Of a stretch of DNA of 64,000 bases, positions 1 through 64,000 are shown piece after piece. The DNA is from an uncultured virus (IMG/VR IMGVR_UViG_3300042934_000632) (taxonomy: Duplodnaviria; Heunggongvirae; Uroviricota; Caudoviricetes), in the IMG/VR virus record IMGVR_UViG_3300042934_000632; one strand, 5' to 3'. The notes beneath the pieces are model-generated. The model had not been told where the DNA came from and ran no database searches. It was given only the letters and a program-made list of their open reading frames with translations. The translations under genes and the position numbers were made by a program. Within the stretch, counting starts at the first letter, position 1; each line of letters starts with the position of its first letter.

Positions 1-165
1 GCAACATTGCCCCGTGAAGCCCAGCAAAGAATTTATTTGATGCATTACGGTGACAATGTTGAAGATTTCTACGGTCAAACGGGTGAAATGTCTATTCTTG
101 AACAAGGTGTTTTTTATAACATCGTCAATGGTGTAATTACAAATTGAAAGTGAGGCGCTGAAAAA

Positions 166-993
166 ATGTTTATTGCAGGTACTCAAGTCTATTATGTTGA
201 AATTCGTCAGGGCAGCAAGGTTAAACGGATTGTTCTTCCTATGGAAGACGGCATCTTGGACAAGCTGAAGGCTTTCCTTTCAGAGTATCCTTATCTGTTT
301 CATGCTCGGCAAGGTGAAGCGCAAGTGACTTCTCACGAAGTTGCAAATCCACCTGCTGTGATTTTTGATAATCTCCACTTCAAGGCAGATCATATCATTA
401 ATGCAACAATGTATGGTCATCCCGACATTCCATCAGGCACTCTTCGCTATTCTGCGGAATTGATTGCCGCGATTCAGGCGATGCAGCCGCTAAAATCACA
501 GGTTGTTGAGGAAGAAGTAAAACCTCTTACTCCTGATGAAGAACTTCGGTTGAAGCTTGCAGGTCAACAGAGTGAAGCAGCTCAACAACAAGAAAAATCC
601 AGTGTTCAGACAGTTGCTCCAGCGAAAGAGCCTGTAGTTATTCCTCCGCCAGCACCATCTGGTGAAGATCAGCTTAGACGCCAGCTCGAAGAAGCAAAAC
701 AAAGTAGGGTTTTTACCCCTCAGGCAGGCGCTGCTGGACAGGTTATACCTCATACTCAACAAGAAGCAGGTTCCGAAAGAAAGGTTTCAACGTACGCTTC
801 AGTTAATGACGTTATCGATATTCTCGGAAGAATGAGTACGAAGCTTGATTTCGTGGTTGCTATGAGCAGTTTGCCTGCTGGTAACCTGACAGGAAAAGAA
901 CTCTCAGTTTGGTTTGCGAAATCAACTGTTGAGCACGGCTACGACAAAACGTTTGAAATTTTGGCTTTGAAACTCCAAGGAAAGTTGGAATAG
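166..993 (+). CDS. hypothetical protein with Pro/Gln/Ala-rich linker
   Basis: 275 aa ORF with RBS-like GAGG; no recognised motif. Confidence 0.7.
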   Translation: MFIAGTQVYYVEIRQGSKVKRIVLPMEDGILDKLKAFLSEYPYLFHARQGEAQVTSHEVANPPAVIFDNLHFKADHIINATMYGHPDIPSGTLRYSAELIAAIQAMQPLKSQVVEEEVKPLTPDEELRLKLAGQQSEAAQQQEKSSVQTVAPAKEPVVIPPPAPSGEDQLRRQLEEAKQSRVFTPQAGAAGQVIPHTQQEAGSERKVSTYASVNDVIDILGRMSTKLDFVVAMSSLPAGNLTGKELSVWFAKSTVEHGYDKTFEILALKLQGKLE

Positions 994-996
994 CCG

Positions 997-1404
997 ATGA
1001 ATGATAACACGATTCAATTGATTAGGGACTATGTGGATCAAATATCCGCTTCCCTGGGTGTTGCCGCTGAAAAGGTCTTTGAGGCCTTGATGCGGCAGCA
1101 AATGATCGAAGGTGTAATGGGTATTATCGTTAAGTTGGTATTGTTTATTTCAGCCATTGTCGCTTTCAAATTGTATTATCGCTATGTCTTTACAATGTAT
1201 CTGAAGAATAAAGAAGCAGGTAAATACGACTACTTGGATGAAGGACCTATCTTCATATGTGTAGGCCTTGCGCTTTCAATCGTTTTTATCTTCGTCACTT
1301 TCTTAATTTTGATCTTGAATTTGACAACGCATTTAACTCAAATCCTCAACCCTCAATATCATGTATTGAAAGATCTTCTTTATATGGTAACGGGGAAACA
1401 ATAA
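997..1404 (+). CDS. hypothetical membrane protein (2 TM segments)
   Basis: 135 aa with two long hydrophobic stretches. Confidence 0.7.
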   Translation: MNDNTIQLIRDYVDQISASLGVAAEKVFEALMRQQMIEGVMGIIVKLVLFISAIVAFKLYYRYVFTMYLKNKEAGKYDYLDEGPIFICVGLALSIVFIFVTFLILILNLTTHLTQILNPQYHVLKDLLYMVTGKQ

Positions 1405-1609
1405 AACTTTTTGTTATATCTTGGCAAGTACCTTAAAGTCAAGTATACTTAAAGGAGGCGAGGAAGATGTAATCCTTCAGGTAACAACTAGATTAATTCT
1501 AGTATGCAAAATACATTTGGGCTAAAGGTCGCTAGTATTAGGGGCGGCCCAGCATGGCTTGAGGGGATTAGGGCTATGCACAAAATAATCATCTTGAGGA
1601 GGATGATGT

Positions 1610-3289
1610 ATGTCCTGGAAAAAAGTAAGTGACATCGTAAAAGACAGCCTGATTGATTTGAGGGGTGTCGAGTACAAGGTGATCGAGAACAAACATTCCG
1701 ATCTTCTTGTGGCTAAAGTCAGTAACCCTGCATTCGTACTCAGCTTAGAGACACTGATTGATATCGTTCAAAATGACGACTGGGAAGGATCGGCACATGA
1801 GATTTACGTGAAATCCGAACCCAAACCGCAGATTCCGCAATATACCGCGGCAAGAAAGCCAGGCGTTCAAGAGGACTTTGTTCATTCAGAGATTCAATCT
1901 CGGTTTGCAGCCAAAGGCCCTTCGCTTGAAGATCAGCTGAAAGCTGCAACAGCAGGTACGACACCAGAACGCAAGGTATTTGCAACTGCCGTAGCAGGTC
2001 CAAGCCTTGAAGATCAACTCAGAGCAGCTAGAACCGAATCTGGAATCTCAGAAGTTCGTTCCCAGCTTGCTGGAGTTGGTGTCCAAGCAGCTTCGGCAGC
2101 ACAGGGCGTTGCAAGGGTTGATCAGGCCGTTGAAAAGGTGGCTAAGCTCAATTCAGAACGTCACTACAACGTTCAAGGCCAGATGTCTCGTGTAGAAGGC
2201 TCTGTTCGTAATGTCCAGAATCAGGCTACCGAGCTTAGCTGGCATGTGCAAAGCGTGCAGGACGATGTCGAAAACGTGGTGGAACGCGTAAGTTCCTTAG
2301 AGCATCAGGCGCTCGAAGCCAGAATCAATCAAGACCTGAACACCCAAAAATCGGCGAAAGCCCAAGGAGGAAATTCTATGTCTATCAAAAAATTGCTCGG
2401 TAACTTCACAGGTCTGTTCGGTAAGGTCGAAGGTCAGTTCGCTTATTCCCCAGCTGGTCTGGCAGTTCGTAAGAACCCTAACGAATACGGCTCCAACTGG
2501 ATCGTATACGATGCTAAAACTCGCTCCCTGACTGACGTTCAAGACTTGGTTCTTGACTTCAATATCCCTGCATTCCAGCTGCCTGTCACTGAAGACGCCG
2601 TGAACGAAGGCGACATCATCCTGAACAACGGTAAATTCCAGTACGTTGTTGAGATCAATGATGGATACGTGAAAACGATCTCTCCTTCCGACAGCTCGTA
2701 CAGCAGCGTTATCCCTACCCGTAACCAGTTCCTGAACAAAACGTTCTACACTACGGTGAAGACGCTTAGTCTGGCTGGCGAAGGTGGATTCGATCCGATG
2801 TTGCTGATGGCTATGAACAAAGGCGGCGACAAGCAAGATCTGCTTCCATTCCTGCTCATGAGCGGTGGACTGGGCGGTAATGGCGCAGCTGCAACTGGCG
2901 GCATTGATCCAATGATGCTGGCTCTGATCGGTGACAACACCGAAGACTTGCTTCCATTCCTGCTTCTGCAACAGGGCGGCGTGGCTGACAAAGGTATCAA
3001 TCCTTTGATGCTGCTTCTGATGACTGACAAAGGCGGCGACTCGAAAGATAGCCTGCTTCCATTGCTCTTGATGGGTGGCGGTCTTGGTGGAGCTGGTGGC
3101 GCTCAAGCAGGTGGTATCCAGTCGATGCTTCCGTTCTTGCTCATGAGCGGTGATAAAGGCGGAGACAGCGGAATCAAAGACATCTTGATGATGCAAGCAC
3201 TGGGCGGTGGCGCTGGTTTCGGTAACCTCTTCGGTGGTACAGCACCAGCTGCAACTCCAGTAACTCCAGCGGCTCCAGCGGCTGAGTAA
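1610..3289 (+). CDS. hypothetical protein with coiled coil and C-terminal Gly-rich/LLPFLLM repeats
   Basis: 559 aa ORF, RBS GAGGAGG; repeats GPSLEDQL(K/R)AA and LLP(F/L)LLM. Confidence 0.8.
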   Translation: MSWKKVSDIVKDSLIDLRGVEYKVIENKHSDLLVAKVSNPAFVLSLETLIDIVQNDDWEGSAHEIYVKSEPKPQIPQYTAARKPGVQEDFVHSEIQSRFAAKGPSLEDQLKAATAGTTPERKVFATAVAGPSLEDQLRAARTESGISEVRSQLAGVGVQAASAAQGVARVDQAVEKVAKLNSERHYNVQGQMSRVEGSVRNVQNQATELSWHVQSVQDDVENVVERVSSLEHQALEARINQDLNTQKSAKAQGGNSMSIKKLLGNFTGLFGKVEGQFAYSPAGLAVRKNPNEYGSNWIVYDAKTRSLTDVQDLVLDFNIPAFQLPVTEDAVNEGDIILNNGKFQYVVEINDGYVKTISPSDSSYSSVIPTRNQFLNKTFYTTVKTLSLAGEGGFDPMLLMAMNKGGDKQDLLPFLLMSGGLGGNGAAATGGIDPMMLALIGDNTEDLLPFLLLQQGGVADKGINPLMLLLMTDKGGDSKDSLLPLLLMGGGLGGAGGAQAGGIQSMLPFLLMSGDKGGDSGIKDILMMQALGGGAGFGNLFGGTAPAATPVTPAAPAAE

Positions 3290-3341
3290 GAAAGGTTGAT
3301 GTGTCTTGGGCGAGAAGGAACTTCGGCAAGCTGCTAGAGGG

Positions 3342-3482
3342 ATGTATAAAACCGCTGAACAGATGAAGATGCTCAGACTTGCCCAAGAAGGCACATTGGC
3401 TCAGTATCTTCTCAAGAAAGAGTTCAGCAAGATGCAACGCAAGATGAATGCCAAGGTCCGCAAGGCTCTTGGTATCAAGTAG
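3342..3482 (+). CDS. small basic protein (46 aa, MYKTAEQMKMLRL...)
   Basis: read by eye; GAGGG immediately upstream; followed by a hairpin. Confidence 0.5.
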   Translation: MYKTAEQMKMLRLAQEGTLAQYLLKKEFSKMQRKMNAKVRKALGIK

Positions 3483-3656
3483 TCGAACCGACGTCGGGGC
3501 TCCTTGAAGTGATAAAGACTTCGGGAGCTCTCCTTTCTTAAAGTGACTAGATGAGGATGATGGCTGCGGGTAGGGGCAAGTTGGCTTGCTGTGTAATCTA
3601 GTTATTATTCATTCGTTTTACCCAAACCAAAACCCAAATTAGAGGAGTGTTGCATT

Positions 3657-4007
3657 ATGGCACGCACAGTACACTACGGAACTAACAAACCTTTCACTAT
3701 CTTCGACGACAAACTTTCTATCGAAGACATCAAGAAGACTATGGCCGATTATTTCCCTGAAGTTGCAAACGCTACGGCACGCGTCGAAGGCGACAACATT
3801 TACCTGGAAGTGAAGGCTGGTACGAAAGGTTCGGGACCACGTACTGTTCATTACGGCACTAACAAGCCGTTCACAATCTTTGACGAAAAGCTGTCGATTG
3901 AAGACATCAAGAAAACCATGGCTGACTACTTCCCTGAAGTAGCAAACGCCAGCGCTCGGGTTGAAGGTAACAACATCTACCTGGAAGTGAAAGCAGGCAC
4001 TAAAGGC
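3657..4007 (+). repeat. direct repeat encoding the two Ubl domains (3657-3830 and 3840-4007)
   Basis: only 3 aa differences but many synonymous nucleotide changes. Confidence 0.95.
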
Positions 4008-4022
4008 CTGATCTTGGCCTAA
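3657..4022 (+). CDS. tandem di-ubiquitin-like protein (PRTRC protein C-like, two domains ending AGTKG)
   Basis: two ~56 aa repeats each ending KAGTKG; YFPEVANA motif; upstream of E2/JAB/E1 genes. Confidence 0.8.
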   Translation: MARTVHYGTNKPFTIFDDKLSIEDIKKTMADYFPEVANATARVEGDNIYLEVKAGTKGSGPRTVHYGTNKPFTIFDEKLSIEDIKKTMADYFPEVANASARVEGNNIYLEVKAGTKGLILA

Positions 4023-4061
4023 TCTGCTTCTAGCAGAATTGGCTAGATTCTTGTAAACTAG

Positions 4062-4100
4062 GGCAGGAGGGGCTACCAAGCTCTTTCCTGCCTTTTTTTA
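4062..4100 (+). terminator. intrinsic terminator after the Ubl gene
   Basis: GGCAGGAGGGGC...GCTCTTTCCTGCC hairpin followed by a T7 run. Confidence 0.75.
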
Positions 4101-4143
4101 TGTAACTTTGGGCAAATAGACTCAAAAGGAGGTTCGGAAAACA

Positions 4144-4587
4144 ATGGATGAAATCTTAATTACTAGTATTAATGGTGTACCCATCAACAGAGCAGTCCCA
4201 CTCACCACAGAAGAGGTTTTCTTCGGAGAAGATGATCAAGTTGAAGGCGGTAATGGGCTTGAGCAGGAAGCTGCAACAGCTGTAGAGCCTGAAGCACAAA
4301 AAGACGTCTGGGAAGCTAATGAATTCCAGTCCGTTTATCGTCAGCTCATTGGTCATTTCGAAACATTAGAATCCCGAGACACACTGGATAGTCGGACACG
4401 GGAACTTATGAGCTTGATTGGTGAAGCTACAACTGTTTCCGAATTTGATAGTTATAGCGATGACCAACTCAACAGTTTTCTTTCTCAGATTCATAATGTT
4501 CTTCCGCGTCTTGAAAGAAACTTTAGCCAGTTCGATTCGGATATGGCTAGATCCCGCGCAGTCGTCGCCGATATTGATTTTATTTAA
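4144..4587 (+). CDS. acidic hypothetical protein in the Ubl locus
   Basis: 147 aa, RBS AAGGAGGT. Confidence 0.75.
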   Translation: MDEILITSINGVPINRAVPLTTEEVFFGEDDQVEGGNGLEQEAATAVEPEAQKDVWEANEFQSVYRQLIGHFETLESRDTLDSRTRELMSLIGEATTVSEFDSYSDDQLNSFLSQIHNVLPRLERNFSQFDSDMARSRAVVADIDFI

Positions 4588-4601
4588 GGAGGTGTTAGGT
4601 C

Positions 4602-6230
4602 ATGACAATCGGAGTAATTGATTCAGTTACAATCGCGCAGCGTATTCGTTACATCCAAGACACAAGAGAGCTTAAGTCTAAAGGTGTTCTTGAAGAGCCA
4701 GCTCCTATACCTAGGACCGAGCAAGAATGGAAAGATACTGTTCGCGATATGGTTTTTGCATACTTAAAGAAAACATTCCCTGGATGCTACGTGCGTCCCC
4801 ACCTGGGAACTGAAATTTTTGCGCTCCGTCTCGACACGGAGATATTCATGAAAGCGGAAAAGATCAAGCAATGGTATCGCCAATCTGCATCATGGGGAAC
4901 CTGGTTCCAAAATGCTTATACCAGTTTGTCGAATATCATCACAGATCAATCTTATTTCGATCTTAACAGTGAAACTGTGAAAAAGGTCGTCGTGGACGGT
5001 GAAAATTTTATTCACGTAACCTTTAATATGACGAATATGGGCGGTTACTCCCAACGCGGCATGACGAAGATTATTGAATTGTGTGATCGTATCGTCCAAA
5101 GAGAAACCGCTCTTAGCAACCATTTTGATAATATTCAAGCCGCGATTCGTGTTGAAGAAGCAAGAAGAGAAACTGTGCGTATTGAACGCGCTCGTGTCGA
5201 GAAAGCAAAATATATCCAAGAATTATCTTCTCGATTGTTGGTGCCATTGGGATCTTATAACCCTACAGGTATTACATTCGACGATAAATTCAAGAAAAAG
5301 ATGGCGGAATGGTGCGCCGAAAACGGCCATCAACCAGTCAGAGCTCATGAAGCAACCTATAAAACAATGGTTCCAGTGGATACCGTTGTTCGTTTAATGA
5401 ACAAAGTCGGTGAAAAAGATGCTGATTGGTATGCTGTTCCACAATTCGGTGGCCATGACGTACCAGAAGGATTCAATCTGGTTACGAAAATTGGTAAAGT
5501 TACTGGCCATTCGGAAACAGAAGAGCGTTCGCGCGGTGGCGCAGCTCCGATTGTTGTTGAAAAGTTTGTTTACCTCTCTTTCGATATGAAGTATTGGGAA
5601 CATACTCTTCCAGAGAATTACAGGGAAATTCTTGAAGCGACCCTTCGGATTGAAGAGGAATCTAAGATCGAGTTTGAGCGCGAAGAAGCAATTCGTGAAG
5701 CAGAACGTAAACGTCGTGAAGAAATCGCTTTGCGTGTACAGACGGCGAAGAATCAGATTCGAGAGGAGATCAAGAGAAAAAAGGACTTAGCCAAAGAAGC
5801 TTATTACCAAAGCGTCAGAGAACTGGACATCGAGATGGAAAAGCTTATCAGCGAAATCGTGATCGAAGAACCGCCGTCAAGTCCAGAGATTGAAGCTCAA
5901 GCCTCGCTGCCTTCTTTCGAAGAATTCCTTGCGGGGTTGAAGCCAGTAGCAAAATCATCTTCAGCTGATCAGCTTGACGAAGATATCATGGATGTTCTGA
6001 AGAAGATTAATCACGGCAGAGGTGCCTACTACAACGATAGAGCTGTTCCTTGGGAAAAGTTTGTCGCTGTTCACGGGCCATCGAGAACTATCCGAAAATG
6101 TTTCCCAACTCTTGAGAAGATGAAGGACTACGTCCGAGAACAAGGTTTCTCTGCTCTTACACTGAGGGATTTTGAAAAAGGCGTGTTCGACTATCTTGAT
6201 CCTACGCAGAAGATCTGCGAATATAATTAA
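4602..6230 (+). CDS. large hypothetical protein with coiled-coil segments, Ubl locus
   Basis: 542 aa, RBS AAGGAGGTG. Confidence 0.75.
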   Translation: MTIGVIDSVTIAQRIRYIQDTRELKSKGVLEEPAPIPRTEQEWKDTVRDMVFAYLKKTFPGCYVRPHLGTEIFALRLDTEIFMKAEKIKQWYRQSASWGTWFQNAYTSLSNIITDQSYFDLNSETVKKVVVDGENFIHVTFNMTNMGGYSQRGMTKIIELCDRIVQRETALSNHFDNIQAAIRVEEARRETVRIERARVEKAKYIQELSSRLLVPLGSYNPTGITFDDKFKKKMAEWCAENGHQPVRAHEATYKTMVPVDTVVRLMNKVGEKDADWYAVPQFGGHDVPEGFNLVTKIGKVTGHSETEERSRGGAAPIVVEKFVYLSFDMKYWEHTLPENYREILEATLRIEEESKIEFEREEAIREAERKRREEIALRVQTAKNQIREEIKRKKDLAKEAYYQSVRELDIEMEKLISEIVIEEPPSSPEIEAQASLPSFEEFLAGLKPVAKSSSADQLDEDIMDVLKKINHGRGAYYNDRAVPWEKFVAVHGPSRTIRKCFPTLEKMKDYVREQGFSALTLRDFEKGVFDYLDPTQKICEYN

Positions 6231-6242
6231 GGAGGATTTACC

Positions 6243-7022
6243 ATGGCAAATGAATCTGTTCAAGCTCCAGCTCCGACGGCTGCAACACCGAAAATTACCA
6301 TTGAAATTATGGCAGACCATGCACAAATTACCACCGTGAAAAACGGTGTTCATGCAGTTAAAAGTACAACTCTTGCGGATATTCAAAGCGTTCTTGTTCG
6401 TGACCGTTCACTTGAGACTCCCCTTCTTCCAGGGGAGTTTGGAACTCAGAAGTATATCGCTTCAGGTTCCCGTGAATTGTACGCAGTAACGACTCCTGAG
6501 CATATTCGCAAGGTGACTTTCGATGCTCGTGGAGATGGCCGCGGACTTGTTGAATACAAGATTCCAGTTCCATCAATGCTCTGGATCATGATCGTTAATT
6601 GTAAGGACAATCGTCGTAGTTTGCATCACACCATGGCGTACGCAATTCGGAATCCTATCCTTAGTGAAAGAGATCCGATGTACGTATTCCCGTTCTCTAA
6701 TGTGAATCATGAGTACTGCTGCTGGGGTGAAAATGAAGTTTCGATCAGCATCCCAAAAAGTATTCAAACGATCCCTGATCAGTTCATGTCGGGCTACTTT
6801 AACAGTGATCTTGACGGCAATAAATTCCAATCATTCGATTGGAAGAAAAATGACCGTGTGATTTCCGCATTCCGTACGAGTCATTTCTTTGAATATCTGG
6901 ACGAAGAACAGAAGAAAGCTGAAGCCGACGGCAAGAACGCGGAATTCAAGTGGGATGCTCTTCATTCTGCTAATAAGAACTTCGCAGAAGCCATTGCTCA
7001 AGAAGCTCGGCGCTTAGGCTAA
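6243..7022 (+). CDS. prokaryotic E2-like protein (Prok-E2_D / PRTRC protein B-like)
   Basis: TPLLP and FPFSNV...CCWG motifs, F...FNSDL; gene context. Confidence 0.75.
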   Translation: MANESVQAPAPTAATPKITIEIMADHAQITTVKNGVHAVKSTTLADIQSVLVRDRSLETPLLPGEFGTQKYIASGSRELYAVTTPEHIRKVTFDARGDGRGLVEYKIPVPSMLWIMIVNCKDNRRSLHHTMAYAIRNPILSERDPMYVFPFSNVNHEYCCWGENEVSISIPKSIQTIPDQFMSGYFNSDLDGNKFQSFDWKKNDRVISAFRTSHFFEYLDEEQKKAEADGKNAEFKWDALHSANKNFAEAIAQEARRLG

Positions 7023-7167
7023 GAAGGAGAGGAATGTTGTGATCGAATACTGGAAACAGCGCTGGAATCTTGATATCGGCTTTATAACCGAATACTGGTG
7101 GTTGTATATCATTCTTGCAGTCGTATATGTTCTTGTCTTTCTTTTTATGAAAGGACGGGATTAAGAT

Positions 7168-7596
7168 ATGCCACGCAAACCTTGTATAACTCACAATGAT
7201 GTTAAAATTTGGCGGGTATACGACGGCGGAGATTCAAGAGCTTATTGGTTTGCGTGGCATCCTGGCCATACAGAGGACGGCGACGATTTCCAATTCGATG
7301 TTCGTGATCTTTCCACTTACCGTCGTAGCTATGAAGAATATATTAAACAAGGTATGTCTGCTGCAAAAGCTTACGCAGGTTATCAGTCAGATATCAGAAG
7401 ATTCATTAAGGAGGCCATTGATAAAGAAGAGATACTTCCTGATGGCCCCATCCCTCGTGATGACAACAATATTAAAGAACATCGTCCCGAAAAGCTGAAG
7501 TTAATTCGTGAAGTTTATGAAGCTAAGCGGCGGCAAACTTGGGAAGAAATGATCAATCGTTTTAATAAATCAAAATCGGAAGGAATGAGTATATAA
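7168..7596 (+). CDS. hypothetical protein
   Basis: 142 aa, stop overlaps the JAB gene start. Confidence 0.7.
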   Translation: MPRKPCITHNDVKIWRVYDGGDSRAYWFAWHPGHTEDGDDFQFDVRDLSTYRRSYEEYIKQGMSAAKAYAGYQSDIRRFIKEAIDKEEILPDGPIPRDDNNIKEHRPEKLKLIREVYEAKRRQTWEEMINRFNKSKSEGMSI

Positions 7597-8972
7597 TGAC
7601 AAAGAAAGAAAAAGCATTGGCAGCAGCAGCGGCAGCTGAAGCAACAACTGGAACAGCAACTACGGAGGTAACGGCTCCTGTTCAAACAAGAGAAGAAGCA
7701 ATGGCAGCGTTTCGTGCTCAACTTGCTGGTGAAATTTGCCAGTATGTACCATTCTCCGTTGGCTTAACTCTTGATGATGTATCGAATATGCCTACAAACG
7801 TTGTTATCGCAAAAAATGGTCTGTTTCGTGTATCCAAGACACCTATCGGTTATTTTGCAACTCAGCTGGCCGTAGGAGACGCTAAATTCGTTATTCCTGG
7901 TGTTCAGGAAATCAAGAAGGGTGTTACGCTTTCTATTCCAAAAATTCCTTTCGAGTACTGGCTGGAAGTTCTGTCATTTTATCGTGATGTATATAACAAG
8001 GATAAAACAGAAGCATCATTATTGTTCTTCTGGAATGACCGCGAAATTACATTGCCTACTGAATTCACTGATGGTACTCCGATTAAAGGTCTTTCGGAAC
8101 GCGGCCAGCTAATCATGTATTGTCCGTCCCAGAAGAATAGTAGCGGTCTTTCAAACTTCACAGCAGATACTATGGTTCCATGGCTGCGGACGAACACAAC
8201 GCCGTTACTCGAAACCCATTCTCACCATACAATGGGCGCTTTCTGGTCGTCAACGGATAATGACAATGAGAATATGAATCAGTTCTATGGCGTCTACGGT
8301 GAAATTTTGAAACCTGATCCAAAATTCCTTTTCCGTTATGTGCATGGAACAGACAAGTCGGATATTGACTTCTATGAACTGTTTGAAAAACCTGTCACTA
8401 TTACTCAGGTTATCATCGGCGATAAAGTAATTGATATTCAAAATGCCGTAGAATACAAAGGTCCATGGCCAAATCTTGAATATCCTGCTGACTGGATGGA
8501 GAAACACGCTGTTAGTTACACAGTGACTCCCAGTTATGGCGGCGCAGCGGGTGGATATGGACGTGGCGGCCAGGGCGGTGGATACGGTCAAAATAATGGA
8601 TATGGTTATGGCGGCGGCGCAAGCGGGTACGGACGCGGTGGTCTTGGCTATGATGATGACTATGTTGCAAGCCAATATCGTGCAGGAGCTGGAGGAACCG
8701 CAGGTGCTGCGGGACAAGCCAAGCTGCTTGAATTCGATGAGAGCAAAAAAAACACCGTGGACGGGGAGGACGTGGCCGATCTGACCGACGGAGTGGTCAA
8801 AAAGGTTATCGAAACAAAAACAAGCACCGTTGAGATCGTGGCCTTGCAAAGATTGTCCCCCTTTTCCGAAAAGCAGATTTTTTCGCTTTGTGAGGAATTG
8901 TCAGAGATGGGCTACGACCAAGTTATTCACGGGACGATCCAAGCGATGATTGGAATGACGGAGGAGGCGTAA
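7596..8972 (+). CDS. JAB/MPN metallopeptidase (PRTRC protein A-like) with Gly/Tyr-rich tail
   Basis: E...ETHSHHTMGAFWSSTDNDNE (JAMM HSH-x7-S-x2-D). Confidence 0.85.
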   Translation: MTKKEKALAAAAAAEATTGTATTEVTAPVQTREEAMAAFRAQLAGEICQYVPFSVGLTLDDVSNMPTNVVIAKNGLFRVSKTPIGYFATQLAVGDAKFVIPGVQEIKKGVTLSIPKIPFEYWLEVLSFYRDVYNKDKTEASLLFFWNDREITLPTEFTDGTPIKGLSERGQLIMYCPSQKNSSGLSNFTADTMVPWLRTNTTPLLETHSHHTMGAFWSSTDNDNENMNQFYGVYGEILKPDPKFLFRYVHGTDKSDIDFYELFEKPVTITQVIIGDKVIDIQNAVEYKGPWPNLEYPADWMEKHAVSYTVTPSYGGAAGGYGRGGQGGGYGQNNGYGYGGGASGYGRGGLGYDDDYVASQYRAGAGGTAGAAGQAKLLEFDESKKNTVDGEDVADLTDGVVKKVIETKTSTVEIVALQRLSPFSEKQIFSLCEELSEMGYDQVIHGTIQAMIGMTEEA

Positions 8973-9018
8973 TTGCCTCCTGTTTTTCTTTACTAAAAAT
9001 TGATCGGAGGAATGGAAA

Positions 9019-9981
9019 ATGGATTTTGAATTGAAAAATAACTTCGTATTGGATGTAAAAGCAAATGAACCAAAACATTTTGTACTGATCGGTTGCGGCG
9101 GTAATGGCGCATATTTCATTCGGGACTTCATTCGTCAAGTTGCTATTCAAAACATGCAAATGTCTATGTCTTTGGATAAACGTTCGCACTGCGTTACTGT
9201 TATCGATGCCGACGAAGTTGAAGACAAGAATTTGACTCGTCAAAACTTCGTACAGAAGGACGTCGGATCTAATAAATCACAGATTCTTGCAAATCGTTAC
9301 GGTTCAGCTTTCGGCGTACCGATTCGGTATGTGCCCGAATATATTCAGAACGAAGAGCATCTTTTGTCTATCATTCAGGGACAACCAGGAACGCCTGTCA
9401 TCCTCGGAGCTGTCGATAACAATAAGACCCGTAAGATCATCTATGATACCTATAAGAAGCTCAGCGGAGCCTTCTGGATCGATGCTGGTAACGAGCAATA
9501 TGCAGGCCAGGTTGTTTGTGGGTATAACTACCCTAGCGCACCTGACACAAGCAAAGCTCGGGAACCTCATCAGTTCTATATGCCTTGTGCAATTGATATT
9601 TATCCTGAAATCGCTGAAGCAACAGATAAACTTCCTGGTGAATTGTCCTGCGCAGAACGTTCAGTATCTGCACCGCAGAACATTTTCACAAATATCACAG
9701 CTGCAACAATCATGATGGGATTTGCGAATATCATTCTCACCGCATCGAATGTTGCTGAAGGCGAAGGACTTCGCTGTCATGCTGTAACTTTCAATACTCA
9801 TAATACCATCGCTCAGACTACTCGATTGAATCATGAAGATTTATTAGCTGCACGCTATGTAGCTCCTCCTGTAGCTGAAGCACCAGAAGCTCCAGTCCCT
9901 ACACCAGCGGTGAAGAAACCTGCATCCAAGAAAAAGAAAGCTCCTGCATCCGCTGCTCCTGTTCCTGCACCAACAGCATAA
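9019..9981 (+). CDS. ThiF/E1-like adenylyltransferase (PRTRC type)
   Basis: LIGCGGNG, DADEVEDKNLTRQ, GAVDN..TR, WIDAGN, LSCAE. Confidence 0.9.
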   Translation: MDFELKNNFVLDVKANEPKHFVLIGCGGNGAYFIRDFIRQVAIQNMQMSMSLDKRSHCVTVIDADEVEDKNLTRQNFVQKDVGSNKSQILANRYGSAFGVPIRYVPEYIQNEEHLLSIIQGQPGTPVILGAVDNNKTRKIIYDTYKKLSGAFWIDAGNEQYAGQVVCGYNYPSAPDTSKAREPHQFYMPCAIDIYPEIAEATDKLPGELSCAERSVSAPQNIFTNITAATIMMGFANIILTASNVAEGEGLRCHAVTFNTHNTIAQTTRLNHEDLLAARYVAPPVAEAPEAPVPTPAVKKPASKKKKAPASAAPVPAPTA

Positions 9982-9993
9982 CTGAATAAAAAA

Positions 9994-10461
9994 ATGAAGG
10001 GGGAGGCGACTCTCCCTTGTACATATTATATTGAAGGAGGCGCTATGATGCTTGAATTTGGTAACCGTCGGCGAATAGTCCGACTTGAAAATAAAGTAAT
10101 CGAACTGTTGAAAGAAAACAAAGAGCTTCAAAAAAGTTTAAAGGAAAAAAGAAAGTTCTACGATCCTCAATGGGGAAAAGAAATCACCGTCTCTCCTTAT
10201 GTATTTGAAAGGTATATCAAACATATAGGCCGACCCACTCTTGGAGGATACCTGGTATATTGTGAAGATGGTACTTCTTATACGGTAAATATCGACGAAG
10301 AAATGAGTGACGGATATATCCGTTTTGAACAAGCTTTTGAAGAACCACACGGGGAATGTAAATATTGTTCTAAATTTTTTAAACTTTTTGATGGGTACCC
10401 GAAAGATAGTCCTGATTTTTGTAGCCATGACTGCTATAATCGTTTCTTAAAGGAGACTTAA
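9994..10461 (+). CDS. hypothetical protein with C-terminal CxxC...CxxxC (start probably ~10045)
   Basis: CKYC...FCSHDC; GGAGG before the ATG at 10045. Confidence 0.6.
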   Translation: MKGEATLPCTYYIEGGAMMLEFGNRRRIVRLENKVIELLKENKELQKSLKEKRKFYDPQWGKEITVSPYVFERYIKHIGRPTLGGYLVYCEDGTSYTVNIDEEMSDGYIRFEQAFEEPHGECKYCSKFFKLFDGYPKDSPDFCSHDCYNRFLKET

Positions 10462-10462
10462 C

Positions 10463-10768
10463 ATGAAAGTCCTACTTCCTAATGGAAATTGGCCTTATAG
10501 TTTTAGACCTCAATTACCGTGTGCTGTCTTGATGACTATTCAATATGAACAGAAAATTTATCATCTTATTCATAGATCAAATTATAATCCTATTTCCTAT
10601 TCGGGTCTTTTACCTAGAGCCCAATTGCTTTACATTGATCCTAATCATACCCACTTACTTACTCTAATCAATTTTTCAGATTTTATGTGGACTGAAGAAT
10701 CAGAGATTGATCTGTTCGAAGAATTTAATAATGAGTATCTATCCCACAAATTACTTACCGATTTCTAG
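10463..10768 (+). CDS. hypothetical protein with a variant C-terminal tag
   Basis: RBS GGAG; ends NNEYLSHKLLTDF. Confidence 0.6.
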   Translation: MKVLLPNGNWPYSFRPQLPCAVLMTIQYEQKIYHLIHRSNYNPISYSGLLPRAQLLYIDPNHTHLLTLINFSDFMWTEESEIDLFEEFNNEYLSHKLLTDF

Positions 10769-11093
10769 GACCAAGAAAGGAATCAGTTTCTGGCTCTTTT
10801 CTTGGTCCTAGAAAAAGATGTTTCCACCTTTTACGACTCTGACATTGCGGAAACAAGAGTTCGTTCACGCGAAGGCTGAACTTATTCTACTTTTTTTCTT
10901 CAACGACAAAATCCCACCTCTCCCCTTTCTATGACTAAACTAGAAAGTGATTACAATGTAACGGCCCGTCCAAAAGGCGTCAGTGGTTTTGTAGGATGCT
11001 ATCCACGAGGGATAGCGGGATCGAGAGAGCACCAGGAAGTTTCGTGGGGACCTGGGTAAAAGTGAAGCATCTTTCTAGAACCAACCAAATGAG

Positions 11094-11417
11094 GTGATCG
11101 TTATGAGTATGGAAGGTATTCTTAAATTCTATCCAGAAGGTTCTATTATCTGGAAAGGAAAACACGATACAAGAGATAATTACTGTTTTATTAAAGTAGT
11201 AAATCGTGAAAGTGGTTGCTCAATCCCTAAAGAATGTTATGAATATTTACACAAAATAGGATTAGGTGAGTTTACTCATGAAGGTAGAAGTTGGCCCTAT
11301 ACGTTGAGTAAAGGCTGGTCTACTATGGTAGATAGTCTCGACGGTATAGAAGTGGTTCCGCCTTTTCATATAAATAATGATACTCTTATCCATATGCTTT
11401 TGGACGAGGAGGATTAA
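11094..11417 (+). CDS. paralogue family A member with C-terminal tag
   Basis: IIWKG...CSIPKECYEYL; ends NDTLIHMLLDEED. Confidence 0.7.
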   Translation: MIVMSMEGILKFYPEGSIIWKGKHDTRDNYCFIKVVNRESGCSIPKECYEYLHKIGLGEFTHEGRSWPYTLSKGWSTMVDSLDGIEVVPPFHINNDTLIHMLLDEED

Positions 11418-11420
11418 TCT

Positions 11421-11762
11421 ATGCGTCCTAATGATTATATTACAAAATATGTTCCTGACGGAGCAATTGTCTGGGCAGGTTTGGACCCAAGTTCTTCATA
11501 CGAAACATATTGCAAGATTTATGTTTACACCTGGAGGGCTTTTGATGAGTGTTATATCCCAGATGAATGTGCCAAATATTTAAAGCGTATGGGACTGCAA
11601 GATTATATTTACCGTGACCCACATTCTAATGGTTATTTAAAAGGCGAATATCGTTTAATGGGTGGATATTATACTTCTTGTGATAGAATGACATATGAAA
11701 CTGTTTATTCTTTTAACAATTCAACTGCTATTACTTTTTTACCAGATTTGGAGGAGCACTAA
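11421..11762 (+). CDS. paralogue family A member with C-terminal tag
   Basis: IVWAG...CYIPDECAKYL; ends NSTAITFLPDLEEH. Confidence 0.7.
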   Translation: MRPNDYITKYVPDGAIVWAGLDPSSSYETYCKIYVYTWRAFDECYIPDECAKYLKRMGLQDYIYRDPHSNGYLKGEYRLMGGYYTSCDRMTYETVYSFNNSTAITFLPDLEEH

Positions 11763-12064
11763 TGAATAGTATAGCTGACTTCTTTCCAGTTAAAAGTGTA
11801 CTTTGGTCGGGGTTGTCACCGATAGTTAATAGTACCTGTCATATCGAAGTTTGTAGTGACCCTTCCCACCACTGCTATATACCTCCAGAATGTGCTAAAT
11901 TTTTAATAAGCATGGGGTATAAAGAATGCATAGTGGAAGATTATTACTCCTGGGAATACGCTTTAAGAGGAGGATTCCATGTAGGTGGCTTAAAAGAACC
12001 AACAGTCACTTTTAAACAAATCTCCAATTCTACTTTTGCAGAATTTTTGAAAGATACTGAATGA
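11762..12064 (+). CDS. paralogue family A member with C-terminal tag
   Basis: VLWSG...CYIPPECAKFL; ends NSTFAEFLKDTE. Confidence 0.7.
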   Translation: MNSIADFFPVKSVLWSGLSPIVNSTCHIEVCSDPSHHCYIPPECAKFLISMGYKECIVEDYYSWEYALRGGFHVGGLKEPTVTFKQISNSTFAEFLKDTE

Positions 12065-12069
12065 AGGTA

Positions 12070-12098
12070 TTGCAACTGTATTGACGTTATGGTACAAT
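12070..12098 (+). promoter_or_regulatory. sigmaA-type promoter
   Basis: TTGCAA-17 bp-TACAAT with extended TG. Confidence 0.65.
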
Positions 12099-12149
12099 CA
12101 TTTTTGTTGAGAAGTGATCGGGAAAATACATTAAAAAGGTGGAGATAAA

Positions 12150-12698
12150 ATGAACCCAGTTCGAGAAGAAAATAAGATTACAATTGCTGAAACCGTTGCT
12201 GTAAAAACCTATATGACACGTCACCTCAGCGAGCTGCAATCGGAGCGTACTCGTGCTGCTACAGAGGAAGTCGATAAAGGCGCTACTGCTGAAATTCCAG
12301 CACGTAACGTTGATGTAATCACAGATGAAATCTGGGAAACGTTCAAAGATATTCGAACTATTGAAAATCTCCTTGAACAAGCCAACATTCAAAATTATGT
12401 TGAATGGGATGGGCAAAAGATCACTGTTAGCGAAGCAATCTCTTTCGCTAAACAAATTCGTAGCCAAATTGATACGCTGAAGAGTCTCGGCCAACGAAAG
12501 AAGATTGATAAGGTTCCAAATCGTCCATTTGGCACAACGGATTCGGTTCCCCAAATTCGTGTGGCTCTTTACGATCCTGATAAATACCGTGAATATGCGG
12601 CAAAGCTGGAACGTCAAGTCAATGCTCTTTCTAGAGACATTGATCACTCGAATCACACGAATTATATCGTGTTTGACGCTTCAAAATATATCGGATAA
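12150..12698 (+). CDS. coiled-coil protein, DIP1984-like family
   Basis: ITIAE...ANIQN...TVSEAI...YDP...IDHSN pattern. Confidence 0.55.
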   Translation: MNPVREENKITIAETVAVKTYMTRHLSELQSERTRAATEEVDKGATAEIPARNVDVITDEIWETFKDIRTIENLLEQANIQNYVEWDGQKITVSEAISFAKQIRSQIDTLKSLGQRKKIDKVPNRPFGTTDSVPQIRVALYDPDKYREYAAKLERQVNALSRDIDHSNHTNYIVFDASKYIG

Positions 12699-12758
12699 TA
12701 TGGAGGTAGACATAATCATCTTCCTCTTTTACGTAACCTGAGCTAGCACTTTGATGCT

Positions 12759-13608
12759 GCTCAGCTTGAAGGATATAACGTTTATACAGTGTTTTCGCTA
12801 TAGACCGTTGACGCCTTAGCTGCTGAGGTTATATGCGATGTACGGCACTCGAAGACCTTGCATCCTTCAAGCTGAGCGAAGAAGATTATACGACGTGCTG
12901 AAGAGTAGCCATATCCGACGCCTGAGCGAACAGGGGCTAGGCTTTGAAATCCCCTGACTCCTAAGACATTAGCGTCCGAATTCTTCTCCCCAGCTTGAAG
13001 AGTATAAGTGGTAGTAGGCCTGGAAGCAGCCATCTTAAGAGTGGGACAGCGGCTATAACTTGCTCCGTGACACTGGGCTAACTCGGGTAGCGGATAAAAG
13101 CATTTTATAGAGAGGAAATAAGGAGGCACCCCGTAACTGGTAAGGCCGACCTTTCCCTTTAGCGTAATAGCACACCATTTATACTTTTCAAGCTGTTTGG
13201 GGAACAGCAATCGTCTATTTCCAGAAAATCAGCCTCTATCATGAGGGAGGAGAGAAATCTCCTCCACAGCTTGAAGCTCCCAAGTTAAATAAAATAGTCG
13301 TTCAAATCGACGGCGTGGGTTATCCTCGCCAGCCATTGGAGGCACTTGGGAGTTACAAGCTGTGGGAACACAGCAGCAGGAAGATGTGAGCAACAGGGTT
13401 CTAGCCAGCTGACCTGGTTAGACGCGTATCGGCGGTGGTTATCCAGCGTGCGAGACACAACCAAACCAACTTGACATTGGTGTTACCTTAGGCAGGTACA
13501 AGAACCAACGTATAAGCGAATAACGGTTGACACCTTACGATAGTCACATCTAACATACTCCTTTGGATATTTCCTTTCGGAAATTCGGAAAAGTCTCTGC
13601 TTCCTGCT
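12759..13608 (+). ncRNA. array of five stem-enclosed structured RNA cassettes
   Basis: closing stems 12759-12774/12862-12877, 12878-12886/12981-12986, 12991-13012/13174-13195, 13264-13285/13344-13365, ~13375-13383/13600-13608; no credible + strand ORF. Confidence 0.7.
13008..13178 (+). ncRNA. 23S rRNA L11-binding (H43-H44) domain-like RNA with internal insertion
   Basis: GTAGGCCTGGAAGCAGCCATCTTAAGAGT...AGCGTAATAGCACAC resembles the rRNA consensus GTTGGCTTAGAAGCAGCCAYCATTTAAAGA..GCGTAATAGCTCAC. Confidence 0.7.
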
Positions 13609-13677
13609 TTATTTTAATATTCTCTAGGGGGACACATGGTGTGTCCTCTTTTCCATTTCTATAAGGCGGTGATATTT

Positions 13678-14073
13678 ATGAATTACCTTGATCCACGAGA
13701 AGGAAAAGAAATCACAGGTAGTACGGGGGAAATCCGCGTCAGACTCGTTGGTGGATCATTTCATGAATCTGCCTTTGCTACTGTTAAAGAGGGGGACGAA
13801 GTTACCCTTCAAAAAGAACCCAAAAATAAATATGACAGATATGCTATTGTAGTGCTCTCTGAAAATAACCGTGTTTTGGGTTATATTGCCAATAGAGTAG
13901 AAACTATTGGGAGAAACAAAGCAACAAATTCCGCAGCGGATGTATATAGACATATCAACGATAGAACATCAGCTATCATAATTGATAAGAGTCCAAGCTC
14001 TGCCGTACTTTTGATTAATGCTTCGAATGAAGTTTTTTTAAATAGATTAAAGGAGGAGAAGTTCGATGATTAA
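13678..14073 (+). CDS. HIRAN domain protein
   Basis: LQKEPKNKYDRYAIVV...LGYI motif. Confidence 0.8.
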   Translation: MNYLDPREGKEITGSTGEIRVRLVGGSFHESAFATVKEGDEVTLQKEPKNKYDRYAIVVLSENNRVLGYIANRVETIGRNKATNSAADVYRHINDRTSAIIIDKSPSSAVLLINASNEVFLNRLKEEKFDD

Positions 14074-14359
14074 TTCTAGATCATCTTCTTTAGTAGAATT
14101 AATAGAGATGTCTCTCTTAGCTAATCACGAAATTCTAGTTCTTTTATCTCGTAACTCTGGTTTTAGTTCACAAGCTGGAGAAAAAGAAGTAGGTCGTATT
14201 TTAAAATCTATTGGTTATATGAACGAACCTTGGTTTAAAGTTGAATGGAGCATCAGAAGAACTACCAACAATTATCCATTAGAGGATCTTATCATTATTT
14301 CTTCAACGGACTTTAATAATGAAAATCTTTCTAAGATTTATCTTAGAGATATGGATTAG
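14066..14359 (+). CDS. paralogue family B member with C-terminal tag
   Basis: WFKVEW...NNYPLEDLI. Confidence 0.65.
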   Translation: MINSRSSSLVELIEMSLLANHEILVLLSRNSGFSSQAGEKEVGRILKSIGYMNEPWFKVEWSIRRTTNNYPLEDLIIISSTDFNNENLSKIYLRDMD

Positions 14360-14373
14360 GAGGTTCGTTCTAT

Positions 14374-14655
14374 ATGATTACAGAAGAAATTATTTTAAGC
14401 CATATTCGTCATGGAAAAGTGATAGAAGTTTTGCTATCTCGATATTCTGAATACGCTGAACAAGCAAAAGAAGATGAAATCGGAAAAATTACTGGCAAAC
14501 TGGATGATGATGGTGATCTTGAAGGTATATGGTTTCAAGTCGAATGGGATTCAGGCGATGTGAATTATTATCATTTATCAGATCTGATTTTCATTAATTT
14601 TTCTACGGATAATTACAGTATGCTTTCTCTTCTCCAAGATATCGACGACGTATAA
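14374..14655 (+). CDS. paralogue family B member with C-terminal tag
   Basis: WFQVEW...NYYHLSDLI; ends NYSMLSLLQDIDDV. Confidence 0.7.
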   Translation: MITEEIILSHIRHGKVIEVLLSRYSEYAEQAKEDEIGKITGKLDDDGDLEGIWFQVEWDSGDVNYYHLSDLIFINFSTDNYSMLSLLQDIDDV

Positions 14656-14795
14656 AGTAAAGTCACAATAGGATTTATACGCTTCGATATAGTCAAGACC
14701 CGTAGTCTATTACTGGGTTGAAGCCACGTAACCTTCCATCGGAAACGTGGCTGTCTATAAATCTGCCGAAGATCCTATTGTGACTTTACTTTATA
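14651..14795 (+). ncRNA. hairpin cassette with UAUAC/CGAA internal loop
   Basis: 25 bp closing stem TATAAAGTAAAGTCACAATAGGATT / GATCCTATTGTGACTTTACTTTATA. Confidence 0.65.
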
Positions 14796-14812
14796 ATAAG
14801 GTGGGAACATTT

Positions 14813-16972
14813 ATGAGAACGTTAGTCCTTACTCGTGGTATAATGGCTTCTTCAAAATCAACATGGATTGCTGAAAATGGTCTTGCACCTTTTACTTTAT
14901 CTAGTGATAACTTGCGTCTACTCCATTCTGCTCCACAGCTTCAAGAAGATGGCAAGCAGGTAATAGCGGGATCGCAAGAAGGTAAGATCTGGAAACTTTT
15001 ATTTGAAGTTTTGGAGCGACGTATGCAAAACGGCGATTTTACCGTCATTGATGCAACACATATTACTTCGAGTTCCATTTCTGAGTATCGTGAACTGGCT
15101 AATAAATATCGTTATCGCGTGTTTGTAGTGGATTTTACTAATGTTCCTTTGGAAATAGCTTTAGAGCGGAATAAAAATCGTGAAGAATATAAGTATGTTC
15201 CAGAACATAAGATTGAAATAGCTTATGCTAAGCTTTCAGAAAATCATGTGCCTTCTTATGCGAAAGTTATTAAACCAGAAGAATTCTGGGATCATGTTTC
15301 ATATACAAAAATTGATTACAGCTCTTATCGCAAAATTCATCATATCGGGGATGTTCATGGATGCTACAGTGCATTAATGACTTACCTTTCAGGCGAAATG
15401 AAGGAAGACGAGTTGTATATTTTTGTTGGTGATTATCTAGACCGCGGCATTCAGAACCGCGAAGTTTTAGAATTCCTCATTCAGATTAAAGACCTTCCAA
15501 ATGTTATTCTTCTTGAAGGTAATCATGAAACTCATCTTCGCAAATGGTCAATGGATGAAACCGTTAAAAGTTTAGCATTCAACCACTATACCGAAAAAGA
15601 GATTCATGATGTTAATAAGTCCGCTGTTCGTGAACTGTGCAGAAAGTTCAGACAGGTTTGTTATTATGAATATTACGGCAAAACAGTGCTCGTCACTCAT
15701 GGAGGCTTATCCTGCATTCCAAACGAACTTGCTTTGATCTCGACTTCTCAATTTATTAAAGGAGTAGGAAATTATGAAGTTGATATTGATGCTATTTTCT
15801 CGGCTTCTGAACAAGATGGAACGTACCAGGTCCATGGTCATCGCAACATCTTCAGACTGCCTATGCAAGCCGCTGAGCGTTCTTTTAACCTGGAGGGTAG
15901 AGTTGAATCAGGAGGAGACTTAAGGGCTCTTACACTAACTCCTGAGGGGTTTCAAGAGCATTGTATCCAGAATCATGTTTTTACAACAGAACATTCTCCA
16001 ATGCCTCCCGTTGTAGGTTCCAAAACAACTACAGACAATTTCATTGAATACCTTCAGTCACACAAAATGGTTAAAGAAACACAGATAACTGATCATATTT
16101 CATCTTTTAACTTTACACGTAAAGCATTCAATGATGGCGTTTGGGATACGCTTAACATCAAGGCTCGCGGCCTTTTTGTGAATAAGCATACTCGAAAGAT
16201 CGTTAGCCGATCTTATGATAAGTTTTTTAATATTGACGAAGTTCCAGCTACAAAGATGGGAACATTAGCCAATACCCTGGAATTTCCTGTGATTTTGTCA
16301 GAAAAACCGAATGGATACCTAGGTATTATCGGGTATGATGAGGAGACAGATGAACTGATCTACTCTTCCAAGTCTGAAACTCGTGGTACTTATGCGGTAT
16401 CATTCAGAAAACTTTTCGAAGAAAAAGTTCCTGTTGAAATACGTGCTTGGCTTAAAGGATATCTTTACGGAAATGACGTGTCGATAACTTTTGAGGTTAT
16501 TCTTCCACAAGAAGATCCACACATCATAGAATATAAAGAGAATACTTTGATCTTACTCGATATTATCCAGCGAAATGTTCAGTTCCAAAAGAGATCTTAT
16601 TCCGAGGTTGTTGAGCTCGCAATGAATCTTCTTCTTCCATATCGTAAAATCAAATATGTCTTCCATAACTGGTTAAGTTTCTATCACTGGTATCAAAACG
16701 CATCTCAAGATTATTCTGTTAAAGAAGAAGGGTATGTCCTTGAAGATAATTCAGGTTTTATGACAAAGATAAAATTACCGTACTATCTTTTCTGGAAGCA
16801 AATGCGTACAGCAAAATTCCAGGTGAAGATGGAGGGCTATATGCTTCCTCAGTGGTTGCCGCCAATTCCTGACGATCTTAAAAATTTCGTTGGGTGGGCT
16901 AAACAGCAAGATCAGGAGTATTTGAAACGCGTGGATGTTATCCAGTTGCGTACAGATTACGAGGGCTCTTAA
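14813..16972 (+). CDS. Pnkp-like RNA repair enzyme: kinase + metallophosphoesterase + RNA ligase
   Basis: RGIMASSKST P-loop variant and IDAT; GDVHG/GDYLDRG/GNHE/HGG/HGH; EKPNG and EGYV...KIK ligase motifs. Confidence 0.85.
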   Translation: MRTLVLTRGIMASSKSTWIAENGLAPFTLSSDNLRLLHSAPQLQEDGKQVIAGSQEGKIWKLLFEVLERRMQNGDFTVIDATHITSSSISEYRELANKYRYRVFVVDFTNVPLEIALERNKNREEYKYVPEHKIEIAYAKLSENHVPSYAKVIKPEEFWDHVSYTKIDYSSYRKIHHIGDVHGCYSALMTYLSGEMKEDELYIFVGDYLDRGIQNREVLEFLIQIKDLPNVILLEGNHETHLRKWSMDETVKSLAFNHYTEKEIHDVNKSAVRELCRKFRQVCYYEYYGKTVLVTHGGLSCIPNELALISTSQFIKGVGNYEVDIDAIFSASEQDGTYQVHGHRNIFRLPMQAAERSFNLEGRVESGGDLRALTLTPEGFQEHCIQNHVFTTEHSPMPPVVGSKTTTDNFIEYLQSHKMVKETQITDHISSFNFTRKAFNDGVWDTLNIKARGLFVNKHTRKIVSRSYDKFFNIDEVPATKMGTLANTLEFPVILSEKPNGYLGIIGYDEETDELIYSSKSETRGTYAVSFRKLFEEKVPVEIRAWLKGYLYGNDVSITFEVILPQEDPHIIEYKENTLILLDIIQRNVQFQKRSYSEVVELAMNLLLPYRKIKYVFHNWLSFYHWYQNASQDYSVKEEGYVLEDNSGFMTKIKLPYYLFWKQMRTAKFQVKMEGYMLPQWLPPIPDDLKNFVGWAKQQDQEYLKRVDVIQLRTDYEGS

Positions 16973-16999
16973 GAGCCCTTTCTCTTAGGAGGTGAGACC

Positions 17000-17419
17000 A
17001 TGTCATATCATTACTATACAACCTCAACAACTTCGACAACTTATAGTGGTTATTACAATACAAGTCAAAGAAAGAAAGCTGCTAAAAAACACAGACCCTT
17101 ATCAGAAGAGTCAGAATTACTATCCATCATGATATCCGACAAATTAAAAAGGAATAAGGAAGTATTCATAAGCCTTAAAATGGATACCCGTATTTTAAGG
17201 GATTTGAATAGGGTCTCTGGGGGTACGATAAATCAGACAACTGTTTTAAAAGTACTCGGTGTTTACGTGAGTTCCTTTGGAAATCATAGCGTTATTACTC
17301 AGCATCCTGACATTTTAGCAGGAAGAGATATTAAAATATCTTTTTGTGATTTGGAACCAAAATTTGTAAATGAATTCGATACGGAAGATATGTTAATCAT
17401 ACTTCCTGATTTTGAATGA
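17000..17419 (+). CDS. hypothetical protein with C-terminal tag
   Basis: RBS AGGAGGTG; ends TEDMLIILPDFE. Confidence 0.7.
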   Translation: MSYHYYTTSTTSTTYSGYYNTSQRKKAAKKHRPLSEESELLSIMISDKLKRNKEVFISLKMDTRILRDLNRVSGGTINQTTVLKVLGVYVSSFGNHSVITQHPDILAGRDIKISFCDLEPKFVNEFDTEDMLIILPDFE

Positions 17420-17424
17420 AGAAT

Positions 17425-17545
17425 CGCCTAATCAAAAGAGCATACTTATTATACGAACTGATTTGCCTGCCCTCGATGGAGGGTCGCTGACAGTAAGTCG
17501 TTGTGCTTACCTGTTCCGAAGTAAGTATGTTCCTTTGATTAGGCG
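17425..17545 (+). ncRNA. hairpin cassette with UAUAC/CGAA internal loop
   Basis: CGCCTAATCAAAAGAGCATACTTAT-TATAC-GAAC...GTTC-CGAA-GTAAGTATGTTCCTTTGATTAGGCG. Confidence 0.65.
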
Positions 17546-17904
17546 CATATGAGACATCTTTACTCATGCTGTTAAGAGATGGCAGCCTTCTCGTAGGTCT
17601 ATCCTCCGAGGAGTACGAATCGGCTTCGTATCGCGTGTTATGTGAACAAGTCGGCTGGCGTGGTGTGCTGGCTTAATTGAATACCCCAAGTTGCCACATG
17701 CGTAAAGAAAGATCTGAGAACCTAATCACGGTGAGGTTATAAGGACCTAGAGCCATACTTGAGCTAATCCCAGGGAACGTAATTCGAGACGGAAGTATGG
17801 AGAGAGCGATCTCCAGAACCCAAGATCGTAAATCGTAGACGGACGAGGCCATGTCATTACTCAATGTGGTCCTGAATCCTTGCCAAAAAACTTTTTCGCT
17901 GATG

Positions 17905-17978
17905 ACAAGATTAACTCAGTTGGTAGAGTAGCCGCCATTATTGGAGGTCAGTCGCAGGTTCAAGTCCTGCATCTTGAA
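17905..17978 (+). tRNA. atypical tRNA-like element (aberrant anticodon arm, no CCA)
   Basis: D-arm ACTC-AGTTGGTA-GAGT, T-arm GCAGG-TTCAAGT-CCTGC, acceptor CAAGAT/ATCTTG. Confidence 0.55.
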
Positions 17979-17994
17979 AGTGGCGAAACATAAG

Positions 17995-18085
17995 TCAGTA
18001 TTCCGCAGGTATAGCTCAGAGGTAGAGCGGGGCCAGGTTGCTGGTCATGTCGCGGGTTCGATCCCCGTTATCCGTGGAATGCTGA
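17995..18085 (+). tRNA. atypical tRNA-like element with extended acceptor stem
   Basis: D-arm GCTC-AGAGGTA-GAGC, T-arm GCGGG-TTCGATC-CCCGT, 4-6 nt anticodon loop, ~17 bp closing stem. Confidence 0.55.
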
Positions 18086-18212
18086 TGCTTTTAAAAAATT
18101 TACAGCAAGAGGTATTTTCTTCTTGTTTTCTTGCCAATTATTGTTTATATTATCTATAGTGAAAATGTAGATAATATCTGGGCAGGAAAGTAAACCAAGG
18201 AGCTGACACATT

Positions 18213-18632
18213 ATGATTAAGAGATTGCGACCTTTTGTAACTTCTTTCAGCGAAGCCATCATGTCCCAGCACACACATGGGGAAGAGGTATGCGTTGGTG
18301 GAGAAGTTAAACATGTGCTCGACGGCTCCCTATTCCTGAGTGAAAAGGATATGGAAGACACAAATAAGGACCCAGGCGTTTACTTGAAACTAGACGACGG
18401 GGTTGGCTTTAATTATATCGTAGCACCTAAAATCGTTTGCGAACGGTTTGAAAAGGAACATGGTCCCTTACAAGGAGCTGTTGTCCTTGCCGTTGGCAAA
18501 ATAATGGAGCTCGACATGAGGCAGGAGAAAAAAAGAAATGTTACGTTTACGGACCATCCAGAAAAGACCAAGCGCGTGGCTGCGTACTATCTCGGCCTTG
18601 TCCCTGAGCTTAATGAAGAAACTGGTGATTAA
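18213..18632 (+). CDS. stand-alone OB-fold protein resembling the DnaE C-terminal OB domain
   Basis: VCVGGEV...YLKLDDGVG...VVLAVGKI pattern. Confidence 0.5.
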   Translation: MIKRLRPFVTSFSEAIMSQHTHGEEVCVGGEVKHVLDGSLFLSEKDMEDTNKDPGVYLKLDDGVGFNYIVAPKIVCERFEKEHGPLQGAVVLAVGKIMELDMRQEKKRNVTFTDHPEKTKRVAAYYLGLVPELNEETGD

Positions 18633-18664
18633 GGAGGGGTATTCCTCTCCTTGATTATTGGTTG

Positions 18665-18778
18665 TATAGATATTAAAAGAAGCTTTGATTTATACGCGAA
18701 TGACTGCTGATGCCTCCCGATGCGAGGTTTGAGACGTCGATAATTTGCCGAAGATCAAGGCTTCTTTTAGTATCTATA
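18665..18778 (+). ncRNA. hairpin cassette with UAUAC/CGAA internal loop
   Basis: 26 bp closing stem; TATAC-GCGAAT...ATTTGC-CGAA. Confidence 0.65.
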
Positions 18779-18792
18779 TCCATGTTGTTTCC

Positions 18793-18900
18793 TTGAAGGA
18801 AAAGAGAAGCTATACGTAGGCCGTATACTAGAGGCAATTCGTCCACCGTTGGTAGCGGGAGTATATATCTTTATCTGCCGAAACTTTTCTTTTCCTTCAA
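18793..18900 (+). ncRNA. hairpin cassette with UAUAC/CGAA internal loop
   Basis: TTGAAGGAAAAGAGAAG / CTTTTCTTTTCCTTCAA stem; TATAC-GTAGG...TCTGC-CGAA. Confidence 0.65.
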
Positions 18901-18917
18901 CAAAATAATATGATATC

Positions 18918-21531
18918 ATGAGCTTATCTAGGGAAAAGGAAGTGATAGTTTACGTGACCTCGACGCAAGATTTATCTTTAGCCGCTGCGAAAGAAGAGCG
19001 GGGAGTCAGTTCACAACGCTTTACGCATCTTCATCTGCACACACCAGGTAGTTTGCTAGATGGATTTTGTCGTATAGCTGATCTAGTAAAACTCGCTAAA
19101 GAATTTGGTATGGACGCCGTGGGTATTAGTGACCATGGAAATTGCCATTCTCATGTCGAGTTTTTTCAAGCTTGTAAAGAAGCAGGAATTAAACCAATTA
19201 TGGGTATGGAAGGTTATATTACGCCTCACCGTAGTTGGAAAAAACCTGAGTTTACAGCCAAGCATTACAAAAAGCTTTCCTATCGTTATCGCACTAAAGC
19301 AGAGATGCAAGAAGACGGCGCGGAACAAATCGTTATGGATGGCAAGAATCTCGTTCCTAATGAGATCATTGATGCCTATCTCCGTAGTGAATTGGCAAGC
19401 CTAAACCGTTTGATTAAAGATGAGAGAGAAAACGGTAATGATCCAGAGCTGTTGAAGGATTTGTACGCGGCCAAGGATGATACTCGTATCTCAATCAATG
19501 CTTTGATCAGCTCAGGAGATCTTATTTATTCAGCGGTTCCTTCTCTAGCGACAGCAAATCTTTTTGAAATGCGGCCGAAGACGGCACATCTTTTAATGAT
19601 TGCACGAACGAACGAAGGATATCAGAATCTGCTTAAAATCACCAGTATTGCTCAGCTTGAGGGTGTTTATTACAAACCACGTGCTGATTATAAGTTAATT
19701 AAACAGTATGGGAAAGGCATCATTGCTACTAGTGCGTGTCTTGGCGGAGAAATCCCTCAGCTTATTCGTAAAGGGAAAGAAAGACTCGCTAAGAACATTG
19801 CACGGTTTTACCAAAGCTGCTTCGATGAGTTTTACTTTGAGCTACAACCAAGCCATTTGGAAGAGCAACACTATGTAAATGAAGTCCTGATCCGCTGGAG
19901 CGAAGAAATGGATATTCCGCTCGTTGCGACTTCAGATGCTCATATGCTGCGTCCAGAAGACCTGCCTATTCACTCCGCATTAACCAAGATTGGTAAAGCC
20001 CAAGATGATGCGGATATCAACGTTTATGAAAGCTGTTACTTCAAAAGCGCAGATGAAATGCTAGAAGGCGGAATGCCTGTAATTGCACTAGAGAATGCGT
20101 ATCTCATTTCTCAGAAGTGTAATGTTGAGCTTCCCCTCGGTAGAATTCACCTGCCTAGATTCACAGTTCCACCCGAGTATACATCAGACACCTACCTTTT
20201 AGAGCTTACAGACAATGCTTTGTTCCAGATGGCGCTCGAAAAGGATATTGATATCACCGTATATAAAGATCGTTTGAAGGAAGAACTTCTCGTTATCTTC
20301 GAGAAAGGATTTTCTGATTACTTTCTTATCGTTTGGGACTATATTGCTTTTGCGCGGCGTCAAGGCATTCTAGTAGGACCAGGCCGCGGTAGTGCAGGAG
20401 GTTCTCTTGTTGCCTATCTGCTGAAAATCACCAATATTGACCCTATCAAGTATGATCTTCTCTTCGAACGGTTCCTTGACCCTTCGCGTATGGACTTGCC
20501 CGATATTGACAGTGACTTTGATTATGTACGAAGACACGAGGTTGTTGAATATATCGCTGGAAAATATGGTCAAGATCATGTAGCTCAAGTTATTACATTC
20601 GGGTCTCTATCTTCAAAAGCGGCATTCAAAGACGTGGGCCGTATTTTAGGTATTGACCATAATATTATTAACACAATGAATAAACTAATTCCTGTTGTCT
20701 TTGGAAAGCCTTATGGCATTGACAAGGCCTTAGAAGAAGTCGAAGAATTAAGGGAGTATGAAAGACGCTATCCTGAAATGTTCGATCTTGCTCGAAAAGT
20801 TCATTCCCTGCCTCGGTCTACAGGTATTCATGCTTGTGCTCTTGTTATTACACCAGAGCCTATTGAGGAAATGGTACCCTTGATCAAGGGAAAAGCAGGA
20901 GAAATCGTTACCCAGTACGACGGCCCTACATTAGCGGAACAGTACGGTATCCTCAAGGTTGACTTGTTGGGACTGAAAAACCTATCTGTCATTGATATCG
21001 CCCGTAAGCTTGTCCTAGAGCGATATGACCGCGATATCGATCCTGATACATTAGAGTTTGATGATCCGCGCGTATTCAAGACTATTCAACAGGGGCACAC
21101 GGCGGGGCTCTTCCAAATTGAGAGCAGCGGGATGACCAAAATGTTTCAAAGTCTAAACCGCGTTACATTCGATGACCTTGTAGCAGGAATAGCTTTATAC
21201 CGTCCAGGCCCAATGCAGCATATTCCCGACTACTGTGCTCGTGCAAATGGATACACAGAGGTAACTTATCCATGTGAAGAACTGCGTCCTGTGCTAGAAA
21301 AAACGCATGGTATTGCCGTCTATCAAGAATCTATCATGGCAATGTCCAGAGTTATGGCGGGATACACAAAAGCTGAGACTACTAAGCTGCGTAAAGCGAT
21401 TTCCAAGAAAAAAGAAGAGGTTATGCGTCCAGCCTTGGATGAGCTTTTCAAACGAGTCACGATGAATGGCCACTCGGAAGAATTGGCAAAGAAAATCATC
21501 GACATCATCGAGCCTTTCGTAGGCTATGCGT
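18918..21531 (+). CDS. dnaE: DNA polymerase III alpha subunit, exon 1 (start may be GTG 18954)
   Basis: PHP HLHLHT..SLLDG, GPGRGSAGGS, PDIDSDF; ends at ...GYA-T. Confidence 0.92.
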
Positions 21532-22001
21532 TAATAGATGAACGGAAGTGTTCATGAGCGCCCTTGGCGAGCAATCGCCATTGAATAACTAGGTGAATTT
21601 AGGGGAGTCCTGGAGCAACAGTCGTGAGACAGATGTATGGTGACCCTAAGCGAAGTTTTGTGTAGATGGTGGCGGAATAGGTAGACGATAGGTCGGCTTA
21701 GTAGGTTTGGGTTGTGGTTCGAATCCACGATGCGCAATACGCGTAGACGCCGTGACGGTAAAAACCTGGCTATGTGAGGTGCAAATCCTCACCCACTATA
21801 CAAAAAACGTTCAACGACTATTCTTGAAATGGCCATGAGAATTGGCAACAGAAGTAGGGCCTATGCTTATAAAGATAGGCGGGTGAGAGTCCCTTAATCC
21901 GAAGCGCCTAGCATCCTCAGAACTTTGGGGATGGTGATATAGTCTACTCCCTCTCTGCTCGACAGAGAATTCAAAATATGGGGAAACCCAGGGTGAGATG
22001 G
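21532..22001 (+). mobile_element. group I intron without ORF (470 nt) in dnaE
   Basis: interrupts GYAF/NKSH; exon ends in U, intron ends in G; core elements GTTCAACGACTA and GATATAGTCTA. Confidence 0.85.
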
Positions 22002-22933
22002 TTAACAAATCCCACAGTGTAGCATATGCTATCGTCTGCTACATGACCGCTTACTTTAAAACATATTACCCTTTGGAGTTTATGGCGGCGTTGTTAACAG
22101 TATTTGGTAGTAATGTTAAGAAAGCAGTCCCTTATATCGCTGAATGCAAACGTATGGGATTCGAAGTATTGCCACCCGATGTAAACAAATCGGGATACGG
22201 TTTCGTAATCGAAGGCACAAATCTTCGTTTTGGCTTGAACAGCTTAAAAGGTCTTGGTGAAGTTGCGCTTGAACGCATTATAGAAGAGCGTCCTTTTGTA
22301 GATCTGGAAGATGCGATCAAACGAGTTCCGAAGAAGTTCTTGAACAAACGCGTCGTCGATGTGCTTAGCCTTTGCGGAGCCTTTGATGATCTTGCGAATG
22401 AAAAGAATCGGATGAAAATCGTTGAGAAAGCATATAAACTTCGTGGAGAGAAGAAATTTGATCTCACAAGTTTTATTGAAAACTTCGATCAAAAGGCTAA
22501 GCTTGATCATGAGAAAGCTATTCTAGGCGTCTACGTCAGTGGTCACCCACTAGATGGCTACGCTACCGCTGTCGGGCCTTGGCTTGAAAAGTCTGAAGGG
22601 GATCGATTCGATACCGCGGGAATTATTGCCGAATTCAACGTGATTAAAACCAAGAAAGGTGATGAAATGGCCTTTGTAGATTTGGATACTATCGAAGGTC
22701 TGCAAACTATTGTCATCTTCCCTCAGCAGTATTCGTCCATTCGTGGCCAGCTTGTTGAGGAACTGATCATGAAGATTACGGTTCAAGTCGAATACAATGC
22801 TGTGCGCGGCGAACGTAATTACATCGCCAAGAAGATCACGATTCCGAAGAAGATCAATAAGGGACTTTATATCCCGAAAGCTGCTTTGGAAGAAGAAGAC
22901 ACTACCAGTGAATATGAACAATGGGCACAATAG
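22002..22933 (+). CDS. dnaE: DNA polymerase III alpha subunit, exon 2
   Basis: NKSHSVAY, YPLEFMAALL, PDVNKS, RFGL, GHPL. Confidence 0.92.
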
Positions 22934-23110
22934 GGAGGTGATGTAAGTGCTGACTGAATTTGAGAAAGAATTGCTTATAGAAATACTCAACCATCAGATT
23001 AGCTGGCGCTTGCATAATCGCTCCCGCATGAATCAAATCTATGATCTTCGTCAGATCAAGAAGAAAATTGAGGAAATGCCAACGGAGTGACATATCTCAC
23101 AAAGTCAATA

Positions 23111-23139
23111 TTGAAATAAAAGTTTCTATCGTGTACAAT
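23111..23139 (+). promoter_or_regulatory. sigmaA-type promoter of nrdIEF
   Basis: TTGAAA-17 bp-TACAAT. Confidence 0.65.
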
Positions 23140-23211
23140 ATACTTCACAAGGAGCGTTCCTGCTATGGACGCTCCCTTTCTTTCCCCTAATCGTTCAAGG
23201 AGGACTACTAG

Positions 23212-24730
<1,519 letters not shown>

Positions 24731-25726
24731 TAACAATAGCACCTTCGGCCAGTAATGGCCGTCGATCACTCCGTTAAACGGGAGAAGCCCTACATTTGAA
24801 TTGGTGTAGCTGGTCATCCACCGTGCTAAATGCTTATGTTCTTTGAAATATTACAGTTGAAATACTTCAATCAAAAGGTTACGTTCACTCTAGAATGCTA
24901 GAGAGGAATGAACCCTATGGAATCTTATGGTTTTGTTTATGAGACTACTAACAAAATCAATGGAATGAAGTATATCGGTAAATGTGTATATGGTAGAAAG
25001 AATGACTGGGAGAAATACCTAGGCTCTGGGTTGTATCTTAAGCGTGCTATTAAAAAGTATGGAAGAGAGAATTTTATTCGAACGACTCTAGAAGAGGCTT
25101 CTTCCGAAGAAGAATTGCAGTTGCTCGAAGAGAATTACATCAAACGCTTTAATGCGGTTGAGTCTCCTCAATATTACAACATTAAGATGACTTCTATGGG
25201 TGGAGATACATACACAACCAACCCAAACAGAGAGCATATTAGGAAGCTTAAACAGGCCAATATGAGCGGAGAACGAAATCACCAGTATGGAAAACCCAAA
25301 ACAGAATGTATGATTAATTCTGTTAAGGAATCTAACAGGAGAGCTGTCGAAGTTGACGGCGTGTTCTACGAAAGCCAAGTTGAAGCTTGCAAGGCCACTG
25401 GGCTAAAACCCACACTCCTTGCTTATCGTCTTAGCAGTAATCTTTACCCTACCTACATACGTTTACAGCCGAATCAACGTAATAACTCAAAAAACATAAG
25501 CTAAAAGCCTAACGATCATCGAAAGCATAGCCTGTTGAAAGAATACAGGTGAATAAGCGAGTAGAGTACCCCTCAAGCGAGGCCCTGATGCAAAACAGGG
25601 ATAATTCATAAAGGGAAAAGCGGAGCAGCCTACCAGGTCGTGCTGGGGCTGATGATATGATCTCCTCTATAGCGTAGAGCTATAGCCCCATGGAGAGCGC
25701 CTAGCGAGCGCACTTAAAGATATAGG
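24731..25726 (+). mobile_element. group I intron in nrdE carrying a homing endonuclease
   Basis: interrupts SNLC/SEILQ; exon ends U, intron ends G; CCTAACGATCA / GATATGATCT core-like elements. Confidence 0.85.
24908..25504 (+). CDS. GIY-YIG homing endonuclease
   Basis: GFVYETTNKINGMKYIG, YLGSG, YYN. Confidence 0.9.
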   Translation: MNPMESYGFVYETTNKINGMKYIGKCVYGRKNDWEKYLGSGLYLKRAIKKYGRENFIRTTLEEASSEEELQLLEENYIKRFNAVESPQYYNIKMTSMGGDTYTTNPNREHIRKLKQANMSGERNHQYGKPKTECMINSVKESNRRAVEVDGVFYESQVEACKATGLKPTLLAYRLSSNLYPTYIRLQPNQRNNSKNIS

Positions 25727-26683
25727 AGCGAAATTCTTCAAGCTTCTAAAGTCAGTGAATATACCGACTATGGTCTAGAAGACAATATTGGCTTGGATAT
25801 CTCTTGTAACCTGGGTTCAATTAACCTCATCCCTGTTATGCGGAATAAGAGCCTGCGTCAGACTGTTCGTACAGGTATGGACGCTCTTACTGCGGTTGCT
25901 CATACAACGAATATTAAGAATGCTCCTGGCGTAGCTAAGGCTAATGACCTGATGCAATCTGTAGGTTTAGGCTTTATGAACCTTCATGGATGCCTTGTGG
26001 AGCATAAGTTTTCGTATGAAAGTGAAGCTGCTCGTGAATTCGCCAGCGTTATTGCTATGGCGACAAACTTCTATTCTCTGGAACGTTCTATGGAGATCGC
26101 AAAAGAAACGGGTATCAAATACTACGGCTTTGAGAAGTCTACCTATGCATCTGGAGAATACTTCCAGAAATATCTCGAAAATTCCTATCTGCCAAAGACT
26201 GAGAGAGTTGCAAAAGCATTCGAAGGTATGGATCTTCCAGGTCCAGAAGAATGGGCAGCGCTTATGGCTCTTGTGATGGAGCATGGGCTCTACCACGCCT
26301 ACCGACTAGCTGTTGCACCTACAGGCTCAATCTCTTACGTACAGTCCGCTACGGCGTCTATCATGCCCATTATGGAGCGTATTGAGAATCGGACCTATGG
26401 TAATTCCAAAACCTTCTATCCGATGCCTGGACTGAGCCAAGCGAACTGGTATTTTTATAAAGAAGCTTATGATATGGATATGTTCCGCGTTGTTGATATG
26501 GTTGCCGCGGTTCAGGAACATGTTGACCAAGGTATCAGCTTCACGTTATTCTTGAAGAGCGATACAACGACTAGGGATCTCACGAAGATTGATCTGTATG
26601 CCCATCACAAAGGTATCAAGACGATTTACTACGCTCGGACTCGTGATGTCACTAGAGACGATTGCTTGTCTTGTACTGTATAA
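25727..26683 (+). CDS. nrdE: class Ib ribonucleotide reductase alpha, exon 2
   Basis: SEILQ, SCNLGS, APTGSISY, KTIYY, CLSCTV. Confidence 0.93.
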   Translation, partial: SEILQASKVSEYTDYGLEDNIGLDISCNLGSINLIPVMRNKSLRQTVRTGMDALTAVAHTTNIKNAPGVAKANDLMQSVGLGFMNLHGCLVEHKFSYESEAAREFASVIAMATNFYSLERSMEIAKETGIKYYGFEKSTYASGEYFQKYLENSYLPKTERVAKAFEGMDLPGPEEWAALMALVMEHGLYHAYRLAVAPTGSISYVQSATASIMPIMERIENRTYGNSKTFYPMPGLSQANWYFYKEAYDMDMFRVVDMVAAVQEHVDQGISFTLFLKSDTTTRDLTKIDLYAHHKGIKTIYYARTRDVTRDDCLSCTV

Positions 26684-26732
26684 TCAAGGAGCTCATTCTA
26701 AGTCTCCTTGGCAAATAACGAGGAGGCTTAGA

Positions 26733-26918
26733 ATGAATACGGAACTTGTACGAGATATTCGAAAGAAAGACGAGCGAACTCCTGTTGAATATGAATTCCT
26801 GAAACAGAACATGGTTTTATCCATGATTAGCGAGATCCTTGTCGATGTAAGTAAAGACCATCTTTCTTATGAGGAAGGTATTCGATCAATACGAAGCTGT
26901 ATGCAAGATAACCTTTAA
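26733..26918 (+). CDS. small hypothetical protein
   Basis: RBS GAGGAGG before ATG (MNTELVRD...). Confidence 0.55.
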   Translation: MNTELVRDIRKKDERTPVEYEFLKQNMVLSMISEILVDVSKDHLSYEEGIRSIRSCMQDNL

Positions 26919-26946
26919 ATAGTAGATACAAGGGAGAGTATGTCTT

Positions 26947-27915
26947 ATGAAGTATGTATATGATGCGGCGAACTGGTCCGATACGGACGATCATTTTACT
27001 CAGATGTTTTACGAGCAGAATACAAATCAATTCTGGCTTCCTGAAGAAGTAAGTTTGAACGGAGATCTGCTTAGCTGGGAAAGTCTAACCGTGCAAGAGA
27101 AAGAGGTTTATAAAAAGGCTCTAGCGGGGTTAACACTCCTAGACACTGAGCAAGGTGATGTAGGAATGCCGACGATCATGAATCACATTAAAGGCCATCA
27201 GCGTAAAGCTCTACTTAATTTTATGGGAGCTATGGAGAATATCCATGCAAAGAGTTACTCCAATATCTTCCTTACACTAGCTTCTGCTGAGGAAATCCGT
27301 GATCTCTTTTACTGGATCGAAGAAAATAAAGAACTACAGTATAAAGCAGCAACCGTTGTCTCTGTCTACGAATCTATTCAGAACGATGATGAAATTTCAC
27401 TGTATAAGGGTTTAGTGGCTTCTGTGCTGTTGGAAACATTTCTTTTCTATAGCGGATTCTACTATCCGCTTTTGTTCTTCGGACAAGGCAAACTTATGCA
27501 GAGCGGTCAGATTATCAAGCTGATTATCCGCGATGAAAGTATCCATGGTGTTTATGTTGGGCTGCTTGCACAGGAAATTTATAACAAACAGAATACAGAA
27601 GTAAAAACCCAGCTAGATACGTTTGTAAAATCATTGTTTGATGACCTCTACCAAAATGAACTGTTATACACTGAAAGTTTATATGATCCTGTTGGACTTT
27701 CTCATGATGTAAAGAAATTTCTTCGGTATAATGGAAACAAAGCAATGCAAAACCTTGGATTTGATCCGATCTTTGCTGAAGAAGAGATTAACCCTATCGT
27801 TCTCAATGGGCTTAATACTTCTGCTGAATCTCATGATTACTTTAGCATGAAAGGCAGTGCCTATAAAAAGGCGAAAGCTGAAGCAATACAGACTGAGGAT
27901 TTTTATTTCGAATAA
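26947..27915 (+). CDS. nrdF: class Ib ribonucleotide reductase beta
   Basis: [28 protein letters not shown]. Confidence 0.95.
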
Positions 27916-27925
27916 CAAACCTTAT

Positions 27926-27950
27926 GCCTCCTCAGGGAGGCTTTTTTATT
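27926..27950 (+). terminator. intrinsic terminator
   Basis: GCCTCC-TCAG-GGAGGC followed by a T-run. Confidence 0.8.
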
Positions 27951-27989
27951 GTATACTATACATACAATTAACCTTAAGGGAGTGATATT

Positions 27990-28181
27990 GTGTTGCCACA
28001 GGGATTTATCGAGCATCCAGTTATGAGACAAGCTATTCAAGATAGTGCTTGGGATGTCATTGGAGAAATGATTCATCAAGCATCAAAAGCATTGGCTCAT
28101 TTGGAAGTGATCGAAATTGATTCTTTAAAGGGTAATGTCAATAACGAAAATTTTCTTTGCAGACTATCTGACTTTGAATAA
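27990..28181 (+). CDS. small protein with C-terminal tag
   Basis: ends NENFLCRLSDFE. Confidence 0.65.
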   Translation: MLPQGFIEHPVMRQAIQDSAWDVIGEMIHQASKALAHLEVIEIDSLKGNVNNENFLCRLSDFE

Positions 28182-28193
28182 AGGAGGTGTAGT

Positions 28194-28415
28194 ATGTTAC
28201 CAGATATTGATATTGATATGTACCCTTATAGAGCTGCGGGTATAGAATGTACAGCTATGAATATCATAAGCATGATAGTTAAAAAAGCTCCTCCATTAGA
28301 ATCATTCAATCGCGCTCATGCCTTGTCGTATAGCTTTATCAGCCATCCTGACACCTATGAAGGCTTGCTTACTAGTAACGAAAAATGCATGTTTTTACTG
28401 GATGATCAGGAGTGA
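28194..28415 (+). CDS. small protein with C-terminal tag; N-terminus LPDIDID echoes the DnaE PDIDxD motif
   Basis: ends NEKCMFLLDDQE; contains FNRAHALSY resembling DnaE FNKSHS.AY. Confidence 0.65.
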   Translation: MLPDIDIDMYPYRAAGIECTAMNIISMIVKKAPPLESFNRAHALSYSFISHPDTYEGLLTSNEKCMFLLDDQE

Positions 28416-28420
28416 TACCT

Positions 28421-28564
28421 ATGATCGATGAATACAAGCCTATGTCTAGTGAGGAAATAGATCTTTGGATAAAAAAAGTACAGAAGGAAGTTAATGAAAC
28501 TTTAATCCGATTATTGTGGAGAACGAACGAGGATTATTCTAAAGATTTACAAGATTGTGAGTAA
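28421..28564 (+). CDS. 47 aa protein with C-terminal tag (not in ORF track)
   Basis: MIDEYKPM...RTNEDYSKDLQDCE*; RBS AGGAG. Confidence 0.65.
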   Translation: MIDEYKPMSSEEIDLWIKKVQKEVNETLIRLLWRTNEDYSKDLQDCE

Positions 28565-28576
28565 GGAGGTTGGAAT

Positions 28577-28924
28577 ATGTCCTGGGCATGGATCACTGGT
28601 GAACTATCGACTAGAGACGTAACTGAAATCGGATCAAGGAGAGGGAACATTGGATATACTCCGCAGCCTGTCACTTTCCCTGTGTCAAGAGAACAGCAAA
28701 TAGCTAGACCGCTCAATCAGTCTCATATTTATACGTCATTAGATGCTACTGAGTATCTAGTGAATAGTAGTAGGAGTATGCACTATTCAGGTTCCCTAGA
28801 GGAATTTAATCTCATCGTTCGAGATCGCGCTCGCCTGATAGAAAGAGATATTTACCAAACATTTTTTGCTTTTAGCTCCAGATCGAACGAAGATTATATC
28901 AAAAATCTACAAGATATTGATTAG
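28577..28924 (+). CDS. small protein with C-terminal tag
   Basis: ends NEDYIKNLQDID. Confidence 0.65.
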   Translation: MSWAWITGELSTRDVTEIGSRRGNIGYTPQPVTFPVSREQQIARPLNQSHIYTSLDATEYLVNSSRSMHYSGSLEEFNLIVRDRARLIERDIYQTFFAFSSRSNEDYIKNLQDID

Positions 28925-28934
28925 GAGGATTCAT

Positions 28935-29255
28935 ATGGATATCGGTAATGCAATGGGATTAATTAAGGAAGGAAGAAAAGTTGGACGAAAGGCCTGGGGC
29001 AAAAACAATGTATTTGCTTCTTCTTCCAATGATCGTACATGGATTGTTCTTATGCCTGAGTTAAAGCTTCCTGCTTACTCCGCTCAAATTGCTGGAGCAA
29101 AAGTCAATGACAGAACCGCTAAACATATTGGTCATGATACACCACTTAATTCCCAGCCTTACATCGCGCTTTGGGTAGGTGATGGTCGTTGGCAGCCAGG
29201 CTGGATACCTACACAAGAAGACCTCTTGGCCATGGATTATTTTATTGTAGATTAA
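28935..29255 (+). CDS. DUF2829 / Tad2-like protein (candidate anti-Thoeris sponge)
   Basis: MDIGNAM..IKEGRKVGRKAW...WIPTQEDLLAMDY. Confidence 0.7.
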   Translation: MDIGNAMGLIKEGRKVGRKAWGKNNVFASSSNDRTWIVLMPELKLPAYSAQIAGAKVNDRTAKHIGHDTPLNSQPYIALWVGDGRWQPGWIPTQEDLLAMDYFIVD

Positions 29256-29456
29256 ATATGACATGGAGGTAAGACTATGGCAAAAGCAATCATAACTATT
29301 GATGCTGAGGAATTTTGGGTAGCACTTCGTGAGTATATTCAAAAACATTATGGAATTACTGCTATGGATCTCGTCGTGAAGTATAGCAGAGGAGAAATCA
29401 CACAGATTATCGCAGAATATGAATTTAAAAAGATACTTGAAAACTAGCCCACTAAG

Positions 29457-29861
29457 GTGGGTATACATAAAGGATTAGGAGGTGCTAAGCAAATGTATCT
29501 ACTTGAAATCAAATATGAAGATAAAATTCATATTATTGAGAAGATCCAAGTTTTGGAGCAATCTTCTGATTACCCAGAAGTTAAGTTTGCTTACATTGAA
29601 GTGCCACATAACGTACTTCAGCTTTCTCATAACGATAGGTTTCTACGTACTTTTTTTAGCGGTATAGGTTCAAGTTGTTACCCTATTATTTATCAAGACC
29701 CTGATTTCCCTATGGATGAAAATGCACAAACCTCAAGATGTGTGTCTAGTAGTCCGTATCGATGGATTGAAATATCTACTTCGGAAAAAGGAAAACTTGC
29801 AACCTTACTTACCGATGCAGTTAATCAAGAATTTGCTCGTCACTTACCTGATTTTGAGTAG
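29457..29861 (+). CDS. paralogue family C member with C-terminal tag (start probably ~29493)
   Basis: FAYIE...YRWIEIS; ends NQEFARHLPDFE. Confidence 0.65.
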   Translation: MGIHKGLGGAKQMYLLEIKYEDKIHIIEKIQVLEQSSDYPEVKFAYIEVPHNVLQLSHNDRFLRTFFSGIGSSCYPIIYQDPDFPMDENAQTSRCVSSSPYRWIEISTSEKGKLATLLTDAVNQEFARHLPDFE

Positions 29862-29872
29862 GAGGCTTTAAA

Positions 29873-30241
29873 ATGTATACTGTTGAAATTACAGCGAATG
29901 GTCTTCATTTGATCAAGGATGTCTTATACCTTGAAAAGATGACGGATTGGGATAATCAAAGATGGGCGTTTATTAAACTAGATAGTAAAGAAGAACTTCA
30001 AAGATATCGACAAGACGATAGCTTGAGGCATATATTTGGTGTTTTCGGCTGGACCGCATACACTTTTGAATATATACAGCCAGGTTTTCAACTTGCAGAT
30101 AAGCATGATGCGACAATGTTTGGACAAGACTCTATATATCGATGGATTGAAATATCGAATTCATTAAAAGGTCAACACGCTGTACTCCATCGGGCATTAT
30201 ATAATGAAGAATATTTGCCTATACTATCAGATTATGAATAG
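29873..30241 (+). CDS. paralogue family C member with C-terminal tag
   Basis: WAFIK...YRWIEIS; ends NEEYLPILSDYE. Confidence 0.7.
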   Translation: MYTVEITANGLHLIKDVLYLEKMTDWDNQRWAFIKLDSKEELQRYRQDDSLRHIFGVFGWTAYTFEYIQPGFQLADKHDATMFGQDSIYRWIEISNSLKGQHAVLHRALYNEEYLPILSDYE

Positions 30242-30252
30242 GAGGTGCTACT

Positions 30253-30642
30253 GTGTATACCGTATACCTGGCATCCGATCCAGAAAAATTTCGATTTAAG
30301 GTCTGGGCTTTTGAGAAAGTGCATGGAAATTTGGATGCAACTACAAGAGCGTGGGCTTGTATTAAATTCAAAGACAGGGCAGAACATGATAGATTTAAGA
30401 CTGATCCTATCACTTCAGTTCATTATGAGGGAAGCGCTGGCCCACCTAAAAACGATGTCTATTACCGCATCGAAGGTTTCAGCATTGAAGATGATAAAAT
30501 TTTAGAAGAGATGGAACGTGAAAATAGCTGTTATCGCTGGTTACTATCTTCTAACAACATAGAAGATGGAACATATTGGATATACGAACTTGAACCTCAA
30601 TCTAATGAAGATAGTCTATGCTTGCTTTGCGATGCTGAGTAA
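30253..30642 (+). CDS. paralogue family C member with C-terminal tag
   Basis: WACIK...ILEEME...YRWL; ends NEDSLCLLCDAE. Confidence 0.7.
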   Translation: MYTVYLASDPEKFRFKVWAFEKVHGNLDATTRAWACIKFKDRAEHDRFKTDPITSVHYEGSAGPPKNDVYYRIEGFSIEDDKILEEMERENSCYRWLLSSNNIEDGTYWIYELEPQSNEDSLCLLCDAE

Positions 30643-30645
30643 GGA

Positions 30646-30969
30646 GTGTTTCCTATGGTCAATTTATACTGGGTTTATTCGGATCAGAACTGGGTCATTC
30701 AAAAGGGCACAGTAAGTTATTGGTTGACTGATCATATGTATGAAGCAGTAAGGGATGCTAATGGAAGCTTCCTAATTTCCAGTGAATATGAAAATGTAAT
30801 TTTCAATGATATGCCGACAGATATGTTTGAGTTTATTCCAAGGGAGGAAGTTAAAATGCAACCTGTTCTACAGATCACCTGTCTTGAATGTGGCAAAAAT
30901 GCGGATATTAAGCCAGGCGAGCATTGGATTTGCGGCGACTGCAAAAATAAACAGGAAAAAAGCAGTTAA
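30646..30969 (+). CDS. hypothetical protein with C-terminal zinc ribbon
   Basis: CLEC...CGDC. Confidence 0.6.
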   Translation: MFPMVNLYWVYSDQNWVIQKGTVSYWLTDHMYEAVRDANGSFLISSEYENVIFNDMPTDMFEFIPREEVKMQPVLQITCLECGKNADIKPGEHWICGDCKNKQEKSS

Positions 30970-30972
30970 GAG

Positions 30973-31311
30973 GTGATGTTAATGAAATTTCTTGTCTATA
31001 AAAAGAATCCTGATTTGTTTCGAAAGAGAGTTCTTGTCATCGATATATGGATGAAAACAGATAAGTATGCCTGCTTTGAACTTGCCGAGGACGAAAGCTG
31101 TCCTTTTAGCTGCGGAGAAGGTGCTCCAGGATCTGATAGTGATATCTTATATGTTGATCCATCTTTTCAGCTCACCGAAGAAATATTAGAAGAAATGGAT
31201 GCTTCAGATACTCGGTTTAAGTGGGTTAAACTTAGCAATGAACATGTTGAATTCGTTGATGTCCTTGATACAAATGAATCTATGGTCAGTATTCTACGAG
31301 AGTGTGAATAG
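30973..31311 (+). CDS. paralogue family C member with C-terminal tag
   Basis: YACFE...ILEEMD...FKWV; ends NESMVSILRECE. Confidence 0.7.
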   Translation: MMLMKFLVYKKNPDLFRKRVLVIDIWMKTDKYACFELAEDESCPFSCGEGAPGSDSDILYVDPSFQLTEEILEEMDASDTRFKWVKLSNEHVEFVDVLDTNESMVSILRECE

Positions 31312-31717
31312 GAGGTGTTTAGGTGACTGATTATACTCATGTAAAAAAAGAACAATGGACTGCTGAAGAAATTACGGAACATCTTAAAAATATTGGTGTG
31401 ACTGGGCCTATTGATAAGCCTAAAAGTTCAAAGCTAGGTACAACAGCGCCACAACAAAAATACGGTAGTTCTCGCTATGTACAGCGCGGCGGAGAACGAT
31501 GGTAGGAGGTATAGATAATGGAATTCATTGGCGAAAAGGACCGTCAAATCTGGAAAGCATTGTATTCAACACTTACCACTGCTCAGATTGAAAAAGCTTT
31601 ACGCAATGCAAAACTCAGCCATGAAGACTGGATCTTATTTCTTAAAATATTTCACAAATAATTTCGTTGCTACAACCATAACCTTATGGTACTATAAAAA
31701 GGAAAAGGAGCTCTATT

Positions 31718-32002
31718 ATGGAACGCACTGTACAAGAATGGATTAAACAACGGCGGCGACAGATGCTTCTCCATTCCTTCATGTATTATCGTATGGGAGA
31801 AAGTCTAGTGTCGGATGAACAATTTGATAAGTGGGCAAGAGAACTACTCTTTCTACAAACGGAATATCCTCAGGAGTCTCTTGAAGTTGAATTCTATGAA
31901 GATTTCAAGACGTGGGATGCAACAACAGGCTATCATCTTTCTTTCCATGAATATGATTGGCTAGAACCGCTAGCTCGTTCCATGCTTGATTATCATAAAT
32001 AA
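31718..32002 (+). CDS. stand-alone NAD-dependent DNA ligase N-terminal (Ia)-like protein
   Basis: HSFMYY...SLVSDEQFDKWARELL.LQ.EYP. Confidence 0.65.
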   Translation: MERTVQEWIKQRRRQMLLHSFMYYRMGESLVSDEQFDKWARELLFLQTEYPQESLEVEFYEDFKTWDATTGYHLSFHEYDWLEPLARSMLDYHK

Positions 32003-32292
32003 GGAGTGATTTATTAATGAAGAAGATTGGCCATTTTCTGCTTAGGAATATACACTGGGGATTTATTGCTTGTATGATTTACTGGATATTTAACGGAATC
32101 CAGGTGATTAGAGGAGAATGGGTCTTTGACAAAGGAGATTCTGTATTCTCATGTATTATGGTAGCTCTCTTCTTTGCACAGGCCACTGTTCAACACCTTA
32201 GAGATATCAGACGTAATCCTGAGTGGTATGGCAAAGTAACAAAACGGGATGTATAATTCAACTACCATCATTGACGAACAGTAGGTGATACT

Positions 32293-32538
32293 ATGCGTGC
32301 AAGAGGCGAAAAACATTATAAAGCTGTTTTGACCGATATGCAAGTAGCCATCATACGGGAAATGATAAACGACGGTATTCGTTTGAACGAAATCCAAGAA
32401 AACTTTGGTATTTCCAGAAGTGTTCTTCATAGTATTAGTGCGAATTTTAGCTGGAAACATATTGCGCCACCTTCTCGTGCAAAAAAAGGTCGTGCGGATG
32501 GTCGATTGAGAGAAAAAGAAACTTCAGAAAACCCATAA
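32293..32538 (+). CDS. small HTH protein (HNH-associated C-terminal-like)
   Basis: GEKHYKAVLT..QV..IR...FGIS...SWKHI. Confidence 0.55.
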   Translation: MRARGEKHYKAVLTDMQVAIIREMINDGIRLNEIQENFGISRSVLHSISANFSWKHIAPPSRAKKGRADGRLREKETSENP

Positions 32539-32551
32539 AGGAGATTCTAGT

Positions 32552-32869
32552 ATGTTTAAACCAAATGTACATTTGAAGTATGTCATGGAAGTAGAAGATC
32601 TTCTTATAAAAGCTGTAGCTGCTCTCGATGAAGTACAAAGTAAGGATATACTTGATGGTCGCGCTCAATATGCTATTAGCCAAATCCAAAAAATGATTCA
32701 TGCAGTAGATCACGCCATCATTTCAGAACGTTATGTTATGATGAATACGTTTGAAGCTGCAAAAGATAACCAGAAAGAATTATTAAATCGATCTGAACAA
32801 CAACGTTTAGAACGTCTTGAAGGTATTAAAGAAAGAGCAAAAGAAGAAGGTAGCACTTATATTAGGTAA
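32552..32869 (+). CDS. hypothetical protein
   Basis: RBS AAGGAG, 105 aa. Confidence 0.6.
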   Translation: MFKPNVHLKYVMEVEDLLIKAVAALDEVQSKDILDGRAQYAISQIQKMIHAVDHAIISERYVMMNTFEAAKDNQKELLNRSEQQRLERLEGIKERAKEEGSTYIR

Positions 32870-32911
32870 AATTTCTGGGTGGCGGTATGTTCTATCCAGG
32901 CATCGGTGCAT

Positions 32912-32981
32912 GGGGTAGGTAGCCCAAGTGAGAGGCGGCCTGACAAGGGAGGAGATGGCGGCGAAAACCCGCCCCTACCCC
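32912..32981 (+). ncRNA. tRNA-shaped element with degenerate loops
   Basis: 8 bp GGGGTAGG/CCTACCCC; TA-GCC-CAAGTGAGA-GGC D-like arm; GGCGG-CGAAAAC-CCGCC T-like arm. Confidence 0.45.
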
Positions 32982-33019
32982 TATACTTTTTTTATAGAAG
33001 TAGCACTACATAATGGGAG

Positions 33020-33355
33020 GTGAGATCCATGCAAAAACTTATTCGTGACAATGAAAAATGGATCATCGAAGAGTTACACGGCAAAGAAGCATACACTCGA
33101 ACTATTGACGATGATACTTCTTTCATCTATGAAGGCACTAGAAAGCTTCTTCTTGATGCAGGAGAGTACGCAAGATCCAAAGATGTCTGTGAAAATTTGG
33201 AGAAGCTTGCAGATATTCTTGAGATTGTATATGCATTAGGTGCTGCAAGCGGATTTTCTCCTGAGTTATTGGATGAAACAAGACAGAGCAAAGCAAAAAC
33301 ATACGGTCGATTTGATAAGAGGATCTTTCTTGTCGGAATTGATAACGGTCAATAA
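33020..33355 (+). CDS. MazG-like/PRA-PH-like nucleoside triphosphate pyrophosphohydrolase
   Basis: KLIRD...EKLADILEIVYAL...K..YGRF. Confidence 0.7.
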   Translation: MRSMQKLIRDNEKWIIEELHGKEAYTRTIDDDTSFIYEGTRKLLLDAGEYARSKDVCENLEKLADILEIVYALGAASGFSPELLDETRQSKAKTYGRFDKRIFLVGIDNGQ

Positions 33356-34006
33356 GGAGATTTTTCTATGAGAGTTAACTTACAAAATAACGCAATGAAG
33401 CCGCGAATCAAACTCCTATCTCATAAAGAAATTCTTACCTGTTCTGACACTCAGTATGTCGTTAAGGAAAACAATGGATACTACTTGGCAACAAGAGAGC
33501 CAGAACATCTAGGAAGTAGGCCGACCATGCATGTTAAATTCCTTCGTGATTTTATAGTCACTTCTAAACCTAATCAGTCATCAAGAATATACAAAATCTT
33601 AGGATCGAAGTAAACTGAAATTGGGAGGTGAAGAAATGAACGAGAATGAAAAGCTATATCTGTGTGATACTATCACTATTCTCATTGATTACGATGGCTT
33701 TCGTACACCTGAAGGTTTGATGTCCCTAATCGATGAAGTGAAAGAAAGACTCGTTAATATCCGTGACAATAAAGTCACATCGGATATGGTTTAACTTTTT
33801 AATGTGCGCCTCGCTAGTTGGAGCATCAAGCTGGTTCGAGTCCAGCAGGCATGGGGTTGTTGGTGACTCACAAGGCAGCTAGAGGAACCAACAAATACTA
33901 CAGAGGGAGTCCCACCAGAGGGAAATAAGGCTGTGGTTCAAAACTTCCGACACTGAGGTTTGTCCTGGTTTCTCAGTGTCACCCTATATATTAAGGAGCA
34001 ATCATT

Positions 34007-34240
34007 ATGCAGTGGCTATACACAATATTCGAATGGACGTGGCATTTGAATTCTTTCGGGAACTTTATGTGGACTGTTTTTCTGATTGCGATCTTTATCT
34101 GGTCATTTTTGGGCATGCTATTCATCGCTGGAGCTAATGATCCTACGTTAGGTAGATTGATTAGATTTTTTACTATATGGTTTACTAGTCCACTGATTGT
34201 TCTTTTACTTGTTGGTTACATTGGATATTTGTCATTTTAG
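34007..34240 (+). CDS. small membrane protein
   Basis: hydrophobic 77 aa; RBS AAGGAG. Confidence 0.55.
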   Translation: MQWLYTIFEWTWHLNSFGNFMWTVFLIAIFIWSFLGMLFIAGANDPTLGRLIRFFTIWFTSPLIVLLLVGYIGYLSF

Positions 34241-34505
34241 GTATGTCTAGGAGGTTATAAACCTTGAAAATCGGAACAATTGGTAAAGGAAAGTGGCACC
34301 ATATCGTAGAATACCGTAAGAGCTACTCAGGTGAATATTATTACTGGTATCCTATTTGCCATAGTAGTGGACGATCCATCGAAAAGGCTATTGAATATCA
34401 TCCTAATCATGAACGCTACCTGTGTCCTTCATGTGTACGACAAGCTTATCAAGATGGCATTATTCGTATATCCATAGCTGAATAAATATCTGAGGGGGAA
34501 TCTAA

Positions 34506-34898
34506 ATGAAAAAGAAGCTCGCAATTATGGTTATAGCTCTTATGACAATTATCTTAACATCATGTACTAGTGAAGCAGACACCGTATCTCATAACCTATC
34601 GAAGTCCGCGGACTCATTTGAAGTACAAAGACGAGTCGTATTCTTTAATGGGATAACAGATAAATATCTGCTTACTGTTGAAGGTCTATGCTCCCTGAAT
34701 ACTGATAGTGAGAAGAAGTTGACCGTTACTTGTAAGGTTGGAGACGGTCAATACAAGAAACACTACCTTGGTTTGAGCGATAATGTAAGTTATTTTGTGG
34801 AACAAACAGACGCGAAGTATGAAGATGCATTCCACTATAAAGTAATATTTAGACCAGAATCAATCATTCCAAATATAGACCTTCAGACAAGTAAGTAA
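34506..34898 (+). CDS. phage lipoprotein
   Basis: lipobox LTSC; ADSFEVQRRVVFFNGITD motif common in phages. Confidence 0.75.
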   Translation: MKKKLAIMVIALMTIILTSCTSEADTVSHNLSKSADSFEVQRRVVFFNGITDKYLLTVEGLCSLNTDSEKKLTVTCKVGDGQYKKHYLGLSDNVSYFVEQTDAKYEDAFHYKVIFRPESIIPNIDLQTSK

Positions 34899-35267
34899 TC
34901 ATTATGGAAAAGAAGACAAAGCAAGTACGATGTGATAATACAAGATGTACAGCGTTGGTCGATGTTCCTGATGATTTTGAATATGAGTTTTGTTGCAATG
35001 GTTATATGTGCGGCTGCTATGGATATGCAATTAACCCAGTATTTTGTGAAGTCTGCGAGAAAGAAATTCTGGGGAACACGCTCTAGCTGTAACAGAATGA
35101 AAAAAGGAGTTGTTATAATTGAAAACATGGAATGATATGAAAAAGGAAATTACATCTATAAGTCCGAAGAAAAAAGCATTAATTGCTACTTTAGCAAAGA
35201 AAACGAATAATGGTCAGATAACAGAAGAAGAAGCAATGAGCATCTTATCAAAGATTAAATAAAATAT

Positions 35268-35404
35268 GCTGGAAGTAGCTTAGAGGGAGAGCGGCCCTGT
35301 GTAGGGGTGTATAAAGGCCGACATGGATATAGTTTACTGTTCAGACAGTGTTCTAAACATGGCGTCAACCTTAGCAGCGATGGTTCGAGTCCATCCTTCT
35401 AGCA
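35268..35404 (+). ncRNA. tRNA-like element (His-like) with ~60 nt insertion in the variable region
   Basis: 8 bp GCTGGAAG/CTTCTAGC, D-arm GCTT/GAGC, possible CT-GTG-TA loop, T-arm GATGG-TTCGAGT-CCATC. Confidence 0.5.
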
Positions 35405-35723
35405 GTACATATCTTTACCGAAGGGGGTGCTGTAAATATTGGATTATTTCAACTACAAAACTGCATGTGAATATATGGCTAAAAACTATTTGGTATCTGG
35501 CCCAGGTAATTATGATTATTATTTGCTGGTACAAGACAAACTTTATGGACAGTTTAGCTGTGACGATACTATATATCCTATTAAACATACACCTCAAATG
35601 CTTGAAGATATGCAGGATGATGCACTATACTGGTATATAGTTGGCGGATGCGGCGTATGGTATGAAAATAAAGCAGAACACGATCCCCGACCTTACGGCA
35701 TTTCCAGGAGGTGATAAACAACT

Positions 35724-36107
35724 ATGAAATGTCCTTATTGTCAAGGCGAAGTTATGTTTCTCACCAGTAAACAGTTTTATGGAGTAGACTATGGAACAAA
35801 CGTTTATTCATGCAAGCCATGTGACGCTTACGTGGGCACTCACGGTAATACTAAGCAACCTCTAGGAACTCTCGCGAATAAAGAGCTTCGGAAATATCGG
35901 AGTCTTGCACATAAAGCATTTGATCCATTGTGGAAAACTAAAGGAATGACTCGTACTGCTGCTTATCGATGGATGTCTGAACAGATGTCTATTGCGCCGC
36001 AGGAAGCGCATATCGGAATGTTTAATATTAATCAGTGTAAGCAGATAATTGAACTACTCTCAGTAGTAAAATACTTTGTAGAAGGGAATTATGATGAAAG
36101 ATTCTAA
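35724..36107 (+). CDS. DUF3268-like zinc-finger protein
   Basis: CPYC...CKPCDAYVGTH...PLGTLAN...AHKAFDPLW...HIGMF. Confidence 0.8.
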   Translation: MKCPYCQGEVMFLTSKQFYGVDYGTNVYSCKPCDAYVGTHGNTKQPLGTLANKELRKYRSLAHKAFDPLWKTKGMTRTAAYRWMSEQMSIAPQEAHIGMFNINQCKQIIELLSVVKYFVEGNYDERF

Positions 36108-36511
36108 TTTAGTTATAGACACACACTGTGAAGTATGTAAAAGCGATTTTATGATACCTTACAGTACACATCTTGAAAATGATGTATACTGTGATACATG
36201 CAAAAGCCTCTTGGTCAAAAAAGGAGAGTTGGTTTATGAACAATGATATTGTAGTGCGTATCGTAGATCGAATCCTATCCAACCTTACAAACCGTTCTGG
36301 CTTTGGTGAGGTTTGGTGTAGCTGTGAAGAAATCACTCATGAAAACATTAAGGCAGACCTGGAGAATATTGTTCGTCGCGAAATGGAAAGAGCGGGTATA
36401 TCATGAGCCGAAAACCAAAGAAAGAATCTTCGTGGCTGAATATAATTGGAGATATATTTGAAGCCTTGGCAGATCTAGTCGAGGCTATTTTTGTGAAGTA
36501 GGAGGACTCTT

Positions 36512-36856
36512 ATGAGTTTCGTTGATCTTAAAACAATGGAAGACTTTATTACTTTTGAATTAGGTTCTGATGTAGTAGCTGTTGTCTTTAATAATCAATT
36601 TGAAAATCTTCTAAAAAATGGAGAAATCATTTTCTTTACACTTGAAGATGGGTATGGAACTTGTTACATGAAAAAGGGTTTCGGATTTTCCAAGCCTAAA
36701 GTTGAAATGACAATTTTTTCTTTTGACAAGGATGAATTTCTTTCCTATCGCCACAAGGATATTGGAAAAGCAATAAAGGTGTTTGAACAATTTTACAAGG
36801 ATGGAACTCGATTTTTTTATGAGCCAGGTCTTCAACAAGAAAGGCTGATGAAATGA
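36512..36856 (+). CDS. hypothetical protein
   Basis: RBS AGGAGG, 114 aa. Confidence 0.6.
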   Translation: MSFVDLKTMEDFITFELGSDVVAVVFNNQFENLLKNGEIIFFTLEDGYGTCYMKKGFGFSKPKVEMTIFSFDKDEFLSYRHKDIGKAIKVFEQFYKDGTRFFYEPGLQQERLMK

Positions 36857-37120
36857 TGTATCAAGATCCTTACGATACACTCCACCTGGACGTATCAGGA
36901 ATCAAAGTATCCTATGCACTAAAAAGGGATTTTAAGAATGGAGATATTGTACGATTGAGGGAGCCTTACAAGGGCTATACTCATGGTGTTATTGTTTATC
37001 ATAACGAAACCTTGGGTGTTCTTGTACGTCTTCCTGGAACTTGGCAGAATGAACGTGGTGTATGGAATTATCATAAGTATTATTTCGAGCACGAAATTGA
37101 CTGTGTAAAGGAGAATTGAA

Positions 37121-37480
37121 ATGAGTGGTGGAAGCAACTCTAACGCCGAAGCGGGAGGATTAGCCATATTCCCTCTCGTCGGCCTGATATTTATCATCCT
37201 TAAGCTTACTGGAGCAATTGGATGGAGTTGGTGGTGGGTTACCGTTCCATTTTGGGGGCTTCCAGTACTAGGCGGCGGACTAGTTATTGCAGGCATGATC
37301 CTTTATGTTATATTCTCTTTCTTTGGTCTTGTTTTTTCTTCTTTAGCTCTGAATGTAGCTAACAAAACCTTAGATAAAAAGAAAAAAGAAGTAGAGCTTA
37401 AAAGAATGATACAAGAACAGAGTCGTCCATACAGTGCTGATGAAATTCCGTCAAAAACAACAACAAAACATTATCTTTAA
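37121..37480 (+). CDS. membrane protein with WSWWWV..PFW motif
   Basis: LIFIILKLTGAIGWSWWWVTVPFW. Confidence 0.7.
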   Translation: MSGGSNSNAEAGGLAIFPLVGLIFIILKLTGAIGWSWWWVTVPFWGLPVLGGGLVIAGMILYVIFSFFGLVFSSLALNVANKTLDKKKKEVELKRMIQEQSRPYSADEIPSKTTTKHYL

Positions 37481-37544
37481 GTAAGGAGATGATAGTTATG
37501 AAAAAGAAGTTTGATCACCTGTAGGTAAGTCCACCTATAAGGAG

Positions 37545-38186
37545 ATGACTGTTTTGAAATATTATATTCACAGCCTGACGAAGAATACGTACTTTACTCT
37601 CGATTCTTTTGAAGAGATGATTCAATGGTTTGCTCGTCAGAATAGGCCGAATCACCGTCAAATTTTTTACGGGAGTCATCCTTGGGAATATCGCCGCGAG
37701 GAATTGCCTATCAATCCAAAGATTCATCATTGGTCACTGTTCAATAGTGCGCTTGCAGAGATTGCAATGAATCCTACAGATGTTCGTCATCGGTATGATT
37801 GGGATGGAGCAGGTGGATACATTGCCGTCAGAGACATTATGGTGACTGATGAACTGAATCGAACCATTGATCCGCGGCATTACTGGGATAAGATCGCGAC
37901 TACTGTTGTTAACTACACTTATAGAAGTAACATACATCCGTATGTCTACCGCTTTGATCCTGTAGAACGCACGGGAAAGCGTCGCGGAGGACCTTCTTCT
38001 AAGCGTATTGCTACATTCCAAGAGCGAAAGCTCTCTTGCGATCCTGAAATCAAAGAATTTGTTCATCCTAAACGAAACATGATGAATCTTCCTAGTTCTT
38101 GGGATCAGCATCCTCGTAATACAAACCACTGCTGGAAAGCAAAAAAACTAAAGAAGCAGTGGATGAAACACCTAAAAGGAGCTTAA
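37545..38186 (+). CDS. hypothetical phage protein
   Basis: 213 aa; LPSSWD...WK..K.KKQW tail. Confidence 0.65.
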   Translation: MTVLKYYIHSLTKNTYFTLDSFEEMIQWFARQNRPNHRQIFYGSHPWEYRREELPINPKIHHWSLFNSALAEIAMNPTDVRHRYDWDGAGGYIAVRDIMVTDELNRTIDPRHYWDKIATTVVNYTYRSNIHPYVYRFDPVERTGKRRGGPSSKRIATFQERKLSCDPEIKEFVHPKRNMMNLPSSWDQHPRNTNHCWKAKKLKKQWMKHLKGA

Positions 38187-39052
38187 TGAAATGCAAACCG
38201 CCGTATTCGATGCCAATGGTAACATTGTCACTGAGGGAGATTTTGTACGCTCCCTAAAAACAGGATTTACCTGGGTTGTACTGGGAAGCAATGAAGTGAT
38301 TGTTTCCTTAGCTTATGGCCCCATACAAGAAGCAGTCCGTCTTGAGGTATTCCGCACTGAATTTGTGCTTGAAAAATAGAGCATGCTTTTTACGTCCTTC
38401 CTCCCCTAAGGTCCTCAGATAAAGGTAGCTTACAGGTATCTTTATCAATTCTTCATTCATATAACTTACCGAGGGGCAAATCGGTAAGGTGAGGGAGCCG
38501 CCTAAAACTGTTGACCACAGCAGAAGGTTGGAATCGTGGCGGTGAGCGGAACCGTAATAATCCGTTAGCTCTGGAGGTGGGATGTCTTGGTCGGCATTCA
38601 TGTCGCCACCTCTGGGGCGAATCTTTTAAAAAAGGGGGTATATTTATGAGTGACTTTAGCAAGTTAGACCTCGTACATGCCACGCTAAGCGCTTTAAGGG
38701 ACGGGTATAGACCGTCTATTCTATCTCCCGTAAAAACTCATGACGTAAAGCGACAGTGGCACTGTTGCCATATTACATGTGACAATCTGGCTGACTTTGT
38801 ATTACATAGTGATAATCACTTCGAGGATTACACTCATATGTGTACTGACCACGTTGCACATTATCAAGAAGATTATGACCATAAGACGCCTATTACTCGG
38901 CCAGAGAGAGGAGAAACTTAAAAAATGATATTTATTAATGCACTAGAAAAGTTCGTCAATTTTCTTGCTCTTATAGAAATGGTTCTTTTGGAACACGAGG
39001 ATAACTCTTGAAGTCTGTATAATCAAAATCTTGATATGGGAGGTGATATAAG

Positions 39053-39571
39053 ATGGCAAGTAGAAAAATGTTCAAAACTTCACTGTCATGGAGTAATTAT
39101 CTTTGGGTTTTTGCTGTAGAACCTAAACCTCGACCAGATATCATGAGAGGAATTACATCTCGTGGATCGATAAGTCCTTATGAAACTTACAATGCTAGAA
39201 GTTATGTTATTGTAACTGTCGATTCACCATTGGCAAGAACTTTGGGTGTCAGCATTCCAGACATACCTGTTATTCAAGCAATCCTTGATATGGGTTTTCG
39301 TAATGATAAAAAGAGCTCACATTATCCTGGCCACCATTACATTCCAGGACTACGTGTTGAACGTATCGGAGAACAAAGAGCCCATCAAATTGTCAGTGAA
39401 CCTGAACGATTCTTTAGGCAGGATGTCATTGAATTTTATAAGGAGAGAGGAATTACATTGGACCAAATGGTAATAGAACTATTGCAACCTATGGAATCAT
39501 ACGAACTACCCATATCTTTTGAATTACCCAGATATCACAAGCTTGGTCCAGAATGGACCCACTTAGAATGA
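39053..39571 (+). CDS. hypothetical protein
   Basis: RBS GGAGGTG, 172 aa. Confidence 0.65.
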   Translation: MASRKMFKTSLSWSNYLWVFAVEPKPRPDIMRGITSRGSISPYETYNARSYVIVTVDSPLARTLGVSIPDIPVIQAILDMGFRNDKKSSHYPGHHYIPGLRVERIGEQRAHQIVSEPERFFRQDVIEFYKERGITLDQMVIELLQPMESYELPISFELPRYHKLGPEWTHLE

Positions 39572-39592
39572 TCATAAAGGAGAGGAAACGTT

Positions 39593-40054
39593 ATGGAAGA
39601 GAGGGGGACGAGTCAGAACCTATTCTACGAAGCTGAATTCGATGGTTCTTCAAAACCTGATATACAATTTTCTAGTGTTGGCGGTGTGATCTATAACCCC
39701 GCTGGCGATATTATTTGTGAATATGGACGCGAAGTACCTTTCACGAATAATATTTACGAGCTTGAATATTTAGCACTTATTGAAATCATGAAAGAGCTAC
39801 ATCGTTTAAACGTGAAGAATGTTATCATCTCTGGCGATAGCAAATGGGTTATCTACAAAGTTTATCTTGGTAGCTCCAGATTAAAACTCCATGAAGAAAA
39901 CCTTAAGCGTGTTCACGAAAAGGCTAGAAATTTATTCCGAGATTTCGATTATTGCAGACTCAAGTGGGTTTCCCGAGATCTTAATTGCTATGCTCATAAT
40001 CTATGTAATTCAGTTACCCAAAAAGAGAAAGACGAGCAGAAGAGCATAATGTAA
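39593..40054 (+). CDS. ribonuclease HI-like protein
   Basis: FDGSS, TNN..EYLAL, GDSK.VI, WVSRDLN..AH. Confidence 0.8.
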   Translation: MEERGTSQNLFYEAEFDGSSKPDIQFSSVGGVIYNPAGDIICEYGREVPFTNNIYELEYLALIEIMKELHRLNVKNVIISGDSKWVIYKVYLGSSRLKLHEENLKRVHEKARNLFRDFDYCRLKWVSRDLNCYAHNLCNSVTQKEKDEQKSIM

Positions 40055-40159
40055 TCCCTTCGTCTTTCTCTTTTTGGGGTCCTGTAAATTTATTTCGGGA
40101 TCGCAAATAATGTACTTCCCTTACCTAGTATATTTTGCTATGATATCTATAGTAAAGTT

Positions 40160-40600
40160 ATGGATAAGGGTAATCAGAAGAGGAGTGTGAATGTATTGAG
40201 TTATTCGTCTCATAGTTTTATCGGTCGATTGACTAGAGATCCTGAAGGCCGCAATGTGAATGCTGGCGGCGAAGAAGCCCGTGTAGTAAACTTCACAGTT
40301 GCAGTGGATCGCCCAGGCGTTAACAAAGGCGCTGACTATTATCCCGTTGTTGTTTGGCGGAAACTGGCTGAAAATTGTGAACGTTACCTAGGGAAAGGTC
40401 GTCTAGTACATGTTGAAGGCCGTCCTCAGCAACGTAGTTATAAGACTCAGAAAGACGGCGTGGAAGTTACTGTGAATGTAACTGAAATTATCGCCAATGA
40501 TGTTCAGTTCTTAGACCGTGCAGATGCGCCAGCAGCTCAGACACCTCCACCTGAAACGGACTATGCTCTAAATATCAGTGATGACGATTTGCCATTCTGA
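40160..40600 (+). CDS. ssb: single-stranded DNA-binding protein (true start likely ~40196)
   Basis: IGRLTRDPE, VWRKLAENC, KGRLVHVEGR, DDDLPF tail. Confidence 0.93.
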   Translation: MDKGNQKRSVNVLSYSSHSFIGRLTRDPEGRNVNAGGEEARVVNFTVAVDRPGVNKGADYYPVVVWRKLAENCERYLGKGRLVHVEGRPQQRSYKTQKDGVEVTVNVTEIIANDVQFLDRADAPAAQTPPPETDYALNISDDDLPF

Positions 40601-40612
40601 GGAGGTACACTC

Positions 40613-40930
40613 TTGTCTGACCAAAGAAGAGATCGTATCGAGATGCGCCAAGGATTTCACCAATTCATGATGCATATGTATCAATCATATCTTCAGTCTA
40701 ATTCCGAACAAAAAGCTAAAGAGATCGTCGCCGAGTGTATTAAGGAGCAGCTAAACTTGCTAATTGGCGACGATTTTCTGTCCTCTTCGGAGTGTGCAAA
40801 GCTAAAAGAACGGAAAGAAGCTTTGGATAAAGAACTTGCTGCTTCTGACAATTACGACATGCAGCTTTATCTAGCGGAGAAGATTGATACTTTGCAAGGC
40901 GCAATCGATATAATGACTGAATCGTATTAA
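40613..40930 (+). CDS. hypothetical protein
   Basis: RBS GAGGAGG, TTG start. Confidence 0.6.
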   Translation: MSDQRRDRIEMRQGFHQFMMHMYQSYLQSNSEQKAKEIVAECIKEQLNLLIGDDFLSSSECAKLKERKEALDKELAASDNYDMQLYLAEKIDTLQGAIDIMTESY

Positions 40931-40967
40931 ACCCTTGGTTTCAAACAGTATAAAGGAGTAGTGATAT

Positions 40968-42095
40968 ATGGATAGCGATCTGGTCAAACTCTTTAGCACT
41001 ATTAATAAAAATTATGACAAATCCTTGAAGCATCAAACAATTCGAATGTTAACAAAAGAAAACATGCCAGAGATTAAGACTTTCCCTTCAGGTTCTTTAA
41101 ATCTTGACCTTGCGATAGGTCGTGGCGGTCTTCCTCGTGGACGTATTATCGAAGTATTTGGTCCTGAAAGTTCGGGTAAAACAACAGTATGCCTACTGCA
41201 CATCGCTGAAGTTCAGAAAGCAAATGAAGGCTTGTGCGCTTTCGTGGATGCGGAGCACGCTTTTGACCCCATGCTTGCCCATGATTACGGAGTTGACCTC
41301 GACAATCTTGCTTACGTTGATGCTCTCACTGCGGAGCAATCTCTTGATACCGTAGAAGCACTTGTCCGCACAGGGAAATTTCGATTGGTTGTTGTAGATT
41401 CAGTGTCTGCACTTACGCCTACAGTTATTGCAGAAAGTTCTATCGAGAAGCAAACGATGGGTCTTCAAGCTAGACTAATGTCTACAGCGATGATGAAACT
41501 CAATGGTGTTGCCTATCAAAACGATTGTAGCGTTATCTTCATCAATCAGCTTCGTGAAAAAGTGGGCGCATTCAGTCCAATCCCTGGACAGGCTGCTACA
41601 ACTACTTCTGGTGGGCGTGCTCTTCCTTTCTATAGCTCTGTACGTCTGAGAGTTACACGCGTAGAAAATATTGGAGAGAAAGAAAACGTTATCGGTCATG
41701 TCATGAAAGTAAAAGTCGTCAAAAATAAGATCGGAGTACCTTTCAAAGAGGCTACTTTCCCAATCTACTATAATGTCGGTGTTGATAAAGTCTACGAAAT
41801 TGTAACCATCGCCATTCTTGCTGGAATCATTTATAAATCTAGTGGCTGGTATAGCTATCGTGACGGAAACAACGAGATTATTATTCGAGATGGAGAGAAG
41901 TATCAGTGGAATGGTGAATCTTCTGTTATCGACTTTGTTCGTTCTCACGAAACCTTTATGAACGAACTGGAATCCCGTGTACGTGGAGTAGAGGTAGAGG
42001 CTCCGACAGGTGCTCCTGAGTCTGAAGATGGCTATAGCATCGAAGAGGCGGCCGCAGCCGCGGTAGCAGCTGGATTGGAGACCCCTAATGAGTGA
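40968..42095 (+). CDS. recA: RecA recombinase
   Basis: GPESSGKTT, DAEHA, VDSV, QARLMS, GGRALPFYSSVR, KNK. Confidence 0.96.
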   Translation: MDSDLVKLFSTINKNYDKSLKHQTIRMLTKENMPEIKTFPSGSLNLDLAIGRGGLPRGRIIEVFGPESSGKTTVCLLHIAEVQKANEGLCAFVDAEHAFDPMLAHDYGVDLDNLAYVDALTAEQSLDTVEALVRTGKFRLVVVDSVSALTPTVIAESSIEKQTMGLQARLMSTAMMKLNGVAYQNDCSVIFINQLREKVGAFSPIPGQAATTTSGGRALPFYSSVRLRVTRVENIGEKENVIGHVMKVKVVKNKIGVPFKEATFPIYYNVGVDKVYEIVTIAILAGIIYKSSGWYSYRDGNNEIIIRDGEKYQWNGESSVIDFVRSHETFMNELESRVRGVEVEAPTGAPESEDGYSIEEAAAAAVAAGLETPNE

Positions 42096-42438
42096 GGAGC
42101 CCATCCATATCAATGATTCTGAAATGATTGCGTATATCACGAAGCGTGTACTAGAGGAGTATCATTATAAGATATCTCCTAGAGTAGTCTCTATCGTGAT
42201 CGACATGGAATCTGAATACTATGATTCTATAGGGCTTTCAATGTCAGAAGAAGAATTTGATGCGGAGGTAGAAGTTATAGACCAGAAATGGTCTATGGCT
42301 CTACTTAACATCGAAAACATCATCGATGATATCATTGAAATGAGACGAAACGAATCCTTTGACAACTACGAGTCTTTACAGGTTGAAGCAAAAAATTTAC
42401 AGGACATTCTACTCGATCTTTCTGGTAAAAAACTGTAA
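42088..42438 (+). CDS. hypothetical protein
   Basis: overlaps the recA stop. Confidence 0.6.
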   Translation: MSEEPIHINDSEMIAYITKRVLEEYHYKISPRVVSIVIDMESEYYDSIGLSMSEEEFDAEVEVIDQKWSMALLNIENIIDDIIEMRRNESFDNYESLQVEAKNLQDILLDLSGKKL

Positions 42439-42657
42439 TAATTGACAATATTTACCTATAGGGGTTTCAAAATTTCAATATTTTTGGAGGCGATTTTGCG
42501 ATGGAAGAGTTTGAAAATGTAACAATTGACTTTACCTCTCCTGAATTTATCATCAAGACCCTGAATCTTCTTATTGAAGAAGGGCAAACTCAGTTTAGTT
42601 ATGATGATATTCAACTGATCGCGTCTGCTATGATTACTCTTGCTATTGGAGTAGCAC

Positions 42658-43590
42658 ATGGGGAAGTTTGATCATTGGTATGATGAACATGTAAAATACA
42701 TCCTAGAAAACGGGACTTGGGATACAAGTACAGATGTCCGTACGAAATGGGCAGATGGAACTAGCGCCTATACGATTAGTACTGTAGGCTGCCAAGCCCG
42801 TTTTGACAACAGTGAGCTCCTTATCCCAACCAAGAAACGGCTTGCATGGAAGAGCGCTATTCATGAGGGACCTATCTGGTTCTATATTAAGCGCACAAGC
42901 GATGTCACTTACTTGAAGGAAAATAAGGTAAAGATCTGGGATGAGTGGACGCGGCCAGATAATACTATTGGCCGAGCCTACGGATATCAGCTAGGAAAAG
43001 CTATACCAGATATGAAGACGATTCGTAAGGATAAATATGGAACCTCTTATTCCACAACAAATCAAATTCATCAATTGCTTGAGGGATTGAAGAATAACCC
43101 TGCCTCCAGGCGACATATCACTACGCTATGGGATGCTAAAGAGATCTGGGATATGGCTCTAGCTCCCTGCTGGTGGAATACTCAATGGCTTGTGAAAGAA
43201 GGCAAACTGTACTTGATAGTGCAGTCTAGATCTTCTGACACAGGTTTGGGTCTATCTTTTAATATCTTCCAGTATCAAGTACTGCTGAGAATGGTAGCAC
43301 AAGTAACGGGATATGAAGTTGGAGAACTGATCTGTAATATCAGCGATGCTCATATTTATGATCGTCACGTTGAACCTCTTAGCCAGTTAGCAAAACGTAA
43401 AGATTTCCCAGCTCCGAAGCTATGGATTAATCCGAACATCGAAGAGTTCGATCATTTTACAATCGATGACTTTGTACTGGTGCATTATGCTTTTGAAGAT
43501 GAGGAAATCAAAAAATGGTCCCGACAAGATGCATTACTTCACGCATATTACGAGCATGGCGGCAACCTGGAAATGGAAGTTGCCATCTAA
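42658..43590 (+). CDS. thyA: thymidylate synthase
   Basis: IWDEW, YGYQ, NPASRR, MALAPC, RSSD..LG..FN, HIYDRH. Confidence 0.93.
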   Translation: MGKFDHWYDEHVKYILENGTWDTSTDVRTKWADGTSAYTISTVGCQARFDNSELLIPTKKRLAWKSAIHEGPIWFYIKRTSDVTYLKENKVKIWDEWTRPDNTIGRAYGYQLGKAIPDMKTIRKDKYGTSYSTTNQIHQLLEGLKNNPASRRHITTLWDAKEIWDMALAPCWWNTQWLVKEGKLYLIVQSRSSDTGLGLSFNIFQYQVLLRMVAQVTGYEVGELICNISDAHIYDRHVEPLSQLAKRKDFPAPKLWINPNIEEFDHFTIDDFVLVHYAFEDEEIKKWSRQDALLHAYYEHGGNLEMEVAI

Positions 43591-44342
43591 GTGTGAATAT
43601 GTGGATAATCTTGGGGATAACCAAGGAGGTGCCAGTCATGGCAAAGGATCACGATTGTCAAAGTTGTTCATGGTGCCATGACTTTGGCACTTTCGGTTTC
43701 TGTACAAATATAGATATAAAAAGCCCCAAAGATCTTCAAAATCGATTAACATATGAGGACCTCGTTACACAGAACGAATGTCCTGGTTTTGCCGATAATC
43801 TTTGGTTTGGCGGATAAAGATAAAAGGGGAAATGAACGTGAATCGTATTGATGAAATCCTTGAAGAACTAGCACAGCGTCCTGATGTTACGATTACTTAT
43901 GTAGATCGAGGTGCTTCATGGAATGTTAGCAACTTTAAAGGTAGCGAAGGCGTTAGCTATGTAGGTGATGGCAAGGCTGCTATCGTTATTGTTGAATTTG
44001 AGGAGGAATTGTAAATGCCAAAAGAACAAGGTGTTTGCTACAGCACCTGCATCATGAAGGAGCTCGATTATTTTCTTTCTATACTTAGTACGCAGAATCT
44101 GTCGGAAGAAAATATCATTATCGTGAATGGGCTCATATCGCATCTTCTTCATATGTATGCAGAACCTAATGTTGTGATAACTGTATAAAGATTTGGGGCG
44201 CTTCGGCGCTCCTTTTATTTGGAGGATGCTATGTCCGTAAATAAACCGAGCGCTGTGCTTCCACCTAAGTCATTAATCGCTACTAAGAAAAATAATAAAA
44301 CTCCAAAAACCGTATACCGAGTGGGCTATATCGAGAGGAGAG

Positions 44343-44945
44343 TTGGGTTTGAGTCGTCTATGGACTAAAGAAGAGGATGAGATCGCTATTTATTGTTTGG
44401 GCCGTATGACTTATGACGCGATAGGGAAAAAGCTAGGTCGTACAGCGCAAGGTGTTGAGAAGCGTATGATTAAGCTTGGTTACTCAAGCACAAGAGAATG
44501 TTGTCCGTATCTTACCATGCGTCAATTCCAAATGGCGATACGTACTGATCATCATATTGTTACACGCTGGATCAAAAAACACGGTATGCCTATTAAAAAC
44601 ATGAGGATCGCTTATAAACGAGACCTTAAATATAAGAGTTTGTTTGTTGATCCCGAAGAATTCTGGATTTGGGCTGAGCAAAATAAATCCTTGGTCGATT
44701 TTTCACGAATAGAAAAACATGCTTTACTTCCAGAACCTGATTGGGTTGAAGAGGAAAGAATTAAAGGTCCAATTTCAAAGATTAGAGAATGGACTGCTGA
44801 GGATGACCAAGAACTTTTCGAATTATATTATAAACAGTGTAATAGCCAGAAGGAAGTAGCCAGAATCATGGGGCGATCACATACTGTTATTGGAGAGAAA
44901 GTTGCTTTGCTGCGAAATACGCAGAAGAAAAAACATACGGGATAG
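44343..44945 (+). CDS. multi-HTH/Myb-like DNA-binding protein
   Basis: WTKEED...IGKKLGRT and WTAEDD...VARIMGRS repeats. Confidence 0.65.
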   Translation: MGLSRLWTKEEDEIAIYCLGRMTYDAIGKKLGRTAQGVEKRMIKLGYSSTRECCPYLTMRQFQMAIRTDHHIVTRWIKKHGMPIKNMRIAYKRDLKYKSLFVDPEEFWIWAEQNKSLVDFSRIEKHALLPEPDWVEEERIKGPISKIREWTAEDDQELFELYYKQCNSQKEVARIMGRSHTVIGEKVALLRNTQKKKHTG

Positions 44946-44948
44946 GAG

Positions 44949-45260
44949 ATGCGGTTGATGAATCAAATACCTTTAGAATGCGTAATACCAGGAATGCGCG
45001 TAAGGCTATCACCACAATCTCCATTTCACGAAGCTGGTCAGTCTTGTGATTGGGAAGGAAACGAATATGATGGGACCGTAACTTATGTTCACAAGGCTAA
45101 TATAGATTGGTTCCCTATCAATGTAATATGGGACGGCGAGCTAGATCATTCTATTCCAGTCCTTGAACAAAAAGGAGAGTATTGTTATGGTGTTTCTGAT
45201 TTGATTTTTCTCCTTGTAAATAATGAACAGCTTACACTATTCCTGGAAGATTTCGATTGA
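44949..45260 (+). CDS. paralogue family B-like member with C-terminal tag
   Basis: PGMRV...GTV...WFPINVIWD...YGVSDL; ends NEQLTLFLEDFD. Confidence 0.7.
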   Translation: MRLMNQIPLECVIPGMRVRLSPQSPFHEAGQSCDWEGNEYDGTVTYVHKANIDWFPINVIWDGELDHSIPVLEQKGEYCYGVSDLIFLLVNNEQLTLFLEDFD

Positions 45261-45270
45261 GAGGTGCATT

Positions 45271-45567
45271 ATGCAGAATATCCTATCGGATTTCAAACCT
45301 GGTACGCGAGTCGGGATGTCGAAGAACTCTGCATTTTCCCATTTAAATCAATCTTTTGATGCTAGGGGAAATGAATGTCTTGGAACAGTAATAACTATCA
45401 GCTCTAGTGGAAGATGGTTTCCAATCAATGTTCTATGGGATTACGAGGTAAGTCCTGGTTGGAAAGCATCCTGGCACCGAGGTACCTATAGTTACGGCCC
45501 AACAGATCTTGTGATTATTGGCGACAGTAATAGTAGTATGGTAGAATATCTATTAGATATAGAATAG
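45271..45567 (+). CDS. paralogue family B-like member with C-terminal tag
   Basis: PGTRV...GTV...WFPINVLWD...YGPTDL; ends NSSMVEYLLDIE. Confidence 0.7.
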   Translation: MQNILSDFKPGTRVGMSKNSAFSHLNQSFDARGNECLGTVITISSSGRWFPINVLWDYEVSPGWKASWHRGTYSYGPTDLVIIGDSNSSMVEYLLDIE

Positions 45568-45579
45568 GGAGTCGATAGT

Positions 45580-46074
45580 ATGATATCTATAATTACAGCG
45601 ATGGATAGAAACTATTTAATAGGGAAAGAGAATGGCTTGCCATGGAATCTACCTGCTGATATGACACATTTTAAACGGAATACCCTTGGAAAGACAATTG
45701 TAATGGGTAGAAAGACAGCAGATTCCCTTCCGAATCCTTTGGTGGGCCGCAACAACATTGTCCTGAGTAGACAGCAGATGGCGATGAAAGGTTTTGTAAT
45801 AGAAAATTCAGTTGAGAATATATTAAAGCATTATCGCGGTAGTGACATCTTTGTAATCGGCGGGGCTGAGATTTACAGGGCTTTCCTACCTTATGCAGAT
45901 CGCTTAATCATCACTCGAATACTCGATTATTTCGAAGGAGATACACACTTTCCTATTGAAGATGTTAAGTGGGAACAATGGGACCTTTCGCATGCTGAAT
46001 CTCATATGCCAGACGAAAGAAACAAATATAGTTACATCTTTCAGACATATACAAAACGCAGAAATGTGACTTAA
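45580..46074 (+). CDS. folA: dihydrofolate reductase
   Basis: IGKENGLPW.LPAD, MGRKT, GRNNIVLS, IGGAEIY, GDTHFP. Confidence 0.95.
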   Translation: MISIITAMDRNYLIGKENGLPWNLPADMTHFKRNTLGKTIVMGRKTADSLPNPLVGRNNIVLSRQQMAMKGFVIENSVENILKHYRGSDIFVIGGAEIYRAFLPYADRLIITRILDYFEGDTHFPIEDVKWEQWDLSHAESHMPDERNKYSYIFQTYTKRRNVT

Positions 46075-46107
46075 ATCACACCAGTTTTTCCCTGTTTGGA
46101 TTATGAT
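46065..46107 (+). promoter_or_regulatory. Fnr/Crp-type box with -10 element upstream of nrdDG
   Basis: perfect TGTGA-CTTAAA-TCACA at 46065-46080; TATGAT at 46102-46107. Confidence 0.7.
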
Positions 46108-46176
46108 GAAAGTCCACTATATTTTTATCTAGTATATAAACTTTCATCATATAATCCCAAAGAAGAGGTGTCCGAG

Positions 46177-48135
46177 ATGCACGAAAAGCACGTTGAATCA
46201 CTACATCAAATGGCAGAAAACATTATCCAAGTTCAAGATGTTGATCTGGCAAGAGAAAACGCTAACCTGAATGGGGAGTCTTTCTCTGGCAAGATGAGCA
46301 AGATGGGTAGTGAGTTCTCCAAATGGTATGCAAAATCGGTAATGATGCCAAGCAAATTGGTCAACGCCATTGACGAAAACTTTGTTTATGTTCATGATTT
46401 AGACCAATATGTATTAGGTACTACCAATTGTATCTTTATACCGTTTGGAAAGCTTCTTGAACGCGGATTTAATACAGGGAATGGTAGTGTACGGCCACCG
46501 AATTCGATCATGACAGCAATGTCTTTGGTCGCCATCATCTTTCAGTCTCAACAGAACTCTCAATACGGCGGAGTCTCAGGAAACAAAATTGATTGGGACC
46601 TTGCTCCGTATGTAGACAAATCTTTTGCAAAGCATTTCCTGGTAGGACTAGAGTTCCTGGAAGAAACTCTGCCACATCCTTTCACTATAGAAAACAAAGC
46701 TGACCTTACGTTCGACAATGCAATGCTTCGCGCTGTGTGCCCTAAGGCTTTTTCATATGCAGAAAAGCTGACTATCAATGAAACAAACCAAGCCGCCGAG
46801 AGTATGATCCACAATTTGAATACAATGTCGAGTCGTGCTGGTGGACAGATTCCTTTCACTAGTATCAACTATGGAACATGTACTTCACCTCAAGGGCGAT
46901 TGGTTATCCGTGCAATCTTAAGAGCAACCATGAATGGACTTGGGAATGGAGAAACTCCGATTTTCCCGCAACATATTTTCAAATGTAAAAAAGGTGTGAA
47001 CCAATCTACAGAAGATCCAAACTATGATCTGTTCCTCGAAGCAATTGAGTGTTCGTCGAAGCGTCTTTACCCTAACTTTGCGAATATTGATGCACCATTC
47101 AATCTTCAATACTATAACCCCGAAGATCCTGATACAGAGTTTGCAACAATGGGCTGCCGTACACGCGTAATTTCTGATCGCTTCGGCTACAACCATCTTT
47201 CAGGTAAGGGAAACCTTTCTTTCAACACTCTGAATCTAGTAAAGCTAGGGCTGGAATATGGTATCGCTTTAGGAGAACGTTCAGAAGCGGACTTAGAAAG
47301 TTTCTATTACGAACTCTATCACTATATGGATCTATCTTTAGAAGGTTTGATTCATCGCTTTGAGATTCAAGCGGAGCAACAAGCCAAGGCCTCTGATTTC
47401 ATGATGCGTGAAGGTGTCTGGGAAAATGGCGAGAAGCTTGAACCAGAAGATAAGGTTCGTGAACATATCAAACATGGTTCCTTGTCTATTGGTTTTATTG
47501 GAGTCGCTGAGTGTATGAAGGCACTCTTTGGCAAGCACCATGGTGAGGACCCTGAAGTAATGAAGTTTGCAGTTGATCTCATCGATACGATTCGACAATA
47601 TTGTGATCGTAAATCAGACGAGCACAACCTGAACATTACACTATTTGCTACACCTGCTGAAGGACTATCTGGTAAGTTTACCAAGAGTGATCGTCAGTAC
47701 TATGGAAACATAGAAGGCGTAACAGACCGTGAATACTATACAAATTCGTTCCATATCCCTGTATACTACGATATGAAAGCTGCTGACAAGATTCGCGCCG
47801 AAGCACCGTTCCATGAACTGTGTAACGCAGGAGCTATCTCTTATATCGAACTAGACGGAAACGCACGGAACAATCAACTGGCTTTCTTAAAGATCGTACA
47901 GTACGCATTGTCTCAAAACATCAGTTATTTTAGCGTTAATCATCCCGTAGATCGATGCCCTTCCTGCGGCTACGAGGGCTCTATTGGAGACACTTGTCCG
48001 AACTGTGCAGCAGATGAATCTACTCATCCTTTCAGACGCTTACGCCGTGTCACAGGCTACCTGACAGGAGACTATACGACTCGATTCAATAGTGCGAAAC
48101 AAGCTGAGGTTAGAGATCGGGTTAAACATCTATGA
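46177..48135 (+). CDS. nrdD: anaerobic (class III) ribonucleotide reductase, no ATP cone
   Basis: ENAN, HDLD, TNC, MGCRT, TPAEGL, YTNSFH, CPSC..CPNC, RRVTGYL. Confidence 0.95.
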   Translation: MHEKHVESLHQMAENIIQVQDVDLARENANLNGESFSGKMSKMGSEFSKWYAKSVMMPSKLVNAIDENFVYVHDLDQYVLGTTNCIFIPFGKLLERGFNTGNGSVRPPNSIMTAMSLVAIIFQSQQNSQYGGVSGNKIDWDLAPYVDKSFAKHFLVGLEFLEETLPHPFTIENKADLTFDNAMLRAVCPKAFSYAEKLTINETNQAAESMIHNLNTMSSRAGGQIPFTSINYGTCTSPQGRLVIRAILRATMNGLGNGETPIFPQHIFKCKKGVNQSTEDPNYDLFLEAIECSSKRLYPNFANIDAPFNLQYYNPEDPDTEFATMGCRTRVISDRFGYNHLSGKGNLSFNTLNLVKLGLEYGIALGERSEADLESFYYELYHYMDLSLEGLIHRFEIQAEQQAKASDFMMREGVWENGEKLEPEDKVREHIKHGSLSIGFIGVAECMKALFGKHHGEDPEVMKFAVDLIDTIRQYCDRKSDEHNLNITLFATPAEGLSGKFTKSDRQYYGNIEGVTDREYYTNSFHIPVYYDMKAADKIRAEAPFHELCNAGAISYIELDGNARNNQLAFLKIVQYALSQNISYFSVNHPVDRCPSCGYEGSIGDTCPNCAADESTHPFRRLRRVTGYLTGDYTTRFNSAKQAEVRDRVKHL

Positions 48136-48626
48136 ACATTTGCGGATACTACCCAGAAAGCATTAACGAGGGTCACGGCTTACGAGCCGTGATCTTTATT
48201 AGTGGTTGTAAACATGCCTGTAAGGGTTGCTTCAGTGAGAAAACATGGGGCTTCGATGTGGGAGAGCCACTAGATCTTGCAAAGCAATTGGAGCTAATTG
48301 AGGATATGAATAATAATGGTCTTCTCCAAGGAGTTACATTCTGTGGAGGAGATCCTTTTTTCTCTGCTAAAGAGCTTGTTCCATTCGTTGAAATGATACG
48401 AGAGCTGGCACCCCATCTAGATGTATGGTCTTACACAGGGTTTACTTTTGAAGCTCTTATTAAAAATAAAGAAATGTCTAGCTTCTTAAGCCTTTGTGAT
48501 GTTATTATAGATGGAAAATACGTCCAAGATAAAAAGGATTTAACCTTACTTTATCGCGGTTCTTCTAATCAGAGAATCATAAATGTCCGCGCCAGCTTAC
48601 AATCAGGTCAAGTTGTCGAACTATAA
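48132..48626 (+). CDS. nrdG: anaerobic RNR activating radical SAM enzyme
   Basis: GCKHACKGC, GGDP, DG.Y, RGSSNQR. Confidence 0.95.
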   Translation: MNICGYYPESINEGHGLRAVIFISGCKHACKGCFSEKTWGFDVGEPLDLAKQLELIEDMNNNGLLQGVTFCGGDPFFSAKELVPFVEMIRELAPHLDVWSYTGFTFEALIKNKEMSSFLSLCDVIIDGKYVQDKKDLTLLYRGSSNQRIINVRASLQSGQVVEL

Positions 48627-48897
48627 TTGACGAATCTATAAAGGTACAGACAGTACATTAAAGAAAGAAGAAAATACTTGTACTGTCTGTACCTTTATGA
48701 AGGAGGAGATTAAATGCAGGTTCAGCACAAAGGAAGAGTGACAGATACAGGTAAGCATAATGGGACGGGGATGGTATTTATGAAGCTCACTTCTGCCCCA
48801 GGTGTAAACTTTCGTACGGACTTTATGTCTAAGGAAGAAATCGAAGAAGAAAGTGGCCCATGCGTAGTTATTGTGCCAAAAAAGGAGGGTGATAAAA

Positions 48898-49611
48898 ATG
48901 ATTAATAAACCAAGAAGTGAATTGCTGTGGTTCAATCAGATCATGGAAATGAAACTGGCTAAAAATGATGATCGTGATGGATGGAGACATGAAAGGTTCT
49001 CTTATCTTCTTACAAGACTAAAAGATGAAGTTGAAGAGCTTGAAACTCTTCTTCAAATTTCAGGTGGATCTACTGATAATATGGCTCAAATCATGGAAGA
49101 ATCTGCTGATATTGCAAATTTCGCTATGATGATCGCGGATAAGATTGCTTCAGAAGCATCTTACAGAGAGGCCTGGGATCAAGCTGTTGTAAGAGGGAAC
49201 GTCCCTAAAGAGCAGACAAACTTAGCTGTAGATTACTGGGTTAATATTGAAGGTACCAAATTCTATCCAGGTGATATGACTAATGCTCATCTTCAAAACA
49301 CAATCAATCTGATTGAGCGAAAAATGCCAGTTGTCAAATTTTTAGATCCACTAGTGGATCGTCAGGAGTATCTAATCTATTTCCTTCTTAAAGAAGAGAA
49401 ACAATTTCGTGAAAACAAGTCAAAGATGAAAACTTATCAATTCACTGTCACCTGGTTAAAGGGCTGTATCGTTGAGATCCTTGCTGAAGATTCCATTCAA
49501 GCAGAAAGAATGATACATGAACATAATGAGTCTTGTAAAGATGAACCATACGAAGGTCATTATATCGAAGGAAGCTTTGAAATTGATTACATTCAAGAGA
49601 AGGAGTCTTAA
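48898..49611 (+). CDS. protein with N-terminal MazG-like helical domain
   Basis: LKDEVEEL...EESADIANFAMMIAD. Confidence 0.55.
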   Translation: MINKPRSELLWFNQIMEMKLAKNDDRDGWRHERFSYLLTRLKDEVEELETLLQISGGSTDNMAQIMEESADIANFAMMIADKIASEASYREAWDQAVVRGNVPKEQTNLAVDYWVNIEGTKFYPGDMTNAHLQNTINLIERKMPVVKFLDPLVDRQEYLIYFLLKEEKQFRENKSKMKTYQFTVTWLKGCIVEILAEDSIQAERMIHEHNESCKDEPYEGHYIEGSFEIDYIQEKES

Positions 49612-49614
49612 AAA

Positions 49615-50067
49615 TTGAAAAGTACGCTCAGGCTGATAATGATATTATCTATCAGTCTTTTAAGTGCATGTAATTTTGAATATAGTTCTGAGCCTAAGCC
49701 TACTCACTCTGATCAAACAATAACTGTGCATGGAGAAGTATACGATGTCATACTGTACTTCCCGACAGATAGGTATCCTAAGACAGCTGAGCACATCACA
49801 GAAGCTATTGAGAGTGGAGAGTCTGATATATGTACCATCGATAGAGAGGGAGCAGATGAGAACCGTCAGGAGTCTCTGAAGGGCATTCCTACTAAGGATG
49901 GATATGATCGTGACGAATGGCCAATGGCAATGTGTGCAGAGGGCGGCGAGGGAGCCGACATTGAATATGTACCACCAAAAGATAATAGAGGTTCGGGTAG
50001 CTGGGTAGGGCATCAACTAGATGACTATCCTGACGGCACAAAAGTTTTATTTGTGTTAAAACCATAG
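49615..50067 (+). CDS. NucA/NucB-family DNase lipoprotein
   Basis: LSAC lipobox; [30 protein letters not shown]. Confidence 0.9.
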
Positions 50068-50081
50068 TATATATACTGGAG

Positions 50082-50555
50082 ATGTTATATCATAATATGA
50101 GATACACAAATAGAATGTTTGAATCATTGTGCGCCCAATGTGGTTCTAGTTTTATGGTTACTATAGGCGACGACTTTAATCAATACTGTTCTGATATTTG
50201 TAGTGGAAAAGGTTCTAATGATAATAGGCTGCAACAACTTAGCAGAGTCTTAAGAGCAAGAGAAGCTTGGAGATATGTACAGCTTAATACTTATCTCAAT
50301 GAACATAACATTCCACATCAGTTTGAGTTCCCCTTAGGAAATTACGTCTTCGATTTGGCACTTACAGATGAACAACTACTTATTGAATTTGACGAACCGT
50401 ATCATGAAGGATTAACACAGGCCAGTAAAGACCTTCAAAAAGATTCTTACGCCGAACAGCATAAGTTCTCAATCGTTCGAATTCCCGTTGGTGTTAATAC
50501 CATCATTTCAGCTGAGCTTATTGAACCTATCATCAATATCTGTAGGGGGAATTGA
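50082..50555 (+). CDS. zinc finger + DUF559/Vsr-like endonuclease
   Basis: CAQC...YCSDIC; YVFDL...IEFDEPYH. Confidence 0.7.
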   Translation: MLYHNMRYTNRMFESLCAQCGSSFMVTIGDDFNQYCSDICSGKGSNDNRLQQLSRVLRAREAWRYVQLNTYLNEHNIPHQFEFPLGNYVFDLALTDEQLLIEFDEPYHEGLTQASKDLQKDSYAEQHKFSIVRIPVGVNTIISAELIEPIINICRGN

Positions 50556-51029
50556 AGAGTGTCTACGTATCACTATGTAGCTTGTCACGACTGTAAGCAG
50601 TATGGAATGCTACCAAAGAGTAGTGTGCCACATATCTTTGCTGTAAAATGGATTGAAAAATATGGTCATGCTTCTCACAATACCCAATGGGCCAGTGAGT
50701 ATGATGAAGAATTTGAGGCAAGAGTACATGGTTCAGAGATAATCTCCTATGGGTACTACGGACCCGAAACTAGGCGCGTTGCTGAACCTTATAACGATGT
50801 AACGAAACAAACATTGGAGTAAGGAGGATTAGGCATGAGTCATATGGGTGAGGTTAAAATCACTATGGATGAAGTTCATAAAGCTATTAGTGAGTATGTT
50901 GAACGAAAATATAGTGTCAAAGCAACTGGTAATTCTATACATTATACATCCTATGGAAGCGTGACCTTTCAAGGTGCTACAGTCAAATACCAGATGATCC
51001 CGAAAGATATAACATAAGGAGGTGAATTC

Positions 51030-51743
51030 ATGAGTAGGATATTTATCACGGGCGATCTTCATGGTGAAGTGGATATTCACCGTCTCAATACTGGGGGATT
51101 TGTTGAGCAGAAAGATCTTACAAGAGACGATTACCTAATTATTGCTGGTGATTTTGGACTCGTCTGGAACATGGATAAAACAGATCAATACTGGCTGAAG
51201 TGGATGAATGAAAAGAACTTCACTACACTTTTTATTGATGGCAACCATGAAAACTTTGATCTGCTAGATGCTTATCCTGTAAAGGAATGGAATGGCGGAA
51301 AGGTACATCAGATCATGCCGAACATCTATCACTTGATGCGTGGACAAATGTTTACGATCCATGGTAAAAACTTCTTTACCTTTGGTGGAGCATCCTCTGT
51401 AGATATCGAGAGAAGAACAGAAGGAAAGTCCTGGTGGCCTAGAGAAATTCCTTCATATGCTGAGTTCGAAGAAGGACTGGCTACGCTAGAGAAACATGGC
51501 TGGAAAACAGACTATGTTATTACACATAATTGCCCGACAAAAACACTAGAGTGGATGGCTGCAAAGTATGGGTTCTATTTGAAGCCACCTGATGCTGTTA
51601 ATGCTTACTTGGATCGAATCAAAGAGAACTTGGAATACAAACACTGGTTTTTCGGCCACTTCCATGAGAATTTAAATCTTCCAGACAACTTGGCCATGTT
51701 ATACTACGACATTGTCGAGCTGAAAGGAGAAGAGAACTCATGA
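51030..51743 (+). CDS. calcineurin-like metallophosphoesterase
   Basis: GDLHG, GDFG, DGNHEN, THNCP, FGHFH. Confidence 0.9.
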   Translation: MSRIFITGDLHGEVDIHRLNTGGFVEQKDLTRDDYLIIAGDFGLVWNMDKTDQYWLKWMNEKNFTTLFIDGNHENFDLLDAYPVKEWNGGKVHQIMPNIYHLMRGQMFTIHGKNFFTFGGASSVDIERRTEGKSWWPREIPSYAEFEEGLATLEKHGWKTDYVITHNCPTKTLEWMAAKYGFYLKPPDAVNAYLDRIKENLEYKHWFFGHFHENLNLPDNLAMLYYDIVELKGEENS

Positions 51744-52171
51744 AGATCGCTTTAATCATTCTAATCATTACTCAACTAGTGTCTATCCTGATTATTATTG
51801 ATCACAAAATAGCAATTAAAATGTTGCAAGAAATGGTCCATGATTATATGAATAGATATTGGCTCCAGAGTATGAAAGATGCAGGTGCCGAAATTGTTTC
51901 TATTGATAAGGAGGACATGTTGTGAAAGAAGTTGGCAAGTGTGATGAATGCTTAAGCCTTGAAGAACTAACACCTTACGAAAACTCAGACGGTTTTGTTT
52001 CTTATCTCTGCAACGATTGTATTGGTGACTATGTTTTTCACGATTTTATTAAGGAACTAGAAGAAGAAGATAATGAAGAGCTGGAAGAAGACCTGGATGG
52101 AGAAGACGAAGATTAAGTCTTCTTTTTTCTTTGCTCTGTGGTATAATATGAAAACGAAAGAAGGTTTATCC

Positions 52172-52465
52172 ATGAGTCAAGTATGGAAGTTCCCTCTAGT
52201 GCCAATTGGAAATTCAAACATCGTTGAGGTTGATATGCCGTTTTACAGTAGCCCGATATCTGTTACCAATCAACATGGAGATATCATGCTCTATGCACTC
52301 GTAACGCCTCCATTAGAGAATGAGCCTAAAGTAAAGCGCCGTTTTCTAGTTGCACCTACAGGTGGGGAGATCCCCGAGTGGCCCGAAGATCGTTTTATTG
52401 GAACTGTCACGATAACTAATATTTACAATATGCAGTATGTGTTTCACATCTTTGAGGTTGACTAA
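52172..52465 (+). CDS. hypothetical phage protein
   Basis: VWKFPL...TG...FIGTV...VFHIFE pattern. Confidence 0.6.
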   Translation: MSQVWKFPLVPIGNSNIVEVDMPFYSSPISVTNQHGDIMLYALVTPPLENEPKVKRRFLVAPTGGEIPEWPEDRFIGTVTITNIYNMQYVFHIFEVD

Positions 52466-52659
52466 GCTAGGAGGTGATGAAGTTGGAAACCACAAGAATC
52501 AATGAGAAACAATTACTAGAGTACCTTGATACCCTCTACGCTCGTTCGGAAGCACATCGCAGAGCAGGTGAAAAGGATATTGGAGAGGCTCTATTTCGTG
52601 TGACCAATGAAATTCTTCATCTGCTCGGCCATATTTAACAAAACTGGGGAGGTTTATTC

Positions 52660-53433
52660 ATGAGTATTGATTTAGCAAAGAAGCACTTGATTGATCTGAC
52701 GAAGAAAGCAACAGAGGTTGTTCAAAAGGTTGGGTTGGGAGATCAAAAAGCTAAAGTCGCCGTTGCTTTTGATGTCTCTGGATCTATGAGTGATCGCTAT
52801 CGTAAAGGTGAAGTACAAGAAGCAGTGGATCGTATCTTGGCTCTTGCTGTAAATTTTGATGACAACCGAGCGCTAGATATGTTTGCTTTTGATACTCGCG
52901 GCCATAGCATTGGTGAAATTAGTGAAGAAAACTTCTATCAATTCATTAATAAGAATGTGCAACCTCTAGTGGGTGGCGGCACAGCGTATGCTCCTGTCAT
53001 GAAAATGATATTAGCTAGCTATGGGATTTCGATTGATGGAGAGACTGCTCCACAACCAGTAGTAAAGAAACGTTTCGGGTTCTTCGGTAAGAAAGAAGAA
53101 GCTCCTGTGGTAACACAGAGCAATGGGCCACTGGATGAGCCCATCTTTATTATCTTCGTAACCGACGGGGAAAACGGGGACCATCAAGCCACTGAGCATG
53201 TTGTTCGGGAAGCCTCTAAGTATGGTGTGTTCTTCAAGTTTGTAGGTATTGGAAATGAACGTTTCTACTTCTTGGATAAACTGGATAACCTTACAGGTCG
53301 TTTGATTGACAATGCTAACTTCATTAAAGTGAATGACATTGCAAATATTAATGAAGAAGATTTATATGCTGATCTTCTCAAAGAATTTCCTGAGTGGCTC
53401 GTCGAAGCACGTAGCAACAATTTGATTAAGTAA
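52660..53433 (+). CDS. vWA domain protein (TerF-like vWA)
   Basis: MIDAS DVSGSMS, GGTAYAP, FVTDG, FVGIG, IDNANF. Confidence 0.85.
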   Translation: MSIDLAKKHLIDLTKKATEVVQKVGLGDQKAKVAVAFDVSGSMSDRYRKGEVQEAVDRILALAVNFDDNRALDMFAFDTRGHSIGEISEENFYQFINKNVQPLVGGGTAYAPVMKMILASYGISIDGETAPQPVVKKRFGFFGKKEEAPVVTQSNGPLDEPIFIIFVTDGENGDHQATEHVVREASKYGVFFKFVGIGNERFYFLDKLDNLTGRLIDNANFIKVNDIANINEEDLYADLLKEFPEWLVEARSNNLIK

Positions 53434-53450
53434 GACAAAGGAGCGAGGAT

Positions 53451-55376
53451 ATGCGTGATCTTTTAGACAAGCTAGATCCCAGACAGCGAGAGATTGTTCA
53501 AGATACCGAAGGCCAAGTACTTGTATTGAGTGGTGCTGGCAGCGGTAAAACACGCGTTCTTACTTATCGCATTGCTTACTTGATAGAGAATGGTGTACCG
53601 CCATGGGCAATCCTGGCGGTCACCTTCACTAACAAGGCGAAAAGAGTCATGGAAGAACGTATTCAGGAGCTAGTGGGTGACCAAGGTAACGAAGTGTGGA
53701 TGGGTACTTTCCATAGTATCTGTATTCGTATACTACGCCGCTTTGGTGGTCAGATAGGATTGGCTCCTAACTTTACGATCATTGACGACAAAGAACGCAC
53801 TAAGATTTTGAAGGATGCTATTGAAAAAGCGGAGTGCCAGTATGAACCAGAAGTAATGGCTTCAATTATAGGTAATGCAAAGAATGATCTGCTTACACCA
53901 GCAGAACTTCGAATGAATGCTTCCAACAGATACGAAAGAGATGCAGCTTATGTTTACGAAATATATGAAGAAAAGAAAGACAAGTCTGGTTATGTTGATT
54001 TTGATGACATGATTATGAAAACGGTTCGTCTTCTTCAAAATTCAACAGAAGCTCGTGATCTTTACCAGAAACAGTTCCGCTATATACTTGCAGACGAAGG
54101 GCAGGATACAAACACCGCGCAGTATACTTTGCTCAACTTGCTGATGGGCGAACATCAAAATCTGTTCGTTGTAGGAGACATTGACCAGAGTGTGTACCGC
54201 TGGCGTGGAGCAAAGATCGAAAACATGATCAAGTTTCAAGAGGTTTATCCCGAATCTCGTATCCATCAGCTGGATCAGAACTATCGTTCCACTGCTAATA
54301 TTGTCAACGCAGCTAACGCAGTGATTGAGCATAACGTAGAACGTCTTGAGAAGACGGCCTGGACGAGCAAAGAAGCTGGACCACCTATTGTTCTCTATGA
54401 AGCAGAGGATGACTCTCGCGAGGCAGAGTTCGTTGTGAGTGCTATCCAGCGTATGGTGGACGTAGAAGGACAGTCGTATAATAACTTTGCAATTCTTTAC
54501 CGTATGGGTAGACAGTCAAGACTGATTGAAGTGGCGCTTACTCAAGCGGGGATTCCATACAAAGTTGTTGGCGGCAAATCGTTCTATGATCGGAAAGAAA
54601 TCAAAGACCTGGTAGCGTATCTTCGTATCATTGCTAATGAGTTTGATGCCTTAGCTATGGAGCGTATCATTAATGTTCCAAAGCGTGGGATTGGGGACAC
54701 AACGGTAAAGAAGATTGATCAATACGCTAAGGACTGTTCTATCCCGTTTCCTAAAGCGCTGGAGTATATTGATGACATCCCTAAGATTTCCAAGGGCACC
54801 AAGCTTAAGATTGAAAATTTCGATCACTTCATACTTAGTCTTCGTGAGTTTGCTTGTGTCCCTGGGGTTAGTATTCCTGAAATTATTCAGCACATCTTGA
54901 GTCAGACAGGATATCTAACCGAGCTTGATCCTGATAAAGAAGAGGATGAAAGTCGGATTGGAAACATCCGTGAATTGATTAAGGTTGCCGAAGAATGGGA
55001 AAACACAACCTCTAATCCTGGTTGTATCTCAGACTTCTTAAGCGAGACTACCCTCTCAGGAATTGAGGAAGGCGAAGAGGAAGTCGATTCTGTGACTTTG
55101 ATGACAGCACACTCTTCAAAAGGACTTGAATTCCCATGTGTCTTTATGGTAGGTATGGAAGAGAATATCTTCCCACACTCCAGATCGTCTAATGATCCAA
55201 AGAACATGGAAGAGGAAAGACGCCTTGCTTATGTCGCAATTACTCGCGCTGAGTATAGACTTTTCATTACTTACTGTTTCAATCGGTATGAATATGGCGA
55301 TCCTAGACCTAAGAGAAGTAAGGTTTCGAGATTCGTCCTTGAAATTCCCAGCGAATTAGTTAGGAAAATAGGTTAA
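53451..55376 (+). CDS. pcrA: UvrD/PcrA superfamily I helicase
   Basis: GAGSGKT, TFTNKA, DE.QDTN, QSVYRWRGA, NYRS, SKGLEF, EERRLAYVAITRA. Confidence 0.95.
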   Translation: MRDLLDKLDPRQREIVQDTEGQVLVLSGAGSGKTRVLTYRIAYLIENGVPPWAILAVTFTNKAKRVMEERIQELVGDQGNEVWMGTFHSICIRILRRFGGQIGLAPNFTIIDDKERTKILKDAIEKAECQYEPEVMASIIGNAKNDLLTPAELRMNASNRYERDAAYVYEIYEEKKDKSGYVDFDDMIMKTVRLLQNSTEARDLYQKQFRYILADEGQDTNTAQYTLLNLLMGEHQNLFVVGDIDQSVYRWRGAKIENMIKFQEVYPESRIHQLDQNYRSTANIVNAANAVIEHNVERLEKTAWTSKEAGPPIVLYEAEDDSREAEFVVSAIQRMVDVEGQSYNNFAILYRMGRQSRLIEVALTQAGIPYKVVGGKSFYDRKEIKDLVAYLRIIANEFDALAMERIINVPKRGIGDTTVKKIDQYAKDCSIPFPKALEYIDDIPKISKGTKLKIENFDHFILSLREFACVPGVSIPEIIQHILSQTGYLTELDPDKEEDESRIGNIRELIKVAEEWENTTSNPGCISDFLSETTLSGIEEGEEEVDSVTLMTAHSSKGLEFPCVFMVGMEENIFPHSRSSNDPKNMEEERRLAYVAITRAEYRLFITYCFNRYEYGDPRPKRSKVSRFVLEIPSELVRKIG

Positions 55377-55401
55377 CAATCCTATTTTCCTATGCTATAA
55401 T
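55373..55401 (+). promoter_or_regulatory. sigmaA-type promoter
   Basis: TTAACA-17 bp-TATAAT with extended TG. Confidence 0.6.
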
Positions 55402-55431
55402 GATTTTACAATTAAAGAGGAGGCTGTTCAA

Positions 55432-56373
55432 ATGACAAGAAGAATTGTTACTAAGCCTATGATGAGAAAAATACAATCTGCTTTTGAACGTATGCTCGAA
55501 AGTGGTAATTTTGGTGATAGCTACGAACGCCTTACTTTCGGATACAAAGATGTTATCGAATACTCTAACGGTAACTTTGCATTCGCAAGTGATGTTAGTG
55601 GATTGATGAAGGCATTTGAGGCGATCAACTACGTTGTTCGGCTGCGCAGAGGAACTCAGGGTGTTAAATCAGAGTTTAACATTGCAAAGCTTATGAATTC
55701 TTCACCTATTCGTGTTGATGCTACTGGTCCAGAGCCAATCATTCAGGCCGACAACAAATTCAATCATCGAGACACTGTTAATGTGCCCGAATCATCTTTG
55801 AATATTCCTGAATCTGAGGAAGAAGTTGTAGTAACAGAGGAAGAGCAAGTTATTGTAGAGACTGTTGAAGAAGCTGTTGAAGCCGAAGTTGTTGAGCCAG
55901 TTCTAAGTATTCCTGTGGTAGCTCCTGAAGTTATCAAGGTCAGCCGCGAAGAATTTAAGAATGAGATTCGTGAAATGGTCACATTTATGCAGTCCATTCC
56001 TAAACAAATGGTTGGTAGTTTAACTGAAATGCTGACTCAACTTGATAGCCAAGACCCTGCCTATGTTGCCGAGTTGGAGAACATGCTTGATAATACCCTG
56101 AAGGAAAGAGACCAGGCACGTAAGGAAAAAGAAGACGCCTTATTCGAAGTTGCAGTTCTTAAAGAACAGCTGCGTAGCTCTAATGGCATTTCCGACATTG
56201 ACCTGCATGAACTGTATCGTGTTCGTAACTCAATCTTGGATGAAATGGAACGGTATATTTACACTCCAGGATGGAAGAAACAACCGTCTGCTGAAAGTTT
56301 CAGAAAAGCTATAACTTCTAAACTGGATAGCATCTTTGATAAGATCTCGCCTAAAGAAGAAACAGCTGTCTAA
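55432..56373 (+). CDS. hypothetical protein with Glu/Val-rich linker and coiled coil
   Basis: 313 aa, RBS GAGGAGG. Confidence 0.75.
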   Translation: MTRRIVTKPMMRKIQSAFERMLESGNFGDSYERLTFGYKDVIEYSNGNFAFASDVSGLMKAFEAINYVVRLRRGTQGVKSEFNIAKLMNSSPIRVDATGPEPIIQADNKFNHRDTVNVPESSLNIPESEEEVVVTEEEQVIVETVEEAVEAEVVEPVLSIPVVAPEVIKVSREEFKNEIREMVTFMQSIPKQMVGSLTEMLTQLDSQDPAYVAELENMLDNTLKERDQARKEKEDALFEVAVLKEQLRSSNGISDIDLHELYRVRNSILDEMERYIYTPGWKKQPSAESFRKAITSKLDSIFDKISPKEETAV

Positions 56374-56410
56374 TCGTGCGACTAAAATAATTTCATGGGG
56401 GAATCGTTTA

Positions 56411-56878
56411 ATGCATGAGCTTCACTACTTGCCAATTCATATCAAGTTTTTGAGTAACTATAAAGGGCCAAAGGAAGGTCCTAAGTATGGGTCTGATCTG
56501 GCCGCTGCATTTGACTTTAATGCAGGGATTGAAGGGGTAATTGAAATTGCACCAGGAGAAACAAAGTTGATCCCCGCGGGGTTCTCTCTGGCCCTACCAG
56601 CTAGTATTGCGCTACTCCCTGTCCCTCGATCTGGATTGGCACTTAAATTCCAGGTGGGCGTTGGTAATAGTCCAGGTGTTGTAGATGCTGACTACAGAGG
56701 TGAAGTTGGTATTATCGTACAAAACCTTGGTAGCGCAGTATTTACTGTATACCCAGGTGATCGTATCGCTCAAGGACTCTTGGTGGATACGTACCGAGCT
56801 CAGTGGCTTGAAGTTGATGAGCTTCCTGAAACAGAACGAGGCTCTGGCGGATTCGGTTCAACAGGTGTACAAGCTTAG
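56411..56878 (+). CDS. dut: trimeric dUTPase
   Basis: AAAFD, PRSGLA, GVVDADYRGE, GDRIAQ, RGSGGFGSTG. Confidence 0.95.
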   Translation: MHELHYLPIHIKFLSNYKGPKEGPKYGSDLAAAFDFNAGIEGVIEIAPGETKLIPAGFSLALPASIALLPVPRSGLALKFQVGVGNSPGVVDADYRGEVGIIVQNLGSAVFTVYPGDRIAQGLLVDTYRAQWLEVDELPETERGSGGFGSTGVQA

Positions 56879-56907
56879 TTGACCTAAGCGTTACTCTTTG
56901 ATAGAAT
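56879..56907 (+). promoter_or_regulatory. sigmaA-type promoter
   Basis: TTGACC-17 bp-TAGAAT with extended TG. Confidence 0.6.
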
Positions 56908-57685
56908 GAAAGACCAGGTTTGAGTAGGTGCTATCGGGTGAACCAATCACCTTGTAGCACCTTTTTTTATAGAAAGGAGTCAATGAAAATGAGAGAAATG
57001 AATATCAAGCCTTTAAGATGTGAGGTTCTTCGTCAGCAACTTTGGGAAATCCAGTTCGCTGAAGACCCTGCAAAACATGTCGCTAAACTTGCAAGGGTAT
57101 TAGAGGAAATTATTGATATGATTGACCCATTACCTGGTGCGCCAAAGGAGGAAGTATGATGTTTGATCTTCGAAACGACTTTAAAACAAGACTTAATCTG
57201 CCTGATGATACAAGTTTTAGTTTTAAAGAAATTCGATTATATGAAAAAATTGATTGGTGGACTAAAAAATTTAAAAATGGTGATGAAACCAAAGCTATTG
57301 ACTTGAAAAACCTTCTTGATACAAAACATGAATATGATACTAGCATACTGTTATTGAAAGATCTTCTCAATGATTATGTTAATCACGGTAAATATGAAGA
57401 AGTTTCTAACGTTGTTACCCGTATGAAAATACTTGAACATCGCTGGAATTGTTTTAATATGATCCAAATTTAAAGGAGGAAATATAATGTTTGGGCAAAA
57501 GAAAAAAAAGGTTGAGAATGCATACACTCTTGTAATTGATTGGGACAAGGTAAAGACGGTAGAAGATATGACGTCTATCCTAAGACTGATACACCCATTT
57601 TCTTTTATCGTTCTTAACGAAGAAGCAGCTGAAAAAGGTCGTATACTTCATCTTACGAAAAAAGTAATAAAATAGGAGGCACCAT

Positions 57686-58885
57686 ATGATTCCACAAAAG
57701 TTTGTTGAAGAGCTTAAGAGCAAGATTAACATCCTTGATGTCGCTTCTAGCTACTTTGACATTGAGAAATCTGGATCGGTTTATCAGGCTTACTGCCTCC
57801 ATGGAGATAAGAATACAAAGTCTTTAACGTTTTTTCCTGAAACGAATACCTTCCATTGTTTTGGATGCGGTGCGGGTTCAAAGCAGGTTACAGACGGATC
57901 AGATATTGTATCCTTCATGATGTGGGTAGAGAAATGTAACTTTCCAGAGGCTGTAGAGAAACTTGCAGCTCTAGGTGGAGTCGAGGTTCCTCAGAAAGAT
58001 TTGAATGCAGAAGAAAAGAAGCGGCAAACGATGCTGTTCAAAACACTTCAAGAAAATCGACAGTATTATAACACTCTACGTGGTAATGAGGAGATGCTTA
58101 AGTATCTCTGGGGACGTGGTATTGGGAATATGGAGATCGAGAAATGGAGAATCGGATACGTCGGCAAGGACGATGTCACCAAGGCAGCAGGACGTATTGC
58201 TTTTGCGATCATGGATAGCTGGGGAGATACAGTTGGATTCTCTTATCGAAACATGGAATCCTACATACCCTCTGCGGACAATCCAGATACGGGTCCGAAG
58301 TATATTAACTCTCCGAAGTCAGCCCTATTCGACAAGGGAGCGATCCTGTACGGACTGAACTTTATCAAGAAGATGATCCGCGAGAGGGATTATGTAGTCA
58401 TCGTAGAGGGGTTCGGCGATGCGATCATTGGTCAGAAATATGACTGTCCATTTGTAGGCCTCATGGGGACCTCGTTAACTCAGGCTCATTTGGATCTACT
58501 TAGCCTCTATACTAAGAACATTTATGTCTGGTTTGACGGTGATGCTGGAGGACTGAATGCATCTCTTCGTCATATCGACGCGCTACGTTCCAGAGGTTTC
58601 TTGGTTAAAGTTATCTACACACCGAATAATGATCCTGATGATGTCATTCAGGGTGTTGGTTCTGATCTTGAAGAATGGATTATGGATAACGCTATTCTTG
58701 CAGGACAATTTCAGATCAATCTCATCATGAATAAGCACAATTCGGCGATGACAGAACAGAAAATCAAAACAGTTTCTCTCATTAAAAATCTGCTTGCTGG
58801 AATCTCTGATGGACACGAGAAAGAAATCTACTGTAATCAGGTTGCTGAACATTTGGGTGTAGATCCAATCACTTTAAGGAGGTAG
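57686..58885 (+). CDS. dnaG: DNA primase
   Basis: CHC2 zinc finger CLH...FHCFGC, PKYINSP, TOPRIM VEGFGD, FDGDAGG, DPD. Confidence 0.95.
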   Translation: MIPQKFVEELKSKINILDVASSYFDIEKSGSVYQAYCLHGDKNTKSLTFFPETNTFHCFGCGAGSKQVTDGSDIVSFMMWVEKCNFPEAVEKLAALGGVEVPQKDLNAEEKKRQTMLFKTLQENRQYYNTLRGNEEMLKYLWGRGIGNMEIEKWRIGYVGKDDVTKAAGRIAFAIMDSWGDTVGFSYRNMESYIPSADNPDTGPKYINSPKSALFDKGAILYGLNFIKKMIRERDYVVIVEGFGDAIIGQKYDCPFVGLMGTSLTQAHLDLLSLYTKNIYVWFDGDAGGLNASLRHIDALRSRGFLVKVIYTPNNDPDDVIQGVGSDLEEWIMDNAILAGQFQINLIMNKHNSAMTEQKIKTVSLIKNLLAGISDGHEKEIYCNQVAEHLGVDPITLRR

Positions 58886-59178
58886 AGATATGAAACGAAC
58901 TAAAACAAAAATTAAACTGGAGAAGCTGGATGATCTGGCTTCTTCTATTATTTTTTATACTCAAGGTGATCGAAAATATTTCACAGAAAAACACCTTGAA
59001 GGGTATAGATTTAAAGCAGGCGCAAACTTTCAAACTCTTATTGATTTGGGTTTTAGAGCTCGTAAGCATGGTGGGTTTAAGTTTGAGCGTGAAGTTTCTT
59101 ATGTTCGAGCAGAGTTAGAGCAATATATTGAACCGTTAAGAGTTAGGGATCGATGGTTCTTCCCCTGGAATTCATGAC

Positions 59179-59439
59179 ATGGATGCTCCAAAATTCAACG
59201 TAAGGGATGAGGTTGTTGTCACTTTTCCTGACGGATCTAGGATCAGAGGGAAAATATATCCTATTCCTGGGGCTTTTTTAAATGAGAAAGGCTACCTCGT
59301 GCTATATGAACATACAAGATTTTATATTGAAAATGGGAAACGTTATTTCACAAGCGGAGCAAGACACCCTGAGTATATGATCACTTTATTCATAGAGAAC
59401 AATGACTACTACCACCTTCAACTCGACGACCTGGAATAG
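59179..59439 (+). CDS. small SH3-like protein with C-terminal tag
   Basis: PKFNVRDEVVV; ends NDYYHLQLDDLE. Confidence 0.65.
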   Translation: MDAPKFNVRDEVVVTFPDGSRIRGKIYPIPGAFLNEKGYLVLYEHTRFYIENGKRYFTSGARHPEYMITLFIENNDYYHLQLDDLE

Positions 59440-59445
59440 CAAACA

Positions 59446-59474
59446 TTGCCAAATTCCATGATATGTTATATAAT
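59446..59474 (+). promoter_or_regulatory. sigmaA-type promoter
   Basis: TTGCCA-17 bp-TATAAT. Confidence 0.7.
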
Positions 59475-59548
59475 TCATCTAGTATATGGGTGTGTTTTAA
59501 ATAGATTGCAATCCTTGAGACGACCAATGAAATAAGGAGGACGCATGA

Positions 59549-60325
59549 ATGGGTTCTAAGCATTCAGGGCGAGCCTATCGTTTCCTTGTACCTATTGTGA
59601 TTATTGTAGTTCTATTAATTGCATGGGGCACTAGAGAACATAGTCTAAGCCAGAAGCACCAGTCTACGATCTCTTCCCTTAAATCAGAACTAAGTAGCAA
59701 GGGTCAGGTTATTGAGAATAAGAATATCCTCATTCAGCAGAAACAAGCTGAACTTGATCTCCAGTCTTCGCTGCTGGAACAACAGCAAAAGAAGCTAGAC
59801 AAAAGACAGGCTATTATCGAGCTGAATATTAAGGAGGCGCAAGTCTCCGATAATAAGATCGAAGCTCAAAAGAAGACTATCAATCAATTGCAAAAGAAGT
59901 TGTCTTCGGAACAGTCCAATACCAGTTTGAAAGCCAAGCCAACCACTGTAAATGCTACTACAGTCTCGGCAAAAGCATCAGGAAGCTTTCAATCTGGATG
60001 GACTGCAACTTACTATTCGCTAAGCGTGGCTTCCACTGGGAAGAGACCAGGTCACCCTGGCTACGGAATCACGGCTAGCGGACGTAAGGTAGTAGACGGT
60101 GTTACGATTGCCGTTGATCCACGATACATTCCTTTGGGAACTTGGATCGAAATTAAAATGCCTAACGGCGAAGTCATCAAACGAAGAGCCGACGATACAG
60201 GCTCCGCCATTAAAGGACATAAGCTAGATATTTATGTGGCTGGCGTCAGTGACTCATACATCTATCAAGAACTTGGTAAGAAACAAATCTCTATCCGTAT
60301 TCTCGGAAAGGGAGAACTGAACTAA
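59549..60325 (+). CDS. membrane-anchored coiled-coil protein with 3D (lytic transglycosylase-like) domain
   Basis: TM helix; ATYY...ITASG...IAVDP..IPLGT...ADDTGSAIKG..LDIY. Confidence 0.88.
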   Translation: MGSKHSGRAYRFLVPIVIIVVLLIAWGTREHSLSQKHQSTISSLKSELSSKGQVIENKNILIQQKQAELDLQSSLLEQQQKKLDKRQAIIELNIKEAQVSDNKIEAQKKTINQLQKKLSSEQSNTSLKAKPTTVNATTVSAKASGSFQSGWTATYYSLSVASTGKRPGHPGYGITASGRKVVDGVTIAVDPRYIPLGTWIEIKMPNGEVIKRRADDTGSAIKGHKLDIYVAGVSDSYIYQELGKKQISIRILGKGELN

Positions 60326-60389
60326 AAATCTGTAAAAATATACTAGACGCTCTGGGATTGCGTTACTTTGTACTGCTGCGATATAATGT

Positions 60390-60482
60390 TGGTATAGCGA
60401 GAACACACCCTCTCGCTGTGCCGATCTGTGGTTGCAACCAGCAGAACAGCATCAAGGGTTTCTCACTAGAGAGCCCTTTTTG
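60390..60482 (+). ncRNA. candidate small RNA with its own promoter and terminator
   Basis: TTGCGT-18 bp-TATAAT upstream; hairpins; AAGGGTTTCTC/GAGAGCCCTT followed by a T-run. Confidence 0.45.
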
Positions 60483-60558
60483 TTTGTAAATTTTTGAAGA
60501 CGTATATAGAAATATAAGGTATAATACTGTTACTACCATAACACGGAGGTTATGAACC

Positions 60559-60741
60559 ATGGCAAAAAGCAGTGCAAGAAAGAAGAGAGAACATAGGGTG
60601 CGACAAGGAAAATTAAATCCTGAGAATTCCAGAGGCAGTTGGAATGGTGTTATGCCTGTGACTAAGGTGAAACCAAACAAGAAAAAAGATCACCGCTTTG
60701 GTGATTATGATCGAGCTTACAACATTGTTGTAGGTTGGTAA
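60559..60741 (+). CDS. small basic protein
   Basis: MAKSSARKKR...RQGKLNPE..RGSW; RBS GGAGG. Confidence 0.6.
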   Translation: MAKSSARKKREHRVRQGKLNPENSRGSWNGVMPVTKVKPNKKKDHRFGDYDRAYNIVVGW

Positions 60742-60766
60742 ATAATCATGAGAGAGGAGACCAACA

Positions 60767-61084
60767 ATGTGGTGTAGAATCATGGAGAACACGGAGAATC
60801 CTTCTAATATCTTTGAATTTGAAAGCAACAATGATTTAATTGTTCATTATACCGTATCGAAAGAAACAAGCACTCCAGTTGTTGAGATTACAAAGTTAGC
60901 TACTATTGAAAATAGACTGGAAACATGTGCTATTAGTCTTATCAAAAATGAAATTCAGATCCACCTATATACAGGAGAACAGTTATTCAGAGTTTGCGTA
61001 GGTGGAATCAGAAGATTCATGTTGTTTGAGCATAATGATACAGTTCATGAACGACTAATTATTGATGTAACGAAAGACTTGTAG
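60767..61084 (+). CDS. hypothetical protein
   Basis: RBS GAGGAG. Confidence 0.55.
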   Translation: MWCRIMENTENPSNIFEFESNNDLIVHYTVSKETSTPVVEITKLATIENRLETCAISLIKNEIQIHLYTGEQLFRVCVGGIRRFMLFEHNDTVHERLIIDVTKDL

Positions 61085-61095
61085 GAGGAGTAGAA

Positions 61096-61626
61096 ATGGC
61101 CGTACCAGGCAGCCTGTGGGTTCAAGGGACCCAGCTTCGTTTTACGAGTCAAAGCGGAGTCAACTTTGCATATGAAGGTACTTATAGTAGCTCGCCTGCT
61201 GGAGCTAAACCAGGCAGCTCATGGATCGAAGGCGATAACTTCGCTTATATCGACCAGTATGGTTCTAAAAGACTCGTTATTAATTATACTGCTACTAATA
61301 TTCCCGCCGCAGTTGCAGGCAGCTTATGGATTTATGGCAATTATCTTTATTGGATTAACACTAATAAGAATAAAACCTACGGACATGGAGATGCAACTCA
61401 TCAGAATACAAGCTATAATGATGGTAGTTATAACGATTATAATAATTCATCAACATCCCATGGTGATTCTACGGTAACTTTCCAAGATTCGCCGACACAT
61501 GGTAATCATGTACCCTACCATGCGGACTGGCCTGCTTCACATACGGATAGCTATAACTATCAAGATACACACAACAATAGCTACCATACGGATACTCCAC
61601 ATGCTGATTATCCTATTCAAGTGTAG
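61096..61626 (+). CDS. putative radical-SAM substrate: three GSxW beta-repeats plus 14 aromatic-X-D/N motifs
   Basis: PGSLWVQG/PGSSWIEG/AGSLWIYG; HGD, HQN, YND, YND, YNN, HGD, FQD, HGN, HAD, HTD, YQD, HNN, HTD, HAD. Confidence 0.7.
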   Translation: MAVPGSLWVQGTQLRFTSQSGVNFAYEGTYSSSPAGAKPGSSWIEGDNFAYIDQYGSKRLVINYTATNIPAAVAGSLWIYGNYLYWINTNKNKTYGHGDATHQNTSYNDGSYNDYNNSSTSHGDSTVTFQDSPTHGNHVPYHADWPASHTDSYNYQDTHNNSYHTDTPHADYPIQV

Positions 61627-61641
61627 GGAGGAGAGAACACA

Positions 61642-62862
61642 TTGACAACAGAAGTGAGACCTATGGGTGTTTCGTGTCCTTTAAAATGTGTTTATTGCTA
61701 TCAAGAACCCCAGAGGGTTGCGGGAAATACTAATGCAAAATATGATTTGGCGAAGATGATTCAGGAGATCTCAAAGACTCGAACAAAGAATATTAATTTC
61801 TTTGGTGGCGAGATCTTAATGATGCCTATAGAAGATCTAGAGGTACTGCTGGCTTACGCTCATGTTAAGTTCGGTGGATCAGGTGTTCAAACCAGCGGAT
61901 CTATCATGAGAGATGAACATATTGAACTCTTCAAAAAGTACAATGTTCAGCTGGGCTTCTCCATTGACGGTCCTAACGAGCTAAACAGTCTCCGAGTTCC
62001 ACGCAATCCAAAGACTCCTATTGAAAGTACAACGGATAATACAATGAAATATATCAAGCTATCAAAAGAAGCTGGGCTTGATGTAGGCCTTATTATTACC
62101 CTTCATAGAGAAAACTCTACTCCAGAACGTATTCCACGGTTGTTTAATTTTATCAAGTGGTTATGGGATCTTGGTATTCGTAGCGGGAATATTCATACTC
62201 TAGAAATTGAATCTACAATGCCGAACCACGACTTTGTATTGACACAAGAAGAGAACATCTGGGCTTACACCCAACTTGCCGAGTTCTTTAAAACGCTTCC
62301 TGACCATGGATGGAATCCTTTCGCAGAGATTAAAGACTTACTGATGGGTAACGATCAAAAAACTCTTTGTTATTGGCACCGATGCGATCCATTGAATACT
62401 CAAGCTGTCCACGGAATCGAAGGTGACGGTGCAATCTCTAACTGTGGACGAGCAAATAAAGAAGGAATTGACTGGGTCAAAGCTCCTGATAATTATTATG
62501 CAAGATACATCAGCTTCTATCATACGCCTCAAGATATGGGTGGCTGTAATGGATGCCGCTTCTGGACAGTATGCGGAGGAAGTTGCCCAGGTGAATCCGA
62601 TCAGGGGGATTTCAGAAATAAAACAACACATTGCTCTACTCAGAAAGCAATACTTTCCTATTATGAAAAAGAACTTATTGATGAAGGCAAGCTACCCATT
62701 ACGACATCGCCTTTGCTTCCTCTTGTTGAACAGCTCGTTCTTAATGGTCTTGAAAGAGGAGAGAACTTATATCTTAATACTGTTATTTCAATGATTGAAG
62801 AGATGAGAACAGAAGTCATCCAACTGGAAGTCGTAGAGGAGGATATCAATGAAACTACTTGA
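61642..62862 (+). CDS. radical SAM/SPASM peptide-maturase-like enzyme
   Basis: CPLKCVYC, FFGGE, SIDGP; SPASM-like C..C.....C...C (CNGCRFWTVCGGSC). Confidence 0.9.
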   Translation: MTTEVRPMGVSCPLKCVYCYQEPQRVAGNTNAKYDLAKMIQEISKTRTKNINFFGGEILMMPIEDLEVLLAYAHVKFGGSGVQTSGSIMRDEHIELFKKYNVQLGFSIDGPNELNSLRVPRNPKTPIESTTDNTMKYIKLSKEAGLDVGLIITLHRENSTPERIPRLFNFIKWLWDLGIRSGNIHTLEIESTMPNHDFVLTQEENIWAYTQLAEFFKTLPDHGWNPFAEIKDLLMGNDQKTLCYWHRCDPLNTQAVHGIEGDGAISNCGRANKEGIDWVKAPDNYYARYISFYHTPQDMGGCNGCRFWTVCGGSCPGESDQGDFRNKTTHCSTQKAILSYYEKELIDEGKLPITTSPLLPLVEQLVLNGLERGENLYLNTVISMIEEMRTEVIQLEVVEEDINETT

Positions 62863-63793
62863 TTTTAGTATGCCACCATTTGCAAGAACGGTTTGGGCCT
62901 CTCAAGAAATAGAGAAGGAGTGGCGTCCCAAACTGGCTTTAGCCTCTCAAGCTTATGAGCGTTTAGAGTATGAAACGGTTGTTCATGGCCTTAGAGCCTG
63001 TACAACAGCACATTGTACTCCTGATGATATGGTTCGTCGGATTCAATTTTATGCAAAGAAAGGTCTTATGTATCATCCCTTACAGCAAGTAGGTGCTTAT
63101 ACAGGGTTCGCTCATACACACCCTCCAGTTATTCCAGGAAAACCTTGGACCTGGTTCGGTGTTGTAGCTAAAGACCCTCTTGATGCTTACACCTTTGCTG
63201 AGGCATCTGCATTGACAGAAGATTCCGCGGGTAAGGAAATAGATCACTCAACGATTGGCACTCTTCTTGGATACCCTGAATGCTGCCGAAAGTTCTTCAC
63301 AGATGTATGGGCCGCGGGATATGTTGATCCTGTATGGCAACAAGCAGAAAACTGTGAAGGTGAATACGTAGTGAAGAAAGAAGAGCATCTTATTCAGCTA
63401 AGCAAGGAGACTCCATGGGAGACTTCACCACTACTGAGATACATTGGAGTACGTATCATGCCTCACATTCCATGCTCTCATGATTGTAAACCTTCTCTGG
63501 TTATCGCAAGAAGTTGGTTGGATCTTGGTAGAGAGTTGGCCATACCAGGCATGGAAGAGCTTGAGCAATTTCTTCGGATGCCAGTAGAATGGGATTGCTT
63601 GAAGGGGATAGCCTATGTGTCTACTCCAATCTTCAAGATTGAAACGAATTCCATGACATGTTATCCACGGCATGTTGTTCAAAAGGAAGGAACATTTAGA
63701 CCAAAGAGTGGAGCAAAAGGACTGAAGTTTCCTTTTATTCCGCTAGGATCTGATAAGTTTGCTCACCTCTTTGGAGGAGGAAGCGGGTGCTAA
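62849..63793 (+). CDS. Cys-containing accessory protein with LGYPECC motif, coupled to the rSAM gene
   Basis: overlapping start; GYPECC and HIPCSHDC motifs. Confidence 0.7.
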   Translation: MKLLDFSMPPFARTVWASQEIEKEWRPKLALASQAYERLEYETVVHGLRACTTAHCTPDDMVRRIQFYAKKGLMYHPLQQVGAYTGFAHTHPPVIPGKPWTWFGVVAKDPLDAYTFAEASALTEDSAGKEIDHSTIGTLLGYPECCRKFFTDVWAAGYVDPVWQQAENCEGEYVVKKEEHLIQLSKETPWETSPLLRYIGVRIMPHIPCSHDCKPSLVIARSWLDLGRELAIPGMEELEQFLRMPVEWDCLKGIAYVSTPIFKIETNSMTCYPRHVVQKEGTFRPKSGAKGLKFPFIPLGSDKFAHLFGGGSGC

Positions 63794-64000
63794 TTCATGT
63801 TTAAACAACGTTTATGGGATTGCCTTTTGGCAGTCCTTTCTTTTATTGTAGCAATAGTATTAATCATTGGTATAGCTTTTCTAGCTGTTTTCTTGTCAGA
63901 CATCTATTGGTTTAAGATACTTGTAAGTACTGTTGTTATTCTTATCTTGTCCTTCGTTGTTATTATCGCTCTTTCACTGTTTGTTAACTGGCTGTTTATT

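Follow-up and report, generated by a model that had tools for sequence, protein, structure and literature searches.

A jumbo phage cassette for a probable ubiquitin-like conjugation pathway with a polyubiquitin-like tag precursor

A co-oriented gene cassette in a jumbo phage

The stretch of DNA that we analysed (the window, 64,000 nucleotides from the uncultured virus IMGVR_UViG_3300042934_000632) contains a cassette that probably encodes a ubiquitin-like (Ubl) conjugation pathway of the phage lytic cycle, belonging to the PRTRC lineage (operon type 6d of Iyer, Burroughs & Aravind 2006, which we take to be the PRTRC cassette) and supplied by a tag precursor that resembles polyubiquitin. A 250-kb phage looks to be equipped with its own complete ubiquitin-style protein-tagging kit. 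That the machinery is carried by a phage, as a preliminary description of the window had proposed, is borne out by the source element, a virus record of 251,543 bp with a completeness rating of 100%, whose closest relatives are Bacillus jumbo phages. The near-identical whole-phage record G001 (251,543 bp) has 94% of the window's words in common.

The same description had recognized motifs of a Ubl, an E2-like protein, a JAMM peptidase (JAB) and a ThiF-type E1 in co-oriented genes between 3657 and 9981. All four genes are present there on the + strand, together with three further genes that had gone unmentioned (4144-4587, 4602-6230 and 7168-7596). The features of the region are as follows.

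3581..3608, + strand: promoter-like site TTGGCT-16-TATTAT, ~50 nt ahead of the tag gene (consensus scan only)
3657..4022, + strand: poly-Ubl precursor gene, 121 aa (open reading frame, 177-nt tandem period, unit HMM)
4066..4087, + strand: terminator-like hairpin, 9-pair stem followed by a T-run (consensus scan)
4144..4587, + strand: 147-aa gene in a helper position, matching no known family
4602..6230, + strand: 542-aa gene in a helper position, conserved between cassettes, in the position of PRTRC_F in phage Dina
6243..7022, + strand: E2-like protein, 259 aa (distant Prok-E2_D / PRTRC_B), candidate catalytic Cys160 at 6720-6722
7168..7596, + strand: 142-aa gene between E2 and JAB, no counterpart in the relatives' cassettes
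7596..8972, + strand: JAMM/MPN+ peptidase, 458 aa, active-site motif at 8217-8258
9019..9981, + strand: ThiF-type E1 (PRTRC_ThiF lineage), 320 aa, candidate catalytic Cys211 at 9649-9651

The promoter-like site before the tag gene and the terminator-like hairpin after it are consistent with an operon and no more than that; the region holds 10 promoter-like sites against a mean of 12.4 in shuffled sequence, no excess, so that such a site is a pointer and not evidence. Lying directly after the poly-Ubl gene, the hairpin is a possible attenuator.

The order of the core genes is found again in KLEB27-3, Edson, WH1 and pBtic235 (five phage or phage-plasmid records, pBtic235 being represented by two) and in two metagenome contigs. 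Since the E1 matches ThiF and PRTRC_ThiF, the JAB matches PRTRC_A and the gene order recurs elsewhere, the predicted four-gene set in this order is more than chance.

The other genes of the cassette are less uniform. The 147-aa protein has no family in Pfam, NCBIfam or PADLOC and one weak PHROG of unknown function. Small open reading frames of 89-139 aa occupy its position in six related loci (L002, L003, L005, L007, L014 and L015), with no tblastn similarity to it at E ≤ 1e-3. The 542-aa protein is 31-34% identical over ~340 aa to proteins of Edson, L005 and WH1 (tblastn), and open reading frames of the same size lie at its position in KLEB27-3, L007 and pBtic235. It has no family in Pfam, NCBIfam, PHROGs or PADLOC, the ESM Atlas returned nothing usable for it, and an alignment of five members contains 10 invariant columns, without a Cys/His motif. 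For the 142-aa gene (7168-7596), which lies where relatives have an E2-JAB spacing of 31-157 nt, we found no family and no tblastn match in any relative locus compared.

A tandem tag precursor

The preliminary description had reported a single Ubl gene ending in AGTKG. The ending is present, but the gene encodes two head-to-tail units, residues 1-58 (3657-3830) and 59-117 (3831-4007), each ending in AGTKG, after which a four-residue cap, LILA (4008-4019), closes the protein. Tandem Repeats Finder (TRF) detects a repeat with a period of 177 nt (2.0 copies, 80% matches), and the unit HMM likewise counts two units. Prok_Ub (Pfam) matches the protein at E 0.0023 and is matched by 15 of 21 two-unit relatives (best 1.8e-9). 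K57/G58 and K116/G117 are invariant in all 21 Ubl proteins aligned.

Tandem organization is widespread in this family. Seven cassettes carry 2, 3, 4, 4, 5, 5 and 7 units, and at least two units are found in 38 of 46 family representatives, the other eight having one (a 47th hit, P0056, of 1,496 aa at E 4.5e-4, was left out as unrelated-looking). The units abut with 0-3 linker residues at the junctions, and cap length among relatives ranges from 0 to 20 residues. The window's two units share 94% protein identity over 54 residues, and identical residues are written with different codons at 28 of 50 positions, where independent draws would give 29.5. The units are therefore saturated at synonymous sites, and this independence of codon choice at such high protein identity indicates that both are kept by selection on the protein.

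The AlphaFold2 model of the Ubl (pLDDT 79.8) gives each unit a beta-beta-alpha-alpha-beta-beta order with a core that superposes on ubiquitin-family structures, so that the beta-grasp fold, on which the preliminary description had made its reading depend, is indeed predicted. Its best PDB match in Foldseek is linear di-ubiquitin (3b0a_D, E 3.7e-4, probability 1.00), one of 12 matches at E ≤ 0.001. The top matches listed are linear di- and tetra-ubiquitin, Naegleria polyubiquitin and di-ubiquitin-derived binders.

We considered whether the tandem protein might stay uncut, as one multi-domain beta-grasp protein attached whole through its last Gly or built into the virion. Tags of the bacterial Bil and Bub systems, which hold up to three beta-grasp domains, are described as being used whole (PMC10557695; PMC1779556, section 14), ISG15 is also among the Foldseek matches of the Ubl model, and the five-unit WH1 poly-Ubl is labelled 'virion structural protein' in its record, a label that is consistent with such a role and nothing stronger. 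However, the K-G end is invariant in every unit and not in the last alone, each gene repeats nearly the same unit, whereas Bil and Bub domains are unlike one another, and syntenic cassettes differ in copy number (2 to 7). The single-unit members and the nearly absent linkers point the same way, and we regard an uncut protein as unlikely.

Predicted enzymes of the cassette

The JAMM peptidase described earlier by its HSH-x7-S-x2-D motif carries the full JAMM/MPN+ metal site (E ... HxH-x7-S-x2-D): H208-S-H210-x7-S218-x2-D221 and the upstream E139 are invariant in all seven JAB proteins aligned. The protein also has an N-terminal domain (~190 residues, conserved in relatives), a linker rich in Gly and Tyr and, at its C-terminus, a small domain. 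PRTRC_A matches its C-terminal part (model positions 127-183 of 192) at 5e-7 and 29.5 bits, below the cut-off of 101.8; five relatives' JABs score 30-44 bits against this model, with E down to 2e-11.

The E2-like protein carries PFSNVNHEYCCWG, including the NV...CWG motif noted previously. Among the nine family members found (37-57% identical to the window's protein), P150, F151, N153, C160, W161 and G162 are invariant. Five of the nine match Prok-E2_D (PF14460; best 2.2e-9), and it is on these matches, rather than on a structure search, that we base the putative E2 assignment. PRTRC_B is matched by two of four scanned relatives at 18.4 and 27.7 bits (cut-off 131.45), the L005 homologue at E 1.6e-6. 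The protein encoded in the window has itself no match in Pfam or NCBIfam at E ≤ 0.1, neither to Prok-E2_D nor to PRTRC_B. Its structural model (pLDDT 77.8) shows a four-strand meander, a loop and three helices across residues ~100-258; Foldseek returned no hit at E ≤ 0.001. With VIA-align, UBC-fold chains appear at Z 3.5-4.3 among many unrelated rows of similar Z (top Z 4.5). Of these chains, 5ojw_B (Z 4.3) aligns over 99 residues with an rmsd of 3.9, 8pmq_E (Z 3.8) over 121 and 1yf9_C (Z 3.5) over 133 of 159.

The E1, 320 aa with one adenylation domain, contains the expected GxGGxG motif as GCGGNG, and the candidate catalytic Cys in LSCAE proved to be invariant, as S210-C211-A212-E213 is conserved in 6/6 proteins along with G25, G27-G28, G30, R39, D65, R74-Q75 and D133. 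ThiF (Pfam) matches it above its cut-off (1.2e-12, 48 bits). The best NCBIfam match is PRTRC_ThiF (TIGR03736; 1.8e-31), at 109.3 bits below the cut-off of 144.75.

These E1 matches bear on the possibility that Ubl and E1 work like ThiS-ThiF or MoaD-MoeB, as a sulfur carrier or in another kind of adenylation system, without protein conjugation. The E1 does weakly match ThiF and MoeB models (8.5e-9 to 5e-4), and three of the 21 Ubl relatives have a marginal match to ThiS in Pfam (best E 0.0044). Yet PRTRC_ThiF is the best E1 model by more than 20 orders of magnitude, Pfam and NCBIfam scans found no rhodanese domain in the E1, and its gene is always accompanied by genes for a JAMM peptidase and for an E2-like protein whose Cys is invariant; a multi-copy precursor would also make little sense for a catalytic carrier. 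We consider a sulfur carrier very improbable.

Relationship to PRTRC operons

Taken together, we place the Ubl with PRTRC_C/Prok_Ub, the E2-like protein with PRTRC_B/Prok-E2_D, the JAMM peptidase with PRTRC_A and the E1 with PRTRC_ThiF, each as a putative distant relative. The HMM searches that the preliminary description had suggested gave a divided answer: ThiF and Prok-JAB (E 0.002) matched, whereas Prok-E2_D and PRTRC_C (TIGR03738) went unmatched by the window's proteins at E ≤ 0.1. The KLEB27-3 Ubl homologue scores 61 bits over four stretches against PRTRC_C, above the cut-off of 45.95, and that of L005 29.5 bits. None of the window's proteins reaches the curated cut-off of a PRTRC model (NCBIfam TIGR03734-03742).

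The earlier remark that no ParB partner is visible extends from the window to the whole phage, as PF02195 and TIGR03734 gave no match at E ≤ 0.01 across the 251,543 bp of G001. Nor did models of PRTRC D, E and F match the 12 window proteins and 10 helper-position proteins of relatives (E ≤ 0.1 / 0.05). Thus the match to the PRTRC cassette that had been asserted stands for the four core lineages and fails for the rest; with scores below the PRTRC cut-offs and with ParB and PRTRC D, E and F all missing, the cassette is, as predicted from its proteins, a divergent variant of type 6d and not a canonical member. It has a small Ubl with a conserved C-terminal Gly (G58/G117), an E2-like protein with conserved Cys160, a JAB with an extra N-terminal domain and an E1 without rhodanese, four features of type 6d as defined in section 14 of PMC1779556, which includes the extra JAB domain and further names a conserved alpha-helical protein and a downstream His in the E2.

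Induction of a homologous cassette in pBtic235

pBtic235 is a temperate jumbo phage-plasmid of Bacillus thuringiensis sv. israelensis, the inducible prophage of a biopesticide strain. Its cassette (HIS92_RS26235-RS26250, RS24925 and RS24930, unannotated as such) has the window's order of poly-Ubl, small gene, ~526-aa gene, E2, JAB and E1; the poly-Ubl has four units ending in AGTKG, and identity with the window is 36% for E2, 36% for JAB and 43% for E1. Unlike the window's phage, the element is temperate and forms a plasmid-like circle, in which RepA and Spx genes lie just upstream of the cassette. No homologues of the window's genes 166-993 and 1610-3289 were found at this locus.

According to RNA-seq data reported with PMC9700832, all six cassette genes of pBtic235 rise 16- to 40-fold after mitomycin C (log2 fold changes in its Supplementary Table S1 of 5.3, 4.9, 4.7, 4.5, 4.2/4.0 and 4.0). 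ThiF and ubiquitin have 0 occurrences in the main text of that paper. The cassette is co-induced in the pBtic235 lytic programme, and these are the only functional data for a homologous cassette.

The induction also bears on whether the cassette is a phage-carried defence or exclusion system that tags structural proteins of competing phages, as bacterial Bil does. Bil shares the order Ubl-E2-DUB-E1 and tags a phage tail protein (10.1101/2023.09.04.556158; PMC10557695), and a temperate phage-plasmid is among the carriers of the present cassette. Against this, a rise with the lytic programme is unlike immunity expressed in the lysogen, as far as fold changes can say; strictly lytic-looking jumbo phages carry the cassette too; and PADLOC defence-system models do not match the Ubl, E2 or JAB, the E1 matching only CBASS-type E1-E2 models, weakly (3.2e-5). 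A defence role accordingly seems improbable to us.

Discussion

In the conjugation pathway that we favour, transcription of the operon would start upstream of the tag gene, and the JAMM peptidase would cut the precursor after each Lys-Gly (G58, G117), freeing two 58-59-residue beta-grasp tags and removing the LILA cap. The ThiF-type E1 would adenylate the terminal Gly and then take the tag onto Cys211, from which it would pass to Cys160 of the E2-like protein and on to target lysines. Target choice may fall to the 147-aa and 542-aa proteins, which evolve fast, and the peptidase may also reverse tagging. We infer the conjugation chemistry and the catalytic steps from sequence throughout, and the literature searched contained no biochemical test of any member of the PRTRC/6d lineage. 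The related Bub pathway is reported to use oxyesters, not thioesters (PMC11601596), so the chemistry is not readable from homology.

With 2 to 7 tag copies per gene, one transcript would yield more tag than enzyme, and such a surplus argues for bulk consumption, on abundant targets or in chains. As to what is tagged, we tentatively put host proteins first (takeover or counter-defence), with the phage's own virion or assembly proteins close behind; replication or partition proteins seem unlikely, and a target outside these groups less likely still. Because culturable Bacillus phages have the same kit, as does an inducible prophage, the target can be sought at the bench.

Among known systems, the annotated PRTRC example is Ralstonia phage Dina (gp07-gp02, NC_055026), with the same four core families in the order C (Ubl), F-position gene, B (E2), A (JAB) and ThiF. 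The E2 motif P-[FY]-x-N-V...C-x-G aligns with Dina PRTRC_B, weakly (hhalign, E 0.23). The tag ends in ...R-K-G in Dina and ...T-K-G in the window, and is one unit with a 63-residue tail in Dina but a 2-7-unit head-to-tail precursor in the window's family, which also has an unrelated 466-559-aa protein in place of PRTRC_F. PRTRC systems are ParB-linked by name, whereas this cassette sits on a jumbo phage without ParB.

With Bil the cassette shares, besides gene order, residues that follow the conserved Gly of the tag and that the Bil JAB is reported to remove (PMC10557695). The same source describes the BilD E1 as multidomain (IAD+AAD+CYS), unlike the single adenylation domain here. Bil resides in defence islands, whereas cassettes of the present kind are phage-borne and a homologue is induced with the lytic programme. 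Judged on sequence models, the cassette is not a BilABCD member.

Eukaryotes encode polyubiquitin precursors in the genes UBB, UBC and, in yeast, UBI4. The phage units are only ~14-16% identical to ubiquitin in the Foldseek alignments, have 58 residues and end in K-G, not G-G. They are synonymously saturated, whereas polyubiquitin units are homogenised at the DNA level, and their predicted processing enzyme, unlike that of polyubiquitin, is a JAMM peptidase from the same operon. Linear di-ubiquitin and Naegleria polyubiquitin are nonetheless the best structural matches listed, and in both systems near-identical beta-grasp units follow one another head to tail without spacers, end in a short non-conserved C-terminal cap and vary in number between relatives: the phage tag gene is laid out like a eukaryotic polyubiquitin gene.

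The ubiquitin-like tag is encoded in tandem units

The preliminary description proposed that this phage carries a PRTRC-like ubiquitin-like (Ubl) conjugation system comprising Ubl, E2, JAMM peptidase (JAB) and E1 genes. Our analysis confirms all four at the places given there, with further genes between them:

3657-4022, poly-Ubl tag
4144-4587, 147-aa protein
4602-6230, 542-aa protein
6243-7022, E2-like protein
7168-7596, 142-aa protein
7596-8972, JAB
9019-9981, E1

The 121-aa tag contains two units (residues 1-58 and 59-117), a feature absent from the preliminary description; both end in AGTKG, and the second is followed by LILA. The protein itself matches Prok_Ub at 0.0023, and this weak case is strengthened by its relatives: 15 of 21 two-unit relatives match Prok_Ub (best 1.8e-9) and the homologue in the Bacillus jumbo phage vB_BauM_KLEB27-3 exceeds the PRTRC_C cut-off (61 bits versus 45.95). 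The beta-grasp fold, on which the preliminary description had made its assignment depend, is predicted: the di-Ubl model (pLDDT 79.8) folds as two beta-beta-alpha-alpha-beta-beta units. Among PDB structures it is matched best by linear di-ubiquitin (3b0a_D, E 3.7e-4 with a probability of 1.00), followed in the same group by a polyubiquitin and by ISG15.

Unit number varies among syntenic cassettes, with three in the relative locus L005, four in KLEB27-3 and the phage-plasmid pBtic235, five in the phages Edson and WH1 and seven in a further relative locus, L007. A single-unit query against 1.84 billion representative proteins gave 47 matches at E <= 0.001; one (P0056, 1,496 aa, E 4.5e-4) looked unrelated and was left out, and multi-unit tags account for 38 of the 46 counted (one unit in 8, two in 22, three in 5, four in 3, five in 7 and seven in 1). 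Across these 46 representatives, nearly all units end in [AS]G[TSEV]KG or a near variant (AANKG and SNTKG are examples), the gap to the next unit is mostly 0-3 residues, and the cap after the last unit is 0-20 residues long. The tag of Ralstonia phage Dina, which is annotated as PRTRC, differs in having a single unit ending in GRKG and then a 63-residue tail. As it too ends in K-G, we take this end to be common to PRTRC_C and the multi-unit layout to mark the large-phage branch in the present sample.

The two unit cores in the window differ at 3 of 54 residues, with a DNA identity of only 80%. Different codons are used at 28 of 50 same-residue positions (Met and Trp aside), where independent draws from window codon usage predict 29.5. 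Codon use thus approaches independent draws despite the near-identity of the residues, which argues that the duplication is old at the DNA level and that selection at the protein level holds both copies. We also considered that synonymous divergence between units had itself been selected, as a means of avoiding recombination; the window does not support this (z -0.4), and the relatives are mixed (z +3.5, +1.0, +2.1 and -5.5).

The E2-like protein, JAMM peptidase and E1

Profile searches with the window's E2-like protein alone returned no family match. This weak case, too, is strengthened by its relatives: five of nine members of its family (37-57% identical to the window protein) match Prok-E2_D (best 2.2e-9) and the L005 homologue matches PRTRC_B (1.6e-6). 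Residues P150, F151, N153 and C160-W161-G162 are invariant in all nine aligned sequences, making C160 the candidate catalytic cysteine. The P-F-x-N motif seven residues ahead of this cysteine resembles the HPN...Cys spacing of eukaryotic E2s, a likeness only. An hhalign comparison of the family with Dina PRTRC_B was weak (E 0.23) and aligned the P-F/Y-x-N-V...C-x-G stretch.

The E2 model (pLDDT 77.8) comprises an extra N-terminal beta domain, a four-strand meander, a poorly modelled loop containing the PFSN...CWG stretch, and three helices. Foldseek returned nothing at E <= 0.001 for this model. VIA-align recovered the UBC-fold chains 5ojw_B (Z 4.3), 8pmq_E (Z 3.8) and 1yf9_C (Z 3.5, 133 of 159 residues aligned), which stand among unrelated rows of equal Z, no row exceeding 4.5; E2 membership rests on the profile matches. 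Scans for E2 relatives in viral_contigs, using single-protein or alignment-A1 patterns, and in one genome for each of 185,579 species found none; these scans cover chosen peptide patterns and do not imply absence.

JAB matches Prok-JAB (0.002) and the C-terminal part of the PRTRC_A model (5e-7), and E139, H208, H210, S218 and D221 are invariant in seven of seven aligned sequences. A Gly/Tyr/Arg-rich low-complexity linker (window 8500-8720; GGYGRGGQGGGYGQNNGYGYGG...) joins the peptidase to a conserved small domain at the C-terminus; the linker is found in most relatives and varies in length. E1 matches Pfam ThiF (1.2e-12) and NCBIfam PRTRC_ThiF (1.8e-31), the latter at 109.3 bits, below the cut-off of 144.75. 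Candidate catalytic positions are again invariant, six of six aligned E1 sequences sharing G25, G27-G28 and G30 of the GCGGNG motif, R39, D65, R74-Q75, D133 and S210-C211-A212-E213.

The remaining cassette genes

The genes for the 147-aa and 542-aa proteins occupy the gap between tag and E2. Edson, L005 and WH1 encode homologues of the 542-aa protein (31-34% identical), and same-sized ORFs fill this slot, which in Dina is the PRTRC_F slot, in the other cassettes. Profile searches detected neither a family nor similarity to PRTRC_F, and its alignment contains no Cys/His motif. Nothing usable came from the feature search of the ESM Atlas (TM by query at most 0.27), and a word-based homologue search returned the protein itself alone, charged low-complexity words having filled the candidates. 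The 147-aa slot holds a small gene in every cassette, without detectable similarity to that of the window, and the 142-aa gene between E2 and JAB was found in no relative. The preliminary description saw no ParB in the window, and the whole phage record likewise contains none.

The gene after E1 varies among the relatives:

WH1 (locus L014, 12714-13187), NADAR-domain protein
pBtic235 (locus L015, 14457-15143), RVT_3 reverse-transcriptase-like protein
KLEB27-3, 5'(3')-deoxyribonucleotidase
MT835919 (locus L004, 1679-2761), DNA polymerase III beta (sliding clamp), directly after JAB-E1

Contig MT835919 is from a distant human-gut phage with an E1 33% identical to that of the window. There a DUF6094 methyltransferase gene comes after the clamp gene; the window lacks a clamp gene behind E1. 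By eye, none of the cassette proteins has a conserved QL[SD]LF-like C-terminal end of the clamp-docking kind.

The host phage and the genes around the cassette

The window is phage DNA running in one direction, with nearly all long ORFs on the + strand. It encodes DNA polymerase III alpha, class I and class III ribonucleotide reductases, RecA, thymidylate synthase, a UvrD-type helicase, a primase and a kinase-phosphatase-RNA-ligase fusion. The cassette is surrounded by replication and RNA-repair genes. A 251,543-bp virus record with a completeness rating of 100% shares 94% of the window's sampled words and has identical JAB and E1. Judged by E1, the Bacillus jumbo phages vB_BauM_KLEB27-3, Edson and vB_BceM_WH1 are the closest deposited relatives, at 44-50% identity. 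Several further features were observed in the window:

1610-3289 (+), 559-aa protein that has a coiled-coil segment and, at its C-terminus, a Gly-rich region bearing about five LLPFLLM-like repeats
11094-12064 and 14066-14655 (+), two sets of tandem small paralogues
14747-16972 (+), 741-aa fusion of AAA_33 kinase, calcineurin-like phosphoesterase and T4-type RNA ligase domains
17905-17978 (+), tRNA-like gene (Rfam, 41 bits)
18005-18076 (+), tRNA-like gene (Rfam, 37.2 bits)
21540-21969 (+), group I intron between ORFs 18918-21557 and 21998-22933, interrupting the DNA polymerase III alpha gene
23561-26683 (+), class I ribonucleotide reductase large subunit in two ORFs, 23561-24733 and 25793-26683
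24908-25504, GIY-YIG / I-TevI-like endonuclease ORF separating the two reductase ORFs

Homologues of the 1610-3289 gene lie directly upstream of poly-Ubl in Edson, L005 and WH1; none was found in the pBtic235 locus. Translations of the small paralogues, read by eye, show a common IPxEC-x-K/Y-L...MGL motif in three of about 100-113 aa and LLSR...E(I/V)G(K/R)I in two of about 95 aa. The 741-aa fusion is an enzyme of RNA repair, of a type that counters anticodon nucleases, and the same neighbourhood of KLEB27-3 has RNA ligase, polynucleotide kinase and phosphoesterase as separate genes. ARAGORN calls only the first tRNA-like gene, as 'tRNA-???' with anticodon (ta). The intron matches Rfam RF00028 at gathering score (50.1 bits); the upstream ORF carries the PHP, NTPase and finger domains of the polymerase, and the downstream ORF its HHH_6 part. 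Between the reductase ORFs, Rfam identified no intron at gathering score.

Distribution and expression of the cassette

Among 50,697 phage records, Megablast recovered no close DNA relative of the cassette. With the tag as query, tblastn identified three of these records, all Bacillus jumbo phages, and 10 of 72,556 plasmid records, all typed non-mobilizable: eight copies of a B. thuringiensis plasmid of about 235 kb, which is pBtic235, one 220-kb B. velezensis plasmid and one 240-kb Cytobacillus plasmid. The cassette of pBtic235 is homologous to that of the window (E2 36%, JAB 36% and E1 43% identical) and encodes four units.

pBtic235 is described as a circular jumbo prophage that yields plaques and virions after mitomycin C (MMC; PMC9700832). 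In Supplementary Table S1 of that study, log2 fold changes for GBJ002 given MMC, relative to the untreated strain, are 5.32 for poly-Ubl, then 4.92 and 4.72, followed by 4.49 for E2, 4.22/4.01 for JAB, which the start of the record divides in two, and 4.02 for ThiF; the words ThiF and ubiquitin do not occur in its main text. The rise of all six genes indicates that the cassette is transcribed within the programme that MMC induces, and the tag gene rises most, these being fold changes and not basal levels.

Mechanism and possible targets

In the best-supported reading, all of whose catalytic steps we infer, the JAMM peptidase would process the poly-Ubl precursor, and a minimal relay from E1 (Cys211) to E2 (Cys160) would carry the tag onto lysines, with the 147-aa and 542-aa helpers as putative specificity factors. 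The multi-copy tag, a consensus-only terminator-like hairpin after its gene and the expression gradient in pBtic235 together suggest that the tag is needed in excess over the enzymes. A multi-copy precursor also implies heavy consumption of the tag, so conjugates should be easily found.

The preliminary description suggested that host or phage proteins may be tagged; hints as to the target (virion labels, replication and RNA-repair neighbours, and the clamp gene in MT835919) point different ways. In the WH1 record, poly-Ubl (gp211) and the 1610-3289 homologue (gp208) are both annotated 'virion structural protein'. The E1-like region in the Arash record is labelled 'structural protein', a label that deserves small weight; its source is a proteome of phage particles in which 116 proteins are listed, ribonucleotide reductases and RNA ligases among them (PMC10585845). 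We entertained the possibility, which we judge unlikely though not negligible, that in jumbo phages of Bacillus-like hosts the JAMM peptidase cuts the multi-unit precursor and the minimal E1-E2 pair, in bulk and while the phage grows lytically, tags virion or assembly proteins of the phage itself. Such tagging, if it occurs, would account for the virion labels that the tag or its neighbour bears in two records; these would then be the first prokaryotic viruses in which a complete Ubl conjugation cascade has been demonstrated, and the polyubiquitin gene layout would have been invented independently.

Relation to known systems

To our knowledge, bacterial ubiquitin-like conjugation has so far been known as host antiphage defence, in type II CBASS, Bil and probably Bub. 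Since 2006 the catalogue has included the PRTRC/6d class, and our literature search found no functional test of it. Neither a phage-encoded E1/E2/JAB/Ubl cascade nor a phage poly-Ubl was the subject of any paper that full-text search listed. Among the papers listed, PRTRC is mentioned in a phage context by one on Burkholderia gladioli prophages (PMC13366799) and by a 2026 gut-microbiome preprint, and database annotation already includes the PRTRC proteins of Dina and a PRTRC_A domain in KLEB27-3. New here are the Bacillus-phage branch with 2-7 units, its tie to culturable phages and pBtic235, and the attachment of published expression data to a homologous cassette. The complete kit stands on the virus side in tractable material, namely the cultured Bacillus jumbo phages KLEB27-3, Edson and WH1 and also pBtic235, an inducible plaque-forming prophage of a plasmid-cured laboratory strain of B. 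thuringiensis israelensis, in which the six genes come on together in published RNA-seq. The kit's multi-copy precursor offers, in a virus of prokaryotes, a parallel to polyubiquitin genes.

The cassette descends from the PRTRC class, which we take to be Iyer-6d (described in PMC1779556), and is predicted to work likewise. It is a non-canonical member: three PRTRC model cut-offs are missed, the window's own Ubl gives no PRTRC_C match at E <= 0.1 although the KLEB27-3 homologue passes that cut-off, and ParB and the D, E and F components are absent. Among models of defence systems (PADLOC), none matched the Ubl, E2 or JAB, and E1 matched CBASS-type E1-E2 models weakly (3.2e-5). Bub shows that pathways of this kind may run through oxyesters (PMC11601596). 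With Bil, the cassette has its gene order in common, whereas its E1 is a single small domain and the BilD of Bil is multidomain (PMC10557695).

Follow-up and report, generated by a model that had tools for sequence, protein, structure and literature searches.

A shared 12-residue C-terminal peptide on otherwise unrelated small proteins of an uncultured large bacteriophage, a candidate docking tag

In an uncultured bacteriophage of 255 kb, about one tenth of the proteins end with the same 12-residue peptide, borne by bodies that are otherwise unrelated. Its consensus is N1-[ESD]-x-hydrophobic-hydrophobic-x-hydrophobic-L8-x-D10-hydrophobic-[ED]12-COOH, and no published description of such a shared tail was found in a literature search. 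We tentatively propose, with a little less than even confidence, that the peptide is a portable docking tag that plugs many bodies into one lineage-specific, probably phage-encoded reader. The window analysed here is a stretch of 64,000 nucleotides of this phage, in which the following genes carry the tail or a variant of it (paralog groups A to D are described below).

10463..10768, plus strand: weak tail variant …NNEYLSHKLLTDF, 101 aa (matrix 3.8 bits), body with weak likeness to group C (E=0.013)
11094..11417, plus strand: group A carrier, 107 aa, tail NDTLIHMLLDEE+D (motif, matrix, body BLAST group)
11421..11762, plus strand: group A carrier, 113 aa, tail NSTAITFLPDLE+EH (motif, matrix, body group)
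11762..12064, plus strand: group A carrier, 100 aa, tail NSTFAEFLKDTE (motif, DNA pattern, matrix, body group)
13636..14073, plus strand: HIRAN-domain protein (Pfam HIRAN E=2.5e-10), 145 aa, weak variant …NEVFLNRLKEEKFDD (matrix 5.1 bits)
14066..14359, plus strand: SH3-like carrier of group B, 97 aa, variant tail NNENLSKIYLRDMD with a one-residue insertion (body comparison; matrix -2.2 bits)
14374..14655, plus strand: SH3-like carrier of group B, 93 aa, tail NYSMLSLLQDID+DV (motif, body comparison)
17000..17419, plus strand: singleton-body carrier, 139 aa, tail TEDMLIILPDFE (motif, matrix)
27990..28181, plus strand: carrier, probably helical, 63 aa, tail NENFLCRLSDFE (motif, DNA pattern), within 3.5 kb absent from record G001
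28194..28415, plus strand: carrier, 73 aa, tail NEKCMFLLDDQE (motif, DNA pattern, matrix)
28412..28564, plus strand: carrier, 50 aa, tail NEDYSKDLQDCE (top matrix score, 28.7 bits)
28577..28924, plus strand: carrier, 115 aa, tail NEDYIKNLQDID (motif, DNA pattern, matrix)
29457..29861, plus strand: group C carrier, 134 aa, tail NQEFARHLPDFE (motif, body group)
29873..30241, plus strand: group C carrier, 122 aa, tail NEEYLPILSDYE (body group, structure model)
30253..30642, plus strand: group C carrier, 129 aa, tail NEDSLCLLCDAE (motif, body group)
30973..31311, plus strand: group C carrier, 112 aa, tail NESMVSILRECE with Glu at position 10 (motif, body group, matrix)
44949..45260, plus strand: SH3-like carrier of group D, 103 aa, tail NEQLTLFLEDFD (motif, body comparison)
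45223..45567, plus strand: SH3-like carrier of group D, 114 aa when read from its first start codon and 83 aa in its database form, tail NSSMVEYLLDIE (body comparison, structure model)
59179..59439, plus strand: singleton-body carrier, 86 aa, tail NDYYHLQLDDLE (motif, DNA pattern, matrix)

The preliminary description of this DNA had listed 16 of these tails and three looser ones, all of which were confirmed, stop codon for stop codon; the three ending at 14073, 10768 and 14359 are weak by position matrix. Its statement that the core enzymes are tagless is true for every Pfam-annotated enzyme of the window.

The strict motif N-x6-L-x-D-x-[ED] (regular expression N.{6}L.D.[ED].{0,2}$) ends 14 of the 123 ORFs of the window, which were greedily chosen on the plus strand at a length of at least 35 aa, compared to a mean of 0.0135 and a maximum of 1 in 2000 residue shuffles; the enrichment over shuffled controls, a check that the preliminary description had called for, is therefore clear. 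None of the 374 control ORFs of the window ended with the strict motif (0/259 on the minus strand and 0/115 off-frame on the plus strand). When the motif was searched without anchoring across the 18,094 positions of the window, all 14 occurrences lay at most 2 residues from the C-terminal end. The looser regular expression matched 17 of the 123 ORFs; its match ending at 52465, on a DUF7352 protein, is a chance hit. At the DNA level, the back-translated pattern occurred 11 times in the window, where 0.13 would be expected and no more than 2 were seen in any of 100 shuffles.

The conservation might in principle reside in the nucleic acid, as a ribosome binding site (RBS), a translational coupling element or a recombination boundary where genes end. 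Most carriers are indeed followed, after a few bases, by GGAGG and the start codon of the next gene. However, a signal at this level is refuted by the variety of codons that encode the four conserved residues of the tail: all six leucine codons are used at Leu8 (CTT 3, TTA 3, TTG 1, CTC 2, CTA 5 and CTG 2), and both codons of each of Asn, Asp and Glu occur. The use of six codons at Leu8 shows that selection on the tail acts at the peptide level. Moreover, GGAGG sits 3' of the stop codon, the control ORFs are devoid of the motif and the mean pairwise identity of the tails is just 0.49 over 36 nt, compared to 0.37 over 12 aa. The tail is therefore no product of the RBS, and a nucleic-acid signal has, in our judgement, virtually no chance of being the explanation.

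The distribution of the carriers was then established on G001, a near-identical complete genome of 251.5 kb. A position-matrix scan at a threshold of at least 10 bits retrieved 26 C-termini, whereas only 4 of 73,433 internal positions scored as high; the seed set had not contained 10 of these 26 tails. With one carrier present only in the window, the strong carriers total 27. In a motif-agnostic tail search, the pattern ranked highest was N.{6}hydrophobic.{3}[DE], which 33 tails match (p=4e-27). Nine of the 26 tails extend 1-3 residues past position 12, and in one gene the motif is followed by 28 more residues. All but one of the 26 carrier genes are located in one arm of 87 kb, which makes up 34% of the record, together with replication genes and Apyc1-, Tad2-like, NUDIX and cREC genes. 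No carrier gene was found in the structural block of G001 (portal, terminase; minus strand, ~62-180 kb), and the single minus-strand carrier (51220-51897) lies outside this block and adjoins a sigma-like gene. These locations bear on the idea that the tail is a sorting signal, which would send the carriers to a compartment or assembly made by the phage, or have them packed in the capsid and ejected. A terminal, portable and lineage-specific motif is typical of sorting signals, and the low-complexity and coiled-coil-like regions of the 275-aa and 559-aa proteins presented below could build a scaffold. Against this stand the absence of carriers from the structural block, with 25 of 26 in the replication and anti-defence arm, and the case of T4, whose capsid-targeting sequence is N-terminal and cleaved at LxE; neither chimallin nor PhuZ was detected by Pfam in the scanned parts. 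Sorting is therefore improbable, and capsid packaging, which the preliminary description had offered as an example, gained no support from the position of the carriers.

With the last 16 residues removed, the 19 proteins of the window contain four paralog groups, namely A (ends 11417, 11762 and 12064), B (14359 and 14655), C (29861, 30241, 30642 and 31311) and D (45260 and 45567). The earlier claim of unrelated bodies consequently holds for several families and singletons but not within these groups. The 27 strong carriers form 20 body clusters without mutual BLAST similarity, which comprise SH3-like barrels, small helical proteins, an alpha/beta fold without known family and a 225-aa P-loop-like protein. 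The SH3-like domains of groups B and D are distant relatives of each other, and group C gives weak SH3/Tudor matches; several bodies may thus share one small-barrel architecture, in which case 20 BLAST clusters overstate the number of independent folds. In the model of the group C protein 29873..30241 (pTM 0.73), pLDDT falls below 50 at residues 111-122 only, which correspond to the tail. In that of the SH3-like protein 45223..45567, the tail is predicted as a helix (residues 103-111, pLDDT 66-79) past the last strand. The tail is therefore modelled as disordered or as a short helix outside the predicted folds, and the linker between body and tail measures 2-5 residues. The amphipathic helix announced previously is retained in part, as a short N-capped helix of ~8 residues followed by x-D-hydrophobic-E; position 9 is often Pro.

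These data also speak to the possibility that the tail is no signal but a helix with a role in structure or oligomerisation, handed down from a single ancestral domain, the carriers being very divergent paralogs. Many carriers do lie in local paralog clusters, a number of bodies are small beta-barrels or possibly so, and the helical tail of the SH3-like model has intermediate confidence. Nevertheless, the range of bodies is too wide, from 50-aa helical proteins to the 225-aa P-loop-like protein and a HIRAN domain. Tandem-repeat and single-domain homologs elsewhere (P0006/7/11 and P0024/26/28) end without the tail. In group C, 3 of the 10 invariant alignment columns are in the tail in spite of a body identity of 23-33%. 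In a second, unrelated phage, that phage's own tail is shared by eight SH3-like paralogs and a membrane protein unrelated to them. Such an inherited helix is hardly credible as the explanation.

Diverged versions of the tail were recognised in two further lineages. Of the 329 ORFs of Bacillus phage Edson, 33 end with N.{6}[LM][KRN].[DE].{2,5} (shuffle mean 0.17); 19 of these tails are outside the region where the Edson motif was first spotted, and the 33 proteins form 19 body clusters. Contig G003 has 9 tails of the type N..A...LLSKE[WYF] (p=4e-11). The window-type and Edson-type regular expressions do not cross-match, and the terminal residue varies by lineage, being Glu/Asp, hydrophobic and Trp/Tyr, respectively. 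When the bodies alone of the SH3-like carriers of G001 were compared by BLAST, five of six matches were Edson proteins with an Edson-type tail. Homologous bodies thus bear the tail of their own lineage, which indicates that the tail evolves in concert and argues for a single lineage-specific reader. By contrast, four phages are tagless, in the sense that a triple search retrieved no contiguous C-terminal motif (other kinds of tag would escape it), and no homologs of the 26, 33 and 9 carrier bodies were found in them. The portable docking or sorting signal of the preliminary description is upheld as to terminal anchoring, selection on the peptide, 20 body families, position outside the predicted folds, absence from domain homologs elsewhere and concerted divergence, but not in its specific examples, Ubl and capsid.

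Lineage-specific versions might equally follow different hosts, which would imply a host-encoded reader. The tail would then mimic a motif recognised by a conserved host hub such as a chaperone, protease, polymerase or division protein, with three versions for three hosts. The hosts of the three lineages probably differ, as the recorded host of Edson is B. cereus and the closest homologs of the G001 AAA protein are named from Paenibacillus records, and the reader on the phage side is a candidate only. PMC10132805 presents the binding of host hubs by short C-terminal peptides as a common viral strategy. However, KLEB27-3, which is a Bacillus phage and has the same E1/JAB cassette, lacks the whole set of carriers and tail, and four phage genes exactly match the presence/absence profile of the tag. 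By eye, the tail is also unlike the host hub motifs compared, the SSB tip, the clamp motif and ssrA. A host hub is thus unlikely, if worth serious attention.

On the docking hypothesis, the tag, a short N-capped helix and then an acidic end, would be appended to small proteins, and all carriers, whatever their bodies, would dock onto one common reader specific to the phage lineage. They would bring whatever their bodies bind to this hub, and might constitute a library of adaptors or effectors in the replication and host-takeover phase. We infer that the best reader candidates are a vWA protein and the adjacent 275-aa and 559-aa proteins.

52660..53433, plus strand: candidate reader, vWA-TerF-like protein, 257 aa (Pfam E=1.3e-56)
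166..993, plus strand: candidate reader or hub, 275-aa protein with low-complexity middle (presence/absence profile as the tag)
1610..3289, plus strand: candidate reader or hub, 559-aa protein with coiled-coil-like middle and Pro/Ala-rich end (profile as the tag)

No family assignment was found for the 275-aa or the 559-aa protein. Carriers, tag and the genes of these three proteins and of a 138-aa protein are present or absent together (3/3 tagged and 0/4 tagless genomes, the three lineages and four genomes being phylogenetically non-independent); these four genes may simply be part of the same accessory gene set. Among 50 further records with an E1, just 3 encode the vWA protein; they all belong to the G003 type, and only at these loci were tails enriched near E1. 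Its MIDAS residues are intact (DxSxS, GGGT, TDGEN) and conserved in G001 and Edson, and the MIDAS metal could bind Asp10/Glu11 or the terminal carboxylate. An established case in which a vWA MIDAS binds a C-terminal carboxylate is that of C3b/C4b and factor B/C2 (PMC12847986); the likeness lies in an intact MIDAS and in tails that have an invariant Asp/Glu close to their free C-terminal end. Unlike that case, the phage vWA protein is a putative reader of a TerF-like subfamily widespread in bacteria without nearby tails. Clostridia and Streptomyces commonly encode relatives at 34-38% identity whose neighbourhoods lack shared tails, so that the phage protein may have an ordinary Ter-type role. 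Its global charge shows no shift complementary to the tail.

Next to the first carriers, the window encodes a PRTRC-like cassette.

7596..8972, plus strand: JAB/PRTRC_A-like protein, 458 aa (Prok-JAB E=0.002; PRTRC_A E=5e-7)
9019..9981, plus strand: ThiF/E1-like protein of PRTRC type, 320 aa (ThiF E=1.2e-12; PRTRC_ThiF E=1.8e-31)

Such a pair could act on the tail itself, E1 adenylating the C-terminal carboxylate of the carriers and JAB trimming the 1-3 extra residues. C-terminal carboxylates are substrates of E1-like enzymes (ThiF/MoeB/MccB family), and Cap2 acts likewise on the CD-NTase C-terminus in CBASS. The cassette is flanked by tagged genes in G001, Edson and G003, and the extra residues on 9 of 26 tails, with 28 on one gene, resemble a precursor pattern. 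However, the cassette genes for E1, JAB and the 259-aa protein are found in KLEB27-3 (39-48% identity) and G004 (30-48%) with neither tail nor carriers; the JAB-like protein, considered as reader or trimmer, and the ThiF/E1-like protein, considered as reader, are therefore not confined to tagged phages. Furthermore, tail enrichment within 10 kb of E1 is absent at 46 of 50 further E1-bearing loci, no tail ends with Gly, and a lineage-varying terminal residue would be unusual for a single adenylation pocket. Processing by this pair is very improbable. Recruitment to a Ubl machinery, as imagined in the preliminary description, is left without specific support, since tagless relatives have the cassette too; a Gly-Gly ending is also lacking. 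F-box, SOCS-box and poxviral ankyrin-PRANC modules, which are folded, 40-50 residues long and bind Skp1 or Elongin, similarly use one small C-terminal module to connect many binding bodies, paralogous or not, with a shared machine, and large viruses have expanded families of them. They differ from the tag, a 12-residue peptide whose co-occurrence with the phage E1/JAB genes is non-specific.

A degron is a docking peptide too, and the data therefore do not separate delivery from destruction. The tail could serve the timed removal of ~30 early/middle proteins by an AAA+ machine of the host or the phage, such as the Cdc48-like AAA protein of the phage working with a host peptidase. Terminal anchoring is likewise typical of C-terminal degrons, and a single-module classical AAA protein is encoded inside the carrier arm (G001 212013-213131; AFG2 and VCP rank first among its PDB matches, E=3e-8), with 48% identity in Edson and G003. 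By contrast, this protein is also present (45-47% identity) in TsarBomba and phiEF24C-P2, both without a shared tail, and no ClpP, Lon or other peptidase was detected by Pfam in the annotated parts of G001 (62-180 kb partly scanned). Known ClpX/ClpA C-terminal degrons are also less specific than four near-invariant positions in 12 residues. We thus consider a degron distinctly unlikely. In SspB-type adaptors, with their C-terminal ClpX-binding (XB) tail, and in ssrA, a C-terminal degron, a short C-terminal peptide leads to an AAA+ machine, SspB having a cargo-binding body, and the phage has a classical AAA protein. The differences are that this AAA protein also occurs in tagless phages, that the linker has 2-5 residues and is not long and flexible, and that the sequences are unrelated.

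The docking hypothesis has parallels in two other systems. The C-terminal tails of T4/RB69 gp43, gp55 and gp33 bind the clamp gp45, and there too a short acidic-hydrophobic end on unrelated phage proteins leads to one phage-encoded hub. The clamp tails are on a handful of replication and transcription proteins, whereas here ~27 small carriers without annotated function bear another motif, in three lineage versions, and no clamp gene was identified as reader. The SSB of the window (40160-40600) ends with …DDDLPF, and none of the 26 carrier tails has a Pro-Phe ending. Like the SSB C-terminal tip (…DDDIPF), the tag is an acidic, terminally anchored peptide that would bind a hub; in SSB one protein serves many readers, whereas here many proteins presumably share one.

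The preliminary description had listed 19 small proteins of the window that end in a shared C-terminal tail, N-x6-L-x-D-x-[ED], and all 19 C-termini were found at the positions that it gave. The proposed enrichment over background was likewise borne out: the strict motif, followed by 0-2 residues, ends 14 of the 123 ORFs, compared with a mean of 0.0135 and a maximum of 1 in 2000 shuffles, and it is carried by none of the 374 opposite-strand and off-frame ORFs. Anywhere in the proteins, the strict motif occurs 14 times, each time (14/14) at most 2 residues from the C-terminal end, and the back-translated pattern occurs 11 times in the DNA compared to 0.13 expected. An overlap of the tail with the ribosome-binding site of the following gene had been named as the explanation that would refute the claim; it is removed, since the ribosome-binding site lies downstream of the stop codon and the codons used at the conserved positions are diverse (all six for Leu, both for Asn, Asp and Glu). 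These two features, together with a pairwise identity of only 49% over the 36 nt encoding the tail, indicate that selection acts on the peptide.

Genome-wide counts were made on G001, an IMG/VR record of 251,543 bp that is estimated to be complete and is 99.99% identical to the window. Window positions 1-24726 align with G001 226818-251543 and positions 28235-64000 with G001 1-35766, so that the intervening 3.5 kb (24727-28234) are missing from G001 and both of its ends abut that stretch. This indicates that the record was cut within the ribonucleotide reductase region and that the real genome measures about 254-255 kb; a contig of 254,273 bp is listed for the E1 protein. A position matrix built from 16 tails was used to scan the 365 ORFs of G001 at 5 offsets each with a cut-off of 10 bits, and it retrieved 26 C-termini, 10 of them outside the seed, versus 4 of 73,433 internal positions. 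With the gene 27990-28181, present in the window only, the strong carriers of the tail number 27, and about nine weaker variants exist besides. A motif-agnostic search, which compared the last 16 residues with interior windows by gapped residue triples, ranked N.{6}hydrophobic.{3}[DE] first in G001, on 33 tails (p=4e-27). The shared-tail observation is thus confirmed and extended. In the literature consulted, most of it outside subscription journals, no account of a tail like this, or of the tails of these phages, was found. One of the four internal matrix matches lies in a 145-aa ORF outside the window (G001 200744-201181), in which a full tail (27.5 bits) is followed by 28 residues rich in Gly, Lys and Trp; this extension could stem from loss of the stop codon or from a frameshift, or the ORF could encode a precursor.

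The long ORFs of the window lie almost exclusively on the + strand and have GGAGG ribosome-binding sites; the G+C content is about 40%. By its Pfam matches, the window is the arm of a large myovirus of Bacillota type that serves replication and nucleotide metabolism. Its landmarks are the following.

1-147: 3' end of an Apyc1 (anti-Pycsar) homolog (E=1.6e-62), the whole gene being at G001 226188-226964
9019-9981: ThiF/E1-like protein, preceded by a weak JAB match at 7596-8972
18918-21557 and 21998-22933: PolIII alpha, split (Pfam)
23561-24733 and 25793-26683: nrdE in two pieces, interrupted by a GIY-YIG/I-TevI-like endonuclease gene at 24908-25504; nrdI and nrdF also in the window (Pfam)
28866-29255: Tad2-like protein (E=7e-13)
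40160-40600: SSB, ending ...DDDLPF, the canonical acidic tip
RecA, ThyA, DHFR, NrdD/G, UvrD and primase: elsewhere in the window (Pfam)

The split of nrdE has the look of a group I intron. The Apyc1 homolog and the Tad2-like protein are known counter-defence genes lying amid tagged genes, and the Tad2-like ORF shares 59 nt with the end of the tagged gene 28577-28924. Tagged genes also lie on either side of a 741-aa fusion enzyme for RNA repair (14747-16972), which joins a polynucleotide kinase (AAA_33), a metallophosphatase and a T4-type RNA ligase 1. Among annotated phages, the nearest are Edson and vB_BceM_WH1, both jumbo phages of Bacillus, with RecA identities of only 55-56%. Neither megablast of window 27000-32000 nor tblastn of three carrier bodies (the proteins without their tails) gave a useful match in the annotated phage collection, and searches for related loci with RecA and with P0010, an outside homolog of a carrier, found none.

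The carriers are proteins of 50-225 aa (median 112), and 25 of the 26 carrier genes of G001 are located in an arm of 87 kb (34% of the record) that starts at 197.7 kb, continues across the record ends and stops at 31.2 kb. This arm also contains replication genes, the Apyc1 homolog, and genes for Tad2-like, NUDIX, cREC, AAA and DnaJ-domain proteins and sigma factors. The early arm also encodes three small IDEAL-domain proteins (G001 215754-216586 and 47277-47591) and a DnaJ-like protein of 209 aa whose J domain is C-terminal (G001 217472-218101). The sole minus-strand carrier (G001 51220-51897, beside a sigma-like gene) has 225 aa and a GKT motif resembling a P-loop, and phmmer found no match for it in the PDB. 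The structural block, which includes the portal and terminase genes and occupies about 62-180 kb of G001 on the minus strand, contains no carrier. T4-type capsid targeting sequences are N-terminal and are cut off by the prohead protease at L/I-x-E, whereas the carrier motif is C-terminal in 26 of 26 cases and its genes lie outside the structural block. The role in capsid packaging offered as one possibility in the preliminary description thus finds no support from gene position.

The statement that the carrier bodies belong to unrelated families holds in part. Once the tails are removed, the 27 strong carriers form 20 BLAST clusters (E<1e-3), and with the 9 weak variants, one of which is a HIRAN domain, 36 proteins form 25 clusters; however, several of the weak structural matches are small barrels, and the 20 clusters probably exceed the number of independent folds. 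One carrier body searched against 5.8 billion proteins returned only a 95%-identical copy. The best-defined bodies are those of four carriers (14066..14359, 14374..14655, 44949..45260 and 45223..45567) that have no Pfam match of their own and whose joint profile reaches 30 proteins among 1.84 billion representatives, one of which has eight MIB_HERC2 repeats (E=2.6e-4). Their homologs, which include tandem-repeat proteins, show MIB_HERC2 and SH3-C_UBE2O matches below or near the cut-off (PF06701 or related). The fold is an SH3-like small barrel (model pLDDT 82), for which Foldseek returned PsaE and the CPH domain of CUL7 with target-normalised TM scores of 0.56-0.72, probabilities of 0.97-1.0 and E values of 0.007-0.03. 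In the tandem-repeat homologs each domain stops at D-L-x-x-hydrophobic before the next one starts, and the single-domain homologs P0024, P0026 and P0028 stop at the same point. As these homologs end before the tail position, the tail is an addition to the SH3-like domain. Two SH3-like homologs of different origin, P0010 and P0015, do bear tails of the G001 type, each being encoded on a contig of 1,186 bp; no tails are found at L002, an unrelated contig encoding a tandem SH3-repeat protein. For the paralogs at 29457..31311 (group C) no convincing structural relative was obtained (Foldseek best E 0.34, VIA-align best Z 3.5), several of the weak rows being small barrels.

The 26 tails of G001 have Asn at position 1 (25/26), Glu, Ser or Asp at 2, hydrophobic residues at 4, 5, 7 and 11, Leu at 8 (26/26), Asp (22) or Glu (4) at 10 and Glu (21) or Asp (5) at 12; positions 3, 6 and 9 are variable, with Pro at 9 in 6 tails. 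The protein ends exactly at position 12 in 17 of 26 cases and 1-3 residues further on in the other 9. Read as a pattern, the Asn and the acidic residues resemble a helix N-cap. In the AlphaFold model of the SH3-like carrier 45223-45567 (11 sequences), the tail forms a helix (residues 103-111, pLDDT 66-79) past the last strand; in that of the group C protein 29873-30241 (5-sequence alignment, pLDDT 78, pTM 0.73), only the tail, residues 111-122, falls below pLDDT 50.

The tails do not correspond to the known C-terminal signals with which they were compared. The SSB-Ct consensus is an acidic run followed by [IL]-P-F at the extreme C-terminus, whereas none of the 26 carrier tails ends in P-F, their ends being D-x-[ED] plus 0-3 residues; only SSB itself ends in DDDLPF, so that a different and well-known C-terminal hub peptide is present inside the same window. 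The beta-clamp binding motif is a Q-L-[SD]-L-F-like pentapeptide, and the 26 tails lack both the Gln-Leu start and the terminal Leu-Phe. The ssrA or ClpX C-motif-1 degron is non-polar and ends in L-A-A-COOH; by contrast, the carrier tails are acidic and end in Glu or Asp.

Related phages carry their own versions of the tail. The exact DNA pattern of the G001 type is not found in Edson, where many small proteins near the E1 cassette end in N-x6-[LM]-[KR]-x-[ED]-x3. Over the whole Edson genome this tail is present on 33 of 329 ORFs (mean 0.17 and maximum 2 in 1000 shuffles), 19 of the 33 lying outside the region of first sighting; the motif is terminal in 33 of 43 occurrences, and the carriers, all on the + strand (33/33), form 19 body clusters. 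The motif-agnostic search of Edson retrieved N.{7}[KR].[DE] on 38 tails (p=6e-43). The regular expressions do not cross-match, the Edson type being found on 1 of 365 ORFs in G001 and the G001 type on 0 of 329 in Edson. A third version, N-x-[EG]-A-K-x-L-L-S-K-E-[WYF], ends 9 proteins of G003, a 264-kb IMG/VR contig with an E1 protein 50% identical (p=4e-11); all nine tails stop at position 12 and four of the genes lie directly behind the cassette. The three versions have in common N1, [LM]8 and an acidic residue at 10 or 11, and they differ in their end and in mean net charge, which over the last 12 residues of the 26 G001 carriers is -3.15 and in the other two versions -0.85 and +0.44. When the SH3-like carriers of G001 (224.2-225.0 kb) were searched without their tails, five of six Edson matches were on proteins with an Edson-type tail. 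As judged from these sequences, homologous bodies bear the tail of their own lineage, and the simplest cause is one partner protein, or reader, per lineage to which all tails are kept fitted. The best reading of the tail is a portable docking tag with one lineage-specific reader, and this reader is probably phage-encoded.

Four genomes were examined whole as tagless relatives: KLEB27-3 (a Bacillus phage, 217 kb), G004 (a contig of 244 kb, E1 39% identical), TsarBomba (Bacillus) and phiEF24C-P2 (Enterococcus). The motif-agnostic search detected only generic Lys-rich or Cys-rich ends in these four (top p 1e-7 to 1e-10), and the 26, 33 and 9 carrier bodies of G001, Edson and G003 have no homolog in them (E<1e-4). 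The distribution of potential readers is as follows.

Genes in three tagged and four tagless genomes (tblastn, E<1e-3; few and related genomes)
E1, JAB/PRTRC_A and 259-aa cassette gene: tagged 3/3; tagless, KLEB27-3 and G004
Cdc48-like AAA protein: tagged 3/3; tagless, TsarBomba and phiEF24C-P2
vWA-TerF-like protein (window 52660-53433): tagged 3/3; tagless 0/4
275-aa protein (window 166-993): tagged 3/3; tagless 0/4
559-aa protein (window 1610-3289): tagged 3/3; tagless 0/4
138-aa protein (G001 215246-215662): tagged 3/3; tagless 0/4

The E1 and JAB proteins of KLEB27-3 are 47-48% identical to those of G001, compared with 41-44% for Edson and 40-50% for G003; KLEB27-3 being as close as the tagged relatives, the pattern is not a plain reflection of distance within this set of few and related genomes.

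Recruitment to a ubiquitin-like (Ubl) machinery had been proposed as one function of the tail. The window contains a PRTRC-like cassette (4144-10461) encoding proteins of 147, 542, 259, 142, 458 (JAB/PRTRC_A-like), 320 (ThiF/E1) and 155 aa, whose core (a small protein, those of about 540 and 250 aa, JAB and E1) is syntenic in Edson, KLEB27-3, G003 and G004. The E1 protein scores 109.3 bits (E=1.8e-31) with NCBIfam PRTRC_ThiF, relative to a curated cut-off of 144.75, and the JAB protein scores 29.5 bits (E=5e-7) with PRTRC_A, relative to 101.8. Close E1 homologs are named 'PRTRC genetic system ThiF family protein' in their sources, and the E1 protein has homologs on numerous contigs 216-254 kb long. 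PADLOC returned no more than weak E1-E2 matches for ThiF, and phmmer of the JAB-like protein found no match in the PDB. The tails were considered as E1 substrates because E1-like enzymes act on C-terminal carboxylates, which JAB enzymes trim. Substrates of Ubl-type E1 enzymes (ThiS, MoaD or ubiquitin-like) have a beta-grasp body and end in Gly-Gly, which trimming may expose; none of the tails contains Gly-Gly, and of the two bodies that were modelled one is an SH3-like barrel and the other an unassigned alpha/beta fold. Among 50 further E1 loci, 46 show no tail enrichment. The presence of the cassette in tagless relatives, the lack of Gly-Gly and the lineage-specific end residues speak against recruitment to the Ubl machinery, and E1/JAB was rejected as the specific reader on co-occurrence, the cassette being present in tagless KLEB27-3 and G004.

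The AAA protein was similarly rejected as the specific reader, as it is also encoded by tagless TsarBomba and phiEF24C-P2. It is a single-module classical AAA protein (G001 212013-213131; 12013-13128 in locus L013) whose N-terminal domain, about 70 residues long, is conserved; its best PDB matches are AFG2 and VCP. Many SPO1-like phages that infect Bacillus, Enterococcus, Brochothrix and Lactobacillus encode homologs with 45-52% identity, and large coliphages encode more distant ones.

Among the candidates confined to tagged genomes, the vWA-TerF-like protein matches PF10138 (E=1.3e-56, 192 bits versus a cut-off of 29.4) and keeps the MIDAS residues DVSGS, GGGT and TDGEN in both G001 and Edson. 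In MIDAS sites a carboxylate of the ligand completes the metal coordination. For complement C3b and C4b, the MIDAS ligand is the C-terminal carboxylate of the protein (PMC12847986). By analogy, the vWA MIDAS would read the invariant Asp/Glu beside the free C-terminus of the tail. The vWA gene is present in only 3 of the 50 further E1-bearing viral records, all three of the G003 type, and these vWA-encoding records are the only E1 loci with tail-enriched flanks (top 4 of 80); an alignment search with the vWA protein likewise gave viral matches on G003-type contigs only. A stretch of 18 kb in G003 contains the cassette and four tagged genes together with the vWA gene and the homologs of the genes for the 275- and 559-aa proteins. 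Nevertheless, Clostridia and Streptomyces commonly encode vWA-TerF-like proteins of similar identity without shared tails in the neighbourhood, 18 cellular loci of this kind contained no tails, and the global charge of the vWA protein shifts contrary to that expected from complementarity with the tails, as opposed to the 275- and 542-aa proteins, which shift as expected. For these reasons the vWA protein is a lead as the tail reader, based on presence and absence in genome sequences, and not a finding. The 275- and 559-aa proteins gave no informative match in any search, ESM Atlas included.

Tentatively, and with more doubt than confidence, we propose that these phages may possess an undescribed tag-and-reader system of a Bacillota jumbo-phage clade, in which a co-evolving tag and a phage-encoded hub serve an exchangeable library of adaptors. 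About a tenth of the proteome, at least 27 small binding proteins with unrelated bodies, would be joined to one hub by a C-terminal peptide of 12-14 residues. The hub would consist of the vWA-TerF-like protein with its MIDAS, of the neighbouring 275- and 559-aa proteins, or of all three, and its co-evolution with the tag would yield a private code for each lineage. The carriers might then recruit to the hub host factors such as defence proteins, and the system would be the phage counterpart of the F-box families of eukaryotes and the PRANC families of poxviruses. Genes of jumbo phages are mostly small orphans that offer no handle for study; the shared tail places about 30 of them here, and 33 in the culturable Bacillus phage Edson, in one functional class. 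It also provides a defined 12-residue bait for finding the common partner, with the three lineage versions as a built-in specificity control. Should the carriers prove to be adaptors or effectors of host takeover or anti-defence, a tenth of the proteome would hinge on a single reader, and a private peptide code joining a library of binders to one hub would, if true, be reusable for engineering. Even if it acts as a degron or in sorting, the tail would be the first example of such a signal at proteome scale in a Bacillota phage.

A second tail, [YW]-x-D-F-x-E-R-I-K-E-R-L, was found in metagenomic phage loci that came from a homolog search with P0030, an outside homolog protein: L018 (~2996-7795), L019 (1186-6442) and L020 (75-3062). 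No homolog of any candidate reader is present in the 13 kb covered at these loci. Their tail is carried by eight SH3-like paralogs and one unrelated membrane protein, which suggests that libraries of small proteins marked by a private tail recur as a design; giant phages unrelated to this clade seem to have arrived at the same principle with different tails. In one further gene of these loci the same tail is internal, with 14 residues after it, and the neighbouring genes are NAD-salvage, radical-SAM and tRNA-synthetase-like genes.

Follow-up and report, generated by a model that had tools for sequence, protein, structure and literature searches.

Six RNA cassettes with an invariant UAUAC/CGAA internal loop lie around an RNA-repair gene of a soil jumbo phage

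Phage non-coding RNAs are poorly charted. A 64-kb stretch of DNA (the window) from a soil phage of ~250-255 kb, a Bacillus-type jumbo phage, raises the question of what role is served by six + strand elements that present one and the same internal loop around unrelated inserts. Each element features an outer helix, the strand UAUAC, a short inner helix, a variable core, the returning inner helix, the strand CGAA, and the returning outer helix. The first-pass annotation had reported six such cassettes, all on the + strand, and re-inspection of the sequence found them at those positions. Its ends were borne out for C1, C3, and C4, while its bounds for C2, C5, and C6 were too short and are corrected here. 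The cassettes and the features among which they lie are:

12759-12877, + strand: cassette C1; outer helix of 24 positions (20 Watson-Crick, 2 G-U, 2 mismatches); TATAC 12783-12787 and CGAA 12850-12853 with 62 nt between; inner helix AGUG(UU)/(GG)CACU
12878-12989, + strand: cassette C2, directly abutting C1; outer helix of 9 positions (7 Watson-Crick); TATAC 12887-12891 and CGAA 12977-12980 with 85 nt between; inner helix GACG/CGUC
12987-13205, + strand: 218-nt RNA immediately after C2 and free of the loop motif; 26-bp closing helix, folding z-score -3.98
14651-14795, + strand: cassette C3; outer helix of 25 bp (24 Watson-Crick and the closing U.G); TATAC 14676-14680 and CGAA 14767-14770 with 86 nt between; inner helix GC/GC
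14813-16972, + strand: fused polynucleotide kinase (AAA_33)/metallophosphoesterase/Rnl1-type RNA ligase gene, by profile matches
17425-17545, + strand: cassette C4; outer helix of 25 positions (22 Watson-Crick, 2 G-U, 1 A.C); TATAC 17450-17454 and CGAA 17517-17520 with 62 nt between; inner helix GAAC/GUUC
17905-17978 and 18005-18076, + strand: two tRNA-like genes with 4-nt anticodon-arm loops; acceptor stems prolonged by a flanking helix of 8-9 bp
18664-18779, + strand: cassette C5; outer helix of 27 bp (23 Watson-Crick, 4 G-U); TATAC 18691-18695 and CGAA 18749-18752 with 53 nt between; inner helix GCGAAU/AUUUGC
18781-18912, + strand: cassette C6; outer helix of 30 positions (24 Watson-Crick, 3 G-U, 3 mismatches, with an unbroken core of 17 bp); TATAC 18811-18815 and CGAA 18879-18882 with 63 nt between; inner helix GUAGG/UCUGC

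The outer helices of C1-C6 span 24, 9, 25, 25, 27, and 30 positions, and all but that of C2 are near-constant in length (24-30 positions with 0-3 non-pairs) and free in sequence. The nine loop letters are identical in all six copies, and the variable core between the loop strands measures 53-86 nt. The outer closing pair is U.G in four of the five copies that could be aligned to a covariance model, and in C6 the loop is closed by C.A in place of U.G. The first inner pair is G-C in five of the six copies, so that the conserved core can be written as U-UAUAC-G ... C-CGAA-G. The cassettes sit on the sense strand in intergenic gaps, and the neighbouring genes are all coded on the + strand.

The cassettes are an RNA-level architecture on the + strand that occurs far above chance. 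A strict descriptor (exact TATAC and CGAA, an inner helix of at least 2 bp, and an unbroken outer helix of at least 6 bp) matches five sites on the + strand of the 64 kb, C2-C6, and none on the - strand; 50 shuffled controls gave a mean of 0.02 matches and a maximum of 1. A C.C mismatch at a distance of 4 bp from the loop is all that keeps C1 from matching this descriptor. Covariance models were bootstrapped from C1 and C4, since MAFFT failed to align the copies. The first model (R1), built from these two alone and run over both strands of the 64 kb, returned C5 (30.6 bits), C3 (26.5), and C6 (22.3) as its next-best matches; there were 28 matches at E<=10, and the first outside the family was a plain hairpin at 19.1 bits. 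In a later model search C3 scored 73.3 bits. C2 was missed by R1 because its outer helix has just 7 of 9 Watson-Crick pairs, and it is the weakest member of the family, as it was missed by both covariance models and has a folding z-score of -0.15, yet it passes the strict descriptor. The z-scores of the other cassettes are -5.96 (C1), -9.22 (C3), -8.09 (C4), -9.80 (C5), and -3.63 (C6).

In the five model-aligned copies 94.9% of the cells are paired, compared with 62.3% after shuffling and 44-52% when the partners were slid, in an alignment that was itself fitted to the model and in which the helices abut the invariant loop without gaps. The claim that the helices covary around a constant loop stands: 15 of the 16 modelled pairs changed on both sides, none of 500 shuffles reached any of the covariation measures, and all of this covariation is between paralogues, because the family is carried by one genome only. 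The proposed preference for a + strand RNA is likewise supported. Helix totals over the six cassettes are 142 Watson-Crick, 18 G-U, 5 A-C, and 3 other pairs, and the polarity follows from 18 G-U against 5 A-C pairs, including the conserved U.G closing pair; covariance-model scores on the - strand are no higher than 15 bits. The cargo is unrelated, as had been noted: none of the 15 pairwise local alignments of cores stands out from shuffles (lowest fraction 0.035, uncorrected), and the only word common to cores is GCUGA, in four of six. Selection keeps the loop constant and lets the helices drift, since the nine loop letters stayed the same where helices changed and cargos became unalignable.

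The cassettes lie on both sides of the ligase gene, as the first-pass annotation had stated, and none of the six is farther than 2.1 kb upstream or 1.9 kb downstream of it. The gene product matches RNA_lig_T4_1 (3.7e-37), AAA_33 (4.3e-16), and Metallophos (2e-15), as well as the RNA ligase family phrog_8238 (3.5e-237). It is the only ligase/kinase gene found within the window, and the family also adjoins two of the three tRNA-like genes; an ordinary tRNA is absent from the phage genome. C1, C2, and the 218-nt RNA abut without spacers in the manner of a polycistronic RNA precursor, and C1 and C2 lie within a 900-nt gene-free array. This array is bracketed by a promoter-like site (12673-12701) and a terminator-like site (13626-13650), from scans that were not enriched over shuffles. 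The helix base CAGCUUGAAG/CUUCAAGCUG of the 218-nt RNA is common to C1 and to a hairpin at 13264-13365. The locus thus holds, in ~6 kb, six handle RNAs, two further long-helix RNAs, and two anticodon-less tRNA look-alikes around an RNA-repair enzyme.

None of the eight ORFs that overlap cassettes has a Pfam or PHROG match, and the neighbouring ORFs showed no recognisable RNA-binding fold. The ORF at 18213-18632 resembles the OB domain of Pol III alpha, and the ORF at 17000-17419 had no match in the searches. Searches of the near-identical 251.5-kb record (G001) for a phage-encoded RNase III, dsRBD, or TROVE (PF05731) gene gave no match. A retron non-coding RNA was considered and rejected, as the same record has no match to the reverse transcriptase profile PF00078 and hence no cognate enzyme. 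The counter-defence genes of the phage genome include Tad2-like, Apyc1, and cREC, the last being a cyclic-phosphate domain gene.

The cassettes are absent from known RNA families. Rfam gave no match on them, either at the gathering score over the whole window or at E<=10 over 12400-19200, so that the match to a described family which the first-pass annotation had named as refuting its inference was not seen; the latter search gave 12 matches, and those on the long hairpins were only to miRNA-type models, far below threshold. Full-text literature searches listed no paper that describes the motif, and section 3.4.9 and other matched passages of PMC7824862 make no mention of such RNAs. The family is confined to one 6-kb stretch of G001. 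A covariance-model search, which had been put forward as a check, recovered C3, C5, and C6 in the 64 kb and found no copy in related phages: a second model (R2) matched none of five whole related phage records and nothing in 2.33 Mb of related phage DNA, and with filters off it gave three matches at E 0.35-0.75 in 86 kb. In Bacilli, where only 28 candidates were scored in each genome, R2 matched in 2 of 151 genomes, at E 0.3-0.45. When the region was compared with 50,697 phage records by megablast and blastn, all matches were coding, and three small neighbouring ORFs used as queries had zero relatives. No cassette copy was found next to ligase relatives in viral and genome contigs, next to relatives of Pol III alpha (identity of 45% at most) in viral and metagenome contigs, or in the three nearest isolates, KLEB27-3, WH1, and Edson (~57% Pol III identity). 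Descriptor scans of relatives' sequence gave only 1 and 2 distinct minimal sites. One of the three 86-kb matches, in WH1 (L165, 14249-14308, - strand), has exact UAUACG..CCGAA strands and was judged a chance occurrence, with four broken pairs and a position on the antisense strand. No RNA run was listed as containing the region. Only three soil DNA runs contain it, and they depart from it at one position, 16133 within the ligase gene (G>A), which leaves no natural variation to draw on.

An invariant loop across differing stems suggests an undescribed RNA handle that is read by a protein or nuclease. The reading preferred here, held tentatively and at somewhat less than even probability, is that the cassettes are modular small RNAs or transcript elements with a common handle. 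They would form a paralogous family of structured RNA modules, presumably transcribed along with the early or middle genes of the + strand, and each module would consist of the handle and a variable core. The first part of the handle would be the terminal helix of ~25 bp, free in sequence, which is long enough that an endonuclease specific for double strands may enter there, the simplest candidate being RNase III of the host; a cut in this helix would free the module from the polycistronic transcript. The second part, the asymmetric loop 5'-UAUAC-3'/5'-CGAA-3' with U.G outside and G-C inside, would be the platform that a sequence-specific protein binds in every one of the six, and its 4 x 3 core UAUA/GAA may adopt the S-turn format of the sarcin-ricin loop and loop E. 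Neither the sequence nor the fold is the same from one 53-86-nt core to the next, and the cassettes are hence proposed to be six different small RNAs, which would share one partner and one maturation route. The long outer helices point to RNase III-type excision at least as well as to cutting in the loop, and the design shared by the loop-less neighbours (the 218-nt RNA, the hairpin 13264-13365, and the tRNA-like genes) points to a general helix-based excision route. The near-constant helices of 24-30 positions count for this reading, as they are expected for dsRNA-binding enzymes, and the ~20 bp of near-continuous double-stranded RNA taken as the length criterion for RNase III is present in five of the six cassettes. 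Against it count the 9-position outer helix of C2, too short for release by RNase III, and the lack of an RNase III, dsRBD, or TROVE gene in the phage.

The best-surviving alternative is that the cassettes are cis punctuation only, RNase III-type processing or stability hairpins of a polycistronic mRNA resembling those of T7 early mRNA, in which the loop tunes cutting and the cores are functionless. The placement of four copies fits this. The 5' arm of C3 overlaps the stop codon of the ORF at 14374-14655 and its 3' arm stops 3 nt upstream of AAGGTGGG, the ribosome-binding site that serves the ligase gene; C4 begins 5 nt past the stop of the ORF at 17000-17419, C5 begins 32 nt past a stop codon, and C6 ends just upstream of the Pol III alpha ORF (18918). 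The helices are also long, and internal loops occur likewise in T7 RNase III sites, where a 2014 review by Nicholson is said to describe them as limiting cleavage to one strand. However, the 53-86-nt cores with their own stable sub-hairpins far exceed the tops of known RNase III sites, C1 and C2 stand among structured RNAs in the gene-free array and separate no cistrons, and a strictly invariant 9-nt loop is no known requirement of RNase III. A purely punctuating role is considered unlikely.

Rnl1 ligases seal breaks in small loops of tRNA. The first-pass annotation had inferred excision, and perhaps circularisation, of small RNAs at the loop by analogy with archaeal bulge-helix-bulge sites. 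In this scheme a dedicated endonuclease cuts both loop strands, and the kinase-phosphatase-ligase heals and seals the ends into a circular core, rejoined outer arms, or both. All six cassettes lie close to the only Rnl1-type gene seen, after cutting the inner helix would tie the two ends of the core to each other, every product would show its break in a small loop as in an Rnl1-type substrate, and the same phage has the cREC gene. The analogy itself fails on geometry and on the enzyme: all six copies have a single 5 x 4 loop and not two 3-nt bulges across a 4-bp helix, and an EndA-type gene (PF01974) has no match at E<=1 in G001, while a control was found in 6 of 14 genomes. The neighbours include no candidate nuclease, and the 2-bp inner helix of C3 would grip the ends poorly. 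Permuted or split tRNAs were also rejected, as ARAGORN found no gene in 12 permuted constructs (the six cores with and without the loop strands). In addition, the ligase family is sufficiently explained by tRNA repair against host anticodon nucleases, as given in section 3.4.9 of PMC7824862. Cutting and circularisation at the loop is quite unlikely. The same low standing is given to a broader proposal of an undescribed handle-and-cargo ribonucleoprotein system linked to RNA repair, in which a phage or host protein would read and cut the loop and the ligase would reseal it, giving circular or re-ligated RNAs, or renewable decoys that act alongside the anticodon-less tRNA mimics to absorb a host defence aimed at RNA.

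Decoys or sponges, in which the handle mimics a host RNA site such as the sarcin-ricin S-turn and soaks up a defence RNase or host factor while the ligase makes repairs, are improbable. The cassettes do cluster with an RNA-repair enzyme and decoy-looking anticodon-less tRNA-like RNAs in a genome rich in counter-defence genes, and the loop format is akin to AGUA/GAA, but the Bacilli search described above revealed no counterpart, and bait consisting of the loop alone leaves the variable cores and long helices unexplained. A DNA-level element, such as a cruciform or single-strand DNA hairpin for replication, packaging, or recombination, would account for the long inverted repeats and is very improbable, since the strands are unequal (18 G-T against 5 A-C and a conserved T.G closing pair), arms 62-97 nt apart extrude poorly, and every copy is on the sense strand in an intergenic gap. 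The hairpin ribozyme has a loop A of AGAA/AGUC, and a small self-cleaving ribozyme with the invariant loop as its active site, hinted at by xGAA opposite a pyrimidine-rich strand and by CUGA-containing words in four of six cores, is the most improbable of all: no Rfam ribozyme family (hammerhead, hairpin, twister, twister-sister, pistol, hatchet) matches at E<=10 over 12400-19200, the cores have no second conserved element to dock with the loop, and the hammerhead topology is not threadable onto the helices, as reasoned from the sequence. Threading by eye gave no fit for hammerhead, hairpin-ribozyme, or K-turn readings. An antisense role of the cores was also rejected, as their longest match in the phage genome is 15 nt, near chance level.

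The preferred reading, a common handle around exchangeable cores, has a wider bearing. Families of this kind are known in eukaryotes and archaea (Y RNAs, box C/D RNAs, pri-miRNAs) and, to our knowledge, not in phages. If the RNAs are made, the locus would be a compact and testable system for small-RNA maturation and use in a jumbo phage, and it would allow one to ask what reads the loop and whether RNA repair extends beyond the mending of host tRNAs. Even if RNase III punctuation is their whole role, the cassettes would offer, in their invariant loop, a new element of specificity for this processing step.

Among known systems, T7 R-sites and the SP82 sites in Bacillus are RNase III processing hairpins of phage early mRNAs. 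The cassettes resemble them as inter-cistron phage hairpins with about two turns of double-stranded RNA, free sequence, and an internal loop, but differ in their structured tops of 53-86 nt, in the invariant 9-nt loop at six sites, and in the two copies within a gene-free array; cleavage of the cassettes is putative. Y RNAs and YrlA, which go with Ro (TROVE) in RNA-repair operons of bacteria and phages, likewise comprise several small RNAs. A long helix joins the 5' and 3' ends of each, a conserved irregularity in that helix binds protein, the inner module varies, and RNA ligase genes and tRNA-like structures are found next to them. In contrast, the loop sequence of the cassettes is different and the phage has no TROVE gene; the Rfam Y_RNA and YrlA models gave no match on the cassettes at E<=10, and the sole YrlA match (21.6 bits against a gathering score of 69) lies over the tRNA-like genes. 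Box C/D sRNAs share the order of terminal stem, 5' box, variable 50-80 nt, 3' box, and terminal stem, and both boxes make one asymmetric internal loop where the known system recruits protein. However, no L7Ae or fibrillarin context was identified in the phage, and no guide complementarity in its genome. A K-turn was rejected for the cassette loop, where tandem sheared G.A pairs are impossible because GA is on the 3' strand only, with UAUAC read in either orientation.

Archaeal bulge-helix-bulge sites also have pairing flanks that display a conserved irregularity, with any insert between them; they have a 3-4-3 format and a splicing endonuclease, whereas the cassettes have a 5 x 4 loop in a bacterial phage with no such gene. 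The sarcin-ricin and eukaryal loop E consensus is 5'-AGUA/GAA-3', with a bulged G and an S-turn. The cassette loop matches it in the 4 x 3 format, the identical GAA strand, the UA step, and the location within a long helix; a trans Watson-Crick/Hoogsteen U.A pair and a sheared A.G pair would follow from the UA step. GAA and the UA step are present in all six copies, whereas two of the four positions, including the bulged G, differ from the consensus: the first letters are UA and not AG. The inner side also has an extra C.C opposition. The stable RNAs C and D of phage T4 lie in its tRNA cluster. They have no known sequence or motif relation to the cassettes, which form a six-member family with a common handle, but they too are small structured phage RNAs with tRNA genes next to them, and T4 encodes both Pnk and Rnl1.

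The six cassettes claimed by the first-pass annotation (C1-C6) are present where it placed them, and their extents, slightly longer than first stated for C2, C5 and C6, are:

12759-12877, + strand, cassette C1
12878-12989, + strand, cassette C2
14651-14795, + strand, cassette C3
17425-17545, + strand, cassette C4
18664-18779, + strand, cassette C5
18781-18912, + strand, cassette C6

Each cassette opens with an outer helix that leads, through a U replaced by C in C6, into UAUAC, after which come a 2-6 bp inner helix and 41-82 further nt; its 3' side consists of the inner helix, CGAA, a G that is U in C2 and A in C6, and the outer helix. A strict descriptor (exact TATAC and CGAA, inner helix of at least 2 bp, unbroken outer helix of at least 6 bp) has five matches on the + strand, namely C2-C6, and none on the opposite strand, and shuffled windows give a mean of 0.02 matches. 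C1 is missed solely because of one C.C mismatch. A relaxed run, allowing one mismatch in the nine loop letters with a helix of at least 9, returned C3-C6 and one site within the Pol III ORF, and missed C1 and C2. MAFFT was unable to align the copies and therefore a covariance model was built from C1 and C4 only. With filters off, on both strands of the 64 kb, this model places C5 third at 30.6 bits, C3 fourth at 26.5 and C6 fifth at 22.3, ahead of ordinary hairpins of at most 19 bits; C2 was not recovered in this search. In a five-copy alignment, which is fitted to the model yet leaves the helices ungapped against the loop, 94.9% of cells are paired versus 62% when shuffled and 44-52% with slid partners, and 15 of 16 pairs are altered on both sides. 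The loop-adjacent pair is U.G in four of the five copies. The helix positions of all six copies comprise 142 Watson-Crick, 18 G-U, 5 A-C and 3 other pairs, so that a + strand RNA structure is favoured, as the annotation had argued from G-U bias. Five of the six copies fold far better than shuffled sequences (z -3.6 to -9.8), and the C2 fold is not better than its shuffles (z -0.15). No significant core-to-core similarity was found among the 15 pairs tested, and none of the eight ORFs overlapping the cassettes has a Pfam or PHROG match. The observation as a whole is confirmed, and two points are firm: all nine letters of the loop, with the pairs that close it, stay constant in randomised surroundings, and the outer helix is conserved in length (24-30 positions in five of six copies), not in sequence. 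The likeliest single reading, which we favour with less than even confidence, is that the six are different small RNAs, or transcript modules, with one handle in common.

A rebuilt covariance model scores five copies at 51-73 bits and everything else in the window at 18.6 bits or less. Over the whole of G001, a near-identical 251,543-bp virus record, it returned the same five copies and no other at E≤5 (81 candidates scored), and a relaxed descriptor gave six extra sites with helices of 8-10 bp. Four of the six extra sites were examined; the two with the exact motif are inside ORFs and do not adopt this fold. The cassette family is therefore restricted to a 6.1-kb stretch of the genome. The annotation had proposed a covariance-model search of related phages, and this gave no cassette in five whole records of such phages or in 2.33 Mb flanking Pol III and ligase relatives. 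A scan of 86 kb without filters gave only three matches (E 0.35-0.75), and 2 of 151 sampled Bacilli genomes gave matches, at E 0.3-0.45 only, the first filter being lossy in both genome-wide searches. No relative closer than 57% identity was found in the sequence collections searched. The cassettes match no Rfam family, and a literature search, including the jumbo-phage passages of PMC7824862, returned no description of the UAUAC/CGAA loop motif.

The window comes from a large phage genome of roughly 255 kb and shows three differences from G001 over 60.5 kb. Its first base aligns with position 226818 of G001, and its base 28235 with position 1 of that record. The 3.5 kb at 24727-28234 falls between the two ends of this linear, otherwise identical record, which means either a circularly permuted genome or a record with a small part missing. 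By Pol III alpha the closest isolates are the syntenic Bacillus jumbo phages vB_BauM_KLEB27-3, vB_BceM_WH1 and Edson (~57% amino acid identity). All called genes surrounding the cassettes are on the + strand and include ThiF, HIRAN, Pol III alpha, NrdI/E/F, RecA, ThyA, NrdD, a UvrD-type helicase and primase. Genes and gene parts discussed here are:

14066-14359 and 14374-14655, small adjacent ORFs directly upstream of C3, paralogue-like by eye (common LLSR...WF.VEW...DLI pattern), matching only PHROGs of unknown function
14813-16972, + strand, fused polynucleotide kinase / metallophosphoesterase / Rnl1-type RNA ligase
18213-18632, ORF of 139 aa whose Atlas model resembles the OB (tRNA_anti-codon) domain of the Pol III alpha C-terminus (TM about 0.6) and which could be a polymerase domain that has become separate and lies upstream of the polymerase gene
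21540-21969, group I intron (50.1 bits) interrupting the Pol III alpha gene
24908-25504, GIY-YIG (SegE/I-TevI-like) endonuclease ORF around which the NrdE gene is split
28866-29255, Tad2-like anti-Thoeris gene
L186 6188-6964, Apyc1 anti-Pycsar gene
L185 13866-15018 (G001 213866-215018), cREC cyclic-phosphate-processing domain gene adjoining a Nudt16-like Nudix gene

The cREC and Nudt16-like Nudix pair matches the RNA-repair/counter-defence repertoire described in the jumbo-phage passages of PMC7824862.

C3 includes the upstream ORF's stop codon, and its 3' end lies 3 nt before the ribosome-binding site of the ligase gene, C4 starts 5 nt and C5 32 nt past a stop codon, and C6 ends at the Pol III start. 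These positions accord with cassettes that are mRNA punctuation only, but this is rather unlikely, as it leaves the large structured cores and the gene-free C1/C2 array unaccounted for. As first described, the copies flank the ligase gene; they reach 2.1 kb upstream of it and 1.9 kb downstream. This linkage is striking and is what speaks for the annotation's model, in which the cassettes are cut out and perhaps circularised. The model is nevertheless improbable, since the ligase is already accounted for by tRNA repair, no nuclease was found and the geometry behind the proposed bulge-helix-bulge analogy is missing. Searches of G001 gave no gene for RNase III, dsRBD, TROVE, reverse transcriptase or EndA. 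The annotation's interpretation is thus partly supported: the + strand structure, fixed loop, ligase flanking and lack of an Rfam family stand, and the bulge-helix-bulge likeness fails on its geometry.

Other structured RNAs, all but the last of them located among the cassettes, are:

12987-13205, 218-nt RNA with a 26-bp closing helix (z -3.98), abutting the C1 and C2 array
13264-13365, hairpin RNA with a 22-bp closing helix
17905-17978 and 18005-18076, a pair of tRNA-like genes scoring 41 and 37 bits with the Rfam tRNA model
35269-35403, third tRNA-model match (31.5 bits) with acceptor, D and T arms

The first two RNAs have neither the UAUAC/CGAA loop nor an Rfam match, and both share the helix base CAGCUUGAAG/CUUCAAGCUG with C1. 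At 13527-13650, a promoter-like TTGACA-18-TAACAT is followed ~70 nt on by a terminator-like hairpin and U-tract, which could yield a small RNA of roughly 90 nt shortly before the HIRAN gene (likely start 13678). The syntenic region of the B. cereus phages WH1 (L165 14129-14852) and Edson (L166 7183-7906) features a roughly 720-nt gene-free gap with no Rfam match, which may hold non-coding RNAs of its own. The two tRNA-like genes fold as cloverleafs with 4-nt loops (UUAU, GUUG) in place of the anticodon loop, their acceptor stems are lengthened 8-9 bp by flanking sequence, and CCA is encoded in neither of them; they might act as decoys or as signals for processing. In the third match about 80 nt replace the anticodon arm. 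This match overlaps the beginning of ORF 35323-35640 and folds no better than shuffled sequences (z -1.08). ARAGORN found no ordinary tRNA gene in all of G001, only an odd one at 244722-244795, and the Rfam tRNA model gave only the three aberrant matches listed above. The two anticodon-less mimics near the cassettes make a decoy role for the cassettes attractive, but no host counterpart was found in the sampled Bacilli genomes and such a role is quite improbable. A DNA-level role is highly improbable, being at odds with the strand asymmetry, and a ribozyme is hardly credible with both a second conserved element and an Rfam match absent.

For modules sharing a handle, we infer transcription and cleavage of the cassettes, with excision through the outer helix, most simply by host RNase III. 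Double-strand-specific enzymes need helices of such length and leave their sequence free. The loop-less neighbouring RNAs and the tRNA mimics have this long-helix design too, which suggests that all are excised in one way. The loop would then more naturally be a recognition platform than the site of cutting. The sarcin-ricin/loop-E S-turn has the consensus AGUA/GAA, and S-turn-type motifs are typical protein-binding sites. The 4 x 3 core UAUA/GAA of the cassettes has the same format, with the GAA strand and UA step in common, but without the bulged G. The UAUAC/CGAA loop would take an S-turn-like geometry and bind a shared partner.

The testable defining features of K-turns, bulge-helix-bulge sites, Y RNA, retrons and ribozymes were not found, and the cassettes belong to none of RNase III hairpins, Y RNA or box C/D. 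Known from one genome, they carry a new motif, a putative shared protein/nuclease handle on structured RNAs. In their working they would come closest to RNase III hairpins that bear a handle of the Y-RNA or box-C/D type.
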